From contig CBDCDZ010000004.1 in assembly GCA_965215565.1 (NCBI GenBank), positions 2,688,001 to 2,752,000 of the forward strand: 64,000 nucleotides of DNA, read 5' to 3'. The position numbers and the translations under genes are program-made. Below are positions 1-64,000 of this stretch, piece by piece. The stretch comes from Trueperaceae bacterium. GTDB taxonomy: Bacteria > Deinococcota > Deinococci > Deinococcales > Trueperaceae. Every line of letters begins with the position of its first letter. Position 1 is the stretch's first letter. The notes beneath the pieces are model-generated. The model saw only the letters and a list, made by a program, of their open reading frames with translations. It searched no databases and was not told the origin of the DNA.

Positions 1-136
1 CTGTAACCACCTCGCGACGATTGTTCATAAAGACGTACTCCAGATGGTCCATCAAGCGGGATTAAGGGCGGGGATTGTCTCGAGTGGAACCATTAACGTT
101 GGCGACCCCATTCAAGTTTTAGTGGAATCTGAATGA
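1..136 (+). CDS. 3' end of MOSC-domain (YiiM-like) protein, partial at window edge
   Basis: Frame 2 reads CNHLATIVHKDVLQMVHQAGLRAGIVSSGTINVGDPIQV...*; C-x-HL and GLRA..G.I.VGD resemble the MOSC C-terminus. Confidence 0.65.
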   Translation, partial: CNHLATIVHKDVLQMVHQAGLRAGIVSSGTINVGDPIQVLVESE

Positions 137-162
137 AGGTAGTGCTAGTCAACAATGAACTA

Positions 163-310
163 TGTCATTCTGAGTGAAGCGAAGCGTAACGAAGAATCTC
201 TGCATTCGCCTTCTCCTCTAACGGAGATTGCAAATTACGCAGTTTTGGCGCAGCCAACCGAGACCCTTCGCCTGCGCCGGACTTCGTCTAACTGCGTGAA
301 CAGGGTGACA
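163..310. repeat. Palindromic GTCATTCTGAG...CAGGGTGAC-type intergenic repeat with internal insertions
   Basis: Left arm TGTCATTCTGAGTGAAGCGAAG..GAAGAATCTC; right arm GAGACCCTTCGCCTGCGC[~23 nt]CAGGGTGACA; arms are imperfect reverse complements. Confidence 0.6.
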
Positions 311-386
311 TTCACAAAGAATTTAAGCGATGGTTATTTTGTCAGAAGGATCAACTGGTAGTTAGTCTCTACCTGAGAGGAAAAGT

Positions 387-911
387 ATGAGCGTTATAGA
401 CATTGCAAAGGGCATGGGCGTCACGCTCGGGCATCTGTTCAAAAAGCCCGTGACCGTGCGCTATCCCGAAGAACCTGCCACGATACAGCCGCGCTTCCGC
501 GGACGGCATCACCTACTTAGGCATCCGAATGGGCTCGAGAAGTGCATCGGCTGCTCCTTATGCGCGGCAGCGTGCCCTGCCTACGCCATCTACGTCGAAG
601 CGGCGGAGAACGATCCCGACAACCCCACCTCACCGGGCGAGCGCTACGCGAGCATCTACGAGATCAACATGCTCCGCTGTATCTTCTGCGGTATGTGCGA
701 AGAGGCGTGTCCAACGGGCGCGGTGGTCTTGGGACACGAGTTCGAGTTGGCGGACTTCAAATACGACGACTTCACCTACGGCAAAGAGGACATGCTCGTC
801 GGCGTCAAGGGCTCGAAGTGGCAGCGGCGTGAGGCGGAGAAGAAAGGTGAAGAGGTCAGGCTCGGGTTTGAGGCGGGCTCGAGGCCGGAACTCGAGGGAG
901 TGGAGTACTGA
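387..911 (+). CDS. nuoI: NADH-quinone oxidoreductase subunit I
   Basis: Two CxxCxxCxxxCP ferredoxin motifs, RFRGRH; first of I-J-K-L-M-N. Confidence 0.97.
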
Positions 912-930
912 TGAAGAGGTTAAAGAGAAA

Positions 931-991
931 AGGACTGAGGACTGAGAGGAAAGATTTTAACCTCAGTCCTCAGTCCTCGTTACTCAGTCCT
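931..991. repeat. Inverted heptamer tandem repeat (AGGACTG)n / (CAGTCCT)n
   Basis: AGGACTGAGGACTGAG...CTCAGTCCTCAGTCCT..CTCAGTCCT between nuoI and nuoJ. Confidence 0.8.
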
Positions 992-1008
992 TCAATCCTG
1001 GTGGCTCT

Positions 1009-1563
1009 ATGATTACCTTCTATCTCCTCGCAGCAATAATGATCATCGGCGCGTTGGGCGTCATCACCCTGCGGCAACCCGTCCACGCGGCACTCTCGCT
1101 CGTCGGGACGCTGCTAACGCTCGCCGTAACATATGTAAGCTTGCAAGCGCATTTCTTAGCAGCCATTCAGGTCATCGTTTACGCGGGTGCGATCATGGTG
1201 CTCTTCTTGTTCGTCATCATGCTGCTGAACGTGCAAGGGGAAGACCGCGCGACTGACCTCAGATGGATGAAACCAGCGGCGTACCTCGTCGGGATAGGCG
1301 CGGCGGGCGCACTCATCGTGACCATCTTCGCGAATCCTCTACCCCTTCCGAGCGCCGAACAAATTAGCACCGTTCTTAACGGCGGCGGCGCAGCAGAGGT
1401 CGGCGACGCGCTCTTCAGCCAGTTCGTCTTAGCCTTTCAGCTCGTCGGCGTCCTCCTTTTAACGGGCATTATCGGCGCGGTGAGCTTGGTTGAGCGCAAG
1501 GCGCGGCAGGTTGAGGATGCGCAGGCGGAGCGAGAAGAGACGAGGGAGTTGACAAATGCATAA
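1009..1563 (+). CDS. nuoJ: NADH-quinone oxidoreductase subunit J
   Basis: QVIVYAGAIMVLFLFVIMLLN motif; operon position. Confidence 0.96.
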   Translation: MITFYLLAAIMIIGALGVITLRQPVHAALSLVGTLLTLAVTYVSLQAHFLAAIQVIVYAGAIMVLFLFVIMLLNVQGEDRATDLRWMKPAAYLVGIGAAGALIVTIFANPLPLPSAEQISTVLNGGGAAEVGDALFSQFVLAFQLVGVLLLTGIIGAVSLVERKARQVEDAQAEREETRELTNA

Positions 1564-1567
1564 AGAT

Positions 1568-1658
1568 AGCAATGAGCAACGAGCAATGAGCAATGAGTTT
1601 TTGGTTTTCACTCATTGCTCGTTACGGGCGTGCCCTGCCGTTTCACTGCTCATTGCTT
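1568..1658. repeat. Inverted heptamer tandem repeat (GCAATGA)n / (TCATTGC)n carrying a 22-nt insert at 1621-1642
   Basis: AGCAATGAGCAACGAGCAATGAGCAATGAG...CTCATTGC TC[GTTACGGGCGTGCCCTGCCGTT]TC ACTGCTCATTGC. Confidence 0.85.
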
Positions 1659-1686
1659 TCAACTTCTACTCTCAAAGGAAATGCTG

Positions 1687-2007
1687 ATGGTCCCTACTGA
1701 GTATTACGTGGCTTTAAGTGCTGTTATTTTTTCGATTGGCGCGGTGGGCGTGTTGACGCGCCGCAGCGCAATTATGATTTTCTTATCCGTTGAACTCATG
1801 CTCAACGCGGCGAACTTGGCGTTGGTGGCGTTTGCAAGAGGTTGGGCGGGCGCGGGCGCTGAGATTGCTATGTCGGGGCAGGCGGCGGTCTTTATTATTC
1901 TGGCGATTGCGGCGGCGGAGGTTGCGGTGGGTTTAGGCATCCTCGTCGCGATTTTCCGCTACCGCCGCTCGTCGGACGTGGACACGCTCCATGAGGTAAG
2001 GCTATGA
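1687..2007 (+). CDS. nuoK: NADH-quinone oxidoreductase subunit K
   Basis: ELMLNAANL and AAAEVAVGL motifs; start moved to ATG 1687 after AAGGA. Confidence 0.96.
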   Translation: MVPTEYYVALSAVIFSIGAVGVLTRRSAIMIFLSVELMLNAANLALVAFARGWAGAGAEIAMSGQAAVFIILAIAAAEVAVGLGILVAIFRYRRSSDVDTLHEVRL

Positions 2008-3989
2008 CACCAGAAGCTCTTGCGAACGCGGAGGTTCTCACCCTCGACGTGATCTCACTCGCCGCCGCCGCGCCGCTCTTCCCGCTTATAGGCGCGATTA
2101 TCTGTGGTTTCTTCGGACGGAGTTTGAACGAGCCTAAGCCGGGGATATTCGCTTCGATTATGGTCGGCATCAGCTTCATTCTCTCGACAATCGCGTTCAT
2201 TGGACTCCTGGGACGCGAGGAGCCGAGCGTCTCGGTGGTGCTCTGGGATTACCTCTCGGCGGGGAGTTTTGACCTCGATATCGGCTTTGTCATTGACTCG
2301 CTGAGCGTCACGCTGATGATGATTATCACGGGCGTCGGCTTCCTGATTCACATTTACTCGGCGGGTTACATGCACGGTGACGACGGCTACAGCCGCTACT
2401 TCGCTGGGCTCAACCTCTTCGTCGCGGCGATGCTGGTACTCGTCATGGCGGATTCGTTTTTGCTGATGTTCGTCGGTTGGGAAGGCGTCGGGGTCTGCTC
2501 ATACCTCCTTATCGGCTTTTGGTACGGAGACCGGCTCAACGCGGACGCGGCGCGAAAGGCATTTATCGTCAACCGCATCGGGGACGTGGGCTTTTTGCTA
2601 GCGATGTTTTTGACGGTTGCTATCTTCGGCACGCTGAATATTGCGGCGGTCAATGAGGCAGTGTCTGGTGTCGGCGGTGGGCTCCTCGCGGGTTCCGCCC
2701 TTATCACGGTGCTCGGCGTCCTCTACCTCATCGCGGCGTGCGGCAAGTCGGCGCAGCTCCCCTTGCAGGTGTGGCTCCCCGACGCGATGGCGGGACCGAC
2801 GCCCGTCTCGGCGCTCATCCACGCGGCGACGATGGTCACGGCGGGCGTGTATCTTATCGCTAGGGCGGCACCTCTTTTTGCAGCCACACCCATCGCGTCA
2901 GCGGCGGTGGCGTGGGTCGGGGCGATTACGGCGTTCGTGGCGGCGTTTGCGGCGCTTTCGCAAACGGACATCAAGAAGATTCTCGCGTACTCCACGGTGT
3001 CACAGCTTGGCTATATGTTTGTGGCGGTTGGCGTCGGCGCGTATTGGGTCGGCATCTTCCACGTCGTCACGCACGCTTTCTTTAAGGCGCTGCTCTTTCT
3101 CGGGGCGGGCTCGGTGATTCATTCGCTCGGCGGCGAGCAGGATATTCGCAAGATGGGCGGTTTGGGCAAGCACATGAAGGTAACGGGGACAACCTCTTTG
3201 ATTGCGACGTTAGCGATTGCGGGCGTGCCGCTCTTGGCAGGCTTCTTCAGTAAAGACGCGATTCTGGCGCACACCTATAACACGCAGCTCTTAGAGGGCT
3301 ACGGCAGCCTCACCCTCTACAGCATCTTGCTCACCACGGCGGGGATGACGGCGTTCTACATGTTCCGCTGGTACTACCGCGTGTTTGCAGGTGAAGAGAG
3401 GTTGACGAGTGAGGCGAAAGAGCATCTGCACGAGTCGCCCCGCACGATGACCACGCCTCTTGTTATCCTAGCGGTTTTTAGCATCGGCATTGGCTACATC
3501 GGTCTGCCTGAGTTCGCCTTTCCCAATTGGATTGCGCCGTGGCTCGAGCACAGCACCGGACACCCCGTCTCCTTCAACCATCCGCCTGTCACGATTGAAT
3601 GGATTCTCATCGGGCTTTCAGTGGCAGCGGCGACGGTTGGTCTTCTCGTTGGCTACTTTATGTATGGTGTCGGCAGTGGCGTGTCGGAGGAGCGCTCGAG
3701 CACAGGTTTCGCTGGCGCACTCCACCGCTTCTCGCAGAACGGTGCAGGCTTCGACGCACTTTACAAAGCCATCTTTGTCCGCACGGGTGAGGGGGCAGCG
3801 AGAGGTCTTTCTATTGGCGATCAAGAGGTCGTAGATAAGGGGCTGAATGGCACTTACATCGGAGTGGGGATTCTGGCTCGAGCTGTTGGGCTCCTCCAAT
3901 CGGGCTACGTGCGAGCTTATGCGCTCCTCATGCTCTTAGGACTGGCGGCGCTCGTCCTACTCGTCGCCTTCGGTGGAGTGGTCCTATGA
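2004..3989 (+). CDS. nuoL: NADH-quinone oxidoreductase subunit L
   Basis: GKSAQLPLQVWLPDAMAGPTPVSALIHAATMV; HAFFKALLFL. Confidence 0.98.
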   Translation: MTPEALANAEVLTLDVISLAAAAPLFPLIGAIICGFFGRSLNEPKPGIFASIMVGISFILSTIAFIGLLGREEPSVSVVLWDYLSAGSFDLDIGFVIDSLSVTLMMIITGVGFLIHIYSAGYMHGDDGYSRYFAGLNLFVAAMLVLVMADSFLLMFVGWEGVGVCSYLLIGFWYGDRLNADAARKAFIVNRIGDVGFLLAMFLTVAIFGTLNIAAVNEAVSGVGGGLLAGSALITVLGVLYLIAACGKSAQLPLQVWLPDAMAGPTPVSALIHAATMVTAGVYLIARAAPLFAATPIASAAVAWVGAITAFVAAFAALSQTDIKKILAYSTVSQLGYMFVAVGVGAYWVGIFHVVTHAFFKALLFLGAGSVIHSLGGEQDIRKMGGLGKHMKVTGTTSLIATLAIAGVPLLAGFFSKDAILAHTYNTQLLEGYGSLTLYSILLTTAGMTAFYMFRWYYRVFAGEERLTSEAKEHLHESPRTMTTPLVILAVFSIGIGYIGLPEFAFPNWIAPWLEHSTGHPVSFNHPPVTIEWILIGLSVAAATVGLLVGYFMYGVGSGVSEERSSTGFAGALHRFSQNGAGFDALYKAIFVRTGEGAARGLSIGDQEVVDKGLNGTYIGVGILARAVGLLQSGYVRAYALLMLLGLAALVLLVAFGGVVL

Positions 3990-5479
3990 TTCTGACCTTA
4001 CTAGCGCTCTTCTTACCTTTTCTGACAGGTCTGCTCGCCCTGGTTATTTCAGGACGCGGACGACAAATTACCGTTTTGCTTGGCAGCTTGGCAACCTTCG
4101 CGGTGGCGATGCTTCTGCCTAGCGCCTCCGGCATCGAGGTTCCCTGGTTCGAGAGTTTGGGCATTTACTTCTCGGTGAGTCCGGCAGGTGCAGGCAGCGT
4201 GCTTGTGCTCGTCGCCTCGCTCGTCATGATTCCAACTGCATATTACGCAGCCACAAAAGTCGAGGAGCGCACGGGCGCATTTGTCGCGCTGCTCCTCGCC
4301 ATGCAGACCGGGCTCAACGGCATTTTCATGGCGCAGGACTTGGTGCTCTACTACATCTTCTGGGAAGCGACGCTGATTCCTAGTGTGCTGATGCTGGGGG
4401 GATGGGGCTTGGAGCGCCGTCAACAAGCCGCCCTCAAATACCTGACCTACGCCGTCGCTGGCTCATTTCTCATGCTCGTTGCTATCCTCGCTTTACGCCC
4501 CATTTCGGGCGCAGCGAGCTTCCGCATGGTGGACCTCTTAGCGGTCACGCCGCAGCTTCCGTTTTTCACACAGCTTTGGCTCTTTATCGGCTTTGCTTTA
4601 GCGTTCGCTGTAAAGCACCCGCTCTGGCCGCTGCACGCTTGGCTGCCACACTTCCACGAGCAGAACCACCCCTCGGGGGCGGCGGATGTCGCTGGGACGC
4701 TCTACAAGGTCGGCGGTTGGGGTTTCTTCGCCTTTGCGCTACCTCTTTTCCCGGACGCGGCGGCGGCGGCTTCGCCGATTCTTGTGGCGGTGGCGGCCTT
4801 TACCGCACTCTACGCGGCGATGATTGCCACCGCTCAAACCAATCTCAAGCGACTTCTCGCTTACGCTTCACTCTCACACATGGGCATCGTCGGGGTGGGG
4901 ATTTTCGGTCTGAATATCGCAGGGCTCAACGGTGCGATTTACCTTCTCGCCGCGCAAATGGTCTCGACGGGCGGACTTTTCCTCCTCAGCGGGATGCTCT
5001 ACGAACGGCGCGGCTCGTTCGAGTTAGATGATTACGGCGGTCTTGCGAAAGGTGCGCCCGCATTGGCAGCCATCACCCTCTTCGTGATGTTCGCGAGCAT
5101 CGGCGTGCCGGGGCTCGGCAACTTCCCCGGTGAATTCATGGCGCTCATGGGCGCGTTTCAAACCGCGCCTTACATCGCGGGCTTCGCAACGCTCGCGGTG
5201 ATTGCGGCGGGCGTATATGGGGTGAACATGTATCAGCGGCTTTATCAGGGTGAGCAAAAAGGTGAAGTGTGGGATATGGGGCGGCTCGAGCTGCTCATCC
5301 TCGCCCCCCTCTTAGCAGGCATTGTCTGGCTCGGGGTGACACCGCAGCCACAGTTAGAGAGGATTGAGCGGCAGTCACGGATTGTTCTGACGCAGTTGGA
5401 GGCGCAGCAGCGGGTGAACGCTGAAGGGGAGAGGCTCGAGCTTGTCCTCCAAGAAGACGTACAAAGAGGTCAAGACTAA
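3986..5479 (+). CDS. nuoM: NADH-quinone oxidoreductase subunit M
   Basis: FWE, PLHAWLP, KRLLAYASLSHMG, PGLGNFPGEF. Confidence 0.96.
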   Translation: MILTLLALFLPFLTGLLALVISGRGRQITVLLGSLATFAVAMLLPSASGIEVPWFESLGIYFSVSPAGAGSVLVLVASLVMIPTAYYAATKVEERTGAFVALLLAMQTGLNGIFMAQDLVLYYIFWEATLIPSVLMLGGWGLERRQQAALKYLTYAVAGSFLMLVAILALRPISGAASFRMVDLLAVTPQLPFFTQLWLFIGFALAFAVKHPLWPLHAWLPHFHEQNHPSGAADVAGTLYKVGGWGFFAFALPLFPDAAAAASPILVAVAAFTALYAAMIATAQTNLKRLLAYASLSHMGIVGVGIFGLNIAGLNGAIYLLAAQMVSTGGLFLLSGMLYERRGSFELDDYGGLAKGAPALAAITLFVMFASIGVPGLGNFPGEFMALMGAFQTAPYIAGFATLAVIAAGVYGVNMYQRLYQGEQKGEVWDMGRLELLILAPLLAGIVWLGVTPQPQLERIERQSRIVLTQLEAQQRVNAEGERLELVLQEDVQRGQD

Positions 5480-6930
5480 TGCTAGACGTCAACCTGCTCA
5501 ACTTCACACCGCCCATCGCGCTTCTTGTCACCGCTTCTATCAGCGTACTGTTCGCTTTAACTCAGAAGAGCAGCAAGCCGACAGCAATTTTAAGCCTTGT
5601 CGGGTTGGCGGTGGCAGCGGGTTTCAACGCGCAGCTTTTCATCCGGAGTGGCACAGACCAACTTGGCTCGTTCGGCTTTCGCTACTTGGCAGACCGCCCC
5701 GCACTGGCGCTCAACTTCGTCATCATCCTCGGTACAGCGCTCGCCATTCTTATCTCCTACGACTACCTCAAGCGCACCGAACTCGGGCACCCCGAATACT
5801 ATCCGCTGATTTTGCTGAGCGCGACAGGTGCGATGATTATGGTGGCGGCGGGTGACTTGATTGTGCTCGTGCTGGGATTAGAAATCATGTCGCTCGCGGT
5901 CTACGTCCTCTCGGCGTGGCGGCAAAATGCACGCGAATCCGAAGAGGCGGGGATGAAATACTTTCTCTTGGGTGCGTTCGCGTCGGCGTTTCTGATCTAC
6001 GGCATTGCACTGATGTACGGCGCGACGGGGCAGTTTACTTACTTCGGCATCGCGGAAGCGCTGACAGCAGAAGGCTTTAGTCAAGGACTTCTTGCCACGC
6101 TCGGCGGTGTGTTTATTTTAGGTGGCTTAGGGTTCAAAGCGGCTTTAGCGCCCTTCCACCAGTGGTCGCCTGACGCCTATACGGGCGCACCTACCTCTGT
6201 CACGGCTTTTATGAGCATCGTCGTGAAAACGGCGGCGTTCGCGGCGTTAGTCCGAGTCTTTACGCTTATCTACCCAGACTTGGGCGTTATTGTGACGCAG
6301 AGCTTCGTGGTGCTCGTGGCGCTTACGCTCATCGTGGGCAACTTGGCGGCGCTCTTACAGCGGAGCGTCAAGAGGTTGTTGGCGTACTCCGCAGTCGCTC
6401 ACGCGGGCTACTTAGGACTCGGTGTTCTGGCTGCGAATGAGGTCGGAACGCAAGCGCTCATCTGGTACTTGACCGCCTACACCTTGATGAACGCGGGCGC
6501 GTTCGCTGTCCTCACGATGATTAGCGATAAGAATGACCACGGCGACGACTTAGAGCGCTTCGCAGGTCTGGGACAAAAACGCCCCTGGCTCGCCGCGATG
6601 ATGACGCTCTTTCTGCTCAGTTTGGCAGGGATTCCGCCCTTTGCGGGTTTTATGGGTAAGATTCTGGTGTTTCAAGCGGCGATTCAAGCGGAGTACATCT
6701 CGCTCGCTGTGATTGGGATCCTCACGAGTATCGTCGCGGTGGTCTACTACTTCCGCGTGATTGCGTACATGTATTTCCGCGAAGTGGAGTACGAACCGCT
6801 CGATATTCAGAGTCGTGCGACGAACATTGCGATTGGTGTGGCGGCATTTGGAACGGTGGCGTTAGGACTTCTACCGGGCTGGTGGTACGGGCTTCTCAGT
6901 GCGGGAAGACAGCTTATTGCAGGTTTGTAG
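5479..6930 (+). CDS. nuoN: NADH-quinone oxidoreductase subunit N
   Basis: EAGMKYFLLG, PFHQWSPDAYTGAP, SLAGIPPFAGFMGK. Confidence 0.97.
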   Translation: MLDVNLLNFTPPIALLVTASISVLFALTQKSSKPTAILSLVGLAVAAGFNAQLFIRSGTDQLGSFGFRYLADRPALALNFVIILGTALAILISYDYLKRTELGHPEYYPLILLSATGAMIMVAAGDLIVLVLGLEIMSLAVYVLSAWRQNARESEEAGMKYFLLGAFASAFLIYGIALMYGATGQFTYFGIAEALTAEGFSQGLLATLGGVFILGGLGFKAALAPFHQWSPDAYTGAPTSVTAFMSIVVKTAAFAALVRVFTLIYPDLGVIVTQSFVVLVALTLIVGNLAALLQRSVKRLLAYSAVAHAGYLGLGVLAANEVGTQALIWYLTAYTLMNAGAFAVLTMISDKNDHGDDLERFAGLGQKRPWLAAMMTLFLLSLAGIPPFAGFMGKILVFQAAIQAEYISLAVIGILTSIVAVVYYFRVIAYMYFREVEYEPLDIQSRATNIAIGVAAFGTVALGLLPGWWYGLLSAGRQLIAGL

Positions 6931-6945
6931 ACACTCCTTTAAGCT

Positions 6946-6979
6946 GATCTCTTCTCGTAAAAGGGAAGAGGTCTTTTTT
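6946..6979 (+). terminator. Intrinsic terminator after nuoN
   Basis: GATCTCTTCTC-GTAAAA-GGGAAGAGGTC followed by TTTTTT. Confidence 0.7.
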
Positions 6980-6989
6980 ATTCTCCTGA

Positions 6990-7382
6990 CTAACGCGCGT
7001 AGTTCCGCACCATCATCCCCCTCGAGCCCACCATCCCCAACCGCTCATAAAAGGGCTGAAGCGCCTCGTCGCACAAGAGGTCAACCATGTAAAGGTGGCT
7101 GAGTTTGCCCAACATTCGGCGCATAAGAGTCGTGCCTATCCCTCGTCCCTGATATTCGGGTAGAACTTCCAGAAGCGGAACGTAAGCTGAAAGAATCCCG
7201 TCTGAAATGGCGGTGACGAAGCCGACGACGCTATTAACCTCTTCATCAAATGCGAGGACGACGTAGTTGCTCCTATGTAGAAGCTCGAGCAACACCTCTA
7301 CGGAAGGTGGCTCAGGCCAACCGACAAAAAAGCCCGTAAGCTGTTTTGCTGAGATGTTTTGAGGAGACTCGAGGTAAACCAT
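6990..7382 (-). CDS. GNAT family N-acetyltransferase
   Basis: LEVLPEYQGRGIG acetyl-CoA motif, FYERLG; TACACT -10 box 7 nt before ATG. Confidence 0.9.
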   Translation of the reverse strand: MVYLESPQNISAKQLTGFFVGWPEPPSVEVLLELLHRSNYVVLAFDEEVNSVVGFVTAISDGILSAYVPLLEVLPEYQGRGIGTTLMRRMLGKLSHLYMVDLLCDEALQPFYERLGMVGSRGMMVRNYAR

Positions 7383-7471
7383 ACCCTAAAGTGTAACGAT
7401 TTCCACTCACCTCTTTAAGACACGAAAATTCACCCCGCAAGGACGCTGTGGGTCACTACAATACAAGCTAT

Positions 7472-8524
7472 ATGGACCTCCAGTTTATGAAAATCCTGAT
7501 TGTCGATGACGAAGAAGTCAACGTTTTACTTCTCAAAGGCATCTTGCAGCGGGCGGGCTTCACGCAGTTCACGGCGCTGCGCAACTCGGGCAAAATCACC
7601 GAGCACTTCCTCTCGTGTCAGCCTGATTTGATCCTCTTAGACCTTCACATGCCGCAAAAAGACGGCTTTGAAATCTTAGCGGAACTCGCACCGTACCTCG
7701 AAGCGCCCAACTACCTCCCCGTGCTGATGCTCACCGCTGATGACCGCCTGGAGAATCGGCAGCGGGCGCTGAGCGAAGGGGCGCGGGACTTTCTTCCTAA
7801 ACCCTTTGATAGCAGTGAGGTGGTTCTGCGCGTGCGCAACCTCTTGGAAGCGCGTTACTTTCATAAGCAGTTGCAGCAGCAGAATGAGCGCTTAGAGAAG
7901 CAGGTCACGGAGCGGACGCAGCAGCTTGAAGGTGCACAAATCGAGATGCTCGTACGCCTCGCCAAAGCCGCCGAATACCGCGATGAGGAGACGGGCGAGC
8001 ACACCTGGCGTGTAGCGCACACCTGCTCGCTGTTGGCGCGGGAGTTAGGGTTAGGGACCGAACGCGCCGACATGCTCCTCCGCGCTGCTAGACTTCATGA
8101 CGTCGGTAAAATTGCCATCCCTGACGGTATTTTGCTCAAACCGACTAGGCTCACGCCGGAAGAATTCGGCGTCGTGAAGACGCACACGACCGTAGGCGCA
8201 AAGCTCCTCTCGGGCGGACAGTCACCCCTGATGAAACTCGCCGAACTCATCGCCTTAAATCATCACGAACGCTTTGACGGCTCGGGCTACCCGCAGGGCT
8301 TACAAGGTCAGAAAATCCCTATTGAGGGGCGCATCATGGCGGTTGCGGATACCTTCGACGCGCTGACGCATGACCGCATCCACCGCAAGGCGTGGAGCGT
8401 ACCGGACGCTGTTGTGGAGATCGAATCGCAACGCGGTAAGCAGTTCGACCCCGCCGTGGTGGACGCTTTTATGAACCTCTTAGAGCGCGGTGAAATCGTG
8501 ACGACGATGCAGGACGCGGCGTAA
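7472..8524 (+). CDS. Response regulator with HD-GYP phosphodiesterase domain (RpfG-like)
   Basis: REC (IVDDE, LLDLHMP, FLPKP) plus LHDVGK and HHERFDGSGYP. Confidence 0.93.
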   Translation: MDLQFMKILIVDDEEVNVLLLKGILQRAGFTQFTALRNSGKITEHFLSCQPDLILLDLHMPQKDGFEILAELAPYLEAPNYLPVLMLTADDRLENRQRALSEGARDFLPKPFDSSEVVLRVRNLLEARYFHKQLQQQNERLEKQVTERTQQLEGAQIEMLVRLAKAAEYRDEETGEHTWRVAHTCSLLARELGLGTERADMLLRAARLHDVGKIAIPDGILLKPTRLTPEEFGVVKTHTTVGAKLLSGGQSPLMKLAELIALNHHERFDGSGYPQGLQGQKIPIEGRIMAVADTFDALTHDRIHRKAWSVPDAVVEIESQRGKQFDPAVVDAFMNLLERGEIVTTMQDAA

Positions 8525-8657
8525 AGCAGGTTCCTTCGGAAGCTTCGCGCACTCAGGCGAAGCCTAGCGGAACTTCATCTGGTCACGAACGTGCTCACTT
8601 GAGAAAGCATCAATAAACTCGCACGTTTAGAGATGATGCCTGCGTGACACAATCTCA
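8525..8657 (-). mobile_element. 111-bp MITE-family copy with two micro-inserts
   Basis: AGCAGGT[20 nt]CTCA[22 nt]TCTGGTC...GATGATGCCTGCGTGA. Confidence 0.75.
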
Positions 8658-8993
8658 ATCTGACCTCTCAGTCGGCAACTCCGCCCCTTTCCACGCGAGG
8701 ATACCGCCCTCGACGTTAACGGCTTTGTAGCCGTTCTGGTTGAGAAACTGGACTGCTTGAGCGCTCCGCGCTCCACTGCGGCAGTGCACGACGACCTCTT
8801 CACTTTTATCAGCGGGGAGGTCGTCTTCGTAGCGTCGTGTGAATTCGGATAAGGGTACGAGCTTCGCGCCGGGGATGCGCTCCTCGTCGTACTCGTTTTG
8901 CTCGCGCACGTCGATAAAAAACGCGCCTTCGTCCACGCGGCGCTTGGCTTCTAAAACGTCGATTTCTGGCACTTGGTTCTGTTGGTTATCCAT
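8655..8993 (-). CDS. Rhodanese-like sulfurtransferase
   Basis: IDVRE, HCRSGARS, GGILAW; TATAGT 6 nt before ATG 8993. Confidence 0.92.
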   Translation of the reverse strand: MDNQQNQVPEIDVLEAKRRVDEGAFFIDVREQNEYDEERIPGAKLVPLSEFTRRYEDDLPADKSEEVVVHCRSGARSAQAVQFLNQNGYKAVNVEGGILAWKGAELPTERSD

Positions 8994-9090
8994 TTCGCTA
9001 CTATAGCGCTGGATAGATTTCTGGTGAGTTAGCCCCAGACCAAAAAAGCACCTCAGCGTGAATCTATTTGCAACCTCTCCCCGCTTTATG

Positions 9091-9201
9091 TAGCACTTCC
9101 AAAATATACTGAGACAGATGAGCGCAGATATCATCTCAGAATGTGCGTGCTAAATGGTGTTCTTTGCAGTAAGAGTGTTTCAAACCAGATGATACCTGCT
9201 A
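9091..9201 (+). mobile_element. 111-bp MITE-family copy (full length)
   Basis: TAGCACTTCC...GCAGATATCATC...CAAACCAGATGATACCTGCTA. Confidence 0.85.
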
Positions 9202-9250
9202 ATGAAAGCCTGAGACCAAACCTCACGTACGACTTCTTTAGACTGAAGAG

Positions 9251-9757
9251 GTGAACGATTCTACAGACCCCTATATCGAACGCCTTTTCAGCACGCTCGG
9301 AGACCGCGAACCGCTCACCGTTTTGGAGAGAACGCCCCGGCGCATCGAAGAACTCTACGAAGCCTTTGGCGAAGACGACTTAGAGCGCTCGTACGCGCCC
9401 GACAAGTGGAACGCGAAAGAGATTATCGCGCACCTAGCCGATGTGGAACTCGGGCTAGGCTTTCGCTTTCGGCAAGCTGTCGCAGAGGAGAACTATACGC
9501 CGCAGTCCTTTGACCAAGATAAGTGGGCGACGCGGTACGGGAAGCTCGAGCCCTCCCTAGCCGTCGAGACCTTCCGCGCCCTCCGCGCTTGGAACTTGGC
9601 ACTCTTCACTACCTTTGAGCTAATCGACTGGAACAAGCAAGTGAACTATCCCTTTGCGGGTGTAGATACCGTAGACGCGATGGTTCACCTTTTAGCAGGG
9701 CATGATCTCAATCACTTAGAGCAGCTAGAGACTATCACGCGGCTTTCGAAAAATTAG
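9251..9757 (+). CDS. DinB family protein
   Basis: KWNAKEIIAHLAD...GHDLNHLEQL; TAGACT 6 nt before GTG. Confidence 0.88.
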   Translation: MNDSTDPYIERLFSTLGDREPLTVLERTPRRIEELYEAFGEDDLERSYAPDKWNAKEIIAHLADVELGLGFRFRQAVAEENYTPQSFDQDKWATRYGKLEPSLAVETFRALRAWNLALFTTFELIDWNKQVNYPFAGVDTVDAMVHLLAGHDLNHLEQLETITRLSKN

Positions 9758-9854
9758 CTTGGGGAGAGGTTCGTAAATTTGACTACATACCTCCCCACCC
9801 CTTTCACTCTAAAATCTATAGTGGGTAGTAGACCATTTAAGAAAGAGGTAAAAA

Positions 9855-10286
9855 GTGGCAAGTATCGCGGTTTCAGGTTGGGGTTTAACGGTTTTGCGCG
9901 TTGTCGTGGGTATCGTCTTTTTAGCGCACGGGATTGACAAGTTTTTCATCACAGGTGTCGGTAACATCGCGGGCTTTTTCGGACAAATCGGCATTCCGCT
10001 CGCTGGGCTCTCCGCTTTTCTAGTCGCGGCTATTGAACTCGTCGGCGGCGCGGCGCTCATTGCGGGCTTTTTCACGCGCATCTTCGCGGTGCTCTTAGGC
10101 ATCATCACGCTCGTCGCGATGTTCCTCGTTCACGTGAGCAACGGCTTTTTCGCCTCGAGCGGTGGCATCGAACTCACCCTTATCTTAACGGCGGCGTGCG
10201 CCGCCCTGTTCCTCTCCGGCGCAGGCGAAGCGGCGGTGCAGCGTGACTCCGTGCCGACGCAAGACAGGGCGTCTGCAAGCGACTAA
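9855..10286 (+). CDS. DoxX family membrane protein
   Basis: LRVVVGIVFLAHGIDK, ELVGG, GGIE, GAG. Confidence 0.9.
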   Translation: MASIAVSGWGLTVLRVVVGIVFLAHGIDKFFITGVGNIAGFFGQIGIPLAGLSAFLVAAIELVGGAALIAGFFTRIFAVLLGIITLVAMFLVHVSNGFFASSGGIELTLILTAACAALFLSGAGEAAVQRDSVPTQDRASASD

Positions 10287-10385
10287 AAGAAAGAGAAAAG
10301 GGCTGAGGTGAAAGAGAAAAGTTTTTACTCTCTTTTCTCTTTCACCTTTCCTCTCAGTCCTCTCTTTCTCTACCTCACCTTCACG
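10286..10385. repeat. Purine-rich / pyrimidine-rich inverted short-repeat tract
   Basis: AAAGAGAAAAGG..GAGGTGAAAGAGAAAAG...CTTTTCTCTTTCACCTT..CTCTTTCTC. Confidence 0.6.
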
Positions 10386-10413
10386 CAACTCACTTCTATG
10401 TTATCTTCTCCCT

Positions 10414-10833
10414 ATGTCAATTGAACGCACCTACGCAATGGTTAAACCGGACGGTGTCAAGCGCGGTCTGGTCGGGGAAGTGGTGAAGCGGCTCGAGCAA
10501 AAAGGCTTCACCGTCGTCGGCATGAAACTGATGCAAATCAGTCAAGAAACTGCTGAGACGCACTACGGTGAGCACGAAGGCAAACCTTTTTTTGAGGACT
10601 TAGTCTCGTTCATCACGAGCGGTCCTGTTGTAGCGATGGTCGTTGAGGGCGAAAACGCCATCAGCGAGTGGCGCAAAATGATGGGCGCGACGAATCCCAA
10701 AGACGCCGAACTCGGCACGATTCGCGGTGACTACGCGACGACGATTGACGAGAACGTCGTGCACGGCTCGGACGCGCCTGCAACGGCGGAGCGCGAAATT
10801 GGTATCTTTTTTGAAGAGGATGAATTGCTTTAA
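10414..10833 (+). CDS. ndk: Nucleoside diphosphate kinase
   Basis: MVKPDGV, GTIRGD, NVVHGSD; TG-n-TATCTT 6 nt before ATG. Confidence 0.98.
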
Positions 10834-11012
10834 TTGCGAGCCCTTAACTTTTAGCTAAATACCAATAGCTAAGGGCTAGTTGCTTTTTTAGAGCCTTCCC
10901 GCACGTCTTTTGGTTCCTCACTTGGCCCCTGAGAGGTTGGGTGAGGTTCCTTTTTTTGTCACCTGAATTGTGTAGGATAAAACCCATACGGTGTACACGA
11001 AAGAGGTGGATT

Positions 11013-12176
11013 ATGCCCGGACTATCTGACCGAATCCAAAAACTCAAAGCGTCCTCGACGGTTGCCTTTAACACCAAAGCTAAAGAGATGAAGCGCCAAG
11101 GTACGGACGTCATCGCGATGACGGCGGGCGAGCCAGACTTTCAGCCACCCGAACACGTCTTCGCGGCAGCGCACGAGGCACTCGACAAGGGGCTCACGAA
11201 GTACACCCCCGCTGAGGGCATGGCAGAACTGCGCGAGGCGGTTTGTGCCAAGTTCGAGCGGGAGAACGACCTCTCGTACGCACCGGACCAAATCCTCGTG
11301 AGCACGGGCGGCAAGCAGGTTCTCTACAACGCATTCATGGCGATTTTGAACCCCGGCGATGAGGTCATCGTGCCTGCGCCCTATTGGGTTTCGTACCCTG
11401 CACAAGTTCAGCTCGCGGGTGGCGTCACCGTGCCTGTCATGACATGCCCGGAAGACGGCTTTGTCCCGAGTGTGGACGCGGTGCGCGAGGCGATTACCGA
11501 TAAAACGAAGGTCATCCTCATCAATTCGCCCTCGAACCCGACGGGCGCGGTCTATCCGCCGGAAGTCGTCAAAGGAATTGTCGAGTTGGCGGCTGAGCGT
11601 GACATCTGGGTTTTCGCTGACGACTTGTACGAGCACCTCGTCTACGAGGGTGAATTCACCTCTTGCGCCAAACTCGCTCAGGACAAGACGCTCGTCATTC
11701 ACGGCGCGAGCAAATCGTATGCGCTAACTGGCTGGCGCATCGGTTACGGGGCTGGTCCCAAAGACCTCATCAAAGCGATGAACCGCCTGCAGGGTCAGGT
11801 GACGAGCGGCGCGAACGCGGTGGCGCAGTATGCGGTAATTGCGGCGCTCAACGAGGTGGAGAAGACCAGGGAATTCATCGACATGACTAAAGAGGCGTAC
11901 ATGGAGCGGCGCGACGTGCTGGTTGAAGGGCTCAACAGCTTAGGGCTCAAAACGCCTAAGCCCAGAGGTGCCTTTTACGTGATGGCGGACCTCACGCCCA
12001 TTCACGAGGACGAGACCGAGGCGGCGATGACACTGCTCGAGCAAGCCCACGTCGGCGTCGTGCCAGGGACGGACTTCTTAGCGCCCGGACAGGCGCGGTT
12101 TTCGTATGCGACGAGTTTGGAGAATATCGAGCGGGCGTTGGAGCGGATTGAGAAGTTGCTGCGGGTGCAGGCTTAA
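11013..12176 (+). CDS. aspC: PLP-dependent class I/II aminotransferase (aspartate aminotransferase-like)
   Basis: GEPDF, NSPSNPTG, SKSYALTGWRIGY; start ATG 11013 after GAGG. Confidence 0.85.
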   Translation: MPGLSDRIQKLKASSTVAFNTKAKEMKRQGTDVIAMTAGEPDFQPPEHVFAAAHEALDKGLTKYTPAEGMAELREAVCAKFERENDLSYAPDQILVSTGGKQVLYNAFMAILNPGDEVIVPAPYWVSYPAQVQLAGGVTVPVMTCPEDGFVPSVDAVREAITDKTKVILINSPSNPTGAVYPPEVVKGIVELAAERDIWVFADDLYEHLVYEGEFTSCAKLAQDKTLVIHGASKSYALTGWRIGYGAGPKDLIKAMNRLQGQVTSGANAVAQYAVIAALNEVEKTREFIDMTKEAYMERRDVLVEGLNSLGLKTPKPRGAFYVMADLTPIHEDETEAAMTLLEQAHVGVVPGTDFLAPGQARFSYATSLENIERALERIEKLLRVQA

Positions 12177-12206
12177 ACAACCTTCCCTGAAAAGTCTTAC
12201 TCTGAA

Positions 12207-12250
12207 ATGCTTATGCTTGACACAAGCATAATAATGCTTTACATTAGCAT
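12207..12250 (+). promoter_or_regulatory. higBA sigma70 promoter with palindromic operator
   Basis: TTGACA 12217-12222, 17 nt, TACATT 12240-12245; perfect IR TTATGCTTG-ACA-CAAGCATAA over -35 and ATGCT-N7-AGCAT over -10. Confidence 0.8.
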
Positions 12251-12252
12251 CA

Positions 12253-12534
12253 GTGATTAAGTCGTTTGCTGACAAGGAGACTCGCAAGGTCTTCGTGGGT
12301 CAGCACTCGAGACGCATCCCTGTAGAGATTCAAGGAACGGCAAAGCGAAAGCTCAACATTCTCGATGCTGCGCCGAGTTTAGAAACCCTCCGCGTACCTC
12401 CTAGCAATCATCTCGAGAAGTTGAGCCGTGATCGCAAAGGTCAGTGGAGCATCCGTATCAATCAGCAGTGGCGCATCTGCTTCGCGTGGCAAGAGGGTGA
12501 CGCATATGGAGTTGAGATCGCTGACTATCATTAA
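12253..12534 (+). CDS. higB: HigB (RelE/ParE-family) toxin
   Basis: MIKSFADKET...PPSNHLEKL..SIRINQQWRICF..DYH. Confidence 0.93.
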   Translation: MIKSFADKETRKVFVGQHSRRIPVEIQGTAKRKLNILDAAPSLETLRVPPSNHLEKLSRDRKGQWSIRINQQWRICFAWQEGDAYGVEIADYH

Positions 12535-12546
12535 AGGAGCCTGACA

Positions 12547-12852
12547 ATGGAGCGAGATATTCCCCCTATTCATCCTGGTGAGGTACTTAAAGAGGATTTT
12601 TTAGACCCTTTGGGAATCACTCAATATCAACTCGCCAAAGCGACCAACATGCCCCAAGACCGCGTGAGTCACATTGTCAGAGGCAACCGCGCAATTACGG
12701 CGGACACGGCGTTACGTTTAGGACGCTTTTTCGGCGTTGAGCCGCAGTTCTGGCTCAATTTGCAAAGTCGTTACGATTTGGAAACGGCGGAGGATGTGTT
12801 GGCAGGAGATCTCGAGCAAGAGGTCACGCCCTTCGAAAATCTACCGAGATGA
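12547..12852 (+). CDS. higA: HigA antitoxin (HTH)
   Basis: PIHPGEVLKEDFL, ITADTALRLGRFFG, FWLNLQ; toxin-first order. Confidence 0.93.
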   Translation: MERDIPPIHPGEVLKEDFLDPLGITQYQLAKATNMPQDRVSHIVRGNRAITADTALRLGRFFGVEPQFWLNLQSRYDLETAEDVLAGDLEQEVTPFENLPR

Positions 12853-13469
12853 TTGACTCCGCCACCTTCGGCATCTTTTTCGCCGCCGCTTTCACCCTCG
12901 CCGTCATCCCAGGACCGGGAATGCTCTACGTCTTAGCGAGGACGGTACGGGGCGGCAGACGTGAAGGGATTCTCTCGACGCTCGGCACAGGTGTCGCGGG
13001 GCTTCTCCACACACTTGCGGCGGCATTGGGCATCTCGGCGATTTTAGCGACATCGGCGGTGGCGTTTGCCGTTATCAAGTGGCTGGGCGCAGCGTACCTC
13101 ATCTATCTTGGGGTGAGGATGATGCTCGAGAAACCCTCCGAAGCCGACATTCAGGTCAACACTGATTCAACCTCTTCGAAAGGTGCATGCGCCCAAGGCA
13201 TCTTAACCGAAGTCCTCAACCCAAAGACGGCGCTCTTCTTCCTCGCGTTTATTCCGCAGTTCATCAACCCGGCGGGGCACGTGTTCTTGCAGTTCGTGAC
13301 GCTCGGGTTTATCACCACGCTGCTGACGAGCGGGGCGGACCTCATCGTGGCGCTTGCGGCGGGGTCCTTGAGCGGTTTGCTCAGAAATCCGCGTGGGCGG
13401 AAGGTGCAGCGTGTGGCGTCGGGGGGCGCGCTGATTGGGCTTGGGGTGTATGTGGCGGTGGAGCGGTAG
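12849..13469 (+). CDS. LysE/RhtB family exporter
   Basis: PGPG, KWLGAAYLIYLG, LNPKTALFFLAFIPQF. Confidence 0.92.
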   Translation: MIDSATFGIFFAAAFTLAVIPGPGMLYVLARTVRGGRREGILSTLGTGVAGLLHTLAAALGISAILATSAVAFAVIKWLGAAYLIYLGVRMMLEKPSEADIQVNTDSTSSKGACAQGILTEVLNPKTALFFLAFIPQFINPAGHVFLQFVTLGFITTLLTSGADLIVALAAGSLSGLLRNPRGRKVQRVASGGALIGLGVYVAVER

Positions 13470-13657
13470 CGTGTAGCAGGCGAAACACTTACGTTTTGGG
13501 TGAAGAAACACATCAGTCCGTCTTCTTCTATCATCCCTCGGTGAAGCGTGTGAAAACTTTGGAAGAGGTTGTTCGAGATCTGTAGAGGGTTTGGCTTACG
13601 CAAATTCTGCCACGCCTCCAGGTATTGCTCTGAAAAATGAGGTATATAAGAGGTTAA

Positions 13658-16501
<2,844 letters not shown>

Positions 16502-16506
16502 AGCGG

Positions 16507-16605
16507 CGTAGGGGCAGTTCATGAAATTGCCCCTACGAAACAGCGCTGCCAGACGGTACAGGGAACGCAGTGACGTGTAAGGGCGGGTTTCAAACCCGCC
16601 CTTAT
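16507..16605. repeat. Two REP-like palindromes between convergent pyk and mfd
   Basis: CGTAGGGGCAGTTCATGAAATTGCCCCTACG (16507-16537) and GTAAGGGCGGGTTTCAAACCCGCCCTTAT (16577-16605). Confidence 0.8.
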
Positions 16606-16639
16606 GGTGGCGTAGAGAAACGTGCGTCCGCGCTAATGA

Positions 16640-19600
16640 TCAACCGCACAAATAGAGCACGTCGCTGATAGCCTCGAGTCCCTTACCCTTTAATCCCCGC
16701 TTCTTAATACTAAACCCCGGCGGATAGCGTGTCGGCTCCACGGTGTAAGGCAAACTTTTGAGCGCCTTTGCGTCGTAGTCGATGCTCTCTTGCTCAAAGG
16801 AGAGCTGCACGTCCGTCATGTGCTCGGTGATGGTGGCGACGCCTTTTTGTGATGCTAAGAGGCGCACCTTGACGATGTCGGTGAAGGTCTTGACCTCTTC
16901 GGGCATCGGTCCGTAACGCTCTCTCATCTCGCGCTGAATGCGTCCGATTTCCGCCAGGCTGTCCGTCTCAGATAAGCGCCCGTAGAAGCCGATGCGCGCG
17001 TCGTCGTCCACGATGTACGAGGGGCTGAGCCGCGCGTCCAAACTGAGGTCGATGGAGACGGGTTTACGCGCCTCGGTCTGTTCGCCTTTGAGCTTCGCGA
17101 TCTCTTCGGCGAGCATCTCCGTGTAGACCTCTAACGAGACCGCGCTGATGTGCCCGTGCTGCTCCGGTCCTAAGAGGTTGCCGATGCCGCGAATCTCCAT
17201 ATCTTTTTCTGCTAAGAGGTGCCCTGAGCCCAAGTCGTTAAGTTCCGCCATCGCGTAGAGCCTGCGCTGGGCTTGCTCGGTTAAGCGTCCGGGGTAGAGG
17301 AGGTACGCCCACGCCTCCGTGCTGCGGCGTCCGACGCGGCCGCGAAGCTGATAGAGCTGCGCCAAGCCGAGGCGGTCCGCGCGTTCGATGATGAGGGTAT
17401 TCGCGCCTGCGATGTCCAGGCCGGACTCGACGATGGTGGTGCTCAAGAGAACGTCGAACGCGCCCTCTTCGAAGCGGAGCATGATCTCTTCTAACTCGTC
17501 GCCGCCCATGCGCCCGTGCGCCACGCCGATGCGGGCTTCGGGGACGAGGCTCTGCAAATACATGGCGCGGGAGCCCATCGAGCCGATGCGGTCGTGGATA
17601 TAGAAGACTTTGCCGCCGCGCTCGAGTTCAAACATCAGCGCGTCCCGTACGACTTGTCGGTCGTAGGGTTGCAAAACAGTCTGAATCGGTTTGCGTCCGG
17701 CGGGCGGCGTCATGATCTGCGACACGTCGCGCAAGCCGACTAAACTCATGTAGAGTGTCCTGGGAATTGGCGTCGCGGAGAGCGACAAGATGTCCAAGTT
17801 CGCCTTGAACGCTTTCATCTTCTCCTTCTGACTCACCCCGAAGCGGTGCTCCTCGTCGATAATGAGGAGCCCGACGTTTTTGAACTTCACGTTGTCGGAC
17901 AAGAGGCGGTGCGTGCCGACGACGATGTCCACCGTGCCCTCTTTGAGCCCTTTGAGGATGGCGCGCGCTTCTTTGTCAGAAGAGAATCTGGATAACCCCT
18001 CCACCGTTACGGGCAGCCCCTCAAAGCGCTCCCTGAAGGTCTCGTAATGCTGCTGCGCCAGCACGGTTGTCGGCACGAGCATCACCACCTGCGCGCCGTT
18101 GCCTACCGCCCGGTGCGCGGCGTGAATCGCCACCTCCGTCTTGCCGAAGCCCACGTCGCCCGAGACGAGCCGGTCCATCGGCGTCTCTTTCGCCATGTCA
18201 CGGAGTGTCAGACTGACGGCTTTGCGCTGATCATTCGTGAGGGTGAAGGGGCAATTCTCTTCGATGAGGGGGTCCCAGTCGGGAACTTCACCGAGAGAAA
18301 CGCCCTTCGAGACCTGCCGCTCGGCGTAGGTGCGGATGAGCTTCTGCGCCAAGACTTGCGCGTTGACCCGCGCCTTCTCGCGTGCCCGCGCCCACTCGTT
18401 CGTGCCGAGGGTCGAGAGCCGGGGCGGGTCGTCCGTCGTGCCGGGGTGACGGCGCAGCATCGGCAGTTGCTCCACGGGCAAATAGAGCTTGCCCTCGCCC
18501 GCGTAGCGCAAGATGAGGTAGTCACGGGTGACGCCCACCACCTGACGCGGCTCTAAGCCCATGAAGCGTCCGATGCCGTGGTCAGGGTGGATGAGGTAGT
18601 CGCCTACGGCAAGTTGCACCGCGTCGTGAACTTTGCGTCCAGGAAGTTTGCTGTGTTTGCGCGTCCCTTGGTAGCCGTACAAGAGGTCTTCGGTGAGGAT
18701 GACCTCTTTGGCGTGCGGGTCGCGGTAGCCGCCCTTCGAAGCTGCGTCAATATCCGAACCGACTGCGAGCCCGAGCACGCCGGGGTGTTTCTCGACGCGC
18801 TGGGTCCACCTAGATTCTAGTTGTGATTGGGTCCCCCCCAACACCTTCTCCCGCAGATAGCGTCCGGTCCGCTCGAACTTGAGTAGAAGCGTGACGCTGT
18901 AACCGCCTTTAAGCCAACCTTCCACGTCACTAGCGAAGTCCGAGAGCTTACCCCGGTAGTAGCCCAAAGGCTCTAAGTCGCTCTTTTCGTCCGGTATCTC
19001 TAAGGGGTCACGCCCGAAGGAGATGACCTCTCGAGTTTCTAAATACCGCCAGAATTCTTCCATCCGCTGCGCGTCGTCAAGCTCACCTGCAAAAAGCTCC
19101 GACGAATCGAGATAGACCGTGCCGGGAAGCTGTTCTAAGAGGTTGGAGGACCACGCGGTCTCATCTATCTCCGCATTTTCCAGCGGTGCTAAGACGTGGC
19201 GCTCTACCGCCTCGCCCGAAAGCTGCACCGTGTCGAGTTCGTCGCCAAAGAACTCGAGCCTAAGCACCCTTTCCTCGTCCTCTTCGTCTAAATAAACCGA
19301 GAGCGTGTCGCCGCGCACGACGACGCCGGGCATCCCGTCGCGCTCATAGCCGAATGAGACGAGCTGCTCTAAGAGGTCGTCGCGGGGGTAGTCTTTGCCG
19401 ACTTCCAAAGTGAGGGCGTACTGCTCAGGGTTTTTAGGAAAAGGACGGAGCGCCGTCTCTAAATCTAGAATGACCTTCTTGCGCTTGTCCTGCCAATCGG
19501 TCAGGTCAGGATTCGTGCTACTTAGCGCTCCGAAAAGACCTGTGTCGCGAAAGAGCGGCACCCTTTCCGCTGTGGTCACAAGGACTGCTGGTCCCTCGGT

Positions 19601-19720
19601 GCGGGCGAAGAGGGCGAGTCGCGCGGCGGCGGGCAGACCTAGCAGTCGTTTGGATTGGGTTTCTTGTGCAGTTTGTAGCAAGGCAACAACCGTTTCGTGG
19701 ATAGGCTTGTGAAGCGCCAA
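16640..19720 (-). CDS. mfd: Transcription-repair coupling factor Mfd (start approximate)
   Basis: [43 protein letters not shown]; the ORF-track start overlaps rsmI, TTG 19720 is plausible. Confidence 0.93.
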
Positions 19721-19778
19721 AAACAGTCTGCATCTTACCCTATTTAAGGGCTTTTTCTTGACCTCTTGCCTTACAGTT

Positions 19779-20585
19779 TCATTTCCCCTCGAGCGACAAC
19801 TCGTACGCCAGATTTCTGGGCGCACCAAAGGTCACTAAAGCTTTTCTGAGATCGCGTCCCGAGAGCCCACTAGCCGCAAGCTCTCTCGCCTTCCCCGCGA
19901 AGTCAACCTCTTGCGCGGGTTGCGGATTGGGCGACACCACCACGACAATTTCGCCGCGCACCTCGCCTTGTGAAAGCTGCGCGTACACCTCTTCCAACGT
20001 GCCCCTATAGGTAGTCTCGAAGCGTTTGGAGAGTTCGCGGCTGACGCTGATCTGCCTCGCGTCACCGCAGACCTCTTGCAGCTCTCCCAACGTTTTCACC
20101 AACCTCTTGGGTGATTCGTAAAAGGCGAGTGTCGCTTCACTCTTAGCAATTTGAGAAAGAGTCTCGCGCCGCGCCGAACCCTTACGCGGCAAAAAACCTA
20201 AAAAGGTAAAACTCCCCAGCGGCAAACCAGATAGCACGAGCGCGGGGATGAGGGCAGTGGGACCGGGTAAAACTTCCACCGTATCGCCGCGTTTAAGCGC
20301 GATTTGTAAGAGGTCTGCGCCAGGGTCGGAGAGTCCGGGCGTGCCCGCGTCGGTGATGAAGGCGACGCGCTCGTGCTCAGCCAGGACGCCCTCACCTCTC
20401 GCCGCAATTGTGTGCGCGTCTAGGCGCACGAGCGGCTTGTCTATCTCATAACGGCTCAGCAGCGTGCGGCTGTGGCGGGTGTCCTCGGCGGCGATGAGGT
20501 CAGCCTCGCGGAGCACCCGCAGCGCTCGCAAGGTGATGTCCTCCAAGTTGCCGATGGGCGTCGGGACGAGGACGAGGTGAGCCAC
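19779..20585 (-). CDS. rsmI: 16S rRNA (C1402-2'-O)-methyltransferase
   Basis: [39 protein letters not shown]. Confidence 0.96.
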
Positions 20586-20600
20586 GCGGGAGAAGGTGAA

Positions 20601-20798
20601 TTAAGCGCCGACGAAGTCGGGCTGTGCGGTGCGCCCTCGGCTGCGGCGGCGGGCGTTGCGCTTTAAGGCGGCTCGCATCTTCGCCCGCAGCATCTCCACT
20701 TCGCCCACGGTTACGGTGACCTCCGCGCCTTCGGGCAACGCTACGCCCTCGGGCAAGATGATCACACCCTTTTGAACCAATCCTTTATAAGCTCGCAT
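20601..20798 (-). CDS. Small AF2212/AbrB-like beta protein, function unknown
   Basis: YKGLVQKGVIILPEGVALPEGAEVTV pattern; GAGGAG RBS. Confidence 0.6.
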   Translation of the reverse strand: MRAYKGLVQKGVIILPEGVALPEGAEVTVTVGEVEMLRAKMRAALKRNARRRSRGRTAQPDFVGA

Positions 20799-21216
20799 TC
20801 TGTTCCTCCTCAGCTAGCTCGAGCCGCAGCGCGGCGATGACCGTTTCGGTGGCTTCCGTATCCTGTCCTGCTCTTTCTAACACACGTCTGTACGCTTCGA
20901 AGACGCGCAGCGCTTCGCGGGGGCGTCCGACTTCGGTGAGCAAGTCACCTAAATGCTCGCCGTAAGAGAGAAAGGCGGCGGGGTCGCCCGCCCTAACGCG
21001 GCGCTTCGCTTGGATGGCGGTGATACGCTCCTCTAAAATCTGGCGGCGCTCCACGCGGCTACGCACCACGCCCCAGGCGACGAGGAATACAGCCGCCGCG
21101 ACGGTCGTTATTATACTAAACCCTCTAGGCACCCCTAGCTCCTCGGCCAAGTTCACCAGAAAGGGAAAGGTAAACGCGAGCGCCGCTAAGAGCGCGATGA
21201 GCGCGGCGTAGTTCAT
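20785..21216 (-). CDS. Hypothetical membrane protein with TPR-like C-terminus
   Basis: Two hydrophobic helices then LGDLLTEVGRPREALRVF. Confidence 0.7.
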   Translation of the reverse strand: MNYAALIALLAALAFTFPFLVNLAEELGVPRGFSIITTVAAAVFLVAWGVVRSRVERRQILEERITAIQAKRRVRAGDPAAFLSYGEHLGDLLTEVGRPREALRVFEAYRRVLERAGQDTEATETVIAALRLELAEEEQNASL

Positions 21217-21282
21217 CTAAAATCCAAAGGAGAAGGCGGGGGCCGCGTTGCCCTTCGTCCGGTTGATGAAGCCACTTGTCAC
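21217..21282 (-). CDS. Candidate 21-aa leaderless upstream ORF (MTSGFINRTKGNAAPAFSFGF)
   Basis: TAAGAT 5 nt before GTG; its TAG directly abuts the in-frame ATG at 21216. Confidence 0.35.
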   Translation of the reverse strand: MTSGFINRTKGNAAPAFSFGF

Positions 21283-21353
21283 ACCTCATCTTAGCGCGTT
21301 TTCGCCCTCTCTATAGCTTCGTTTTGTCAGGTACGTGCTAAAATAATCGGAAT

Positions 21354-22079
21354 GTGAAGTCGGCGCAGCCAATCCTACCCACCGTACCTAGTGCAAAGGG
21401 GCCTGGGGCAACCCCCGAGCCCACCAAAGTGCGCCGCGTAGCTATGAGTTACGAGGCGTACTTGCGCTATGAGGAAAGCGTCCGCAGCGAGTGGGTGGAC
21501 GGAGAGGTCATTGTCTACATGCCGCCAAAAGCCGAGCACCAACGCATTCTTGCTTTTCTCGAGCGTCTCCTCGCCCTCTTCGTCAATCTAAAAGGTTTAG
21601 GTGAGGTCAACATCGCGCCCTTCGAGGTCAAGCTGTGGGAGGAGGGTCCCTCGAGAGAGCCCGACATCTTCTTCGTCAGCCAAGCGTCCCGCTCCAAATT
21701 CAGCCCCGAGCGTTTCAGCGGCGCACCCGAACTGGTCGTAGAGATTATCTCACCCAGCAGCCTGCTCATCGACCGCGACGTGAAGTTCCGCGAATACGAG
21801 CACTCGGGCGTGAAGGAGTACTGGGTCATCGACTCGAGACCTGAGAAAGCGCGCGCCGACTTCTTCAAGCTGGATGATACGGATCGCTACGAACTCTTCG
21901 CCACCGAGACGGAGGAAACAGTAACGTCCGAGGTTGTAGAGGGCTTCTGGTTGCGCCCTGAATGGCTGTGGCAACCCGATTTGAACCCCCTAAAGGCACT
22001 CTCTGAAATTGTCGGTAAAGAGGCGCTCATAGAGGCGTTGCAAGGTGGCGCGGGCGAAGGCTCGAGCGAAACGTCCTGA
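21354..22079 (+). CDS. Uma2 family (PD-(D/E)XK) endonuclease
   Basis: EWVDG, REPDI, PELVVEIISPS, DRDVKFREY..GVKEYWVID. Confidence 0.92.
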   Translation: MKSAQPILPTVPSAKGPGATPEPTKVRRVAMSYEAYLRYEESVRSEWVDGEVIVYMPPKAEHQRILAFLERLLALFVNLKGLGEVNIAPFEVKLWEEGPSREPDIFFVSQASRSKFSPERFSGAPELVVEIISPSSLLIDRDVKFREYEHSGVKEYWVIDSRPEKARADFFKLDDTDRYELFATETEETVTSEVVEGFWLRPEWLWQPDLNPLKALSEIVGKEALIEALQGGAGEGSSETS

Positions 22080-22159
22080 CATCCAAACAATTACATTCAT
22101 CCACTAAAGTATTCGCGTGCAAAACCTCTTGTCAACCGTCTTCCTCTAAACCTCATCCG

Positions 22160-22179
22160 ATACCCTGGTGGGATATACT
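22160..22179 (+). promoter_or_regulatory. CsoR/RcnR-type operator overlapping a TATACT -10 box
   Basis: ATACCCTGGTGGGATAT pseudo-palindrome with C/G tracts upstream of a csoR-family gene. Confidence 0.55.
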
Positions 22180-22214
22180 GAGGGGAATTCTCGCGAACGA
22201 ATGGAGGGCGTCTC

Positions 22215-22499
22215 ATGGCGCAAGCTGAGTTGGAGAAAGACGTTTCAGCGGAGCAGAAGACGAAGATATTGAATAGGTTGAAGCGGCTCGAGGGGCAGGT
22301 GCGCGGCTTGCAGAAGATGGTGGACGACGAGCGAAGCTGCCAAGAGGTCCTGACGCTACTCGCGGGCGTGCGAAGCGCGTTAGACGCCACCGCTGACGTG
22401 ATTTTAGAGAACTATCTGGACAAGTGCCAAGCGGACTTTAAGGGTGGTGAGGGCGACGTGTCTGAACTGCTCCGCGCCGTCAAACTCGCGAGAGGTTAG
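22215..22499 (+). CDS. CsoR/RcnR/CstR family repressor
   Basis: RLKRLEGQVRGLQKMV..C.EVL...RSAL. Confidence 0.92.
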   Translation: MAQAELEKDVSAEQKTKILNRLKRLEGQVRGLQKMVDDERSCQEVLTLLAGVRSALDATADVILENYLDKCQADFKGGEGDVSELLRAVKLARG

Positions 22500-22540
22500 A
22501 TTTTCCTGCGCGTGCTTATTGACGGTGAAAATGTATGAAA

Positions 22541-22651
22541 TAGCAGTTCCAAGACACACTGAGACAAAGTGTCGCAGGTATCATCACCGAATGTGTGTGC
22601 TTCACGATGTTCTCAAAAGTGCGGATGTCTCAAACCAGATGGTACCTGCTA
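22541..22651 (+). mobile_element. 111-bp MITE-family copy (full length)
   Basis: TAGCAGTTCC...GCAGGTATCATC...CAAACCAGATGGTACCTGCTA. Confidence 0.85.
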
Positions 22652-22740
22652 AAAAATATATCGTGGAGCTTTCGAGCATGAGTTGTTGGCATTCGGCGAA
22701 ACTCTTGAGCTAAGTACTTCGTCTTCGATAATCTGAACTA

Positions 22741-22851
22741 TAGCGGTTATCAGAAGTACTGAGCTTGAATCACGCAGACATCATCACCGAAAGTGCGTGC
22801 TAGTTGTTGTTCTATCATGTGAGATTGGCTCAAACCAGATGATATCTGCTA
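22741..22851 (+). mobile_element. 111-bp MITE-family copy (full length, TA-flanked)
   Basis: TA|TAGCGGTTATC...CAAACCAGATGATATCTGCTA|TA. Confidence 0.88.
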
Positions 22852-22990
22852 TATCTCGAGGAAGTTCTTGCGCTCAGAACGAGCTTCGTTGGCATTTGCT
22901 AATTTAGGTTATTTCGGCGCACCTATGTAACGGCCAAAAGCTTTCCACGAACAACTGCGTTCAAACTGGTACGACTCTGCAAGACGTAAG

Positions 22991-23221
22991 CTAAACAAAT
23001 GTCCGGTAAAAGGCAGCCTTGTAGGGCTCCTTCATTCGCTCGTACGCCGTCACTAGCTTCGCCGCAAAAAAGCGCACCGCCCGCTCGTCTTGCGCCTCGC
23101 GCGCCTCCTCGAAACAGTACAAACAGTGTTGCACAACGAGGTGCCACTGTGCGCCCTCTTCGGCGAGCACCGCGCGTAAATAGGCCTGTCGCACGTCGAT
23201 TATTGGAGAACGTAAACTCAT
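22991..23221 (-). CDS. Hypothetical protein
   Basis: Helical-looking ORF with host-like composition; no recognisable motif. Confidence 0.5.
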   Translation of the reverse strand: MSLRSPIIDVRQAYLRAVLAEEGAQWHLVVQHCLYCFEEAREAQDERAVRFFAAKLVTAYERMKEPYKAAFYRTFV

Positions 23222-23416
23222 CGCATAACCCTTTGGAGACGGTAGCACGGCGTACACTTTTCAAAGGGGACATATCTCACCAAGAGCTGATACTAGCGTC
23301 TTTTCTCTCTTTTGCCAAGAGGTGCAAAGTGTGGGGTATGGTAGTGCACGGATACTGGCAACGGATAATGAGCAGTGAAAAGCTTATGCTCAGTGCGTTA
23401 GTTTGAGGAGGCAGCG

Positions 23417-24262
23417 ATGTTTCAAGAAGGACTCTTAAAGGATAAGGTTGTCCTAGTTACGGGTGGCGGGACGGGCTTGGGGCGCTCGATGTGCGAGCGG
23501 TTTTTGGCGTTGGGGGCGCGGGTTGCCATCTCGAGCCGCCGCCAAGAGGTCTTAGACCAAGCCGCCCAGGAGATGATGGACGCCACTGGCGGCGAAGTCT
23601 TCACCACCACCGTAGACGTGCGCGACCCCGAGCAAGTAAGTGAGATGATGGACGCGGTAGAGGGTCACTTCGGGCAGATTGACGTGCTGCTGAATAACGC
23701 CGCCGGTAACTTCATCTCGCCCACCGAACGCCTCTCTCACCGCGCGGTGGACGCTGTTCTCAACATCGTTTTGCACGGCACCTTTTACTGCACCCTAGAC
23801 CTCGGTAAGCGCTGGATTGAGAAGCAGCAGCCGGGCGTCGTGCTCAACATCGCCACGACCTACGCCATGACCGGCTCGGGCTACGTCGCGCCCTCGGCTG
23901 CGGCTAAAGCGGGCGTTGTGAGCCTCACCAAATCGCTCGCGGCGGAATGGGGCAAGTATAATATCCGCCTAAACGCCATCGCCCCCGGACCCTTCCCCAC
24001 CGAAGGCGCGTGGAGCCGCCTCATGCCTACCGATGAGATTCAAGAGCTGTTCGAAAAGCGCATCCCGCTGGGGCGCGTCGGACGGCACGAAGAACTCGCC
24101 AACCTCGCCTCATACCTCATCTCGGACGCTTCCGGTTTTATCACGGGCGACCTCATTCATATTGATGGGGGCGAGACGACATGGGGGGCGGGGGAGTTTA
24201 ATATTTTGGATGAGGTGACGAGTGAGCAGTGGGATAAGTTGGCGGAGATGCGCAAGGGGTAG
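23417..24262 (+). CDS. SDR oxidoreductase (2,4-dienoyl-CoA reductase-like)
   Basis: TGGGTGLG, NNAAGNF, SAAAKAGV, NAIAPGP. Confidence 0.92.
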   Translation: MFQEGLLKDKVVLVTGGGTGLGRSMCERFLALGARVAISSRRQEVLDQAAQEMMDATGGEVFTTTVDVRDPEQVSEMMDAVEGHFGQIDVLLNNAAGNFISPTERLSHRAVDAVLNIVLHGTFYCTLDLGKRWIEKQQPGVVLNIATTYAMTGSGYVAPSAAAKAGVVSLTKSLAAEWGKYNIRLNAIAPGPFPTEGAWSRLMPTDEIQELFEKRIPLGRVGRHEELANLASYLISDASGFITGDLIHIDGGETTWGAGEFNILDEVTSEQWDKLAEMRKG

Positions 24263-24264
24263 AT

Positions 24265-24504
24265 ATGAAAAGATTGATTTGCCCAAAGTCGAGAAGCGAA
24301 TTGCTTCAGCAATTTCCGATTGAAGACTATCTCGAAGGATGGTTCTTTCGAATAGAAGAAGTTTCAGCGGACGTATATCTTGTGGAAGGCTCAGATTTGT
24401 TTGGTCGGACTGTATCAAATAAAGGAACCGAGCCTGATAACCTTCTCAGGCAGTGTGTTACAGACGCCGAACTGATTAAACGCGAGTTAGAGAAGACTTC
24501 ATAG
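24265..24504 (+). CDS. Small lower-GC hypothetical protein
   Basis: Starts 2 nt after the SDR stop; GWFFRIEEVS..YLVEG.D.FGR. Confidence 0.65.
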   Translation: MKRLICPKSRSELLQQFPIEDYLEGWFFRIEEVSADVYLVEGSDLFGRTVSNKGTEPDNLLRQCVTDAELIKRELEKTS

Positions 24505-24538
24505 ATGTTGTGGCTTGCTGCTTAACTAGGCACTACGA

Positions 24539-25678
24539 GTGAGCACCCAAACTTTCCAACGCACCCGCTTCACCTGGCTCGCCTACGGAATGCTGGCGTA
24601 CTTCGCCTATTCACAGTCGGCGCTCGGCCCGACCATGCCCTTTCTACGCCGCGAACTGGGGCTCAGCTACACGGTAGGCGGACTGCACGCGAGCGCCTTT
24701 GCGCTGGGGATGGTGCTCGTCGGGCTCTTCGGTGACGGGGTAATTCGCAGGCTCGGACAGCGCCGCGCCTTTTGGGGTGGCGGCGCGGGCATGGCGGTGG
24801 GCACGCTGTTTTTAGCGACGGGGCAGAGCGCTTACGTGACGATTTTCGGTACGCTGGTGATGGGCACGCTCGGCACGCTGCTCTTCGTTATCGTGCAGGC
24901 GACGCTGTCGAACGCGCATCAACACTTTCGCCCGGTTGCGTTTATGGAGGCGAACTTGGCGGCGTCGGTGAGCGCGAGCTTCTTGCCGCTGCTAGTAGGC
25001 GGCTTTGAAGAGGTTGGGCTCGGCTGGCGCGTCGCGCTCTTTCTCGTCGTCGGGGTGTGGCTGCTGATGGCGCTGAGTTTAAGGGGAACGCCCTTTCCGC
25101 AGCCTACGGAGAGTAGCGCTGAGTCGAAACGGCTGCCCCGTATCTTTTGGCTCTACTGGGCGATTCTCTTCTTAGGGGTATCAGCGGAGTGGTGCGTGGC
25201 GCTCTGGAGTGCGGACTTTATGGTCTCGAGCCTCAACCTCACGGAAAGCCGCGCCGCCTCACTCGTCGCCGTGTTTATTGGTGCGGGCGTGGCGGGGCGT
25301 TTCGTCGGGAGCCGCTTAGCGAAAACTCAGGGAAGCCGCGCGCTCTTGCTGGTCTACCTCTTTATTCTCTTGGGGGGCTTTCCACTTTTTTGGTTAGGGA
25401 CGACGCTGCCACTCAAAATTATCGGGCTTGCCATCGTCGGCTTTGGCGCGGCGGGGCTCTTTCCGCTGGGGCTCGCCAATGCGACGGACGCTTTGCCCAA
25501 CTACGCAGACCGCATCAGCGCCCGCAGTTCATCCGCCATCGGTCTCGCCATCCTCATCAATCCGCAGCTTTTAGGAATGAGCGCGGACCTCTTTGGGATC
25601 GGGCGGGCATTCTCGTTAGTGTTGTTACTCGGGGGTTCAGCAGTGGTCCTTACGTTCGTCGCAGGTAGAAAGCGCTAA
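24539..25678 (+). CDS. MFS transporter
   Basis: About 12 hydrophobic segments, motif-A-like GLFGDGVIRRLGQR. Confidence 0.9.
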   Translation: MSTQTFQRTRFTWLAYGMLAYFAYSQSALGPTMPFLRRELGLSYTVGGLHASAFALGMVLVGLFGDGVIRRLGQRRAFWGGGAGMAVGTLFLATGQSAYVTIFGTLVMGTLGTLLFVIVQATLSNAHQHFRPVAFMEANLAASVSASFLPLLVGGFEEVGLGWRVALFLVVGVWLLMALSLRGTPFPQPTESSAESKRLPRIFWLYWAILFLGVSAEWCVALWSADFMVSSLNLTESRAASLVAVFIGAGVAGRFVGSRLAKTQGSRALLLVYLFILLGGFPLFWLGTTLPLKIIGLAIVGFGAAGLFPLGLANATDALPNYADRISARSSSAIGLAILINPQLLGMSADLFGIGRAFSLVLLLGGSAVVLTFVAGRKR

Positions 25679-26094
25679 AGCTGGTCACCTGTGGGCAACT
25701 CTAAGCGGAAGGTGCCCGAGGTGTCCTCCAGGGTCAGCTTCACGCGGTAAATCCCCTGACCTCTTTTAAGCATCTGTGAGAGGTCGACCTCTTCGCCCTT
25801 GTAATAAGTTTGCCTGAACATAACGCGCTCGGGTCCGCCCGCTTTGCCGGTCTGGAAGCTGCTCTGCTTCTCATACGTGCCTTCAACGGTGAGCGTGCCG
25901 CGCTTGACTTCGCCGCTCAGGATCAGAGGAAAGCCGTCCGCTGAGGTGACGCGCCGCATGTAAGAGGCGTCCGTCGTCGTTTTGTAGGCGAGGATGGGCG
26001 TCTGCGGCGGGACGCCCACGTACCAGCCGCGCCACTCGCCCACCCCGAAAAAGACTACAGCACAGAAGACGAGGAAGATGAGGAAGTCGCGCAT
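25675..26094 (-). CDS. Hypothetical membrane-anchored/secreted protein
   Basis: N-terminal hydrophobic helix, beta-rich body; TATCAT 6 nt before ATG. Confidence 0.75.
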   Translation of the reverse strand: MRDFLIFLVFCAVVFFGVGEWRGWYVGVPPQTPILAYKTTTDASYMRRVTSADGFPLILSGEVKRGTLTVEGTYEKQSSFQTGKAGGPERVMFRQTYYKGEEVDLSQMLKRGQGIYRVKLTLEDTSGTFRLELPTGDQL

Positions 26095-26155
26095 GAGGTC
26101 ATGATAGAGCGTGACCTCTCAAGATGCTCGTAAAAATTTCGCTTGTGCCGAAGTT

Positions 26156-26521
26156 CTAAATATTGAACCCGAACATCCGCATCTGCTTCTTGCCGTCATC
26201 CGACATCTTCTCCGGTGACCAGGGCGGCGACCACACGAACTCGACGTTGACTTTTTTCACGCCGTCAACTTTCATGCAGGCGAGTTCGGCGTCCGCTTGA
26301 ATCATGTCCTGGACGGGGCAACCCATGCTGGTCAAGGTCATCTCGATATCGACTTCGCCTTCGTCTTTGACGTCGACGCTGTAGATGAGTCCCAAGTCCA
26401 CGACGTTCACGGGGATTTCGGGGTCTTTCACGACTTTGAGCGCCTCTAAAAGCGTCTCTTCGGTGGGCACGTTCGCGCTTCCGTTTTGCTCGGCTGGAGG
26501 GTGTGTCGCTTGTTCACTCAT
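26156..26521 (-). CDS. DUF59/SufT-like Fe-S cluster assembly factor
   Basis: DPEIPVNVVDLGLIY, TLTSMGCP, WSPPW; TACGCT 6 nt before ATG 26521. Confidence 0.92.
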   Translation of the reverse strand: MSEQATHPPAEQNGSANVPTEETLLEALKVVKDPEIPVNVVDLGLIYSVDVKDEGEVDIEMTLTSMGCPVQDMIQADAELACMKVDGVKKVNVEFVWSPPWSPEKMSDDGKKQMRMFGFNI

Positions 26522-26579
26522 AGCTTTAGCGTAGCAGATAGAGAGGCGAGTTCCGTCACTTTGCAGAACAAGTGAAGGA

Positions 26580-26690
26580 AGCAATGAGTTGAAAGCAATC
26601 CAGTCAAGCTGGTGCGCGTTAGCCTCCGAAGGAACGAACGGTGAGCAATGAGTTTTTGGTTTTTACTCGTTACTCATTGCTCGTTGCTTT
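26580..26690. repeat. (GCAATGA)-type inverted heptamer repeat with ~36-nt insert
   Basis: AGTTGAAAGCAAT[insert]GAACGGTGAGCAATGAGTTTTTGGTTTTTACTCGTTACTCATTGCTC; same family as 1568-1658. Confidence 0.75.
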
Positions 26691-26694
26691 TTCC

Positions 26695-27303
26695 TTACGG
26701 TACTCGCTTCACCTCTTTGTCAACGATGGTGATGTCCGGCTTGGTAGACATGTTGGCTGAAGACGTAGCGGTGCTGGGCGTCCCGGACCCGGAGGAGGGT
26801 AGGCTCTTTCTTAGAGAGGTTTCGACTTGGGCGATGTCGGCGGCGAGTTCGTTGCGCATCAGGAGGACGCGCTCTTCTAAGCGCTCGACTTGGGCGCGTT
26901 CGTGCGCCTCGATGTGGCTGGTGTGCTCGCTGACGACGGTGCGAAAGCCGCTGTCGCTCTCAGACATACGGGTTTCTAAGCCGTCGAGTTTCTTGCCTAT
27001 GCGCTCCTCGAGCCCCGCGAGGTCTTCGTTGCGGCGTCTGTCGAGTTGGGCGCGTAAATGGTCATTCTGCTTCTCTAGGTGGGTGATCTGCCTAAGTTGT
27101 CCCGCCCGCCTAAAGAGTGAGAGCAACAAAAAGAGCAAACACGCGGCGAGAATCGCGCCGATGAGGAAGAGCCCTAGCGGAAGCTGGACCTGGAAAAAGA
27201 GGAAGTTGATGGGCAAGTAGGTGGATAGCGCCCCCCAGTTAAACGCGGCAAAGATAACCGTCAAGACGATAAGCGCGGTGACGAGGGTTCCTTTTGACTT
27301 CAT
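26695..27303 (-). CDS. LapA-domain membrane protein with coiled coil
   Basis: TM, FNW..INFLF..QLPLGL, TM, coiled coil; GGAAGGAG RBS. Confidence 0.75.
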   Translation of the reverse strand: MKSKGTLVTALIVLTVIFAAFNWGALSTYLPINFLFFQVQLPLGLFLIGAILAACLLFLLLSLFRRAGQLRQITHLEKQNDHLRAQLDRRRNEDLAGLEERIGKKLDGLETRMSESDSGFRTVVSEHTSHIEAHERAQVERLEERVLLMRNELAADIAQVETSLRKSLPSSGSGTPSTATSSANMSTKPDITIVDKEVKRVP

Positions 27304-27358
27304 CCGATCTCCTTCCAATCTTGTGGCTTTCATTCAAGCAATTCTTGTTTAGATGTCA

Positions 27359-27519
27359 CAGCAGTTCCACGCTTCGCCGCACTAAGTGAGGGCGTTGCTT
27401 CGCAGAACTTCGTACACTATTTCTTCAAGGCTTGCGCGTCACTTCGCTCCCACTGGCGACTTCGTGAACGCATCCGCTCGTACGTTTCATTGCTGTAGCA
27501 ATGAAACGTGGAAATGCTA
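27359..27519. mobile_element. Degenerate composite MITE-related element filled with hairpin micro-inserts
   Basis: Ends CAGCAGTTCCACG / CGTGGAAATGCTA; AGCAATGAAACGTGGAAATGCTA matches 41881-41903; contains GTTGCTTCGCAGAACTTCGT. Confidence 0.55.
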
Positions 27520-27723
27520 TCAGTATAGCGCCTCGTGTAGACGAGGGGACCGCCCCTTTGCTCCTATAACATACCTCGTATTCTCTGAGAAAAGCGGTGA
27601 AGCGCACATAAATTTTAGGTTGACGTGAAACGTAGGGAAAGAAGGTGCCAGATACTGAGTTATACCTTCCGATATGAAACACCTCTTACCTTTTAGACCT
27701 AGCCAACGCGCCATACTAAAGTT

Positions 27724-28323
27724 ATGACCAAAACGCTAAACACTGCGCTGCGGCGCTTTCTCGCTCTGCTCGCCGTTCTCCTCACGGTCACCGTCATGGC
27801 GACGACGTACCGCGCTGAGTTGGGGGGCGAGAGCTTCGTCGAGTACGAAGCTTCTGACCCGAACACCACGTGGCAGGGGCGTGCGCCTTTAGAAACGCTC
27901 GAGCTGACGTTCGACGACGAGGCGCTCAGCGAGCTGAGCCTCGAGGCTACCTTAGACCCTGGCAAATTCAATTCGGGCAACGTGATTCGCGACGCCAACG
28001 CGCGGCGCGGCGTCTTCGAGACGGGGCAGTATCCGACAATCACCTTGAGCGCTCAAGGGGTTCAGGCGGACGCGGCGAGCTTGGCTGAAGGTGAGACGAA
28101 GCGTGTGGAGCTTGTAGGGCGGCTCGAGCTGCACGGCGTGACGAACGAGGTCACGGTGCCAGCCGAGGTCTCGCGCGAGAACGGCACCCTCCGCGCGGCG
28201 GGTGCGTTTGGTGTGCTCCTGAGCGACTACGACATGAACCGTCCGAGCTTTTTGGGCACGACGGTGGACGACGAGGTGACGGTGCGCTTCGACGTGGTGG
28301 GTACGTTACGGGAGGTTGAGTAG
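27724..28323 (+). CDS. YceI family protein
   Basis: Signal peptide, SGNVIRD, YPTIT, GRLELHGVT; CATACT 6 nt before ATG. Confidence 0.9.
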   Translation: MTKTLNTALRRFLALLAVLLTVTVMATTYRAELGGESFVEYEASDPNTTWQGRAPLETLELTFDDEALSELSLEATLDPGKFNSGNVIRDANARRGVFETGQYPTITLSAQGVQADAASLAEGETKRVELVGRLELHGVTNEVTVPAEVSRENGTLRAAGAFGVLLSDYDMNRPSFLGTTVDDEVTVRFDVVGTLREVE

Positions 28324-28329
28324 TTGCTG

Positions 28330-30093
28330 TTAGCGCCTCGAGACCCAGCCGCCGCCCCGGGCCTGTGACCACAGGAGCCACTCGCCGACGAGCACGAGCA
28401 GCGCGGCGAGGGTGAGCCAGAGCCCCAAGTTGCGCCTGCGTTCGGTGCTAACGGTGAGGGGCGACGCCTCGCTGTTTTGAGCGCTCGGCAAGCTGCTCTC
28501 TAGGCGCGACTCCGCTGCGCTCAGAAGACTCACGCTGTAGGGTGCGCCGCCTACGGTGTAGATACCCGGCTCCGTCGCTCGAGCGACACCGTCCGCCGCG
28601 CCCGCCGCTTCACCCACTGTCCCATCTGCTGTTTCACCCGCCGTTTCACTAGGTAGTGGCGCGCCGAGCGGTAAGCGCGGCTCGCCGCGAAAGGTGCTCA
28701 TGAGGTTCGCCATGAGGATGGGGAAGGCGACGCGCCGTACTAGATCGGTCTGGGAGGGGTGAAAGCGCAGCCAGAACGCCTCGACACCCGGCTCGCTCAG
28801 GTGCAGCGCGGCGGGGGAGAGGTCACTCGTTTCGGCGAGCGTGCGCCAGTCGCCTGTAGGGGAAGCGTCCTCCGGCGGCAAACCCACCGTCACGCCGGTC
28901 AGATCGACGAAGCGCAGGAGCGGGTTGCTCCGGTCCCAGTCGGCAATTTGCGCGTAGCGCGGCTCCTCGCTCGGCGGGCTGAAGAAGAGGTAGCGCCCCG
29001 GCGAAAGGGTTTCGGGCGGGGCGCTAGAGGAGACCAGAACGTCGTAGGCTAGCCCCTCTTGCACCGTCTGCACGCTCCGCACGGACATGCCCGGCAAAAC
29101 GCGCAAGACGCGCTCCAAACGCGGCGTCGGCGGCGTCACCACCACGTTCAGGGTGCGGCTGCCTGCGAAGGCTTCGTCGTCGAGGGCGAGCGCGTCCCCG
29201 CCCGGCACCTCCAACGCGGCGCGGTAGAAACCTGTCATGTCCTCTACGGGGAATGAGGTGTTTGCCTGCCCCTGGCTCGGCACGAGCAGCGAGGTCTGCG
29301 CGACGATTCTGCCATCATCTGCTTCACTCCCGTCCGCCCCGCCGCTCCTCGTGACGCTCAGCGTGACCTCCTGCGGGCGGCGCGCGCTGCTCACCACCGA
29401 GACGAAGAGCTGCTGGTTGCGCAAATCGAACGCGCTGATGCCCCAGTTGGCGGGGCGCTCAGCAGGGGCGGCACTCTCGGACGCGCCGGCTCGAATGGCA
29501 GGGTGAAACGTGAAGTCGGTCTCGGGCGGGGGGCTCACACCCGCTAAGTTGTCGCTAAAGAGGTGCAGTTCTGCGCCGGGCGCGACTGCGGCGGCTAGGT
29601 CAACCGCGCGCTGCAAGTCGGCGCTGGCGTCCGCCGCGCGGAGGTCCGCCAAGGCGCGGCGGACAGCGGCCTCGTTGGCGCTGAGCGGCTGCCACGTGGT
29701 GGCGTCTAAGCCGGCGCGGACGATGGCGACGCGCCCGGCACCGCCTATGAGGTCCGCCGCTTGCGCCTTGGCGCTCTCCAGCCGTGCGCCGCCGCCCCCA
29801 CGCGCCGCCATGCTCGCCGAAGCGTCGAGGATCAGCACGCGCTCCGGCGCGCCGCCCGCGTTCAGGCTGGGCTGTGCCAGAGCGAGCGCCGCTAAACTCA
29901 CGAAGAGGAGCTGTAAAGCGAGCAGCCACGTCGGGGAGAAGCGGCGGCGGCGCTCGGCGAGCTGCGCGGCTTGCCGCCACAAAAAGAGTGCCGACACGTC
30001 TACGCGCTCCCGCCTGCTGCGCACGAAGTGCAGCGCCACCACAGCGGGTAACGCGAGCAGCAGCCACAGAAATTGCGGCGCGAGAAAGCTCAT
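28330..30093 (-). CDS. BatA + vWA domain membrane protein
   Basis: MSFLAPQFLWLLLALP BatA start, LALAQP, DASASM MIDAS, C-terminal TM with EW. Confidence 0.88.
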   Translation of the reverse strand: MSFLAPQFLWLLLALPAVVALHFVRSRRERVDVSALFLWRQAAQLAERRRRFSPTWLLALQLLFVSLAALALAQPSLNAGGAPERVLILDASASMAARGGGGARLESAKAQAADLIGGAGRVAIVRAGLDATTWQPLSANEAAVRRALADLRAADASADLQRAVDLAAAVAPGAELHLFSDNLAGVSPPPETDFTFHPAIRAGASESAAPAERPANWGISAFDLRNQQLFVSVVSSARRPQEVTLSVTRSGGADGSEADDGRIVAQTSLLVPSQGQANTSFPVEDMTGFYRAALEVPGGDALALDDEAFAGSRTLNVVVTPPTPRLERVLRVLPGMSVRSVQTVQEGLAYDVLVSSSAPPETLSPGRYLFFSPPSEEPRYAQIADWDRSNPLLRFVDLTGVTVGLPPEDASPTGDWRTLAETSDLSPAALHLSEPGVEAFWLRFHPSQTDLVRRVAFPILMANLMSTFRGEPRLPLGAPLPSETAGETADGTVGEAAGAADGVARATEPGIYTVGGAPYSVSLLSAAESRLESSLPSAQNSEASPLTVSTERRRNLGLWLTLAALLVLVGEWLLWSQARGGGWVSRR

Positions 30094-30256
30094 TGGAGCA
30101 GGCTCCGGGGGTGTATCATAGGTTTATTGTAGCAGTGCGGCGTCGGCTGAAAGGTAAAGGAGAGAGGGGATTCAAGGAGAACCGCTACCTCTCCTCATTT
30201 CCCTGTCGCTCCACCTAAAAGTCACAACAAGCGTACGACACCCTCAGGAGGACCCC

Positions 30257-30835
30257 GTGAAAACCCGCCTCAAAAATCACCCCGAGCCGCTTCCCATCGG
30301 CGCGAGCGCGCCCGACTTCGCGCTGCTTGGCGTGGACGACAAACCCTACCGTCTCAGCGACGTTGACGCGCCCGTCTTCGTCTACGTCCAGGGCTGCAAC
30401 CACTGCCCTTACGTCCTCGCGGCTTTGGACAGGCTGAAGAGGTTGGCGAGCGAGTACGGCGCTAAGGGTGTTCAGTTCGTGATGGTCAACTCGAACGACG
30501 CAGCGCAATACCCCGACGACAGCTTTGGGGCGATGCAGGCGTTTTCGGAGGCGCACGCGCTCCCCTTCCCATACCTTTACGACGAGACACAAGAGGTCGC
30601 GAAGGCGTACCGCACCTTTCGCACGCCCGAGCTGCTCGTCTTTGATGAGAGGCGCACGCTCGCCTATCACGGCAGGATCGACGACAACCTCAAAGAACCC
30701 GAGAAAGCGCGCACCCACGAATTGCAAGACGCGCTCGACGCCCTGCTGAGCGGCGAAGCCGTCGCGGAGCCCGAGACGTACGCCGCGGGCTGCACCGTGA
30801 AGTGGAAGCCCGGCAACGAGCCCTGGTTGGAGTAA
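30257..30835 (+). CDS. Thioredoxin family / AhpC-TSA protein
   Basis: APDF.L, CNHCPYV, YPDDS, YHGRIDD, GCTVKW. Confidence 0.92.
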   Translation: MKTRLKNHPEPLPIGASAPDFALLGVDDKPYRLSDVDAPVFVYVQGCNHCPYVLAALDRLKRLASEYGAKGVQFVMVNSNDAAQYPDDSFGAMQAFSEAHALPFPYLYDETQEVAKAYRTFRTPELLVFDERRTLAYHGRIDDNLKEPEKARTHELQDALDALLSGEAVAEPETYAAGCTVKWKPGNEPWLE

Positions 30836-30967
30836 AGGCACTTCGAAGTCTGTGAAGCGCCGATGGGGTAGACTTGGTGGCTGTTTCTTGGTTGGATGAC
30901 CTCTTCCAACCCGCAGTATCTCGAGGTGTTTAGGCTCGAGCAGGGCTCGAGCCCCAGAAGGAGACCT

Positions 30968-31180
30968 ATGGCTGAACCCAACAAAGAAGCCCCCGGCGAG
31001 GTACGCTCGAACTTGCAAGTCGTCGTGCGCATCGTGCTCGTCCTCGTCGTTGTTGCGCTGCTCATCGGCTTAGTCGTCGCCCTGGTGCGCCTTTTGAGCC
31101 GCCCCAACGTAGTAGAGGACGCTCTCAACGCTGCGCCCCACATCGCACACTTCCTAAACCATGCGCTAGGGCTAAGCTAG
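30968..31180 (+). CDS. Small single-pass membrane protein
   Basis: AAGGAG RBS, long hydrophobic stretch, stop overlaps next start. Confidence 0.65.
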   Translation: MAEPNKEAPGEVRSNLQVVVRIVLVLVVVALLIGLVVALVRLLSRPNVVEDALNAAPHIAHFLNHALGLS

Positions 31181-31659
31181 TGAGCGATGAAACGCTCCGC
31201 GAAGAGGTCATCAAACTTTTGCGCGGGGCGCAGGCACACGTGACTTTAGAGCACGCCCTAGAGGACCTTAAACCGGAGTGGCGGGCGCACCGCCACCCCG
31301 GCCTCCACTCGATCTGGCAACTTCTGGAACACACGCGCGTGGCGCAAGAGGATATTTTGCGCTACACCACGGACCCGGCGTGGACGTCGCCTGAGTGGCC
31401 GGGCGAATACTGGCCTGAAAACCTCTCCTTTCTACCCGAAGAGACGTGGCAAGAGACCCGCAGGGGGTTTGAAAGCGGTTTAGACGAGGCGGTCGCGCTA
31501 GCACAGGACGCCGAACGCATTCCTGACCTGACCGCGAGCATCCCGCACGGCGAAGGGCGTACCTATTTGCGCCAACTCCTGCTCATCGCTGACCACAACG
31601 CCTATCATCTAGGGCAGATCGTCGCGGTCCGTAAGATGTTGGGACAGTGGCACGCTTAG
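31180..31659 (+). CDS. DinB family protein
   Basis: HSIWQLLEH, WPGEYWP, DHNAYHLGQ. Confidence 0.9.
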   Translation: MSDETLREEVIKLLRGAQAHVTLEHALEDLKPEWRAHRHPGLHSIWQLLEHTRVAQEDILRYTTDPAWTSPEWPGEYWPENLSFLPEETWQETRRGFESGLDEAVALAQDAERIPDLTASIPHGEGRTYLRQLLLIADHNAYHLGQIVAVRKMLGQWHA

Positions 31660-31665
31660 CCGTCC

Positions 31666-31705
31666 AAAAAACAGCCCACAAGAACCGCATAGGGTCCTGT
31701 GGGCT
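31666..31705 (-). terminator. Intrinsic terminator
   Basis: AGCCCACAGGACC...GGTTCTTGTGGGCT then GTTTTTT on the minus strand. Confidence 0.6.
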
Positions 31706-31802
31706 CTAGCCCCCCGGCGAAGTACGGCAGTTGCGCCGTAGCTTCATTAAAGCAGATAACACCCTCTTGTACTAGTGATATAGGGCTCAGTTAAAGGGGT
31801 AC

Positions 31803-32045
31803 TCACGCATCATGCGTGCGCTTAGATTCAGGCGCGGGGCGCTGCAGCAAGAAAAGTTGCTCCAAGAGGACGGTGCGCTGCCAGGGCTCGAGCCGCTCGT
31901 CGCGCCGCACGATGTAGCCAAGCTCCCGAAGCCGCGTCTCTAACTCTTTTTCTGAAAACTCCTTCGCCGATGCGGACTCCGCTGTGGGCCCTAGCGAAGC
32001 GTCTAGACGTTCTAAAAGTTTGAAATACTCCCCAAAATGCGTCAT
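31803..32045 (-). CDS. Hypothetical protein
   Basis: Helical ORF with GGGGGTGGAG before ATG; terminator downstream. Confidence 0.5.
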   Translation of the reverse strand: MTHFGEYFKLLERLDASLGPTAESASAKEFSEKELETRLRELGYIVRRDERLEPWQRTVLLEQLFLLQRPAPESKRTHDA

Positions 32046-32283
32046 CTCCACCCCCAAAGTAGACGTGCGACAGCCCAGAAGACTCTTGAAGTTGACTCTA
32101 TCAACCTCTTAGCTAAGTCTTATAGACTGCTGTTTACCTCTAAGAGTACACAAAAAGGAAAGTTGTGTATAGAGGTAGATGTACCTATAGCAAGTCCCTT
32201 CAGTTACGAAGTTTCCCTTTCGCCTTGCTGCTTCACTCCCCCTGGGCAAAAACGGTGTAATACGGGTTCTGATTGATTACCTA

Positions 32284-32539
32284 TAACGGTTCCAAGACAT
32301 ACTGAGACAGATGAGCGCTTTCCGTAGGCTTTCGCCAAAGGCGGGAGACGGAAGTTTTGGCAACGCTAAAGGCGTCATCACCAAACGTGCGTGCTACGTT
32401 TCTGAAAGCTGCTCCGCGGAAGCGAGCAGTCTGAAAGCCCGCAGGGACGCAAGTTTGCTGCCTAGTAACGCCACTTCGAACAGTGAGAACATTTCAAACT
32501 AGCTCCGAACGTTAGTGAGACAGACTTTGATACCTGCTA
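32284..32539 (+). mobile_element. MITE-family copy expanded by three insert blocks
   Basis: Collinear with 9091-9201 except for inserts after GAGCGC, after GTGCTA and at 32503-32527. Confidence 0.8.
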
Positions 32540-32542
32540 CTA

Positions 32543-32653
32543 CAGCGGTTAGCAGAAGTACTGAGCTTGAATCACGCAGGTATCATCTCATGATGTGCGT
32601 GCTGCACAGTGTTTTATCTCGTGAGATTGGCTCAAACCAGATGATACCTGCTA
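32543..32653 (+). mobile_element. 111-bp MITE-family copy (full length), tandem to previous
   Basis: TA|CAGCGGTTAGC...GCAGGTATCATC...GATGATACCTGCTA|TA. Confidence 0.88.
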
Positions 32654-32847
32654 TACATAAACTCCGTTATGGAATTTTGCTTTCCTGGAGGGAAACTTCG
32701 TAACCAGCAAACGCTTCGGGTTGGCTAGCTGGACCTTATCTGAAACAAGGGGTTGAAACCCCTTATCGTCGCGTGAAGACAGCAGAAGGAGGGCGGCATT
32801 CGACTTTTACGTTTCGCCGCGTTCTATCCTCGCTGTTCTATCCTCAC

Positions 32848-34134
32848 TCAGCCCGACAGCCCCCGCTCACGCGCCCACACGACGGCTTCGGCGCGGGTGT
32901 GTACGCCCAACTTCTCATAGACGCGCGTCACGTAGTTGCGCACGGTCTGTTTGGCGATGCCCAGGTCCTCTGAAATCGCCTCGTTGGAGTGACCCTGCGC
33001 CACGCGCTCTAGCACTTGGCGTTCGCGCTTGGTCAGCTCAGAGACCATCTTGGGGTCAAGCTCGCCGGCTTGAAGCTGCGTGAGCTTTTCAACCACCGAG
33101 CGGCTGAACCAGGCGGTATCTTGCATGACCGTGTTGATAGCTTGCATCAGTTCCTCTTCGCTCTGCTTGCGCTTAGTGATGTCGTAAAACATATGCAACA
33201 TACCGTTTTTGCCGTTGAGCGCGATGATTTCGGTAGAGGACAAGATATTGCGTATATCGTCGTGTTTGGTGCGTATATGCAGCTCGACCTCACGGTACGC
33301 GCCCTTGTCGTCCGTCGCCTGCCGAATCGTTTTCTGGTCTTCGGCGGACGCCCACAAGCCTAGCGCCTCGCTCGTGCGCCCTAGCGCCTCATCATGAGCG
33401 TAGCCCGTGAGCCGCTCAAAGGCGCTGTTGACCTCTAGGAGCGTTCCGTCCTCTAAAGAGGTGATGATCGCAGCAACGGGACCGATGCGAAAGGCTTGGC
33501 GGAAGCGGAGTTGGGAGCGCCTGAGCGCCTCCTCCATCTCTTTGCGTTCAGAGATGTCGCGCAGCCCCCAGCGCAGGGTCACCATATCACCCTCTTTAAC
33601 CTGCACCACCTTGACTTCGACGGTGGGCGCTCGCTCTTCACGCTGCATTTTAAGTTGCAACTCCCAGCGTTCGGGCTGCGCCGCTTCCACCTCTTCCTCT
33701 CGCCGCGCCAGTCGCGCTAACGCCTGGCGAAAGTCGGGTTGGGCGCTGCTACGCAAGTAGACTGACAGAGGTTTGCCGCGCAAGTAGTCAGTCGGTTTGC
33801 CTAGAAGACGCTCGGCGGCGCGGTTCGCCTCGCGAATCACGCCCGAGGTATCCGTGACAAGGTAGCCGTCCGGCGCGAACTCGAAGAGGTCGCGGTAGCG
33901 CTGGCGCTCGCGCTCTAATCCCTCTTGCGCCTGGATGAGCGCCTCGTTTTGCTGCGTCAACTCTTCCTCAGCGACTTGAAGCTCCTCTAAGGTAGTCGAA
34001 AGCTGCTCGTATACCTCTAAGTCGGCAAGTACGGGGTTATCCGTGCGGTCTTTCAAGGTGGCGATGTAGCCCTGCAATTTTTCGATGCGTTTGGTAAAGC
34101 CGGTAGTCACGGTTTTACAGTGTCCCTTCCGCAT
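32848..34134 (-). CDS. Coiled-coil/PAS/PAS/LuxR-HTH transcriptional regulator
   Basis: TTLEELQVAEEEL helix, two PAS domains (DISERK, DITKRK), LTKRERQVL..G.SN..I...TVRNY..KLGVHTR. Confidence 0.92.
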   Translation of the reverse strand: MRKGHCKTVTTGFTKRIEKLQGYIATLKDRTDNPVLADLEVYEQLSTTLEELQVAEEELTQQNEALIQAQEGLERERQRYRDLFEFAPDGYLVTDTSGVIREANRAAERLLGKPTDYLRGKPLSVYLRSSAQPDFRQALARLARREEEVEAAQPERWELQLKMQREERAPTVEVKVVQVKEGDMVTLRWGLRDISERKEMEEALRRSQLRFRQAFRIGPVAAIITSLEDGTLLEVNSAFERLTGYAHDEALGRTSEALGLWASAEDQKTIRQATDDKGAYREVELHIRTKHDDIRNILSSTEIIALNGKNGMLHMFYDITKRKQSEEELMQAINTVMQDTAWFSRSVVEKLTQLQAGELDPKMVSELTKRERQVLERVAQGHSNEAISEDLGIAKQTVRNYVTRVYEKLGVHTRAEAVVWARERGLSG

Positions 34135-34217
34135 ATCTCCCTGGGGTCATCCTAGAACTTCTATAGTTTCCTATAAGAAAGTGTAGCGTCTTTTACGGTT
34201 TAGAACTAGACGTTTGC

Positions 34218-34559
34218 TTACGTTTCTTTAGGTACATCTGTACTCTCTTCAGCATCTAAGTCAGCATCTAAACCCGCAGCCGAGTCGGGCCTAGAATCGG
34301 TCTCTAGCTCATCTAACTTAGCCACTTTCGCCTCAGTCTCGTGGTGTTCGTCGTGGGCGTCGTGGAGGGTCTGCTCGAAGCCGTGGGACTGGTCCTCGAG
34401 TTTATGAATCCCCGCTTCCGCGCGTTCGATCGTCGTTTCCAACCTCTTTGTACTCTTTTTTGCCCTAGCGACTTCCGCCTCGAGCTTCTGCGCCAACGCT
34501 TCTACCTCTTGCGCTTTCGCCTCTGCTTCCGCCGCCTCGCTTTTGTCACGCTCGTCCAT
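34218..34559 (-). CDS. Small acidic coiled-coil protein
   Basis: Heptad-like A/E/K/L pattern; start overlaps cheR stop. Confidence 0.7.
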   Translation of the reverse strand: MDERDKSEAAEAEAKAQEVEALAQKLEAEVARAKKSTKRLETTIERAEAGIHKLEDQSHGFEQTLHDAHDEHHETEAKVAKLDELETDSRPDSAAGLDADLDAEESTDVPKET

Positions 34560-36450
34560 TTGCCGCCCCCTCTTCCATAAGCAGAATAACCCCCCGCAAA
34601 TCGTTGTCCAGCGCGTCGAAGCTCGTACAGGTCACGCGGCACTGAAATGTTCTGCCGCGCCGATTGAGCGCCTTTAATACGACCTCTTCGTGTTTGGACC
34701 TATCCGTTAGACAAGCCCGTACGGGCGCTTTTAGGGCGTCCACATCGACGCCAATATCCAAGGTGAAGAGCGAACGCCCCGCCACCTCGTCGGCGCGTAG
34801 CCCCCACAGGTCTTCGGCGCGGGCGTTCCAGATATAGATATTGAACTGATAGTCCAGGACGATGACCGCCGCGCGCAAACTGCCTAAAATGGACTCCAAA
34901 AAGATGTTTAAGCGGTCCACCTCTTCGGTGCGGCGGCGCATCTCTTCGTTCATCGTCTCAAGCTCTTCGTTAGTGGACTGCATCTCCTCGTTCATCGTTT
35001 CAAGCTCTTCGTTAGTGCTCTGCATCTCTTCGTTGGTGGTCTCCAACTCCTCCACCGTAGACTGAAGCTCTTCGTTGGTGGTCTCTAGCTCTTCGTTGGT
35101 GGACTGAAGCTCTTCGTAGGCGGTCTCTAGCTCCGTGTTGGACAGCTCGAGGCTGTTCTGTAAGCGCTTGTGTACGCTCACGTCGCGAAAGAGGATGCTG
35201 ACGCCTAGCGCTTTTATCCCGTTGCCAGAGCCGTTGCCGCCATTGACCAGCGGGACGATCTGCACGTCCAAGTGGAGCACGTCGCCTTCGGAAGCGTACT
35301 CGAGGCTGCCCAAGTGAATAAGCTCGCGCGTCTCCAGCACGCTGTCGATATGGGTGCGCAGTTCGGTGGGCTGATAGGAGAGCCTGAGATCTTGAAAGTT
35401 GCGCCCGATGTCCTCGTCGGAGATATCAAAGAGGGTGCGGGCGCGGGTATTGGCGAGCGCGAGCCGCCCTCTGGCGTCCACCACAATTTGCGCTTCGGGC
35501 GACACGTTAAAAGCAACCTCGCGCAGCCGCACCTCTTGCGCCACCCACCGCCCCCCCTCTTCGCCGCCCGCTTGGGTCAGCGTGAGGAGGCGTTCGCGCA
35601 AGCTCCCACTTTCGGACTTCGTGAAGAGCCGGTGCTTGAGGCTGAGCGGCTTAAAGCGCTCCGAGCGCGAGAGCATCGTCTCGGCTTTGCCCAAAAAGAG
35701 CGTGCCGCCCTCCTTGAGCGCGAAGTGAAAACGCGCCAAAACGCGGCTCTGCAGTTCGCGGTTAAAGTACATCAGCGTGTTGCGGCAGACCAAGAGGTCG
35801 AGCTGCGAGATGGGCGCGTCGCTCACTAAGTTGTGCCGCCCGAAGATCACAGAGCGGCGCAAGTCGCTCCGAAAGACGTAGCTGCCCGAGGCGTACTCGA
35901 AGTAGCGCTCCAAGAGGTCCGCGTCCACATCCGCGACCCTATCCGCGCTATAGACTCCCCCCCGCGCACGCACGAGGTCTTCCTCGTCGATATCGGTGGC
36001 GTAAATCTTGACCTGTTTGCGAAAGGCGTTCGCGCCCAGCGCCTCGGCGAGCAAGATGGCGAGCGTGTACGCCTCTTCGCCCGTCGCGCAGCCCGCACTC
36101 CAGGCGCGAATGGGCCCATCCGCCTTTTGCGCCACAAGCGGCGCGATGACCTCTTCGTCAAGCGCGCGCCACGCCGCCTCGTTGCGAAAAAAAGAGGTCA
36201 CGTTAATCAGGACGGTATTGAAGAGCAAATCGAACTCTTCGGGGTGGACCTCCAAATAGTCGAGGTAGTCACTGAACGATTCCACCGCGACGACTTGCAT
36301 CCGCCGCTCGAAGCGCCGCATCAAAGAGGTGCGCTTGTAGCCCGTAAAGTCGATGCTGCGCTTGACGTTTAAGTACTCGAGCAAGTCCTCAAACGCCGCT
36401 CTATCCTGGGCTTGCACCTTATCGTTTTCTGGACCGTCAAAGGCGCTCAC
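34546..36450 (-). CDS. cheR: CheR-type methyltransferase with PAS-coiled coil-PAS extension
   Basis: INVTSFFR, WSAGCATGEEAY, ATDID, CRNTLMYF; (EELQSTN/EELETTN)n. Confidence 0.93.
   Translation of the reverse strand: MSAFDGPENDKVQAQDRAAFEDLLEYLNVKRSIDFTGYKRTSLMRRFERRMQVVAVESFSDYLDYLEVHPEEFDLLFNTVLINVTSFFRNEAAWRALDEEVIAPLVAQKADGPIRAWSAGCATGEEAYTLAILLAEALGANAFRKQVKIYATDIDEEDLVRARGGVYSADRVADVDADLLERYFEYASGSYVFRSDLRRSVIFGRHNLVSDAPISQLDLLVCRNTLMYFNRELQSRVLARFHFALKEGGTLFLGKAETMLSRSERFKPLSLKHRLFTKSESGSLRERLLTLTQAGGEEGGRWVAQEVRLREVAFNVSPEAQIVVDARGRLALANTRARTLFDISDEDIGRNFQDLRLSYQPTELRTHIDSVLETRELIHLGSLEYASEGDVLHLDVQIVPLVNGGNGSGNGIKALGVSILFRDVSVHKRLQNSLELSNTELETAYEELQSTNEELETTNEELQSTVEELETTNEEMQSTNEELETMNEEMQSTNEELETMNEEMRRRTEEVDRLNIFLESILGSLRAAVIVLDYQFNIYIWNARAEDLWGLRADEVAGRSLFTLDIGVDVDALKAPVRACLTDRSKHEEVVLKALNRRGRTFQCRVTCTSFDALDNDLRGVILLMEEGAANGRA
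34940..35137 (-). repeat. Coding 21-bp tandem repeat (heptads) in cheR
   Basis: About nine AAC GAA GAG (CT/ATG).. units encoding NEELQST/NEELETT/NEEMQST. Confidence 0.85.
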
Positions 36451-37076
36451 GGGGTTCTCTCAATGGGTTGGCCGGCGTCGGAATCGACCCTTGAAGAGGT
36501 CAGCTCGAGCAGTTTCGCCGCGAGTGCCTCCAGGGGCAGCACGAAGTCCACCGCGCCCGTCTCAATCGCCGCTCTGGGCATCCCGAAATGTTGCGCGCTC
36601 GCCTCGTCTTGCGCCAGGGTCACGCCGCCTTTCTCCTTGACGACTTTGGTACCATTTTTGCCGTCGCGGCCCGTACCCGAGAGCACCACCGCGATGACCT
36701 CTTGCGCGTAGACCGTTGCCGCTGACTCGAAGAGCGCGTCCGCCGAGGGGCGCACGTACTGAACTTGAACCGTGTGCGTCAGGGTGAGCCTCCTTTTATC
36801 TGTCACTAATACGTGAAAGTCCGGCGGCGCACAGTAGACCGTTCCCGCCTGGAGCGTGTCGCCCTCTTCGACCTGCTTCACGTGCATGTCCGTATAGCGC
36901 CCTAGAATTTCTGCCATCCGGCTGCGGTGGTCTGGCGAGAGGTGCAGCACGATGACGAGCGGAGCGGGGAAGCTCTCGGGCAGGTGCGAGAGGAGCGTTT
37001 CTAACGCCACGAGCCCCCCCGCCGACGCTGCAACAACAACAAGGCGGGACGCGGGCTCAGACGGTGCGTTGTTCAT
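36447..37076 (-). CDS. cheB: Stand-alone CheB methylesterase (no receiver domain)
   Basis: AASAGG, VLH, RPSAD.LF, LSGTGRDG, GMPRAA; Ser-His-Asp triad intact. Confidence 0.93.
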   Translation of the reverse strand: MNNAPSEPASRLVVVAASAGGLVALETLLSHLPESFPAPLVIVLHLSPDHRSRMAEILGRYTDMHVKQVEEGDTLQAGTVYCAPPDFHVLVTDKRRLTLTHTVQVQYVRPSADALFESAATVYAQEVIAVVLSGTGRDGKNGTKVVKEKGGVTLAQDEASAQHFGMPRAAIETGAVDFVLPLEALAAKLLELTSSRVDSDAGQPIERTP

Positions 37077-37157
37077 AGATACAGTATGACAGGTAAAGAG
37101 GTAGAAGGGGCTCGAGTTGGACGAAGTTCACGGGCGTGTAGCGCTGAAAAATAGCCC

Positions 37158-37233
37158 GTCAGCCTGTCAGCTAGTTAGCATCTCAGGTTTTTAGTCTTTC
37201 CTAACTAGCTGAAGTGCTGAGATGCTGACTAGC
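37158..37233. repeat. Inverted short-repeat palindrome (GTCAGCT/AGCTGA type)
   Basis: GTCAGCTAGTTAGCATCTCAG...CTAACTAGCTGA..CTGAGATGCTGACTAGCT. Confidence 0.65.
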
Positions 37234-37235
37234 TT

Positions 37236-38906
37236 TTACACCTGAAATACGCCGACTTTCAGTTCCTCCATCTCCGCATTCTGCGCACAAGCGTCCAACG
37301 CTCGGATAAGTCTGTCTCTAGTCTCTAAGGGCAAGATCACCTCATCCACCCAGAGCCGCGCCGCCGCGTAGCGGATGTCCAGAGCGCGGTCAAAGTCGCC
37401 GCGAATCTGCTCGTACAAGGTAGCAATCTCTTCGTCGTCGGGCTCTTTGCCTGCACGTTTAAGCTGCGCTGCCTGAATGTCCAGAATCGTTTTCGCGGCC
37501 TGCTGACCGCCCATCACGCTGTACTTGGCGCTCGGCCACGCGAAGATAAAGCGCGGCGCGTACGCCTTGCCGCTCATGGCGTAGTGCCCCGCGCCGTACG
37601 AACCGCCCAAAATAACGCTGAGACGCGGTACAACGCTGTTCGAGACTGCGTTGACCATCTTCGCGCCGCGCCGGATGATGCCCTCGTGTTCGCTCTCGCG
37701 CCCGACCATAAAGCCGTTGACGTCGTGGAGGAAGATTAAAGGAATTCCCATCTGATTGCAGTTGAGAATAAAGCGCGCCGCCTTGTCCGCCGCGTCGCCG
37801 TAGATGACGCCGCCGACTTGGAGCTTCCCCTGCGACTTCACAGCAGTCTTCTGATTCGCTACAATGCCGACGGCGTAACCGCCCAGCCGCGCCGTCCCGC
37901 AGACAATCGTCTTGCCGAATTTGGCTTTGTACTCGTCGAAGGTGGAGCCGTCTACGAGTCGTCCAATGACCTCGCGCACCTCATAAGGACGCTTGCCCCC
38001 TTCGGGTGGCACGATGCCCAAGAGGTCTTGCGGCTTGAGCTTGGGTTCTTTGATCTCTTCCCTGTCCTTCGCCCAGGGCGCTAACTTGGCGGGCGCGTAC
38101 GTCCCTGCTAGGCTGCGCAACCTCTTTAAGGCGCTCTCGTCGTCGGGCTCGTGATAGTCCACGGTCCCCGCGATCTCCGCGTGCATCGCCGCGCCGCCCA
38201 AATCCTCGCTGCTGACCTCTTGCCCAATGGCGGCTTTGACCAGTGCCGGGCCTGCCAGATAGAGCCCCGAGCCCTCCGTCATGATGAGCGTGTCGCACAT
38301 GACGGGCAGGTACGCCCCGCCCGCCACGCAGTTCCCCATGATCGCCGCCATCTGCGGGATGCCCAGCGCGCTCATGCGGGCGTTGAGGTAGAAGACGCGC
38401 CCGAAGTCGTCCTGGTCAGGGAAAATCTCGTCTTGCATCGGCAGATACACGCCCGCTGAATCCACGAGGTAGATCGTCGGTAGGTGATTTTCCAAGGCGA
38501 TGGTCTGCGCCCGAATCACCTTTTTCGCCGTAATCGGAAAGAACGCGCCCGCCTTGACCGTGGCGTCGTTCGCGACGATCAGCCAGTCGCGCCCCGCCAC
38601 CTTGCCGATGCCTGCCACCGTTCCACCAGCAGGCGCACCGCCGACCTCTTCATACAACCCGTCGCCCGCAAAGGTCATCAGTTCGTCGAACGGCGTGTCC
38701 TTGTCGATCAACTTGGCAATGCGCTCCCTCGCCACCAAACGGTTCTTGCTGTGCTGCCGCTTGACGGCTTTCTCGCCGCCGCCCTTCGCCACTCGTTCAC
38801 GCTCTTTTTGCAAGCCTGAAGTGTGCTCCGCCCAAGACCTCTTCTGCGCGTGAAAGGGGTCGTTGCGACGCTCTTCTAGGGAGAGGTTGGTCTCGAGCTT
38901 ATCCAC
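37236..38906 (-). CDS. Acyl-CoA carboxylase carboxyltransferase subunit (methylcrotonyl-CoA carboxylase beta-like)
   Basis: ANDATVKAG, VDSAG, GNCVAGGAY, GGSYGAG, AARLWVD, GVFQV. Confidence 0.92.
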   Translation of the reverse strand: MDKLETNLSLEERRNDPFHAQKRSWAEHTSGLQKERERVAKGGGEKAVKRQHSKNRLVARERIAKLIDKDTPFDELMTFAGDGLYEEVGGAPAGGTVAGIGKVAGRDWLIVANDATVKAGAFFPITAKKVIRAQTIALENHLPTIYLVDSAGVYLPMQDEIFPDQDDFGRVFYLNARMSALGIPQMAAIMGNCVAGGAYLPVMCDTLIMTEGSGLYLAGPALVKAAIGQEVSSEDLGGAAMHAEIAGTVDYHEPDDESALKRLRSLAGTYAPAKLAPWAKDREEIKEPKLKPQDLLGIVPPEGGKRPYEVREVIGRLVDGSTFDEYKAKFGKTIVCGTARLGGYAVGIVANQKTAVKSQGKLQVGGVIYGDAADKAARFILNCNQMGIPLIFLHDVNGFMVGRESEHEGIIRRGAKMVNAVSNSVVPRLSVILGGSYGAGHYAMSGKAYAPRFIFAWPSAKYSVMGGQQAAKTILDIQAAQLKRAGKEPDDEEIATLYEQIRGDFDRALDIRYAAARLWVDEVILPLETRDRLIRALDACAQNAEMEELKVGVFQV

Positions 38907-38971
38907 GGCGAACTCTGAGTATTCTGTCAGCTAAAAAATGAGGTACGTCATGAGCGTAGCGAACTAGGAAG

Positions 38972-39050
38972 TAGCGAGCAATGAGCAACGAGCAGTGAGT
39001 GAAGGGCTTTTGATTTTCACTCACTGCTCGTTGCTCGGAACTCATTGCTC
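38972..39050. repeat. (GCAATGA)-type inverted heptamer repeat
   Basis: GAGCAATGAGCAACGAGCAGTGAGTGAA...TTCACTCACTGCTCGTTGCTC..CTCATTGCTC. Confidence 0.8.
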
Positions 39051-39216
39051 TTTTGAAGACCCTTCGCAAGCTCAACGCCCTACTCGCGCGAGCAGGATGA
39101 CAGCCTGCTCCTTCTGTTCGTAAATACTCCACATTCAAAACCTGTCCAACGTGCCACAAAACCCGTCTATCCGTCACTTTTCGCCTCCATTTTGTGCCTC
39201 AGTGTACGCCAACACC

Positions 39217-39433
39217 TGTGGATAAGTCCGCTCTAAACTGTGGATAACTTTGACGCTTGACAAAGGGGTGACAAATTTGTTAGGCGATTGTAAATTCTTC
39301 ACAATGCTAGAAAATGCGTCACAGACGGCGTTTCTGACTTCTCGAGCGCAGTTTTTACGTACTGGTGGGGCTTCGTGCGTTATCCACAGGCTGTGGCTAA
39401 CCTGTGGATAACTGTGGATAACCCTGTGGACCA
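39217..39433. promoter_or_regulatory. DnaA-box cluster
   Basis: Perfect TTATCCACA/TGTGGATAA at 39217, 39239, 39380, 39403, 39413; near matches at 39295, 39392, 39425. Confidence 0.85.
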
Positions 39434-40047
39434 TGCCGGGAGCTTGCGGCTCGCTTAGCGGCGCGTACAAAGTCCTGTATCTTGACTTTTCCCTTGATAC
39501 CGGGGCTCAGCTCCACGCCCGAGGCGACATCTACCGCGTAGGGCTGCAAGATATTCACCGCCTCCGCGACGTTCTCAGGCGTCAAGCCGCCCGCTAAGAT
39601 GAAGCGCGGAAGACCTTTTAAGTGTTCGGCTAGGGACCACTCGAACCGCTCGCCGCTCCCCGGTTGGAGCCCGTCTATCAAAAATGCGTCCGCTGGAAAG
39701 TCCTGCAACCTCTCCACGTCAAGCCCGGCGTGAAACGAGACCGCCCGGATAACCTGAATGTGAGGCCGGAGTTCAGCGGCGTACGCGGCGCTCTCCTGTC
39801 CGTGAAGTTGGACCGCTGCAAGCTTGAGCGTCCGCGCAGCTTCCAAAACCTCACCCAGAGGCGCGTTGACGAAAACGCCGACACGGGAAATAAACGGACC
39901 CAACACGCTGCTGATCTCGGCGGCTTGTCCTAACGTTACGAGGCGCTTAGACCGCTCCGCAAAGATGAGCCCAACCGCGTCCGCGCCCGCTTCTTCCGCC
40001 GCTAGAGCGTCCTCGACTCTGGTGATGCCGCAAATCTTGATTCGCAT
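39397..40047 (-). CDS. trpF: Phosphoribosylanthranilate isomerase
   Basis: MRIKICGIT, VGVFVN, VQLHG.E, LAGGL, VDVASGVE; start 40047. Confidence 0.96.
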   Translation of the reverse strand: MRIKICGITRVEDALAAEEAGADAVGLIFAERSKRLVTLGQAAEISSVLGPFISRVGVFVNAPLGEVLEAARTLKLAAVQLHGQESAAYAAELRPHIQVIRAVSFHAGLDVERLQDFPADAFLIDGLQPGSGERFEWSLAEHLKGLPRFILAGGLTPENVAEAVNILQPYAVDVASGVELSPGIKGKVKIQDFVRAAKRAASSRHGPQGYPQLSTG

Positions 40048-40048
40048 A

Positions 40049-41617
40049 TTAAAACCGCTGCACAATCTCCACCTCGACCCCATACGCCTCCGCGAACAGC
40101 TCGCTACGCAAGTTTGCCTCTTGCACCTCAGTCGAAACGTCCGTGTCAGCAAGTGCCTCGATCTGCACGTATCCCTTGCCGACGTGACACCTGACCTCTT
40201 TGACGTTCTGCGCCTTGCTCCGCTCCAAGTACTCCGCTAAGCGCAGCAGCGCCGCGAGCTTGGCGAGGCGTTCCATGTCGCCGTCTTTTAAGAGGTCGTC
40301 TAAGCCCTCGTCCTCGGGCGAATCGTCGTCGCGGTGGTAGCGCACCAGCAGGGCGATGAGCGCCTGCTCGCGCTGGGTGTAGCCCGGCAAGGGGCGGTTC
40401 ATCATGATGTAAAAACCGTGCTCCTCGTGGTCGTCGTACGCAACCGCCATACCGATGTCGTGGAGGCGTGCGCCCGCCGCCAAGAGGTCTCGCTCGGCGT
40501 CGCCGTAGCCGTGCAGCGTGCTGAGCTGATCGAAGAGGTCTAGAGCGAGCTTCTGGACGTGATCATTGTGGGACTCGTTGTCGTAGTAAAGCCGCTCCAA
40601 GTTGCGCACGCTAAAGTCGCGGAGTTCTTCTGCGCTCTCGAACAGGGGTGGGTCTCTGTCCAAGAGGTAGCCGTAGAAGAGCCCCTCGCGCAGGCCCTGG
40701 TCACAGATGACGTAGCTGGATGCGCCCGTGATCTTGAGCACCTCCAGAGCCGTCACCGCGCCCGCCGTGATGATGTCCGCGCGGTCTGACTTGAGCCCGG
40801 AGACGTCGTCGCGGATGTCTTCAACTTTCATGTCCAAGAGGTCTTCGGTGATGTCCTCCAAATCGTCTTTGCTCAAAACGTAGTGGTGCACGAGGTCGCC
40901 GGAATGAGAGTCGCGGTCGATTTGGATTTTGGCGAGGTTGCGGAGCGTGCCGCCCATGCCGATAAGAGGCAGGTCTTCGGCGCAGCCTTCGAAGTCGCTC
41001 ATCAGCCCTCTGACGTGCTTTACAAGCGCCTTGACCTCTTTTTTCTTGGGCGGATCGGAGGTCAAGAACTGCTCGGTCATGCGCAGCGCGCCGATGGTGT
41101 AGGAATTCGCTTGGGTCATCTTGCGCCCCTCGAGCTTGCTCATCTCAGCGCTGCCCCCGCCGATATCGAAGACGTAAGCGTCGCTAAAAGGGAGGCTGTT
41201 CGCGGCGGCAACGGCTTCGTAATACGCCTCTTCCTCGTCGGACAAGATGCGCGGCTCGAGGCTGGTGCGGCTCCTCACCTCGTCTAAAAAGTTCTCGCCG
41301 TTAGACGCCTCACGCACGGCGCTCGTCGCGGTGATGCAGACCTCTTCGACGCCCGCCGCCTTGCAGTAGGCGTCGAAAGTCGTGAGCGCCCGCATCGCCC
41401 TCTCTGCAGCGTCCACGCGCAGCACGTCAGCCTTGCCCATCCCTTCAGCCAAACGCACCAGTTGGCGGATTTCGTCGATCTCGTGGTAGGAGTGATTCTT
41501 TCGGTACTCGAACAGCACTAGCTTGCTCGTGTTCGAACCTAAGTCGATGATAGCGACCTCTTTGACATCCGAGGTGCGGGACTTTCTCGACGATTTCTTC
41601 TTCTGATTTGTGCTCAT
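40049..41617 (-). CDS. ppx: Ppx/GppA exopolyphosphatase with HD domain
   Basis: IDLGSN, ATSAVREA.N, DIGGGS.E, GLREG, LHDIG. Confidence 0.93.
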   Translation of the reverse strand: MSTNQKKKSSRKSRTSDVKEVAIIDLGSNTSKLVLFEYRKNHSYHEIDEIRQLVRLAEGMGKADVLRVDAAERAMRALTTFDAYCKAAGVEEVCITATSAVREASNGENFLDEVRSRTSLEPRILSDEEEAYYEAVAAANSLPFSDAYVFDIGGGSAEMSKLEGRKMTQANSYTIGALRMTEQFLTSDPPKKKEVKALVKHVRGLMSDFEGCAEDLPLIGMGGTLRNLAKIQIDRDSHSGDLVHHYVLSKDDLEDITEDLLDMKVEDIRDDVSGLKSDRADIITAGAVTALEVLKITGASSYVICDQGLREGLFYGYLLDRDPPLFESAEELRDFSVRNLERLYYDNESHNDHVQKLALDLFDQLSTLHGYGDAERDLLAAGARLHDIGMAVAYDDHEEHGFYIMMNRPLPGYTQREQALIALLVRYHRDDDSPEDEGLDDLLKDGDMERLAKLAALLRLAEYLERSKAQNVKEVRCHVGKGYVQIEALADTDVSTEVQEANLRSELFAEAYGVEVEIVQRF

Positions 41618-41636
41618 CGGCTCAGTATGGCATATG

Positions 41637-41903
41637 TAGCAGGTATCATCTGGTCAGCGACACTCTCACTGTGCGCGTTGCTGACTAGCACGCACATTGT
41701 GACAGCAGGTTCCTTCGGAAGCTTCGCGCAATCAAAGTCTGTCTCACTGGCGTTCGGAGCTGGTCAGCTACACTTTCACTAAAAAGAACATCGCCTAGCA
41801 CGCACTTAATTGTGATGAAATTCCGCTATTGCTGCGCAATGAGATCTGCGAAGAAGTGTTGCTTCGCATGACTTCGTCCAAGCAATGATAAGTGGAACTG
41901 CTA
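41637..41903 (-). mobile_element. Truncated MITE copy (41637-41702) followed by a second copy (41703-41903) with four micro-inserts
   Basis: TAGCAGGTATCATCTGGTC..GCACGCACATT then CAGCAGGT[20]ATCA[25]CTGGTC..GATGA[25]ATCTGCG..[~21]..GGAACTGCTA. Confidence 0.8.
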
Positions 41904-41966
41904 TAAGTACTACCAACTTTAGAAAGACCTTTTAGGACGGGCACTTTACCCCGCGCGAGAAACTTT

Positions 41967-42308
41967 TCAAAACACCGCTTTGAGATGTTCCAGATCATGC
42001 TCTTTTCGTGTACCTACTAAGAGAATGGCGTCGAAACGTAGGGGCAAGTCGTCTCGTTCGTACGTTTCGGTGAGGTAGTGTAGCGCGGTGTGGCGCAGCT
42101 TGGCGATCTTCGAGCGGCTGATAGCGTCTGCGGGCGTGCCGTAGCGCGTATTCTTCCGCTGCTTGACCTCGACGAAGACGAGCACGTCGCCCTCTTGCGC
42201 GATGAGGTCCACTTCGCCCCGGCGACAGGTGTAGTTGGTCTCTAAGACTCTATACCCTGCGCCCTCCAGATAGCGCCGCGCTACCTCTTCTGACCAGTGC
42301 CTTATCAC
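41967..42308 (-). CDS. yraN: YraN family (UPF0102) endonuclease
   Basis: E..A.RYL..GY, GEVDLI, LVFVEVKQR, RFDAI. Confidence 0.92.
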   Translation of the reverse strand: MIRHWSEEVARRYLEGAGYRVLETNYTCRRGEVDLIAQEGDVLVFVEVKQRKNTRYGTPADAISRSKIAKLRHTALHYLTETYERDDLPLRFDAILLVGTRKEHDLEHLKAVF

Positions 42309-42423
42309 GCGCTCAAACTAGCGGTGTACCGCGTTTTGTGCCGGGCGTCGCGAGAAGACTGTAGTGAGGGAAGCCAATATCTGTTTGCGCACAAAACGGG
42401 ACACCTTAAATCACCCCTTGAGC

Positions 42424-42816
42424 CTAGGTGGGCTCGATCTCGAGCCGCTCCGCATCCGCCCAGAGCCCTTCTAAATCGTAAAACTCTCGCGCGTCCGGGC
42501 TCATGACGTGCACGACGATATAGCCGTAGTCCATCAAAACCCAGCGCCCCGAGGGCCCCTCGATTGCTTTAGGCACCGTGCCCGCGCCTTTAAGCTCCTC
42601 CTTGACGCCGTCCTCCATCGCTTTGAGCTGCAAACTCGACTCGCCCGAGGCGACGATGAAATAGTCGAGCGTTTCTGAGGCGGTGCTCAGGTCCATCACG
42701 ACGATGTCTAGGGCGCGTTTGTCGTCTAAAGCGTTGACGATGAGTTGGACTTCGCGGGGAACGTCCGCGCTGATGTTGGCTGTGTCTGTTTGTGGTGTGA
42801 CGTGTTCGGTATCTAT
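42424..42816 (-). CDS. rsfS: Ribosome silencing factor (probable ATA start)
   Basis: ALDDKRALDI, DYFIVASG, WVLMDYG, REFYDLEGLW; conserved N-terminus lies upstream of the first GTG. Confidence 0.9.
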   Translation of the reverse strand: MDTEHVTPQTDTANISADVPREVQLIVNALDDKRALDIVVMDLSTASETLDYFIVASGESSLQLKAMEDGVKEELKGAGTVPKAIEGPSGRWVLMDYGYIVVHVMSPDAREFYDLEGLWADAERLEIEPT

Positions 42817-42866
42817 CTCGAGCGCCTCCTCAAAAATCCGTGCGAAGATGGTTGACTTCTGTTCTC

Positions 42867-42888
42867 AACATAACCTAAACATAACCTA
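42867..42888. promoter_or_regulatory. Perfect 11-bp tandem direct repeat upstream of rsfS
   Basis: AACATAACCTA x2. Confidence 0.5.
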
Positions 42889-42937
42889 GAAAAACGTACG
42901 CTTGCGTGTTTATAAGCGTGTTTTTGCGAGTGTGCCG

Positions 42938-44209
42938 TCACTCCGCTTGCGCCAACTGCACGTAAAAAAACTCTCGTGCGTCTCGCCCTAAGACGATCTC
43001 GATATCTGCGCCGATGTCGCGCTCAAAGCGGTCGATCTGCTGCACGCCCAAGCCCAAGAGGTCAGCGTAGTAGTTCGCGGCTGAAAGCGTGCGTCCGGTG
43101 GTGAGCACTTGCGACGAAGGGACGCCCTGCGCCTCCGCCACGCTGAGCCGCGCCTCCGGGACGCCCAGCCCCACGAGGATGCGCTTCGCCTCATTTGCCA
43201 AGGCGGGCACGCCGCTACGGTTTGAGATGCGCACGCTCGCCTCAGGCATCCGGGTGAGTTCGCGCGCCTCGCCGCCGAAGTGTTCGGCTAGAAACGCCTC
43301 GGTGCGCTGCCGGTTCGTCTCGACGTAGCGTCCACTGCCCTCGACGTCGTTGGTGGGCAAGGTGGCGGCGTAGATTTCCAGGTTGGGAAGGCGGGGGATG
43401 AGCTGTGAGACCAGCGCGGGGCTGACATTAGTGTCGACTTCCTCGAGGTATGTAGAGGCGAGCTTGGGCAGCGTCCCTACCGCCCGCACGTTCTGCTCTT
43501 TGAGCTTAGCGAGCAGCGCGCGCGCCAGCGTCTTCACGTTGTCGATTCGGTCGATGTCGCCGCGCAGGGTCTGGCGGTAGCGGATGAACCCGGCTGCCTC
43601 TTCACCATTTAGATGCTGAAAGCCCGGCTGCAGATCAATGGTAAGCCCGGCCGCTTGGTCCTGCCAGTACATCCGGTAGGGCACGTCTAAGTCCACACCG
43701 CCTACCGCGTCCACCAATTTTTCGAAGATGCCGATGTTGATGACTGCGTAGTAATCCACAGGGACGTTGAGAAGCTCCGAAACCGCCCGCCGCACGTGCT
43801 CGGCGCGGTTCATGCCGCCGAAAATCTCGGGTCCGTAGGTGTAAATCTCGTTGATGCCGATGTCGTATTGGGGCAGCAAGAGGTCTCTGGGGATATTGAC
43901 CATGTAGACCTTATTGCCGACGATATTGACAAAAATGACCGTGTCGGTGCGAAAGCCGAGTTCCGCTTTGGTGGTGTAGGCGCGCTGCAGCTTGCCATCT
44001 TTCCAGACCATTGGACCGGCAGGCTGATAGTTGTAGTCGCGCCCCGCCACCACGAAGCTCGCCTGGAACGCGCCGTCCGGGTTGACGAGGTCTCTTTGCT
44101 CGTCGCTCAAAACCGTGCGCTGCGCGCCTTGGGTGAGCCAGAAGCCCGCGATACCCCCGAGCCCGATGAGCAGCCCTATGACCTGAACGAAACGACTGAA
44201 GTTACGCAC
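42938..44209 (-). CDS. LCP (LytR-CpsA-Psr) family protein with LytR_C domain
   Basis: RTDTV, IPRD, VDAVGGV, L.GEEA..FIRYR..GDIDRI. Confidence 0.92.
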   Translation of the reverse strand: MRNFSRFVQVIGLLIGLGGIAGFWLTQGAQRTVLSDEQRDLVNPDGAFQASFVVAGRDYNYQPAGPMVWKDGKLQRAYTTKAELGFRTDTVIFVNIVGNKVYMVNIPRDLLLPQYDIGINEIYTYGPEIFGGMNRAEHVRRAVSELLNVPVDYYAVINIGIFEKLVDAVGGVDLDVPYRMYWQDQAAGLTIDLQPGFQHLNGEEAAGFIRYRQTLRGDIDRIDNVKTLARALLAKLKEQNVRAVGTLPKLASTYLEEVDTNVSPALVSQLIPRLPNLEIYAATLPTNDVEGSGRYVETNRQRTEAFLAEHFGGEARELTRMPEASVRISNRSGVPALANEAKRILVGLGVPEARLSVAEAQGVPSSQVLTTGRTLSAANYYADLLGLGVQQIDRFERDIGADIEIVLGRDAREFFYVQLAQAE

Positions 44210-44220
44210 GTTGCCCTAGG

Positions 44221-44826
44221 TTAAGCTAACCCGTTGGACCGGGTGCAAATCTCCCGGTAGACCTTCATCGTCGCAGGGTGGACCGCTTTGCCCTTGGAAC
44301 GCAGGTAGTTCACCTTGGAGTTGACCGCCCGCTGATACGCCCGGAAGAGGTTGTGCATCGCCAACTCGCGGATATCCGCGTTGACGCCGCGCCCAGGCTC
44401 GGACACGTCGGCGATATAGACCGCCATGCCGATGCGGTTGTCGTGTGAGACACCGAACACGTGCCCCTCAACCGAGTCCAGGACGCGCTCGTCGTTGACG
44501 CCCCACCCCTCGATGATGCGCCTGCCCGCGCGCCCGTGTACCGCTAAGGGGTGTTTTTTCTCCAACTCCGTTTCGGGGGGCGCGAGCGCGAACATCTTCT
44601 CGGGTGGGAGGTCTCGCGCGACGTCGTGCAGCGTCGCCGCGAGGCTCGTCGCCCGAATCTCATCCTCAGAGAAGTCGTTCGCTCTAGCAATCGTCTCGGC
44701 GAGGATAGCGACGCGCACGATATGCTCGAAGCGCTCCGCGCTGACCATCTCCTTGACGCGCGCGCAGTAGGGTTGCACGCTAGTTCTGGTGCAGGGGCTG
44801 TTGACGGTAAAGAGGGTTTTTTGCAA
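44221..44826 (-). CDS. yqeK: YqeK-family HD hydrolase (Ap4A hydrolase)
   Basis: RFEH..RV, LHDVAR, HG.AG, YIAD.SEPGR; follows nadD. Confidence 0.85.
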   Translation of the reverse strand: MQKTLFTVNSPCTRTSVQPYCARVKEMVSAERFEHIVRVAILAETIARANDFSEDEIRATSLAATLHDVARDLPPEKMFALAPPETELEKKHPLAVHGRAGRRIIEGWGVNDERVLDSVEGHVFGVSHDNRIGMAVYIADVSEPGRGVNADIRELAMHNLFRAYQRAVNSKVNYLRSKGKAVHPATMKVYREICTRSNGLA

Positions 44827-45373
44827 GGTAGCTCTCCACGGGTTCGGGAACGAGATAGCGAACGCTCTCTCTATGGGCTAAGCGGCGGCGGACCTCGGTG
44901 CTCGAGACCTCCCACAGCGGCGTGTCTAAGATACGGACTCTCTCCTTGAAATAGGGTTCAACCTCATTGACCGTGTAGTTCGGGCGGCTCAGCGCCACCA
45001 CCGAAACAGACGACACGAGTTCGCGGGCACGGTGCCAACTGCTGATCTCTCTGTAAGCGTCCGCGCCCGTAATGAAAAAAAGCTCGTCGTTGGGGCGCTC
45101 CGCGCGGACCTTGGAGACCGTATCAAAGGTGTAAGACGCGCCTGTGCGCTCGATCTCTAGGCGGCTCACGTGAAACTGCGGGTGGGCGTTCGTCGCGAGT
45201 AAAAGCATCTCGAAACGCGCTTCGGGGGCAGCGGCAGCCTCTTTGTGAGGGGGTGTTTTCGCGGGGATGAACCACAGCGCGTCAAGCCTCAGCACCTCTA
45301 GCGCACGCTGCGCCACCATGAGGTGACCGGCGTGTACAGGATCAAAGCGTCCGCCGAAAAGACCCAATCTCAC
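44780..45373 (-). CDS. nadD: Nicotinate-nucleotide adenylyltransferase
   Basis: GGRFDPVHAGH, PPHK, SYTFDT, ITGAD, SSTEVR. Confidence 0.96.
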   Translation of the reverse strand: MRLGLFGGRFDPVHAGHLMVAQRALEVLRLDALWFIPAKTPPHKEAAAAPEARFEMLLLATNAHPQFHVSRLEIERTGASYTFDTVSKVRAERPNDELFFITGADAYREISSWHRARELVSSVSVVALSRPNYTVNEVEPYFKERVRILDTPLWEVSSTEVRRRLAHRESVRYLVPEPVESYLAKNPLYRQQPLHQN

Positions 45374-45490
45374 CGTACGAGCCTCATCCTATAAACCTCA
45401 CTGTACAAACCTCTGCGTGATTCCCACAAAGCCCCCACCGCAAGAGTGTACCTCTTGGGGAAGGGGAGATGCGTGCAGGTATCACAATAC

Positions 45491-46777
45491 TTAGTCTACC
45501 TCGTTTTGTACACCGGGAACCCTGGTTTTATCTTCATCAAAGTACTCAAAAACGGCGTCGCCAATCGCCACGTCGTCGCCGTCTTGTGCGCCCGCCTTTT
45601 TGAGCAGTTTGTTCACACCTAAAGAGGCGAAGTGGTGCTGCAGATAGGACACGGCGTCGGGGTTCGTCGGGCTGAAGCGGGCGATGACCGCTTCGATCTC
45701 AGAGCCCGTGACGCGCCAAAAGCCGTCCTCTTGAACGACGCGCACCGGGTCTACGACGACTTTCGTAGGTGTAGGGCTAAGGGGTGTAATCTCAGAGCGC
45801 TGCGGCAATAGCTCGAAAAGGCTTTGGCGCAGGGCGTCTAAGTTTTGGGCCTCGAGCGCCGACACCGCCAGCACGGGTAGCCCGAAGCGTGTCAGGGTAG
45901 CGACGATCTCCTCCACCTCTTCTTCGGCTGCCAAGTCCGTCTTATTCAGCACGACGAGCCCAGGCAAATCCAGAAGGAGCGGGTCGTATTCGCGCAATTC
46001 GCGCCGGAGCGCCTCTAGGTTTTCGGCGGGCGACTCCGCGATGTCGAGTACGAAGACGAGCAGGCGCGTACGTGAGATGTGCCGCAAGAACTCGAGCCCC
46101 AACCCCTTGCCCTTGTGCGCGTCCTCAATGATGCCGGGGATGTCCGCCAAGGTGAACCGCTCGTGCTCGCGCTCGACAATCCCTAAATTCGGACTGAGCG
46201 TCGTAAAAGGGTAGGAGGCGATCTGCGGTTTAGCGTTGGAGAGCGCCGCTAAGAGGCTCGACTTGCCCGCGTTCGGGTAGCCGACTAGGCCGATATCGGC
46301 AATCGTACGCAGCTCGAGCCTGACGCGCCGCTTGTCGCCCTTCGTACCGAATTCCGCGAAGCGCGGCGCTTGCCGCTTCGCCGTCGCGAACGACGTGTTG
46401 CCGCGCCCGCCCAGACCGCCCTGCGCGACGAGCGCGCGCTGCCCAACCTCCAAGAGGTCCGCGAGCACGTCGCCCGTGTCTAAGTCGGTGGCTAGCGTCC
46501 CAACCGGAACTTTAAGGGTGACATCTTCGCCCTTCGCGCCCGCCCGGTTGCGCCCTTCGCCCTGTCCGCCCGTCTGCGCTTTATAGAGCCGCTGCCCCAC
46601 CATTCGCTCTAAAGAGGAGACGTCGTCGACTGCCTCTAAGTACACGCTCCCGCCGCCGCCGCCGTGCCCGCCATCGGGTCCGCCCTTGGGCACGTACTTG
46701 AGGCGCAAGAACGACATGCCGCCGTCGCCGCCTTTGCCGCCTTGAACTGTGATGTCGAGAACGTCCCTCAGTGCCAT
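45491..46777 (-). CDS. obgE: Obg GTPase
   Basis: Gly-rich Obg fold, [23 protein letters not shown]-terminal DUF1967-type domain. Confidence 0.98.
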
Positions 46778-46803
46778 TGCGTAACCTCTCTACCTCCGGG
46801 CAG

Positions 46804-46835
46804 AAAAAAGACGCGAGGTTGGTCCCCGCGTCTTT
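46804..46835 (-). terminator. Intrinsic terminator after rpmA
   Basis: AAAGACGCG...CGCGTC then TTTTTT on the minus strand. Confidence 0.75.
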
Positions 46836-46850
46836 CGCTTAAAAGTTTTC

Positions 46851-47129
46851 TTAGTCCGCTGCGATAGCAGGCGAATCTTGGTTCTCGATGCTGATAAAGC
46901 GCCCTTTAGAGCCTTTGTTGTGGAACTTTACCACGCCGTCACGCATCGCGAAGAGCGTGAAGTCGTTGCCTTGCCCGACGTTCTTGCCGGGCTTGAATTT
47001 CGTGCCGCGCTGACGTACTAAAATATTGCCAGCCAGAACAACCTGTCCCTCGAAACGCTTGACGCCCAGGCGCTTCGACTCGCTGTCGCGTCCGTTTTTA
47101 GAACTGCCTACACCCTTCTTATGTGCCAT
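46851..47129 (-). CDS. rpmA: 50S ribosomal protein L27
   Basis: [24 protein letters not shown]. Confidence 0.99.
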
Positions 47130-47130
47130 T

Positions 47131-47427
47131 TTAGCCTCCTCGAGGGAGCGTAACGCGCTCTCTCTGCTCTTTCAAACTTTGCCAAGCGCTCCTGTCTCGG
47201 GGCTGCACCCAGTCTCGCCCTATTCTCTCCCAATTCGGGTCCTTCGGGTTGAGACCTAGCTCACGAACGCCTTCTTCTTCGGTGACGAAATACTGCTTCT
47301 TGTAGGGGAAGAGATATCCGCCTTGCTCCTCTAGCGAGGCGCGCGCCTCTTCGTAAGAGGTAAACCAGCGGTTCAAAACAGCGTCCATCTGCGGTACGTA
47401 CATGCTCGGCTTGGATGATTCCGTCAT
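47131..47427 (-). CDS. Hypothetical protein between rplU and rpmA
   Basis: GGAGGT RBS; aromatic-rich WF.SYEEA..GGYLFPY..QYFV; 3' end contains the rpmA RBS. Confidence 0.8.
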
Positions 47428-47490
47428 CTTGACCTCCGTGAATCTGCTGCCGGGAAGGACGCTCTAACCTCTACTTAAAAGCGCAACCTC

Positions 47491-47802
47491 TTAACCCGTG
47501 ATTTTGCCGATGCGAATTTCAGTATAGGGCTGGCGGTGACCGTTCTTACGGCGGTAGTTCGCCTTCGCCTTGAACTTGTAGATATAGATTTTCTTGCCGC
47601 GCCCATGCGAAACAACCTCTGCTTTGACGTTAGCGCCGTCTACTAGGGGTGCGCCGACTTTGACTTCGGTGTCATCGCCGCCTAACATCATGACGGGCAA
47701 CTCGACGGTCTCGCCGGGTTCGGCTTTCAAGGACTCGAGCCTCAGCACGTCCCCCTCGGTCACGCGGTACTGTTTGCCGCCACTCTGAATAATTGCGAAC
47801 AT
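47491..47802 (-). CDS. rplU: 50S ribosomal protein L21
   Basis: [21 protein letters not shown]; start 47802 after GGAGGT. Confidence 0.99.
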
Positions 47803-47964
47803 TTCAACCTCCGGCTGTTTTATCCCTACTCGGTACACGCTTGGTACACGGTGGTGAAAAGCAGCGCTTCTATACTCAAAAATAAACCCTGGACATCCGA
47901 ATCAGCTCTCGAACGACGCCCAGGACTCGCCCGACGAAGCGGGTTTTTCGAAACTCGACTACAT

Positions 47965-48054
47965 CAACCGAGTTTGAATTGTGCAGCTATAATCTCACGC
48001 AAGTCAATCGAAGCTCTTTCGAGCGAAAACGCTTGTGACCAGACAATACCTGCT
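47965..48054 (+). mobile_element. Diverged MITE-family copy abutting tRNA-Ala 3' end
   Basis: CCGAGTTTGAATTGTGCAGCTATAATC...GACCAGACAATACCTGCT. Confidence 0.6.
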
Positions 48055-48057
48055 TGG

Positions 48058-48133
<76 letters not shown>

Positions 48134-48221
48134 ACGCCGCTGCCCAACTAAAAACGGAAGCAGCAACGGTTAGTTTAGCGTCTTTAGCCCGCCTGTGTCA
48201 AGCGTCGACGTAGCTAAGAGA

Positions 48222-48641
48222 TCAGGTTTGCTTGGCGTCTCGCGCTGCCCGCGCCGCTGCCCGGTCCTCTTCCTGGCGGCTCACGTCCGTCTTGAGGCGC
48301 GCCGCTTTGCCGCGCAGCTCGCGCAGGTAGTAGAGCTTGGCGCGCCGCGTGCGCCCGCGCCGCACGATCTCGACTGAGTCAATGAGCGGTGAGTGCAGCG
48401 GAAAGACACGCTCGACGCCCTCGCCGAAGCTCACCTTGCGCACCGTGAACGACGCCCGTGCACCTTTTTTGCCATTTTGACGCGCGATGGCGACGCCTTC
48501 GAACGCCTGGACGCGCGTGCGGTTGCCTTCTGACACCTTGTAGTTGACGCGCACCGTGTCGCCCGTATCGAATTCGGGGATGTCGTCGCGCAAGTAAGGC
48601 TGCTCGATAGAGCGTAAGATCGCGCCTTTATTGTATTTCAC
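48222..48641 (-). CDS. rplS: 50S ribosomal protein L19
   Basis: [36 protein letters not shown] 48641 after AAGGAGG. Confidence 0.99.
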
Positions 48642-49033
48642 CTTGAATGCCTCCTTTGACGGTTCTTTTTTCACATGTCTTTCTCTGCACAGTGCTTCAA
48701 AAACGCTGTTACTGCTGCGTTATCCTGCGTGATAGTAGATTCAAATAGAGAATTGCCTGAGCGACGAAACATAACACTCCTAGATGCTCGTCCACACAAC
48801 CTTGTTATATTAGCGTGCGCGCGCCTTCTAACGCAAGTGCGCTGGAGACGAACGCTCCTTCTGTGAGCTAGTCGAACCTCGTGTCGCGGATGGAGCTAAA
48901 CAAAGAGATTGCGAATATAGCAGCCCAGAGTTAGCGGAAGCGTTCCGCGAGGCGCACCGTGGTCGTTTGGCTCGAGCTAGCCCCCTCGAAACAATCGGTT
49001 CACTTTCCCGCCTTGCATCTATTCGCTCGACTA

Positions 49034-49144
49034 TAGCGGTTATCAGAAGTACTGAGTTTGAATCACGCAGGCACCATCCCCTAAAGTGCGTGCTGAACGA
49101 TGTTTTATCTCGTGAGATTGGCTCAAACCAGATGATACCTGCTA
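49034..49144 (+). mobile_element. 111-bp MITE-family copy (full length, TA-flanked)
   Basis: TA|TAGCGGTTATC...CAAACCAGATGATACCTGCTA|TA. Confidence 0.88.
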
Positions 49145-49291
49145 TATTCGCTCAGTCGCAACGTTTGGATGTCGCGTCACTGTCTCGGGCTTGCACAGAT
49201 TCGAGTCTGTATAGAGCGCGATTTCGGGAACTTCGGAGCGTTTCTAAAGCGCTCACGCCTAAGACCGCGTGGCGGCGGGTTCGCAATTTTC

Positions 49292-49543
49292 TAACAAGTA
49301 TCATCTGGTTTGAGTGTACGTAAGTTTGTCCCGGTTACACCGTTTTCGCGTCTGCGAAAGGGAAACTTCGTAAGCGAAGCAACGCTCTCACTGTAAAAAA
49401 CACCGTTTCCTAGCGGAAAACTGCGCAACTAGCACGCACATTCGAAGATGAAATCCCGCAACGGCAGGGCGGCCTGCCCGTAACGCTAGTCCTTGCGGAC
49501 AGAGATCTGCGGAACTCCGTCTCAGTATATTTTGGAAGTGCTA
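49292..49543 (-). mobile_element. MITE-family copy expanded by three insert blocks, one doubly nested
   Basis: Collinear with the reverse complement of 9091-9201 (shares GTCTCAGTATATTTTGGAAGTGCTA) plus inserts. Confidence 0.82.
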
Positions 49544-49662
49544 TTCGTAGCGGCTTCGCAGGCTTCATAGCAGCTTCATAAGGACGCGATTTTCTCAGTT
49601 AAGGCTTTCTAAAGGCAAAACTTACCAAGGAATTTCACCTTTGCGTGCTAGGCTAGCAGGCG

Positions 49663-51249
49663 ATGAAGAAGCTTACCCTAACGATACTTCTAACGTGTCT
49701 CGCACCGTTTTTGCTAGCGCAAGAGGGTGCGATTCAGACTGGCTCAGAGCGAAGTAGCGCGCCGCTCGTCGTCAGCACCTCGCCCGAACGTGCAGACGCA
49801 CAACCTCTAGAGGGCGCGGCACTCTCGGGCGAAGTCTACATCTTTTTAGACCCGGCGCGCCTAGAAGGTGCCCTGCCCGGCGACATTGAACCAGGCGACA
49901 TTGAAGAGGTCGCCTTCTACCTCAATGATGCTCAAGCGCTCAGCCCCCTGCAGGTCGAGTCCGTCGCGCCTTTCGATTTCGCAGGTACGGACGAAGAGCG
50001 CGCTTACCCCTTCAACGTCGATGACCTGAGCCGCCGCGACAACGTCGTCACGGCGGAGGTCACGCTGGCGTCCGGCGACATGCAGACGCTCGCCGCGTCG
50101 TTCGTCGCCGAGGACGTTTTAGTACAAGCCGACTACTACGTCGCCACGACTGGCTCGGACGACGCGGACGGCAGCGTAAACGCGCCTTTCGGCACGGTTG
50201 CCAAGGCGCTCAGCCTCGTCCAGCCGGGCGAGCGGATACAGCTTCGCGGGGGTATCTACAAGGAATACGTCAACGGCGTCACCTTCGAGATTGCCAGCGG
50301 CACCCAACTCGCCCCCATCACGGTCGAAAGTTATCCCGGCGAGATGGCCGTCATCGACGGCAGCGAGCGGCACTGGTCGGAGGATAAGTCGCCGAGCTAC
50401 CCGGCGCTTTTTAGGCTCGAGGAGGTCGAGTGGTTCGTCATCCAGAACCTAACCTTTCGCCACGCCGCCGGGCGCTCTTTACACCTAGAAGGCAACCACA
50501 ACGTGATTAGAAACGTCCTCTCTTACGAGAACCACTCGGACGGCGTGTACGTCTTGGGAGACCGCAACTTGCTCGAGGGCATCGTCTCGCACAGCAACTA
50601 CAGCGAGCAGAATGACGGCGATTCCGCCGACGGCATCAAGCTGGTTGCCGGCGACGCCAACGTGGTGCGCAACTGCCACACCTACAATAACTCCGACGAT
50701 GGCACCGACATCTGGGAAAGCACCAACACGCTGGTGGAGTTTTGCATCTCGCACGAGAATGGGCGCGGCGAGACGGGCGACGGTCAGGGCTTTAAGCTGG
50801 GCAGCCGACGCACGAAGAACAACCACGCGACGGTGCGCTATAACATCGCCTATAAAAACCGCGCGAACAATTTCGACAGCAACAACGGCGGCGGGCTCAC
50901 CCTTTTACACAACACCTCGTGGCAAGCGGGCAACCTCGGCTTCCGTCTTCTCACGGAAGGGGGCAAGCCCGGCAACGTCGCCAAGAACAACATCAGCTAT
51001 GAAGACCCTGACCTCAACTACGGCGACAGGGAAAAGTTGGAGAACAACACCTGGAACTTGGGCATCGAAGACCCCGAATTCATCAGCTTGAACCCCGACT
51101 CGCCAAACTTTTTGCGTTTAGAAGAGGACAGCCCCGCCATCAATGCAGGCGCGAAAGTCGGCCTTCCTTATACCGGCCCTGCCCCCGACTTGGGTGCGAT
51201 TGAGCACAATCAAGAGGTGGTGGCGTTTGGCCCTTCGGAGGACGACTAG
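49663..51249 (+). CDS. Secreted right-handed beta-helix protein (PL9 pectate-lyase-like) with N-terminal beta domain
   Basis: Signal peptide; YYVATTGSD..GS...PF, ADG, NSDDG.D, GDGQGFKLG, PDLGAIE. Confidence 0.8.
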   Translation: MKKLTLTILLTCLAPFLLAQEGAIQTGSERSSAPLVVSTSPERADAQPLEGAALSGEVYIFLDPARLEGALPGDIEPGDIEEVAFYLNDAQALSPLQVESVAPFDFAGTDEERAYPFNVDDLSRRDNVVTAEVTLASGDMQTLAASFVAEDVLVQADYYVATTGSDDADGSVNAPFGTVAKALSLVQPGERIQLRGGIYKEYVNGVTFEIASGTQLAPITVESYPGEMAVIDGSERHWSEDKSPSYPALFRLEEVEWFVIQNLTFRHAAGRSLHLEGNHNVIRNVLSYENHSDGVYVLGDRNLLEGIVSHSNYSEQNDGDSADGIKLVAGDANVVRNCHTYNNSDDGTDIWESTNTLVEFCISHENGRGETGDGQGFKLGSRRTKNNHATVRYNIAYKNRANNFDSNNGGGLTLLHNTSWQAGNLGFRLLTEGGKPGNVAKNNISYEDPDLNYGDREKLENNTWNLGIEDPEFISLNPDSPNFLRLEEDSPAINAGAKVGLPYTGPAPDLGAIEHNQEVVAFGPSEDD

Positions 51250-51251
51250 GT

Positions 51252-52226
51252 CTAACTGTGCCCCGCCACCGGGCGCGGCGTATAGGGTTCCTCTAAAGAC
51301 CTCAGCTCCTCTTCGCTGAGTGCTGAGCCCACCGCTCCGGCCGCGTCCTCTAGGTGCTTCAGCTTGGTCGCGCCGATGACGGGCGCGCTCACGGCGGGCT
51401 GGTGCAAGAGCCACGCGAGCGCGATCTGTGCCGGGCTCACCCCTTTTTCTTCGGAAAGGTCAACTACGCGGTTGATGATGGCGTCGCTCCCTTCGGGTTC
51501 GTAGAGGCGTCTGGCGATGTCGTCGCTTTCGCCCCTCGAGGTAGCCATCCTCTCCTCGGGTCTGCGCGTCAAATATCCCCTCGCCAGCGGGCTCCACGGG
51601 ATCACGCCGACACCCTCCTCTAAACAGAGGGGGAGCATCTCGCGCTCCTCTTCGCGGTAGAGCAGATTGTAGTGGTTCTGCATCGAGACGAAGCGTGTCA
51701 AGCTTTTTAGCTCCGCTTTGTAAAGCGCTTTTGCGAACTGATACGCGAACATGCTGCTCGCGCCCAAATAGCGCACGTAACCCGCCTTGACCACGTCGTG
51801 GAGCGCCTCTAACGTCTCCTCTACGGGCGTCTCGTAGTCGAAGCGGTGAATCTGGTAGAGGTCGATATAGTCGGTGCCGAGCCTGCGGAGTGAATCCTCC
51901 ACCCCGTCAAAGATGTGCTTGCGCGACAGCCCGCCCCGGTTCGGCGCGTCACTCATCGGCATATAGACTTTCGTCGCGATGACCACCTCATCGCGGCGCG
52001 TAAACTCTTTAAGGAGCTTGCCCGTGACCTCTTCGCTGACGCCCTGCGAATACATATCCGCCGTGTCGAAAAAGTTGATGCCCAGTTCCACAGCGCGCTG
52101 CACAAAGGGGCGGCTCGCCTCTTCGTCCAAAACCCACTCGCGCCACTCGGGGGTGCCGTAGCTCATCATGCCCAAGCAGATGCGCGAGACTTTGAGCCCT
52201 GTGTTGCCTAGATTGGTATAGTCCAT
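51252..52226 (-). CDS. Aldo/keto reductase
   Basis: GINFFDTADMY, IATK, DYIDLYQIHR, QNHYNL, WSPLA.G. Confidence 0.95.
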   Translation of the reverse strand: MDYTNLGNTGLKVSRICLGMMSYGTPEWREWVLDEEASRPFVQRAVELGINFFDTADMYSQGVSEEVTGKLLKEFTRRDEVVIATKVYMPMSDAPNRGGLSRKHIFDGVEDSLRRLGTDYIDLYQIHRFDYETPVEETLEALHDVVKAGYVRYLGASSMFAYQFAKALYKAELKSLTRFVSMQNHYNLLYREEEREMLPLCLEEGVGVIPWSPLARGYLTRRPEERMATSRGESDDIARRLYEPEGSDAIINRVVDLSEEKGVSPAQIALAWLLHQPAVSAPVIGATKLKHLEDAAGAVGSALSEEELRSLEEPYTPRPVAGHS

Positions 52227-52252
52227 AGGTCACTATGAAGTGGAGGTGCGCG

Positions 52253-52774
52253 GTGCTTGGTCTCGAGCATGACAAAGTCAAACTCAGCCCCTATCAAGAG
52301 GAATGGGCGAAACTATTTGAGGAAGAGAAAAAGCGGTTAGAAGAGGTCATCGGTGAGAACGTTTTAGATATTCAGCACATCGGCAGCACCGCCGTTCCCA
52401 GTCTCAAGGCTAAGCCTATTTTAGACATCGGGGTTGCAGTAGAAAACTTCGAAAAAGCGTTCGCGCTCGTCGCCCCTACCGAATCGCTCGGCTACACCTA
52501 CCGGGGCGAGAACGGCATCCCGCGTCGTCACTACTTTGTGAAAGGTCCACCCGATAAAAGGACGCACCACATTCATATGTTTGAGGAGGTCAACGAGGCG
52601 TGGGCAAAGCATCTACTGTTTCGTGACTACTTACGAACGCACCCGGAGACTGCCGCCGCGTACGGAACGCTCAAAGAAGACCTCGCCAAAAGGTATCCGA
52701 GAGACCGCGAGGCTTATACAGACGACAAGCACGAGTTTATTCAAGAGGTCTTAAACGAGGCCCTGGGTGCCTGA
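52253..52774 (+). CDS. GrpB family nucleotidyltransferase-like protein
   Basis: HIGSTAVP.L.AKPILDI, FRDYLR, Y..K..FI; GTG after GGAGGT. Confidence 0.92.
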   Translation: MLGLEHDKVKLSPYQEEWAKLFEEEKKRLEEVIGENVLDIQHIGSTAVPSLKAKPILDIGVAVENFEKAFALVAPTESLGYTYRGENGIPRRHYFVKGPPDKRTHHIHMFEEVNEAWAKHLLFRDYLRTHPETAAAYGTLKEDLAKRYPRDREAYTDDKHEFIQEVLNEALGA

Positions 52775-53288
52775 CTTCACCCAACCCAACGCCTTCGCCC
52801 TCTACACCGTCCTCTTCTTGCACTTCGACGGGCGCTTTTTACTGCTCCAACGCTCCCCGAATAAACGTATCGCGCCAGGGCGTTGGACGGGCGTGGGCGG
52901 CAGAGTCGAAGTGGACGAGATGAATGACCTTCGCACCTCCATGCTGCGCGAACTCAAAGAGGAAACAGACCTGACTGAAGACGACCTCTCGCACCTCGCG
53001 CTGCGCCGCGTGCTCTATCACAACCGCGTGAACGAACCTCTTACGGGGCTGCTCTACTACACGGCTGAACTCAAGAGGTATGCGCTACCGAAATGCACCG
53101 AGGGCACGCTGCACTGGAAAGCGCCAGAAGACTTCTCTAAGTTGGACATCATCGAAACGACGGACCAGGTTTTACCTCATCTCGTTGAAGACATGCGGCG
53201 TGACCCGGAAGGTGAAGCGCGCGTGCGCATTGGGGTGACGCACTATCAGGCGGATGGGACGCTCACCTCGCTGAGTTGGAGTGCGTGA
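52767..53288 (+). CDS. NUDIX hydrolase
   Basis: GGRVEVDE.....MLRELKEETDL Nudix box variant. Confidence 0.88.
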   Translation: MPDFTQPNAFALYTVLFLHFDGRFLLLQRSPNKRIAPGRWTGVGGRVEVDEMNDLRTSMLRELKEETDLTEDDLSHLALRRVLYHNRVNEPLTGLLYYTAELKRYALPKCTEGTLHWKAPEDFSKLDIIETTDQVLPHLVEDMRRDPEGEARVRIGVTHYQADGTLTSLSWSA

Positions 53289-53336
53289 TTTGATAGGGGG
53301 CTCGAGCCTTGGAATCAGTCGAGCCTCACCTCTTCT

Positions 53337-55220
53337 TTACCAATCAATCTCCAGCGTCCCGCGCCGATAGACTGCGCTCTCACGCACCTCACCGTAGTCG
53401 CTCGCTACACCTACACGCTCGGCGATGATCTCGAGCGCGGTAGGCAAGAGGTCCGTGAGGGCGAGCAGCTCGGCGTAGCTCGGCCTTTCGCTGGAGCTTT
53501 CGGTTTCGCTGAGGGCGAGATTCGCCGCGAACGCGAGCGGTTGACTGAAAAGCCCGATGAGGTCAGCTAAGCCCACAAGTTGCTCGCCGTACTCGCTGTA
53601 ACTCAGCGAGATAACCTCTTCGGGGCGGTCCGCAAGCGCACTTTGGAAGCTGCGGTTCGCGAAGATGTTGGCGTCGCCGTTAAAGATGTCAATAAGGTCT
53701 TCCATCGCCTCGGCGGGCGTGCTAACGACGAGGTAGTTGCCTAGAAAAGCCACGCCTATGTCCGTGTTGACGCTCGAGCGGTAGCGCGTGATTTCTACGC
53801 CTTCGTAGGTCACCGTCTCGGTAGCCACGTCGAAAAAAAGCTGCGAGGAAAACTCGTCTATGTCCATGTTGTCAGACGCCTCGAGCGCGAACGCCAACAC
53901 CTCACCGAGTTCCGCGAAGCCTGCCTCCGCCGCCTCGCGGCTCGTGATGGGTACGTAGAGAGCATTCGCTTGACCGTAGAAAAGCGTGCCTAAGTCGGGG
54001 CTGAAAGGCTCCAGCGTCAGCGTGTAGACTTCGCTGCCGAGCCAGTTGAAAAGGGCGGTGTCTAAGTCGAAGCCGAGTTCTTCGCGCAGAATCGCTTTGA
54101 TGTCCAAGGACTCGCCGGCGAGAGGTTCTAAGTCATTCAAAATACCTTGAAGGTAGTTGAAAATCGGCTCTAGCGCCACGTACTGCGCGTTCACCGCCAC
54201 GCTCGTTTCGGGTGCCAAGAAGGGCGAGGAGACCGCATAGGTATCGCAGAGTAGCAGCTCGGCGAGTTCGGCGTCGCCGCCTTCGGCGTTGACGAGGGCG
54301 AGCGATTCCGCCTCGAGCCCCTCCGAGGTTGCCTGAATTGACCCCGCGTACCCCTCTAAGGTGCGCAAAATCGCCAGACCGCGCTCGAACGCCACCTCCA
54401 TCTCGGGACCGTCCACGAACAAGCCGCCGAAGTTCTCGGCGATCTGCGCGAGCCCCGCTAAGTTGAGGCTCAAACTCACGCCGTCCACCTCTAAAACCTC
54501 GCTCGCCTCGCTGTAGAGCCTGCCCTGTGCGAAGTTCGCCTCGCTGTTACCTTGCGCGCGGCGCACCACGCCGCGCACCACTTCGGGGTTGCTGCCTGCG
54601 AAAAAGAGGTTATCTAAACGTCCGATGATGACCGGGAAGTCGCCACCGTCGCCGATGACGTAGAGCGGCACGCCGCCCTGCTCGAGCCGCACCACCTCGG
54701 TCTCGCGCTCCGCGCAGGTGACGACGATCTCTTGTATCTCAGCGAAGAGGTCTGCCACCTCTTCGTCTTGGGTTCTCATAAGCGCGGTCGCGGCGGGTAC
54801 GGGGTTGAAGGGACTGACGCTGACGCTCAGGAGCGCGTCCGAAGCAAATTCCACCTCCTCGCTGAAGCGCTCCTCTAGCAGTTCAGGGCAAACCTCCCCC
54901 AGCAGCGCCTGCCCTTCCTCTTGAAAGTCCGCGCCACCTGAAAGCTCGCTAAGGATATCGCTCAGGTCCGCGAAATCGCCGGAGAGGTCGCTGTCCTCCA
55001 AATATGTCGCAAGTTGCTGTAAGGTCTCGCCCGCTTGCTCCCACTCGAGCGCAGCCAAGTCCTCTCGCAAGGCGTTCTGCTGCGCGTCGGACCCTGAGCC
55101 CGAAACCTTGTAGCCGAGCGTCAGCACCGTCTCGGCGGGGGCGAGTTCAGCGAGAGGTTGGGCGAAGGTATAAGGAAGTGCAAGCGTGAGAAAAGCGCAG
55201 GTCAGCAAGAATCGCGTCAT
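53337..55220 (-). CDS. Large acidic secreted protein (DUF3352-like)
   Basis: Signal peptide ending AQPLAELAP; LFNWLGSE; very D/E rich. Confidence 0.7.
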   Translation of the reverse strand: MTRFLLTCAFLTLALPYTFAQPLAELAPAETVLTLGYKVSGSGSDAQQNALREDLAALEWEQAGETLQQLATYLEDSDLSGDFADLSDILSELSGGADFQEEGQALLGEVCPELLEERFSEEVEFASDALLSVSVSPFNPVPAATALMRTQDEEVADLFAEIQEIVVTCAERETEVVRLEQGGVPLYVIGDGGDFPVIIGRLDNLFFAGSNPEVVRGVVRRAQGNSEANFAQGRLYSEASEVLEVDGVSLSLNLAGLAQIAENFGGLFVDGPEMEVAFERGLAILRTLEGYAGSIQATSEGLEAESLALVNAEGGDAELAELLLCDTYAVSSPFLAPETSVAVNAQYVALEPIFNYLQGILNDLEPLAGESLDIKAILREELGFDLDTALFNWLGSEVYTLTLEPFSPDLGTLFYGQANALYVPITSREAAEAGFAELGEVLAFALEASDNMDIDEFSSQLFFDVATETVTYEGVEITRYRSSVNTDIGVAFLGNYLVVSTPAEAMEDLIDIFNGDANIFANRSFQSALADRPEEVISLSYSEYGEQLVGLADLIGLFSQPLAFAANLALSETESSSERPSYAELLALTDLLPTALEIIAERVGVASDYGEVRESAVYRRGTLEIDW

Positions 55221-55308
55221 AGTTGGGGTCTCCTAGAGGTTACTAAGTCGCCCTACGCTAACACGACTTTGAGAGTAACTAGCGTGAAGTTTTCGGGGCG
55301 TTGAGCCG

Positions 55309-55677
55309 TTAGGACGGCGCGCCTTCCTCCACTCGGCGCGGCTCCACGCCTTCGGGTGTGACGATCCACGCCACGCCCGGCACGTTTGTGGAGGTGAAGC
55401 GGAGCGTATAAGAGTCTTCAGTTGTCGGCTCCGCGAGCACCCAGCGCACGCCCTGGGGCACGTCTAAGTTGATCAGCACATTCGCGGTGTAGACGCCCTC
55501 TTCGAGTTTCACCAGCTCCATGCGGTGAAAGGCGGCGGTGGCGACGCGCTCGACCTCTTGGGCGGCGGGGCTCTCGAGGGTCAGCCCCGTTTCCGGGTTC
55601 GTCGTCGCCTCTTGCGTGCTCGGCGCACAAGCCGCGAGGAGAAGTAAAGAAGCTGAAAGTATAAGAAGTCTATTCAT
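55309..55677 (-). CDS. Lipoprotein of unknown function
   Basis: Lipobox LLLAACAP; TATGAT 6 nt before ATG. Confidence 0.8.
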   Translation of the reverse strand: MNRLLILSASLLLLAACAPSTQEATTNPETGLTLESPAAQEVERVATAAFHRMELVKLEEGVYTANVLINLDVPQGVRWVLAEPTTEDSYTLRFTSTNVPGVAWIVTPEGVEPRRVEEGAPS

Positions 55678-55709
55678 AGCTCAATCATAGCGGGTTTTAA
55701 TGAAAAATA

Positions 55710-55760
55710 AGCAATGAGAAACGAGCAATGAGCAAAAACCAAAGTCTTTCTACTCATTGC
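55710..55760. repeat. (GCAATGA)-type heptamer repeat overlapping a stop codon
   Basis: AGCAATGAGAAACGAGCAATGAGC...ACTCATTGCT. Confidence 0.65.
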
Positions 55761-56401
55761 TGCATCGGCGCAAGCCCCAGCCGCACGATATACCTCTGCG
55801 CGCCGCGCTTCTGCTGGTAGCGCTTTAAGAGGTCGAACATCTCGCGCTGCAACGCTTTGGCGTCCTCAAAGTCGAGGTACACGGCGTCGCGCCAAGCGGA
55901 GAGGACGGCGGGGTCGTCGGAGGCTAGCGTTGTGTGATTTTGCTCGGGCGTGAGCGCCATCTGCACCTGCAAGCGTCCCCTCGCGTCCCGGTAGATGCGC
56001 GTGCCGTACGTCTCCACCCTTTCCAGCCGCGCGCGCACCACATTACGCCGCAAGAGGTCTTGCCAGTAGGCGTCGCGCTCCGCCAAAGCCGCCTCCAAAG
56101 ACTCCGCCGACGTCGCCTCGAAGGGGACGAAAAAGCCATCCGCTTTACTTCTATAAACTTTAACCGCGCGCCCCTGGCGCGGCTCTTCGCGCACAACCTC
56201 GACGAGACCGAGCCTCAGAAAGCGCCGAACCCGCGATAAGACCGTGTTCGGCTTCTCGCCCGTCTCGCGCGCCACCTCTTTAACGGTGACGTCGCGAGCC
56301 AAAAACGGCTCCAACTGTCGCAACGTGTGAGGGTTGGTCAGAACGGCGGCGGCTTCGGGGTTGTGAACGCTCAAGATGCTGGGTGATTTTTGCTCTTCCA
56401 T
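55754..56401 (-). CDS. Winged-helix (ArsR-like) DNA-binding protein
   Basis: TVKEVARETG..NTVL.RVRR..LGLVEV...R.GRAVKVY. Confidence 0.8.
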   Translation of the reverse strand: MEEQKSPSILSVHNPEAAAVLTNPHTLRQLEPFLARDVTVKEVARETGEKPNTVLSRVRRFLRLGLVEVVREEPRQGRAVKVYRSKADGFFVPFEATSAESLEAALAERDAYWQDLLRRNVVRARLERVETYGTRIYRDARGRLQVQMALTPEQNHTTLASDDPAVLSAWRDAVYLDFEDAKALQREMFDLLKRYQQKRGAQRYIVRLGLAPMQQ

Positions 56402-56442
56402 ATCATCTAGCTTACATCCAAAATAAGATACGGAGGCGAGAG

Positions 56443-57144
56443 GTGAATCTCACTGAGGAGAAAATCAAACAGCAGATCGAATACTACCGCGCTAGGGCGT
56501 CCGAATACGATGAGTGGTTCCTGCGGCGAGGGCGTTACGACAGGGGCGAAGTGCATAAAACGCAGTGGTTTGAAGAGGTGGCGCAACTCCAAAAGGTGTT
56601 AGAGGAATTTAAGCCTAAGGGCGACGTGCTCGAGCTTGCGTGCGGTACGGGTTGGTGGACGCAACATTTAGCCCCTTACGCCGAGACGCTCACGGCGGTG
56701 GATGCGTCCGAAGAGGTGTTAGCGCTAAACCGTCAGCGCGTCCAGTCCGACAGGGCGGAGTACGTCCAAGCTGACCTCTTCACCTGGCTAGGGCAAGCTG
56801 AGGGGAGGTTCGACACGGTTTTCTTCAGTTTTTGGCTCTCGCACGTGCCGCCTGAACGCTTCGACCTCTTCTGGGATTCTCTACATAACTGGCTGAATCC
56901 CGGCGGGCGCATCTTTCTGATTGATTCGCTCTACGAAGCCCAGAGTACGGCTAAAGACCAGTCTTTGAGAGGTAGGGATGATGAGGTTGTCACGCGCCGC
57001 CTTAATAATGGGCAGACCTTTGACATCGTCAAGGTGTTTTATCAGCCTGAGGAGTTGGAGGGGAGGCTCGAGTCCTTGGGCTGGAGCGCGGACGTTTCGC
57101 GAACTACGCAGTTTTTTCTTTATGCCACCGCAGAGCCCAAATGA
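56443..57144 (+). CDS. Class I SAM-dependent methyltransferase
   Basis: VLELACGTG.WT, VDAS, FWLSHVP, L.PGG. Confidence 0.92.
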   Translation: MNLTEEKIKQQIEYYRARASEYDEWFLRRGRYDRGEVHKTQWFEEVAQLQKVLEEFKPKGDVLELACGTGWWTQHLAPYAETLTAVDASEEVLALNRQRVQSDRAEYVQADLFTWLGQAEGRFDTVFFSFWLSHVPPERFDLFWDSLHNWLNPGGRIFLIDSLYEAQSTAKDQSLRGRDDEVVTRRLNNGQTFDIVKVFYQPEELEGRLESLGWSADVSRTTQFFLYATAEPK

Positions 57145-57551
57145 TAAACGCTAAATCTATCAGAGAAAAACTCTCAGCTTCCAACTTGCACGCTGCTCGT
57201 CTGGCTATACAAGCGCTCGATGATGGCGGTCAAATTGAAACAGTAGAGAGCGAAATAGATTGTGAATCGCTCCTACGAACCTATCGTATTCGCCTAGAAC
57301 ATCTAAAGCAGTTTGACTCACCTCACGCTCGAGACCTTAGTAAAACCACAGCAGAATTTGTCGCTAACTTAGAATCTTATCAAGGAAGCAAAGTCCATTC
57401 TGCTACCATTCAAGGCAACAGAGCGCGAGAATATTTGCTTTTTCTAACTCAAGACCTCAGTGTTATTGGCTGCATACAGACAGTATCCAAGCTCAAGTTG
57501 AGCGAAGATGAATGGCTCGAGTTGTGGGGGTTGAACCCGGAAGAAGCGTAA
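57141..57551 (+). CDS. Lower-GC hypothetical protein
   Basis: ATGA overlap with the previous gene; no recognisable motif. Confidence 0.65.
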   Translation: MINAKSIREKLSASNLHAARLAIQALDDGGQIETVESEIDCESLLRTYRIRLEHLKQFDSPHARDLSKTTAEFVANLESYQGSKVHSATIQGNRAREYLLFLTQDLSVIGCIQTVSKLKLSEDEWLELWGLNPEEA

Positions 57552-57690
57552 AACCTGTGTAAAGTGAAGAACTTCACCACCAAGTCAAGTGTCAAAGTCG
57601 CGGTAAGATGGATAAAACTAAGACAGGTAAACACCGCAAATCCCAGTTCTCTACCTCATCAAACTGACTCAAGAAGCAAGGAGTTTCTAC

Positions 57691-60426
57691 ATGGCTGACC
57701 TCAAACCCAAAAACTCATTCGACACGAGAGAAACCTTTGACACCGGCTCGGGCGAAGCGTACCTCTACCGCCTCTCCAAACTCAAAGAGGACGGGCACGG
57801 CGACGTGGACAAGCTGCCCTTTTCGATCAAGGTGCTCCTAGAGTCGCTGCTGCGCAACGAAAACGGCTACGACGTGACCGAGGAGCACATCAAGGGTCTG
57901 GCTGCCTACAACGCGAAAGACCCCGCGAAAGAGGAGATTCCCTTTAAGCCCGCGCGCGTTATCTTGCAGGACTTCACGGGCGTGCCTGCTGTTGTTGACT
58001 TAGCCGCGCTCCGCAGCGCGATGGACCGCTTGGGCGGTGACCCCAAGCTCATCAACCCGCAGATTCCGGTGGACTTAGTCATCGACCACTCGGTTCAGGT
58101 AGACGAGTACGACTCGCCGCTTGCGCTCGCCACGAACGCCACCATCGAGTTCGAGCGCAACCGCGAGCGCTACGAGTTCTTGCGTTGGGGACAAGCCGCG
58201 TTCGAGAACTTTGGCGTGGTGCCGCCCGCCTCGGGCATCGTCCACCAGGTCAATTTGGAGTACATTGCGAAGGGTGTACAGAGCGCACCCCTAGAGGGTA
58301 AAGAGGTCGTCTACCCCGACTCCTTGGTCGGCACGGACTCGCACACCACCATGATCAACGGGCTCGGCGTGGTCGGTTGGGGCGTCGGCGGCATCGAGGC
58401 GGAAGCGGTCATGCTGGGTCAGCCCATCTATATGCTCACGCCCGAAGTCGTCGGCTTCAAGGTCACGGGTAAGCTGCCCGAAGGCTCCACCGCGACGGAC
58501 TTGGCTCTAGTCGTCACGCAGATGCTCCGCCAAAAAGGAGTGGTGGGCAAATTCGTCGAGTTCTACGGCTCCGGGCTCTCCTCCATGACACTGCCAGACC
58601 GCGCCACGATTGCGAACATGGCTCCCGAGTACGGCGCGACGATGGGCTTTTTCCCGGTGGACGAGGAGACCCTGCGCTACCTCCGTCAGACCGGACGCTT
58701 GGACGACGAGGTCGAAGCGGTGGAGCGTTACAGCAAGGCGCAAGGGCTCTTCCGCACCGACGACACGCCCGACCCGGAGTTTTTGAACACTTTAGCGCTT
58801 GACCTCTCCACCGTCCAGCCTTCGTTAGCCGGGCCGAAACGCCCCCAAGACCGCATCCTGCTTTCAGATATGAAAAAGACCTTCCAAGAGGACCTGCGCA
58901 AACCTGCTGTAGAGCGCGGTTTCAACCTCTCGGAAGAGGCATTGGAGAACACTGGCACGCTCACTATGAAAGACCAAGAGGTCACGCTCCGTCACGGCGA
59001 CGTGGTCATCGCCGCCATCACAAGCTGCACGAACACCTCGAACCCGTCTGTGATGCTCGCGGCGGGCTTAGTGGCGAAAAAGGCGGCGGAGGCGGGCTTG
59101 AAGGTCAAGCCTTATGTCAAAACCTCGCTCGCGCCCGGCTCGAAAGTAGTGACGGAATACTTGAACGACACCGGGCTCATGCCGCACTTGGAGCAGATGG
59201 GCTTCTACTTGGTCGGCTACGGCTGCACCACCTGTATCGGCAACTCGGGACCGCTGCCTGAGCCTGTCGTGGAAGCCATCCAAGAGGGCGACTTGGTCGC
59301 GGCGAGCGTGCTCTCGGGCAACCGCAATTTCGAGGGACGTATCAACCCGCACGTCAAAGCCAACTACCTCGCCTCGCCCCCTCTTGTGGTGGCGTATGCG
59401 ATTGCAGGGACGGTGGATATCGACCTCTCTACCGAACCACTCGGTCGAGGTAAGGATGGTCAAGATGTCTACCTAGCCGACATCTGGCCCTCCTACGCCG
59501 ACATCACCGAAGGCATGAACGCCGCGATGAAGCCCGAGACCTTCAAGAAGATGTACGACGGCATCGAGCAGTCGAACGAGGCGTGGAACGAGATTCCGGT
59601 CAAGGGCGGCGAGCTGTTCCAGTGGGAAGAAGAGAGCACCTACATTCAAGAGCCCCCCTTCTTCGTCGGCATGAGCCCGGAGCCCGAGCCTATCCAACCG
59701 ATCGAGGACGCCCGCGTGCTCGTCAAGGTGGGCGATTCGGTCACGACGGACCACATCTCGCCAGCGGGCGCGATCGCGAAAGATTCACCGGCGGGCGAAT
59801 ACCTGATGTCCAAAGACGTCGCGCCCAAAGACTTCAACTCTTACGGCTCTCGGCGCGGCAACGACCGCGTGATGACGCGCGGCACCTTTGCGAATATTCG
59901 CCTCAAGAACCAGATGGCTCCCGGTACGGAGGGCGGCTACACGACACACCTGCCAACGGATGAGGTCATGAGCATCTATGAGGCGTCCTTGCGCTACGGC
60001 GGCGCGGAAACGCCCACCATCGTGCTCGCAGGGAACGACTACGGGATGGGCTCATCGCGCGACTGGGCCGCGAAAGGCACCTTCCTCTTGGGCGCGAAAG
60101 CCGTCATCGCTGAGTCTTACGAGCGTATCCACCGCAGCAACCTCATTGGCATGGGCGTGTTGCCGCTTCAGTTCGCAGACGGGGAGAACGCTGAGTCGCT
60201 AGGGCTCACGGGCAAGGAGCACTTCACCATCCATATCGACGATGACCTCAAACCGAGTCAAGAGGTTGTAGTGGACGTGGTGAAAGAGGACGGCGGCGAG
60301 GTGCAATTCACCGCGCTGTGCCGCCTGGACACACCCGTTGAAGTGGACTACTACCGCAACGGCGGGATTTTGCAGACCGTCTTACGTTCGATTTTGCAGA
60401 GTGCGGAGGAAACGGCGAAGGCGTAA
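57691..60426 (+). CDS. acnA: Aconitate hydratase A
   Basis: [40 protein letters not shown]. Confidence 0.99.
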
Positions 60427-60520
60427 CAGCAGGTATCATCTGGTCACAGAAGCTCCCCATCTATGAGGCGGTGCTCAACATGTAACTGCAAGAGATGATA
60501 TCTGCGGGGCTCAATCTCAG
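60427..60520 (-). mobile_element. MITE-family copy starting at the acnA stop, ending at a REP-like palindrome
   Basis: CAGCAGGTATCATCTGGTC...GAGATGATATCTGCG..CTCAG. Confidence 0.78.
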
Positions 60521-60549
60521 GAGGGGCGATTCACGAGTCGCCCCTCCTG
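60518..60549. repeat. REP-like palindrome
   Basis: CAGGAGGGGCGATTCACGAGTCGCCCCTCCTG, similar to 16507-16537. Confidence 0.7.
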
Positions 60550-60646
60550 CTTGTTTGTGAAAATTTCGCGGCGAGAGGCTGTGTGGGTCTTTCATACTTG
60601 AGAGAGGTACGTTTTTGTACCTAAATCTCGAGCTTAGGAACCTACT

Positions 60647-61225
60647 ATGATAAGACCTCTTGTTGCCGCGTCCGCTTTTCTTCTCCTGCTTGCCTCTTGC
60701 GCTCCGTCGGTAAGTTCTTCTAATTACGCAGAACAAATTTCTGAAAACCACTATCGTTACATTTCTACGCTCGGCATAAAAGAACCTAAACGGAATGTCG
60801 TGCCTGTGCGCGCAGGTACGACGCTTCTCTTCGAAGACGCATTCGCAATTAGAGGTATTATTCTTGCTAAAGCGCCCGTAAGGAATAAGAGGAGCGATAC
60901 TCTTATCCACAACACAACAAACGAGTACGAACAAAAACGGACGAAAGCACCTAGAGGGTGGGGAGCGCAGCTCAAAGACTCCCGGACGGTAGTTGATTTC
61001 AATTCAACTGTGAAAGCACCATCTGGTTGGCTTGAAGGACCTTATGAGGTATATATGGGTGGCGGTTCTAAAATAGAGAAAAACGGCACAATCATTTATA
61101 GCCATATCATCGAAGTTTCTGTACCAAAAGAGGCGCAGCCTGGACGGTATCCAGTTGAGGTTAGGTACCGTGGAAAAGGTAACAGAGAAGATAGGTCCAC
61201 TAACTTCATCGTCGAAGTCCTCTAA
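60647..61225 (+). CDS. Lower-GC lipoprotein of unknown function
   Basis: Lipobox LLLASCAP; Ig-like C-terminus VP..AQPGRY.V. Confidence 0.75.
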   Translation: MIRPLVAASAFLLLLASCAPSVSSSNYAEQISENHYRYISTLGIKEPKRNVVPVRAGTTLLFEDAFAIRGIILAKAPVRNKRSDTLIHNTTNEYEQKRTKAPRGWGAQLKDSRTVVDFNSTVKAPSGWLEGPYEVYMGGGSKIEKNGTIIYSHIIEVSVPKEAQPGRYPVEVRYRGKGNREDRSTNFIVEVL

Positions 61226-61226
61226 T

Positions 61227-61682
61227 TCACTCCCGGTGATACGGATGCCCTGCGCGAATCGTCTCCAAACGGTAAAGTTGCTCTAACAAAATAAGCCTCG
61301 AGAGTTCGTGCGGCAGCGTCAGCTTGGATAAACTCCACGACTCGTTCACGGCTCCTTTAACCTCACCACTCAGCCCTTCCGCCCCGCCGATGAGCAAACT
61401 AATTTGACCAACCGATTGATTTTCCAAGGTTGTAATGCGCTCGGCAAGCTCGGTCGAGCGCCTTTCTTTGCCGCGCTCGTCCAGGGCGATGAGGTAGCCG
61501 CTCGAGGTTCTAAGCAGCGCCTCACCCTCTTGCGCCACCACCTCTTCGGCGCGTCCCTTACCCTCTTTGAGTTCCACCACGTCGACTTTGGCGTACTTCT
61601 CCAACCGCCCCAAAAAGTGCCGACACCCCTCACGGACGAAGCCGCGTTTGAGGTGTCCGATGGTGACGAGTTGGTATTTCAT
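61227..61682 (-). CDS. rlmH: 23S rRNA pseudouridine-1915 N3-methyltransferase
   Basis: LDERGK, IGGAEG, SLSKLTLPHEL.R..LLEQLYR, GHPYHRE. Confidence 0.97.
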   Translation of the reverse strand: MKYQLVTIGHLKRGFVREGCRHFLGRLEKYAKVDVVELKEGKGRAEEVVAQEGEALLRTSSGYLIALDERGKERRSTELAERITTLENQSVGQISLLIGGAEGLSGEVKGAVNESWSLSKLTLPHELSRLILLEQLYRLETIRAGHPYHRE

Positions 61683-61683
61683 A

Positions 61684-61812
61684 CAGCAGGTATACCCGCT
61701 CCGCAGGGCACTTTCATCTGGTCAGAAACACTCTCACCACAAAGAACACCGACTGGCACGCACATTTTAGGATAATATTTGCGCTCAAATGTTCTAAGTG
61801 GAGTTGCCGATA
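61684..61812 (-). mobile_element. MITE-family copy with a 21-nt insert, between thyX and rlmH
   Basis: CAGCAGGTA[TACCCGCTCCGCAGGGCACTT]TCATCTGGTC...GCACGCACATT..GATAATATTTGCG. Confidence 0.78.
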
Positions 61813-61827
61813 GATTAACGAGCAAAT

Positions 61828-62712
61828 TCAAGTGGGCGTCGGCTCCTTCTCTGCTTCTTGCTCCTTACTTCCCACCTCTAACTTCTCCAGCAACTCCCGC
61901 CGCCGCGACTTGCGCATGTCGCTCGCCGCCAACACCTCGTCTAACTTGTCCCTGTCTAGCGCCCCCTGCAAAAGGGCTAACTCACCTCTCGAGAAACTCC
62001 GTCCATATAAGATGTGCTCTTCGAACGCTTCATAGGCTAGGGGCGCAACCGCCTTCACCATCTCCGCCATCACCTCGCCGTAGACGCGAATCTCATACTG
62101 GGCGTGGCTGTCTAGGCGCAGCCGCAAAAAATGGAAGAGGTTGTTGAGGTCGATTTGCCAGTACATCTCGGTGTAGAGGCTTAAAGGTAGGTTGATGCGG
62201 GCGAGTTCGCGGGCTACATCGTCATCCAAGAGGTCTTGGTAGTGGCTGTAGGCGTTTCTCTGATCATTTTGAAGCGTGCGAACGACTCGTGACTGGAGTT
62301 CCGCCGGGACTTCGTCCGCTGAGCCCTGCTTGTTCGCCCTACTCTGCGCCTGCACGCGCCCCGGCTCCGGCGCGTAGAACTCGTCTTTCATGACGCTGTA
62401 GCGCCCGCTGATTTCATTTAGACGCGCCGTGCGGTGGCGAATCCACTGCCGCGCGACGAAGATGGGCATTTTGAGGTGAAAGGTCAAGATGACCTGCTCG
62501 AAGGGGGAGGTGTGCTTGTGGCGCAAGAGGTAGTCGATCAAAGTAGCGTCTTCGCGCACGGTTTTGGTGCCTTCGCCGTAGGAGACCCGCGCCGCCTGTA
62601 CGATGCGCGCGTCGCCGCCCAAATAATCGACTAAGCGCACGAAGCCCTTGTCGAGCACGCGGTACTCCTGGTCTAAAATTGCGTCGGCGGTGTCTACGCG
62701 GAGGTGAGCCAT
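61828..62712 (-). CDS. thyX: FAD-dependent thymidylate synthase
   Basis: AARVSY, HTSPFE, RQWIRHRTARLNEISGRY, ARELAR, HAQYEIR. Confidence 0.97.
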   Translation of the reverse strand: MAHLRVDTADAILDQEYRVLDKGFVRLVDYLGGDARIVQAARVSYGEGTKTVREDATLIDYLLRHKHTSPFEQVILTFHLKMPIFVARQWIRHRTARLNEISGRYSVMKDEFYAPEPGRVQAQSRANKQGSADEVPAELQSRVVRTLQNDQRNAYSHYQDLLDDDVARELARINLPLSLYTEMYWQIDLNNLFHFLRLRLDSHAQYEIRVYGEVMAEMVKAVAPLAYEAFEEHILYGRSFSRGELALLQGALDRDKLDEVLAASDMRKSRRRELLEKLEVGSKEQEAEKEPTPT

Positions 62713-63299
62713 ATGTCAATTCTAACCCGGCATGTCTGATGGTGTTTCGAAACCGTCGTGCGAATTGTGCGGGATGGAGGGCTCGAGCCTACACTTGAGA
62801 ATGTTCTGCAGTTAAAGGTCCTAAGTACTTGCACCCATTTAAGAATCAGAAACGCTCTCAATATGTGAATTTCGGCGGCGCTACTCGCTAATTCTGTAGG
62901 AGTACTTACCGTCAAATGTTCTACCGTCAGAAGGTGCTGAAGCGCGCCTTGAACGGCACCCAACCCTTTCTTTGTACACGTTGTACTTTTTCGTATATTC
63001 ACGCTAAACAGCAGGAACAGAGAACTCGAGCTTCCCCGAGTTGTAGTTCTATGCTAGCTTCGCATATGCGGTGTAACATACTAGCCAAGCACTAAATACT
63101 TATAAAAGTAGGGAGAGTAGATTACAACTATGCCGTGCTCGTCGCAAAAACGCTTATGAGAGCGTGTTCATCAAGCGATGAGGGTTTTCTCACAGATGAA
63201 GGCTCTTCATGAAGGGCGTAAAGGGTCACGCTCCGCTGCACACACGCTTTTGCCCATTGTGGCGGGGAAAACGCGCTCTCACCTCTATTTCATAGGGGT

Positions 63300-63328
63300 T
63301 TGACAGATATATATGCCTATGAAATACT
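63300..63328 (+). promoter_or_regulatory. sigma70 promoter for the S-layer gene
   Basis: TTGACA 63300-63305, 17 nt, TG-n-AATACT. Confidence 0.65.
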
Positions 63329-63521
63329 TACAGCGGATTTGTGTCGCTTGAGGGTCGCACCTGAGAGGAGGTGTACCACTTGAACCGGCTTTTGAGGGCG
63401 CACATCTCAGTGAGAGACCCAAGGCAAAGACGAGCGAGGAAACTCGGACACTCGCGCATCAGCGCCCAAAAATCCCCTCTCGCTGCGCAGACAAATTATG
63501 AAAGTTCAAGGGGTAAATTCA

Positions 63522-64000
63522 ATGAAGAAACTTTTGTTCACTATGCTAGCCCTCTTACTAATGGCTGGCGGCGCATTTGCGCAAAACGATAGTGACGACG
63601 ACGACAGCGATAGCGGGAGCAGCCAAACGTCCTTCCCGGACGTGCCGGAAGGCTCCTACGCTGCTGACGCCGTCGCCGAACTCGCCGACTTAGGCATCGT
63701 CATCGGGTTCCCGGACGGAACCTTTCGCGGCAACGAAGCCTTTACCCGCTACCAAGCGGCGCTGGTTGTCACCCGCTTAATCGACGTGCTCGAGTCCCAA
63801 TTCGTCACCGAAGACGAGTTAGCCTCTCTCCGCAACGCAGTGCAAGAAATCGCCTCTGACATCGCCGCTTTAGAAGCCGCGATCAGCAGCGGCATGGGCA
63901 TGGACCCGGAGGCGATGCAAGACCTCCAGAACCAGCTCGAAGAGCTGCGCACTGCCCTAGATACCCTTCAAGCCCTGGAAGCCCGCGTGTCGCAAAACAC
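63522..64000 (+). CDS. slpA: S-layer homology domain protein (SlpA-like), partial at window edge
   Basis: MKKLLFTML..AFAQ signal; FPDVP..YAADAV..L..LGIVIGFPDGTFRGNE..TRYQAA SLH; coiled coil follows. Confidence 0.85.
   Translation, partial: MKKLLFTMLALLLMAGGAFAQNDSDDDDSDSGSSQTSFPDVPEGSYAADAVAELADLGIVIGFPDGTFRGNEAFTRYQAALVVTRLIDVLESQFVTEDELASLRNAVQEIASDIAALEAAISSGMGMDPEAMQDLQNQLEELRTALDTLQALEARVSQN

Follow-up and report, generated by a model that had tools for sequence, protein, structure and literature searches.

The 64,000-nt window analysed here (positions 2,688,001 to 2,752,000 of contig CBDCDZ010000004.1 from a Trueperaceae bacterium) contains two copies of a non-coding hairpin unit, which is precisely inserted, has a net insertion length of 24-27 nt, very probably moves independently of its hosts, and is likely among the smallest mobile DNA units known. 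An initial annotation had proposed an independently inserting, non-coding element far below the size of a MITE, and this proposal is borne out by ten types of target, exact empty alleles, and the scatter of the filled copies over the tree of their hosts. The search pattern matches the window twice, and 100 dinucleotide shuffles not at all. Genome-wide searches found 36 exact-pattern copies in this genome (G000), and 39 if up to one mismatch per half is accepted. Of these 39, 31 are identical and represent the 25-nt core, the commonest variant. The ends of the micro-element read AACGG and GTAAC and thus do not form terminal inverted repeats. The 25-nt core is predicted to fold into a bulged 8-bp hairpin of -7.5 kcal/mol, an energy that is no better than that of shuffled sequences (z -1.1). 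Variation among the copies is mostly found in the loop, and the stem varies too little for a covariation test.

Table 1. Positions of the micro-element copies, their hosts, the sister micro-inserts (all in window coordinates) and the RAYT-like gene
Feature	Position	Strand	Remarks
22-nt core, short-loop variant	1621..1642	-	24 nt net, including one GA
22-nt core with both flanking GA	1619..1644	-	Span of the junction ambiguity
Host 1, palindromic heptamer (GCAATGA-type) hairpin	1569..1656		nuoJ-nuoK spacer
25-nt core, commonest variant	49460..49484	+	Net insertion 27 nt
25-nt core with both flanking GC	49458..49486	+	Junction ambiguity 3 nt (CGC)
Host 2 (H1), 25-nt hairpin-tail micro-insert	49452..49504	+	Itself inside the MITE
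MITE-like repeat, 111-nt backbone, TAGCAG...CTGCTA ends	49292..49543	+	Six micro-inserts
Sister micro-insert, 22 nt, MITE hotspot 23	49315..49381	+	Two nested inserts inside
Sister micro-insert, 21 nt, within the hotspot-23 insert	49329..49373	+	Itself interrupted
Sister micro-insert, 24 nt	49335..49358	+	Fourth nesting level
Sister micro-insert, 22 nt, MITE hotspot 48	49407..49428	+
RAYT-like gene	G000 C4:3590035-3590553	-	NF047646 match

Both window copies were found where the initial annotation had placed them (Table 1), and their GA...GA and GC...GC flanks, as well as the CTCATTG-CTCACTG-CTCATTG series restored by removing 24 nt from the first copy, could be read directly from the sequence. 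The first copy sits between the nuoJ and nuoK genes in a heptamer hairpin, whose arms cover positions 1569-1596 and 1611-1656. Two further short-loop copies bring the number in such hairpins of G000 to three, many paralogues of the hairpin are empty, and the junction ambiguity of the 22-nt form, computed on a paralogous heptamer copy, is 2 nt. A variant of the micro-element is present at the orthologous nuoJ-nuoK site of the related genome G002; this copy is old and common to both genomes. The second copy entered H1 between CCCGC and TAG, and with H1 lying in the MITE the three nesting levels noted before are confirmed. Exact skips of 24 or 27 nt at either window copy were not seen in the contigs, which is uninformative on rare excision. 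The net lengths of 24 and 27 nt are indeed multiples of three, but this is not a rule given that a variant in the relatives G001, G002, and G005 has a net length of 26 nt.

The ten target types are always repeats or transposase genes, and most of them, three transposase genes among these, have precise empty alleles. At the H1 site, 24+8 empty alleles stand against 26+3 filled ones, and the H2 site is represented by 3+4 empty alleles. The IS256/IS66-like target gene has empty alleles in G001, G002, and G097. G005 and G063 carry the micro-element in the IS4-like DDE gene, which lacks it in G079, and the copy that G063 has in the ISKra4-like gene is matched by an exact empty allele of that gene in G005. 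Empty sites in relatives had been suggested as a check, as had in-frame copies in coding sequences, and all four types of transposase-gene copies that lie within coding sequence are in frame. Across the ten target types the junction ambiguity is only 1-6 nt. There are more than two copies, and copies elsewhere also show flanking 2-bp repeats and have empty counterparts. By eye, a TGAR motif is present upstream of eight of the first nine target variants and absent from two later ones. Pairing of the loop with the target (loop TC with GA) was considered and rejected, given that the TC-loop form is also found at GC and that loops with GACCT are found at GC as well.

Among 364 Deinococcota genomes only five carry the micro-element, namely G000 (99.99% complete) and the four relatives G001, G002, G005, and G063, which belong to two genera. 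In G005 and G063 it occupies four hosts, and it may pass from one genus to another inside transposases. The only hit from a different family (G311) is missing the left end and was not accepted. Likewise, nine of the 17 hits in a genome contig collection, all 14 metagenome hits, and one viral hit have neither matching flanks nor matching hosts and look like chance, and BLAST of plasmids gave chance matches only. Many of the chance matches in the collections fall in a uvrB-like coding motif.

The micro-element is accompanied by many other hairpin insert families of 17-27 nt in G000, which are nested up to four deep. The MITE-like repeat with the 111-nt backbone is present in about 270 copies, and in the window copy six micro-inserts account for 22+21+24+22+25+27 = 141 nt, with one nest reaching the fourth level. 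There, the insert at hotspot 23 is split into 49315-49328 and 49374-49381, and the lengths sum to a 67-nt insertion. The backbone shows neither codon periodicity nor a clear covarying structure, and Rfam has no match within 49000-49700. The sister families have net insertions of 21-25 nt and recur at the very same few positions of the MITE, where homology is zero. Of 146 bubbles, 74 have zero ambiguity, so that these inserts mostly come without duplication. They have a tail-plus-hairpin shape, many of them with GNAG ahead of the stem.

The initial annotation had described the flanking dinucleotides as a 2-bp target duplication. Tabulated genome-wide, they are equal in 35 of the 36 exact-pattern copies, and the 39 copies comprise 35 with GC/GC, three with GA/GA, and one with GC/GA. 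Counted by target type, eight of ten have symmetric and two have asymmetric flanks. Equal flanks are therefore the rule (38 of 39), but an origin by staggered cutting is weakened by the asymmetric cases. Flanks of GC...GA are seen in two paralogous copies, for which the closest empty allele (G002, L140) has GA, and one copy in G005 is flanked by GC...GT. Because such copies exist, the left GC probably arrives with the element. On balance, the 2-bp repeat is somewhat more probably a matched core, of which the left dinucleotide would be brought by the element, than a staggered-cut duplication. The 22-nt form is flanked by GA/GA in the heptamers and by GC/GC in a transposase gene, an observation favouring a true duplication.

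The micro-element likely moves as a single-stranded piece that an enzyme provided in trans cuts out and joins again. The unit would be GC-AACGG...CCGTAAC (GA- in the heptamer form), which would be excised from a single strand and then enter by strand transfer immediately 5' of a G, in most cases at GC, so that the right dinucleotide would belong to the target. The mover would most likely be an HUH transposase of the Y1/RAYT type. This class is suggested because the sister inserts mostly lack a duplication and have the tail-plus-hairpin shape, many with GNAG. We propose an HUH enzyme tentatively, and the same reserve applies to the overall picture of a trans-mobilised single-stranded hairpin unit with an HUH-type mover. 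TnpA-REP has been described to cleave and recombine single-stranded hairpin substrates at a dinucleotide, with a guide rule by which GTAG leads to CT or CA and GTAC to GA or GT (PMC3333891, PMC8266576). By eye, none of the tetranucleotides adjacent to the stem would lead to the usual GC site under this rule. A lagging-strand bias was not seen, with 18 exact-pattern copies on the plus and 18 on the minus strand and with 64 versus 67 sister inserts, although the GC skew in this genome is weak and cargo makes up most of the copies.

In agreement with the initial annotation, family searches found no Y1, RAYT, IS110, reverse transcriptase, or GIY-YIG gene in the window. Elsewhere in these genomes RAYT-like, reverse transcriptase, and GIY-YIG genes do occur, but no enzyme family was found to co-occur with the micro-element across its carriers. 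The best candidate for the mover is a RAYT-like HUH gene with intact-looking HUH and Tyr motifs, which in both G000 and G001 is flanked by mutS- and mutL-like ORFs. Its protein reaches 73 bits, below the cut-off of 80, and as a query it finds matches in these two of the five carriers and none in G002, G005, and G063. The gene has its own REP family of about 33 copies; in the relatives, this REP is present in 47 copies each in G001 and G002 and in none or one in G005 and G063. The micro-element has no copy at the RAYT locus, where the REP is a different one. One variant of this REP shares the GGGCAGG...CCTGCCC stem with the micro-element, and the likeness to the REP inside the RAYT gene, a post hoc observation, is modest as 1.5-5.5% of random 80-nt segments score equally. 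The Y1 family PF01797 has no match in G001 or G002, and its single match in G000 was dismissed because it lies in a restriction-modification ORF whose matching domain finds no match in five of five relatives. The same search missed the RAYT-like gene that was found later with NF047646, so that its blanks are soft. Best matches to a small GIY-YIG gene are in G000, G001, G002, and G005, which is not counted as evidence given that these genomes are kin and that the loci contain no micro-element copies. A scan of ORFs for motifs that we take to mark other nucleases gave nothing linked to the element, and it is insensitive, given that the RAYT and GIY-YIG genes escaped it too. Points against an HUH model include the RAYT being found in two of five carriers, its score below the cut-off and its own REP family, the mismatch with the guide rule, the absent strand bias, a fold like that of shuffles, and the GA/GA and GC/GC flanks of the 22-nt form.

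It could also be that no dedicated enzyme exists and that template switching during replication copies the unit. A nascent strand with G or GC at its end would jump to a folded donor, guided by short homologies, copy the hairpin, and return. This is consistent with additional homology at the junctions beyond the core (3 nt in H1, 5 nt in H5, 4 nt in H8, and 6 nt in H9), with the lack of an enzyme family tracking the carriers, and with the many unrelated hairpin families that act alike in one genome. However, the excess of microhomology is marginal compared to random GC sites (P about 0.04-0.08), and the identical ends in all ten targets together with the zero-homology positions of the sister inserts suggest a specific recognition. 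We consider template switching unlikely, though more probable than the other rivals.

Insertion of the unit by an IS110 bridge recombinase at a dinucleotide core, as with RNA-only modules, is improbable. A 27-bp double-stranded circle is physically implausible in terms of DNA mechanics. By eye, the element is unlike IS110 ends, targets other than those below show no long guide-like consensus, and PF02371 (IS110) finds nothing in the carrier G005. For such a recombinase speak the 2-3-nt core left on both sides, seven identical IS110 copies between GGTATC and ATCT in a MITE end, the same junction on the opposite strand in the H2b target, an IS110 of G002 that uses a TCG site where H2-type hosts of G000 also sit, and the description of mobile RNA-only modules (PMC12288879). 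With PF02371 finding no match in G005, we treat these as positional coincidences only and set IS110 aside as an improbable mover.

Movement through RNA, by reverse transcription or RNA-templated repair, seems equally doubtful. Such a route has reportedly been proposed for the cyanobacterial small dispersed repeats (SDRs), the units fold as small hairpins, and G001 encodes four copies of one long RVT_1 ORF. It is hard to reconcile with the absence of RVT_1 matches from G000, G002, and G005, given that G000 is nearly complete and has the most copies.

Passive cargo, meaning a few old insertions spread by MITE transposition and by gene conversion between repeats, would explain that 30 of the 39 copies in G000 occupy the H1 site, would fit the old nuoJ-nuoK copy shared with G002, and could involve the 52-nt block of H1 and element moving as one piece. 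Most of the copy number probably does result from riding in the H1 insert. As the full explanation it is very improbable in view of the ten target types, the four unrelated transposase genes, and the exact empty alleles wherever these were compared. On a host tree of 63 H1-bearing MITEs, the filled copies require 19 changes compared to 20 for shuffled labels, and in 20 of 25 cases the backbone closest to a filled copy is without the micro-element. With its filled copies scattered over this tree, the micro-element shows the behaviour of a mobile unit. Immediately left of the insert, diversity is not lower in filled sites (0.37) than in empty ones (0.34), the left-right linkage around it is intact (r 0.42), and by this comparison of diversity and linkage no co-conversion of the flanks was seen at H1, where five haplotypes are filled. 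A genuine MITE of very small size, mobilised by a DDE transposase with a real 2-bp target duplication, would account for the equal dinucleotides of 38 copies and for the 22-nt form matching its target in two hosts (GA and GC), but is the least probable reading given the lack of terminal inverted repeats, the GC...GA and GC...GT copies, and a length of 22-25 bp that appears insufficient for a paired-end transpososome.

The single-stranded unit that we favour has its closest known kind likely in the cyanobacterial SDRs, especially SDR5. SDRs are reportedly 21-27 nt long and are said to have a conserved secondary structure backed by compensatory changes. SDR1-8 are known from Nostocaceae (Elhai et al. 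2008, Genome Res 18:1484, as referred to in PMC4390886, PMC5861425, PMC2884548, and PMC3116915). The comparison drawn in the initial annotation is supported by the size class, the non-coding hairpin form, and the precise insertion at a short preferred site; in addition, both are inserted into other repeats. They differ in the host phylum and in the target, which is G(C) instead of HIP1. SDR5 is described to insert between bases 3 and 4 of HIP1 GCGATCGC (PMC4390886), and none of the ten micro-element targets is HIP1. SDR-like repeats are, in the account of PMC5861425, absent from HIP1-rich cyanobacteria outside Nostocaceae. In the Nostoc plasmid NC_010631.1 (354 kb), 21-nt inserts lie between the third and fourth HIP1 base, and because their first two bases vary (AT, TA, TT), a 2-bp repeat is seen in only some of them. 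The best match of the 22-nt form to this plasmid is a HIP1-inserted 21-mer (19 identities in 24 columns, reached by 0.6% of shuffles), which leads the background by only one score point. For the 25-nt form 35% of shuffles are as good, and the exact motif is absent.

With REP/REPIN-RAYT systems, the micro-element shares a short G+C-rich hairpin, GCAG before the inner stem, and a site choice at the level of a dinucleotide, and the RAYT-like gene with an internal REP in G000 and G001 resembles subclass 2.4 as described in PMC6006769. In contrast to REPs, it is a single unit and not a doublet, is not clustered around the RAYT gene, and has neither a GTAG/GGAG foot (GCAG on one strand, TTAC on the other) nor a CT site. 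Like ssr9 of ISPpu9 (PMC12288879), it is small and non-coding, with a short repeated core and IS110-used repeat targets, but it is much shorter, shows no likeness to IS110 ends, has many unrelated targets, and is carried by G005 with no PF02371 match. Like MITEs it is non-autonomous and multi-copy with filled and empty sites, but it is about four times shorter than the bacterial MITEs tabulated in PMC3184786 (104 bp and longer), lacks terminal inverted repeats, and its duplication is doubtful.

The micro-element is one family among many in G000 and likely of a kind already known from cyanobacteria. A literature search, which covered Elhai et al. 2008 through papers citing it, gave no later answer to how 21-27-nt repeats move. 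The family is unusually clean material for this question: it has ten target types, three transposase genes can be compared with their exact empty alleles, the asymmetric junctions reveal the bases that move along with the element, and candidate enzymes are few in an almost complete genome. That it is in every respect a 24-27-nt single-stranded transposon distantly akin to Nostoc SDR5, moved by an HUH/RAYT enzyme, with a G-anchored dinucleotide core, confined to mobile DNA and crossing genera via transposase genes, is rather unlikely. If true, the HUH/RAYT-moved unit would be near the physical minimum for mobile DNA. A precisely inserting unit of 27 bases would put a lower bound on the size of mobile DNA and might be of use as a compact insertion tool, and movement by HUH/RAYT would provide the SDRs with a first candidate pair of enzyme and substrate.

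Both copies of the element were found in the window where the initial annotation had placed them, and its pattern, with two matches there, had none in 100 shuffles. The nuoJ-nuoK spacer contains a palindromic hairpin of GCAATGA heptamers, and one of its arms holds the 22-nt copy. The 25-nt copy lies inside H1, a 25-nt insert that is itself inside a MITE-like repeat, and this MITE copy comprises a 111-nt backbone plus 141 nt, a surplus that is explained by six micro-inserts, one nest of which reaches four levels. In the entire genome (G000, 4.49 Mb, 99.99% complete) the element is present in 36 copies by exact pattern and in 39 if one mismatch is allowed per half, 31 of which are identical. In addition, five copies are broken by other inserts and one has an internal deletion. 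Five of 364 Deinococcota genomes are carriers, namely G000, G001, and G002 from one genus and G005 and G063 from another; a sixth match among them is without the element's left end. In a scan with one genome per species, 8 of 17 matches had true flanks, all eight in Trueperaceae, and the remaining genome, metagenome, and viral matches look like chance.

Ten target types were identified. H1 accounts for 30 of the 39 G000 copies, and 24+8 empty H1 sites were found. Empty alleles were also found for the second host repeat, H2, which has two forms (H2a and H2b), and for the heptamer hairpins, which contain three copies, empty paralogues are numerous. In G002 the orthologous nuoJ-nuoK site contains the element as well, and no orthologous empty allele was found, G001 and G005 having different heptamers at the site. 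Across the relatives the spacer hairpin stays in position and its heptamers differ (G000 and G002 share GCAATGA, G001 has an ATTCAGA-type and G005 an AAAGAGG-type heptamer), as with the heptamer repeats of cyanobacteria. For the repeat-like targets H4 and H6 no convincing empty allele was found. Four of the ten target types are transposase genes, whose family labels are best matches below curated cut-offs except for the Mutator and HTH_Tnp_1 Pfam matches: an IS256/IS66-like gene (filled in G000, empty in G001, G002, and G097), an IS4-like DDE gene (filled in G005 and G063, empty in G079), an ISKra4-like gene (filled in G063, with an exact empty allele in G005), and an IS3 orfA-like gene of G063, for which no empty allele was found among the loci compared. 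All four insertions into coding sequence, of 24 or 27 nt each, keep the frame, although the one in G000 has a stop codon within the likely reading frame as judged by eye. Ordinary genes yielded no copy. Net lengths in multiples of three, as had been noted for the two window copies, are not a rule, since in G001, G002, and a single copy of G005 the insertion measures 26 nt. The element is real and inserts precisely with 24-27 nt, and there is good evidence for its ends and targets.

The flanking dinucleotides of the 39 G000 copies are GC/GC (35), GA/GA (3), and GC/GA (1). The initial annotation had proposed a 2-bp target duplication, which agrees with the symmetric flanks in eight of the ten target types but not with the copies reading GC...GA or GC...GT. 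At H2b, two paralogues have the flanks GC...GA, and GA stands in the empty allele nearest to them (locus L140 of G002, with nearly identical flanks); the other GA-bearing empty alleles are more distant. In G005, one copy has GC...GT. The simplest reading of these copies is an element-borne left GC, and the dinucleotide core is probably carried by the element and not duplicated from the target. The left GC would travel with the element, which would enter before a G with a preference for GC. However, the 22-nt form is flanked by GA/GA in heptamers and by GC/GC in a transposase gene, which counts against an element-borne core. Because H2 alleles with GC and with GA occur side by side, later mutation or conversion could also have caused the asymmetry.

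Concerning the spread of the element, clean insertion into pre-existing MITE copies fits the data better than gene conversion. In a tree built from 63 MITE backbones with H1 (85 columns, many of the forks unresolved), 19 changes are needed for the filled state versus 20 with shuffled labels, the starred branches require at least seven changes, and for 20 of the 25 filled H1 copies the nearest backbone is without the element. Diversity immediately left of the insertion site is equal in filled and empty copies, and to the right the filled copies are somewhat less diverse. Linkage is preserved from one side of the site to the other. H1 and the element form a 52-nt block that may have moved as a single piece, and the changes on the tree therefore do not count the element's own insertions. 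With ten targets known and five H1 haplotypes filled, we infer a floor of about ten insertion events. An assembly artefact can be dismissed because contigs from runs of another study contain the element, mostly in a variant shorter by one base.

The element is one family within a wider set of micro-inserts and itself serves as a target for others. When repeats across the genome were searched for filled/empty pairs, 146 bubbles were obtained, some of them alternative parses of one site, with a peak at 21-24 nt and 74 without junction ambiguity. In the MITE alignment (272 of 399 end-matches aligned well) hotspots are fixed near columns 23, 48, 68, 76, and 88, and each hosts a separate tail-plus-hairpin family of 20-25 nt. 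Copies of one tail motif number 86 in G000 and 34-35 in the two congeners, with no more than four in the other 118 genomes of the family. The sister inserts outside the studied MITE include a CCAG-hairpin type within a heptamer array.

Coordinates of the element and of associated features (C2 and C4, contigs; L-numbers, extracted loci)
Feature	Genome	Position	Remark
Element, 22-nt form	G000	window 1621-1642 (-)	
Element, 25-nt form	G000	window 49460-49484 (+)	
nuoJ-nuoK spacer hairpin	G000	window 1569-1656	position kept across relatives; see also L074, L075, L076
MITE copy with H1 and element	G000	window 49292-49543	
Further 111-nt MITE copies	G000	window 9091-9201, 22541-22651, 32550-32653, 41637-41903, 49034-49144	some with sister micro-inserts; the last faces 49292-49543
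Sister tail-plus-hairpin inserts outside the studied MITE	G000	window 235-258, 26600-26680, 32204-32227, 32680-32703	
Interrupted element copies	G000	C4:116069, 2621968, 1934427, 618872, 186972	interruption in tail (22 nt) or loop
MITE left end, four tandem 27-nt copies	G000	C4:179865-179946	
IS110, seven identical copies	G000	C4:638904, 681817, 1227201, 1291182, 2530389, 3106709, 4136505	L064-L070; all at TC core, left end of 111-nt MITE
H2-type repeat (~130 nt)	G000	C4:4264287 region	between TCG repeats
H2-type repeat in first codons of IS110 transposase gene	G002	C2:567343	L138
RAYT-like gene	G000	C4:3590035-3590553	L155
REP of RAYT-like gene	G000	window 16508-16536	one of about 33 copies
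ORF with Y1/HUH domain	G000	C4:3784707-3788675	L063

No enzyme tracks the five carrier genomes. An HUH-class enzyme is a tentative candidate for the mover, favoured because single-stranded hairpin chemistry is a better fit for a 27-nt unit than enzymes that require a pair of double-stranded ends; HUH enzymes are described as acting on single-stranded hairpins with site choice by a dinucleotide (PMC3333891, PMC8266576). Against this class, the guide rule fails to predict the element's GC site, and a strand bias of the element was looked for and not found. Template switching is the main rival explanation to an HUH-class mover, and microhomology at the junctions is marginally above expectation (P 0.04-0.08). 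In G000 and G001 (L156), mutS- and mutL-like ORFs flank a RAYT-like gene that contains a double-foot GTAG REP; this gene was not found in G002, G005, and G063. Its REP has 47 copies in G002, so the gene could have been lost there, and none or one in G005 and G063; the similarity of the element to the REP region is weak. Y1-type genes are of the IS200 type in G005 and mostly broken in G063. In G000, a 1322-aa methyltransferase-endonuclease-like ORF contains an in-frame Y1/HUH domain with REP-like CAAGGGG...CCCCTTG arms, and about 76 copies of this REP are present in the genome. IS110 looks active in G000 and G002, landing at junctions that micro-inserts use too; none was found in G005. Relatives of the seven identical G000 copies are directed at the same left end of the 111-nt MITE in G002 and G063, with an offset of about 3 nt in G063. 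In G002 (L123), a second IS110 family uses the site that the H2-type repeat occupies between TCG repeats, and this repeat may be a non-autonomous IS110 module. No reverse transcriptase was found in G000. G001 contains four copies of a 618-637-aa RVT_1 ORF (L150, L153, L154) in which an insertion splits the domain, and one of these copies adjoins an IS256-like fragment.

The initial annotation had compared the element to the small dispersed repeats (SDRs) of heterocystous cyanobacteria. The likeness holds for the manner of action, but the test for the target of SDR5 failed. SDR5 is described as inserting between bases 3 and 4 of HIP1 (PMC4390886), and, according to PMC5861425, HIP1-rich cyanobacteria other than Nostocaceae yielded no SDR-like repeats. 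The Nostoc plasmid NC_010631.1 contains such HIP1-inserted 21-nt inserts, whose first two bases vary. One of these is the best match of the 22-nt form in this one plasmid, with a lead of one point (shuffle P 0.006), and the 25-nt form has no significant match. Membership of the element in a named SDR family is unproven by a sequence comparison that covers a single plasmid. For Trueperaceae, a literature search yielded no publication on elements of this kind. The SDR-like kind is known, and the element extends it to a further phylum.

Follow-up and report, generated by a model that had tools for sequence, protein, structure and literature searches.

Elhai et al. reportedly described SDR1-8 of the Nostocaceae in 2008, elements of ∼20-27 nt that insert precisely and site-specifically, nest, and have heptamer arrays and mini-transposons as hosts; SDR5 is said to lie in HIP1. 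How a 21-nt element moves has been a question since the SDRs were described. The Nostocaceae SDRs are cited in PMC4390886, PMC5861425, PMC3116915 and PMC2884548 and, in the accessible text of PMC5861425, no SDR was found outside the Nostocaceae among HIP1-rich cyanobacteria.

The window analysed here is a stretch of 64,000 nt from a genome of the Trueperaceae (Deinococcota). It contains elements of SDR type; this kind of element is already known, and what is new is its occurrence in Trueperaceae. The assignment was made because the same architecture is present at HIP1 sites on a Nostoc plasmid. Elements built of two C-TNC-G triloop hairpins lie at split HIP1-like sites of plasmid pNPUN01, and 10 of 13 matches in a scan of it begin directly after GCGAT or GCAAT.

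Host repeat

The main host is a 111-nt MITE-like unit, with 407 full copies in the genome under study (G000), 255 of which are filled with an insert. It has 6-bp terminal inverted repeats and an AT-rich duplication of 2-3 nt at 6 of 7 clean empty sites. Short terminal repeats, target duplication, filled and empty sites and many copies identify it as a MITE. No autonomous partner with MITE ends was located among 46 multi-copy segments of G000. A seven-copy element considered for this role is an IS110 inserted into the MITE; it has DEDD and Transposase_20 domains, a core dinucleotide, and target and donor guides in its non-coding end, the guides being assigned from sequence match and predicted fold (z −2.2).

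The MITE was not found in 12 searched genomes of other families, an Rfam scan returned a tRNA as its sole match, and no similar plasmid DNA was found. In the orthologue search against the sister genome G001, extra DNA was present in only 11 of 56 flank pairs, so few MITE copies are common to both genomes. Assembled contigs from sequencing runs back several MITE-to-flank junctions. Joints in these contigs that skip an insert have sides of ≤30 nt and may derive from other MITE copies.

Element families and insertion sites

Inserts of 17-27 nt were assigned to nine families and number ∼500 genome-wide, far more than the hairpin micro-inserts at fixed MITE sites that the original prediction had correctly proposed. 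Family patterns were matched against the genome and the reversed genome, giving 140 versus 7 for G, 98 versus 15 for D, 26 versus 0 for A, 51 versus 0 for K, 103 versus 3 for C, 33 versus 5 for B, 12 versus 0 for J, 40 versus 1 for H and 5 versus 2 for F. Exact-match counts were 3 (A), 18 (long C), 7 (D at 41858) and 22 (14-mer). The recurrence is not due to chance. The M pattern was too short (135 versus 76 in the control) and was excluded from the ∼500; M with its nested mini-hairpin is the same insert system outside the MITE. A strict double-hairpin scan gave 308 versus 18, and genome-wide enrichment in a loose scan was just 1.6-1.7-fold.

Table 1. Host repeats and micro-elements of the window in order of position.
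Feature	Position	Strand	Remarks
G	235..257	-	third host repeat; empty alleles in G000 and G001
Older MITE	8525..8678	+	left arm with A and reversed C
A	8532..8551	+	20 nt, double mini-hairpin, GNA loops on - strand
C	8552..8575	-	in left arm, reversed, replaces one base, adjoins A
Empty MITE	9091..9201	-	111 nt
Empty MITE	13657..13764	+	old
Empty MITE	22541..22651	-	
Empty MITE	22741..22851	-	
M	26600..26642	-	22-nt insert in heptamer-repeat array; nested 21-nt double mini-hairpin (26613-26633)
D	27396..27416	+	21 nt, in variant MITE; empty allele of that variant elsewhere in genome
Filled MITE	32284..32539	-	B; G with two nested K; second G with nested K
G	32319..32369	-	backbone site 75-76; nested K-type element
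G	32398..32467	-	backbone site 48; two nested K (32430-32446, 32401-32429)
B	32503..32527	-	one T replaced
Empty MITE	32543..32653	-	
G	32682..32703	+	different host repeat (not MITE); empty alleles of close host variant found
Truncated MITE, then filled MITE	41637..41903	+	A, B, C, D; MITE absent at G001 site
A	41711..41730	+	identical to 8532-8551
B	41735..41759	+	
C	41819..41843	+	one T replaced
D	41860..41880	+	backbone site 88
Empty MITE	47948..48055	-	old; also present in G001
Empty MITE	49034..49144	-	
Filled MITE	49292..49543	+	D with two further nested elements; G; C with nested H
D	49315..49381	+	backbone site 23; GNA loops on +; holds G holding another G-type (three levels)
G	49407..49428	+	backbone site 48-49
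C with nested H	49452..49504	+	C 26 nt; 53 nt in all
H	49460..49486	+	27-nt single hairpin; also occurs outside MITE
Empty MITE	60427..60543	+	old
Older MITE	61684..61809	+	with F
F	61693..61713	-	21 nt

At MITE sites, 307 of the 331 inserts of 17-28 nt are 21-25 nt long; K is 17-19 nt and H 27 nt. The MITE has eight sites, and inserts are almost all intergenic. Further hosts are other repeats, including two heptamer arrays. Sites are fixed and family-specific, without target duplication, in the contexts GT↓, CT↓, GC↓ or A/C-T. One T is replaced on entry of B, C and J, and the exact H junction is uncertain by one GC dinucleotide. Sites 23/88 and 8/68/75 mirror each other on the inverted arms. 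D at site 23 (D23) and G at site 48 (G48) point opposite ways within one MITE and are found together in 45 copies. Nesting is up to three deep: G occurs within G and D, K within G, H and C within C, and J within D.

The coordinates predicted for A, B, C, D and F were all accurate, as was the identity of the A copies. The interval assigned to C at 49452-49504 stood as placed but proved to be a C around a nested H rather than one insert. Of the motif said to be shared near 32690 and 49360, the former copy is a G-type element in a different host repeat and the latter is nested inside D. The CTTCG/TTCG motif is real, its true form being C-T-N-C-G with all four N found. The proposed A-only, B-only and A+B combinations recur genome-wide, left arms having neither insert in 318 copies, A only in 14, B only in 26 and both in 4.

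Hairpin structure

Families D, A, G and K, which were those covered by the structure and compensatory-change tests, are built from a pair of c(GNA)g mini-hairpins that show compensatory changes; B, C, J, F and H lie outside this two-hairpin grammar. C-TNC-G motifs were in triloop register in 264/282 cases from 245 distinct inserts (TTC 137, TGC 68, TAC 35, TCC 24), equivalent to c(GNA)g on the opposite strand, and C-TNCG-G was in tetraloop register in 24/41. Such loops were carried by 176/426 hairpins with stems of 3 or more versus 15/159 in shuffles, with GNA on the other strand in 54/426. Across 27 distinct 21-mers, 69 of 81 cells of the variable hairpin were paired (shuffled mean 44.8, maximum 57 in 2000) and the closing pair was C-G in 25; the variants are related, so the events counted for covariation and for loops are not independent. 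ViennaRNA DNA energies hardly separated the two strands, and closed circles were mostly unfavourable.

Of the triloops described in the accessible text of PMC13037366, only GNA forms the extra-stable DNA mini-hairpin, GAA being the most stable and RNA versions much weaker. C:G closure is favoured in such mini-hairpins, as far as the accessible part of PMC3201870 describes them. A single-stranded DNA intermediate is suggested because c(GNA)g hairpins with compensatory changes are a signature of stability in DNA.

Evidence for repeated insertion

Insert states were mapped on a tree of the MITE backbone, as the original prediction had proposed as a check for homoplasy. Single gains were not seen and each insert needs many. 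On this poorly resolved tree of 71 columns, in an analysis that left 57 inserts unclassified, parsimony changes per filled copies were 13/13 for A, 12/12 for left-arm C, 23/24 for B, 68/88 for D23, 72/102 for G48, 102/125 for C68, 39/46 for G75 and 16/21 for D88; in such presence/absence data a gain is indistinguishable from a precise loss. Changes fell below the shuffled mean in six families. Among 11 groups of copies whose masked backbones are identical, 7 varied in insert state. Insert variants partly follow MITE subfamilies, and therefore some spread was vertical or by conversion.

The second proposed check, for inserts outside MITE lineages, located them in other repeats and unrelated hosts. 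One G variant sits in the spacer of D and in three other hosts, the same atomic insert with unrelated flanks. Hosts of H are C, a Mutator-like IS and two others; J occupies D and other hosts besides the MITE. Comparison of G000 with 1.6 of the 4.6 Mb of G001 yielded 62 clean indels in the 14-80 nt range. Seven could be recognised as elements whose orthologous site is empty, and another 1-2 are likely elements, one being in single-copy intergenic DNA. Orthologous sites in a sister species are in some cases empty and in others filled.

No co-conversion tracts were found at D23, G48, C68 or G75, where filled copies were without excess local mismatch. Their mismatch and its comparison value were 0.93 versus 1.55 (D23), 1.93 versus 2.83 (G48), 1.65 versus 1.85 (C68) and 1.49 versus 1.17 (G75). 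Gene conversion alone is unlikely because of the four A/B states, the many gains, the differing identical-backbone groups, the unrelated hosts, the empty and filled orthologues and the lack of co-conversion tracts. Independent insertion is highly probable. The prediction of site-specific micro-elements is supported by the many gains and the occurrence outside the MITE; its alternative, gene conversion among MITE copies, does not account for identical inserts between non-homologous flanks and may have contributed secondary spread, including spread from arm to arm.

Search for a mobilising enzyme

No mobilising enzyme was identified among the candidates tested. No PF00078 (RVT_1) match was present in G000. 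No PF01797 (Y1/RAYT) match was present in G001 or G002 (96-97% complete), both carriers of the elements. The single Y1 domain of G000 is inside a type IIG methyltransferase and adjoins a different palindrome; without a match in the two other carriers it does not co-distribute with the elements, and Y1/RAYT was rejected. The four-helix-bundle, GIY-YIG and GxxExxY families were likewise rejected, as they do not track the elements in a draw of 30 family genomes other than G001 and G002 (PF05635 in 7/31, PF01541 in 31/31, PF13366 in 0/31).

No strand bias was found against cumulative skew, local skew or dnaA/parS-based replichores, the TNC strand being leading in 162/308; these tests are low in power because only 48% of genes are co-oriented. 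K alone was skewed (36/51). Inserts showed no bias in transcription direction.

Mechanism and alternatives

On balance we favour, by a modest preference, SDR-type micro-elements that were inserted independently, likely as single-stranded DNA dumbbells, by a trans-acting nick-and-join enzyme. On entry each would be a single DNA strand in the shape of a nicked dumbbell, formed by two c(GNA)g mini-hairpins, a fold that would bring both ends together and protect the oligonucleotide. The site would be chosen by a short target of 2-5 nt together with extrusion of the host's own hairpin. Probable targets on the TNC strand are mostly ..GT↓ or ..CT↓ for D, A, G and K, with ..GC↓ for H and A/C-T for B, C and J. 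Filled MITEs would afterwards also be copied whole by the MITE's own transposase. The larger share of the likelihood given to independent insertion falls to a DNA rather than an RNA intermediate.

Elhai et al. are said to have favoured an RNA route for SDRs, in which transcripts of filled repeats template the insertion or reverse-splice into the target. Templated repair would suit the way B, C and J insert precisely while changing one base, some variants form GNRA/UNCG-like tetraloops, as the C-TNCG-G counts show, and replication strand bias was not seen. The triloop register dominates, however, and GNA triloops stabilise DNA specifically; G000 has no RVT_1, transcription direction is unrelated to the inserts, and the opposite-facing D23 and G48 share MITE copies. 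We consider mobility via RNA rather unlikely. A single origin per insert, followed by no other spread than homologous gene conversion or recombination, whether between MITE copies or between the inverted arms, would gain from the number and similarity of the copies, the mirrored sites, the subfamily-linked variants and the six families below the shuffled mean. It is nevertheless improbable, given that the same insert is found in hosts whose flanks share no homology and nested within other elements, and given the missing co-conversion tracts; it also leaves the origin of nine families and the constraint on loops and stems unexplained.

The bridge recombinase of the MITE-targeting IS110 might also insert the micro-elements. 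Seven identical copies of this IS110 lie in the left arm of seven MITEs, ≤3 nt from the A, B, C, F and J sites, the guides of its 5' non-coding end match the left-arm target, and H has GC on both sides in the manner of a core dinucleotide. Against this, insert offsets differ from the IS110 core, the guides match neither sites 23, 48, 75 and 88 nor the heptamer hosts, the donor guide matches the IS junction only, a circle of 21-bp duplex is too small, and the searched 1.6 Mb of G001 holds no homologue; we regard this role as very improbable. De novo origin by replication slippage or template switching at hairpins, with no copying from elsewhere, would account for every site being in structured repeats and for the inserts being small palindromes. 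The inserts are not duplicates of adjacent sequence, 20-27-mers are found in identical form in unrelated hosts and look-alikes exist in other organisms, so that this origin is hardly credible.

A broader reading of the preferred mechanism can be entertained tentatively, although we think it on the whole unlikely: minimal DNA transposons across phyla, moving as single-stranded dumbbells of 17-27 nt with c(GNA)g mini-hairpins as caps. A conserved host enzyme, and no known transposase, would excise or copy them and join them into short targets; a second class would exchange one base as it enters, and cyanobacterial SDRs would form one branch.

For the study of how such small elements move, the genome offers nine families with ∼500 copies in all, a single host with hundreds of alleles either filled or empty, and orthologous sites that are empty. 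The c(GNA)g loops, whose extra stability is confined to DNA, are predicted to mark a single-stranded DNA intermediate. If true, a natural, scarless pathway of oligonucleotide insertion would exist in at least two phyla.

Comparison with known systems

An exact 19-base G pattern had 5 matches in a genome contig collection, one in a Trueperaceae genome and four at about chance level. The D pattern had 60 matches at 59 loci in metagenome contigs, which comprise chance matches and repeat-embedded copies and are not evidence of range.

Tiny non-coding hairpins with preferred sites are known as the double-hairpin elements and GC clusters of fungal and algal mitochondria and as ERIC internal inserts. 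Compared by description, the mitochondrial elements are organellar and ERIC inserts are longer, reportedly ∼70 nt. In the same phylum, the mosaic SNRs of Deinococcus radiodurans are, by their description, dispersed, non-coding and modular repeats, and neither mobility nor GNA hairpins appear in the descriptions of their modules in the accessible text (PMC1978522). REP/RAYT (TnpA-REP) and IS200/IS605 systems resemble the elements in hairpin single-stranded DNA, no target duplication and a short adjacent target, in the accessible text of PMC6006769. The elements here differ in being far shorter, without a GTAG-type foot or strand bias, and, unlike REP/RAYT, with no Y1 gene detected in two of the three genomes that carry them. 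REP-targeting IS110 bridge-RNA elements are described in the accessible part of PMC11208160; the IS110 here likewise targets a repeat, the MITE arm, with matching guides, but unlike the micro-elements it is autonomous, measures 1.1 kb, has a duplicated core and explains its own site only.

The closest likeness, which the original prediction had not pointed out, is to the Nostocaceae SDRs, in size, precise site-specific insertion, filled and empty alleles, heptamer and mini-transposon hosts, nesting, and conserved secondary structure with compensatory changes (here in D, A, G and K). SDR5 enters HIP1 directly after its third base, which the Trueperaceae elements do not; they are SDR-like and not SDR5 because their targets are GT↓, CT↓, GC↓ and A/C-T instead of HIP1. 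Unlike SDRs, they are in another phylum, have one main 111-nt MITE host with eight sites and no HIP1 target, are almost all intergenic, and include three families that replace a base.

Insert families and their host repeat

The host repeat is 111 nt long, the exact length of 98 among 116 empty seed copies. Its termini are 6-bp inverted repeats, it contains a long inverted repeat internally, and it is here called a putative MITE. A profile search of the genome (G000; 4.49 Mb, 99.99% complete) returned 547 copies or fragments, of which 407 were full and 255 of these carried an insert of ≥12 nt. Among 30 relatives compared, the repeat matched the sister genomes G001 and G002 and one other genus. 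A target duplication of 2-3 nt was implied at 6 of 7 clean empty sites in G001. No autonomous partner was found in G000.

All inserts named in the original prediction were found in the window. On the MITE backbone, inserts clustered at sites 8, 9, 11, 23, 47-50, 68, 75-76 and 88. Peeling of nested copies, which reached three levels, gave nine atomic families with ∼500 copies genome-wide by pattern count (G 140, C 103, D 98, K 51, H 40, B 33, A 26, J 12, F 5), against 33 in a reversed-genome control. Nearly all were intergenic. Families D, A, G and K shared one grammar of two small tandem hairpins and entered precisely, directly after ..GT or ..CT; F and H also inserted precisely, and B, C and J with loss of one T. 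No D was seen at site 23 in the commonest GAGCCA subfamily junctions, and at site 88 D was confined to the MITE subfamily with GTGT there; target choice is therefore sequence-dependent.

Outside this catalogue, a variant MITE carried a mini-hairpin module as a further insert type, and an AT-rich 103-104-nt element, itself MITE-like, occupied site 48 of three MITE copies. At six loci of one metagenome assembly (L145, L156, L159, L172, L183, L194), a related MITE carried this D element, again at the same site. Three long reading frames contained J, and two of these frames belonged to a 965-bp element present twice. H lay within the non-coding end of a Mutator-like insertion sequence that had two copies and whose G001 counterpart was empty. 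A third repeat family likewise had nested hairpin modules of its own; at least 7 copies were present in G000, with further ones in G001. Inverted heptamer-repeat arrays (142 genome-wide) resembled cyanobacterial short tandem repeats.

Coordinates of features in the window and on contig CBDCDZ010000004.1 (C4) of G000
Feature	Location	Strand
Third repeat family	window 135-330	-
Inverted heptamer-repeat arrays	window 922-985, 1568-1623, 10290-10353, 26600-26697, 38977-39053, 55708-55765	
Mini-hairpin module of variant MITE	window 27445-27472	
REP-like palindrome of the Y1 locus, one copy	window 32744-32765	
21-nt tandem repeat	window 34900-35154	
Three-level nesting	window 49315-49381	
IS110 copies (L108, L109, L114-L120)	C4 638769, 681682, 1227066, 1291047, 2530254	-
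IS110 copies, continued	C4 3106148, 4135944	+
J in long reading frames	C4 1277682, 1769156, 1932576	
Four-helix-bundle gene	C4 1308119	
H in Mutator-like insertion sequence	C4 1334482, 4037151	
GIY-YIG gene with REP-like palindrome	C4 1652548	
Y1-containing protein	C4 3784710-3788675	-

Probable independent gains and possible gene conversion

The predicted combinations in the left arm all occurred genome-wide (A only 14, B only 26, A+B 4), together with 318 copies having neither. On a poorly resolved backbone tree (inserts masked, 71 columns), each insert class required many changes rather than a single gain; parsimony changes nearly equalled copy number, from 13/13 (A) down to 72/102 (G at site 48), and were only modestly under shuffled-label values. 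Insert state differed within 7 of 11 groups of identical masked backbone.

Such patterns had originally been ascribed to site-specific micro-elements or to gene conversion among MITE copies. Mirror sites in the MITE arms could still exchange inserts through conversion within one molecule. Filled copies had no excess mismatch beside the insert relative to the nearest empty neighbour, and therefore no sign of conversion tracts. Identical atomic sequences lay in unrelated flanks beyond MITE lineages. These flanks belonged to two hosts with heptamer arrays, to other repeats (at least four), to two insertion sequences and to further micro-elements. Empty alleles were found for many of these hosts. 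A comparison of G000 with 1.6 of the 4.6 Mb of G001 yielded 62 clean indels. Seven of them could be recognised as elements whose orthologue was empty (in both directions), two of these at one shared MITE copy. The set also included a 24-nt double hairpin in single-copy intergenic DNA. Neither refuting outcome of the original prediction, single gains on the backbone tree or confinement to MITE lineages, was seen. Repeated gains and identical inserts in unrelated flanks support site-specific micro-elements well, and we hold with high confidence that these are real elements of the type of small dispersed repeats (SDRs), inserting independently. Filled MITEs were probably also copied whole.

Hairpin structure and a proposed single-stranded DNA route

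The predicted CTTCG motif was present, but its third base was free (C-T-N-C-G, N being all four bases). Of 282 such motifs in 245 distinct inserts, 264 continued as a triloop stem, and GAA was the commonest loop on the opposite strand. In 27 distinct 21-mers, which are related variants and not independent events, 69 of 81 cells of the variable hairpin were paired (shuffles: mean 44.8, maximum 57), pairing being kept through A-T, G-C, C-G and T-A alternatives. PMC13037366 restricts extra-stable DNA mini-hairpins to GNA triloops, RNA counterparts being far weaker, and PMC3201870 reports a preference for a C:G closing pair. The 3' end of the GNA strand was flush with one stem and its 5' T paired next to it in 16 of 27; the strand is predicted to fold as a nicked dumbbell with abutting ends. 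The micro-elements would travel via a single-stranded DNA intermediate, a route judged likely by a small margin but unproven. Against it, standard energy models barely distinguished the two strands, five families did not follow the two-hairpin grammar, and the elements had no replication or transcription strand bias in G000.

Candidate mobilising enzymes

No mobilising enzyme was found among the candidate families examined. G tail counts were 86 in G000, 35 in G001, 34 in G002 and 0-4 in 78 other family genomes. RVT_1 was absent from G000. The repeat-associated four-helix-bundle, GIY-YIG and GxxExxY families did not track the elements in 30 family genomes drawn without G001 and G002. Related heptamer arrays flanked the sole four-helix-bundle gene.

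The sole Y1 domain of G000 was RAYT-like, inserted within a type IIG methyltransferase and adjoining a different palindrome; Y1 was not found in G001 or G002. This HUH domain lay in frame within an Eco57I-type restriction-modification protein of 1322 aa. Two copies of the REP-like palindrome (∼55 copies in the genome) followed it and were translated; another copy flanked a small GIY-YIG gene. Free-standing relatives had ∼60% identity, and a similar long frame was present in another genome, G014.

Seven IS110 copies with an identical 312-aa recombinase each lay in a different MITE copy, in the left arm with a TC core. Guides in their 5' non-coding end matched both the MITE target and the junction of the circle; from sequence, this end encodes a putative bridge RNA aimed at a MITE (compare the IS110 bridge-RNA elements of PMC11208160). 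As mobiliser of the micro-elements, IS110 accounted only for its own insertion site. The genome also contained a decayed copy and a relative with 56% identity.

Genome setting

dnaA and parS lay ∼20 kb from the window. Flanking genes had ordinary housekeeping functions, and Rfam returned only a tRNA. A 21-nt tandem repeat was an ordinary coiled-coil coding repeat of a CheR-PAS gene. Of the called genes on the contig, only 48% ran in the direction of replication starting at the dnaA/parS region, and GC skew changed sign often. This indicates a heavily rearranged chromosome, possibly via these repeats.

Comparison with known repeats

SDRs of Nostocaceae were reportedly described by Elhai in 2008. 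In 350 kb of the Nostoc plasmid pNPUN01, 13 double-triloop matches were found against 8 in a shuffle. Ten of the 13 started right after GCGAT or GCAAT, that is, at split HIP1-like sites, and the double-triloop architecture is therefore common to two phyla. Mosaic small non-coding repeats (SNRs) occur in D. radiodurans (PMC1978522). In the literature searched, a set lacking many journals, nothing was found that describes elements of this sort in Truepera or gives them a GNA or single-stranded-DNA reading. The SDRs of Nostocaceae (PMC4390886, PMC5861425) are the closest kind to these micro-elements; the kind of element is already known and the phylum, Deinococcota, is new.
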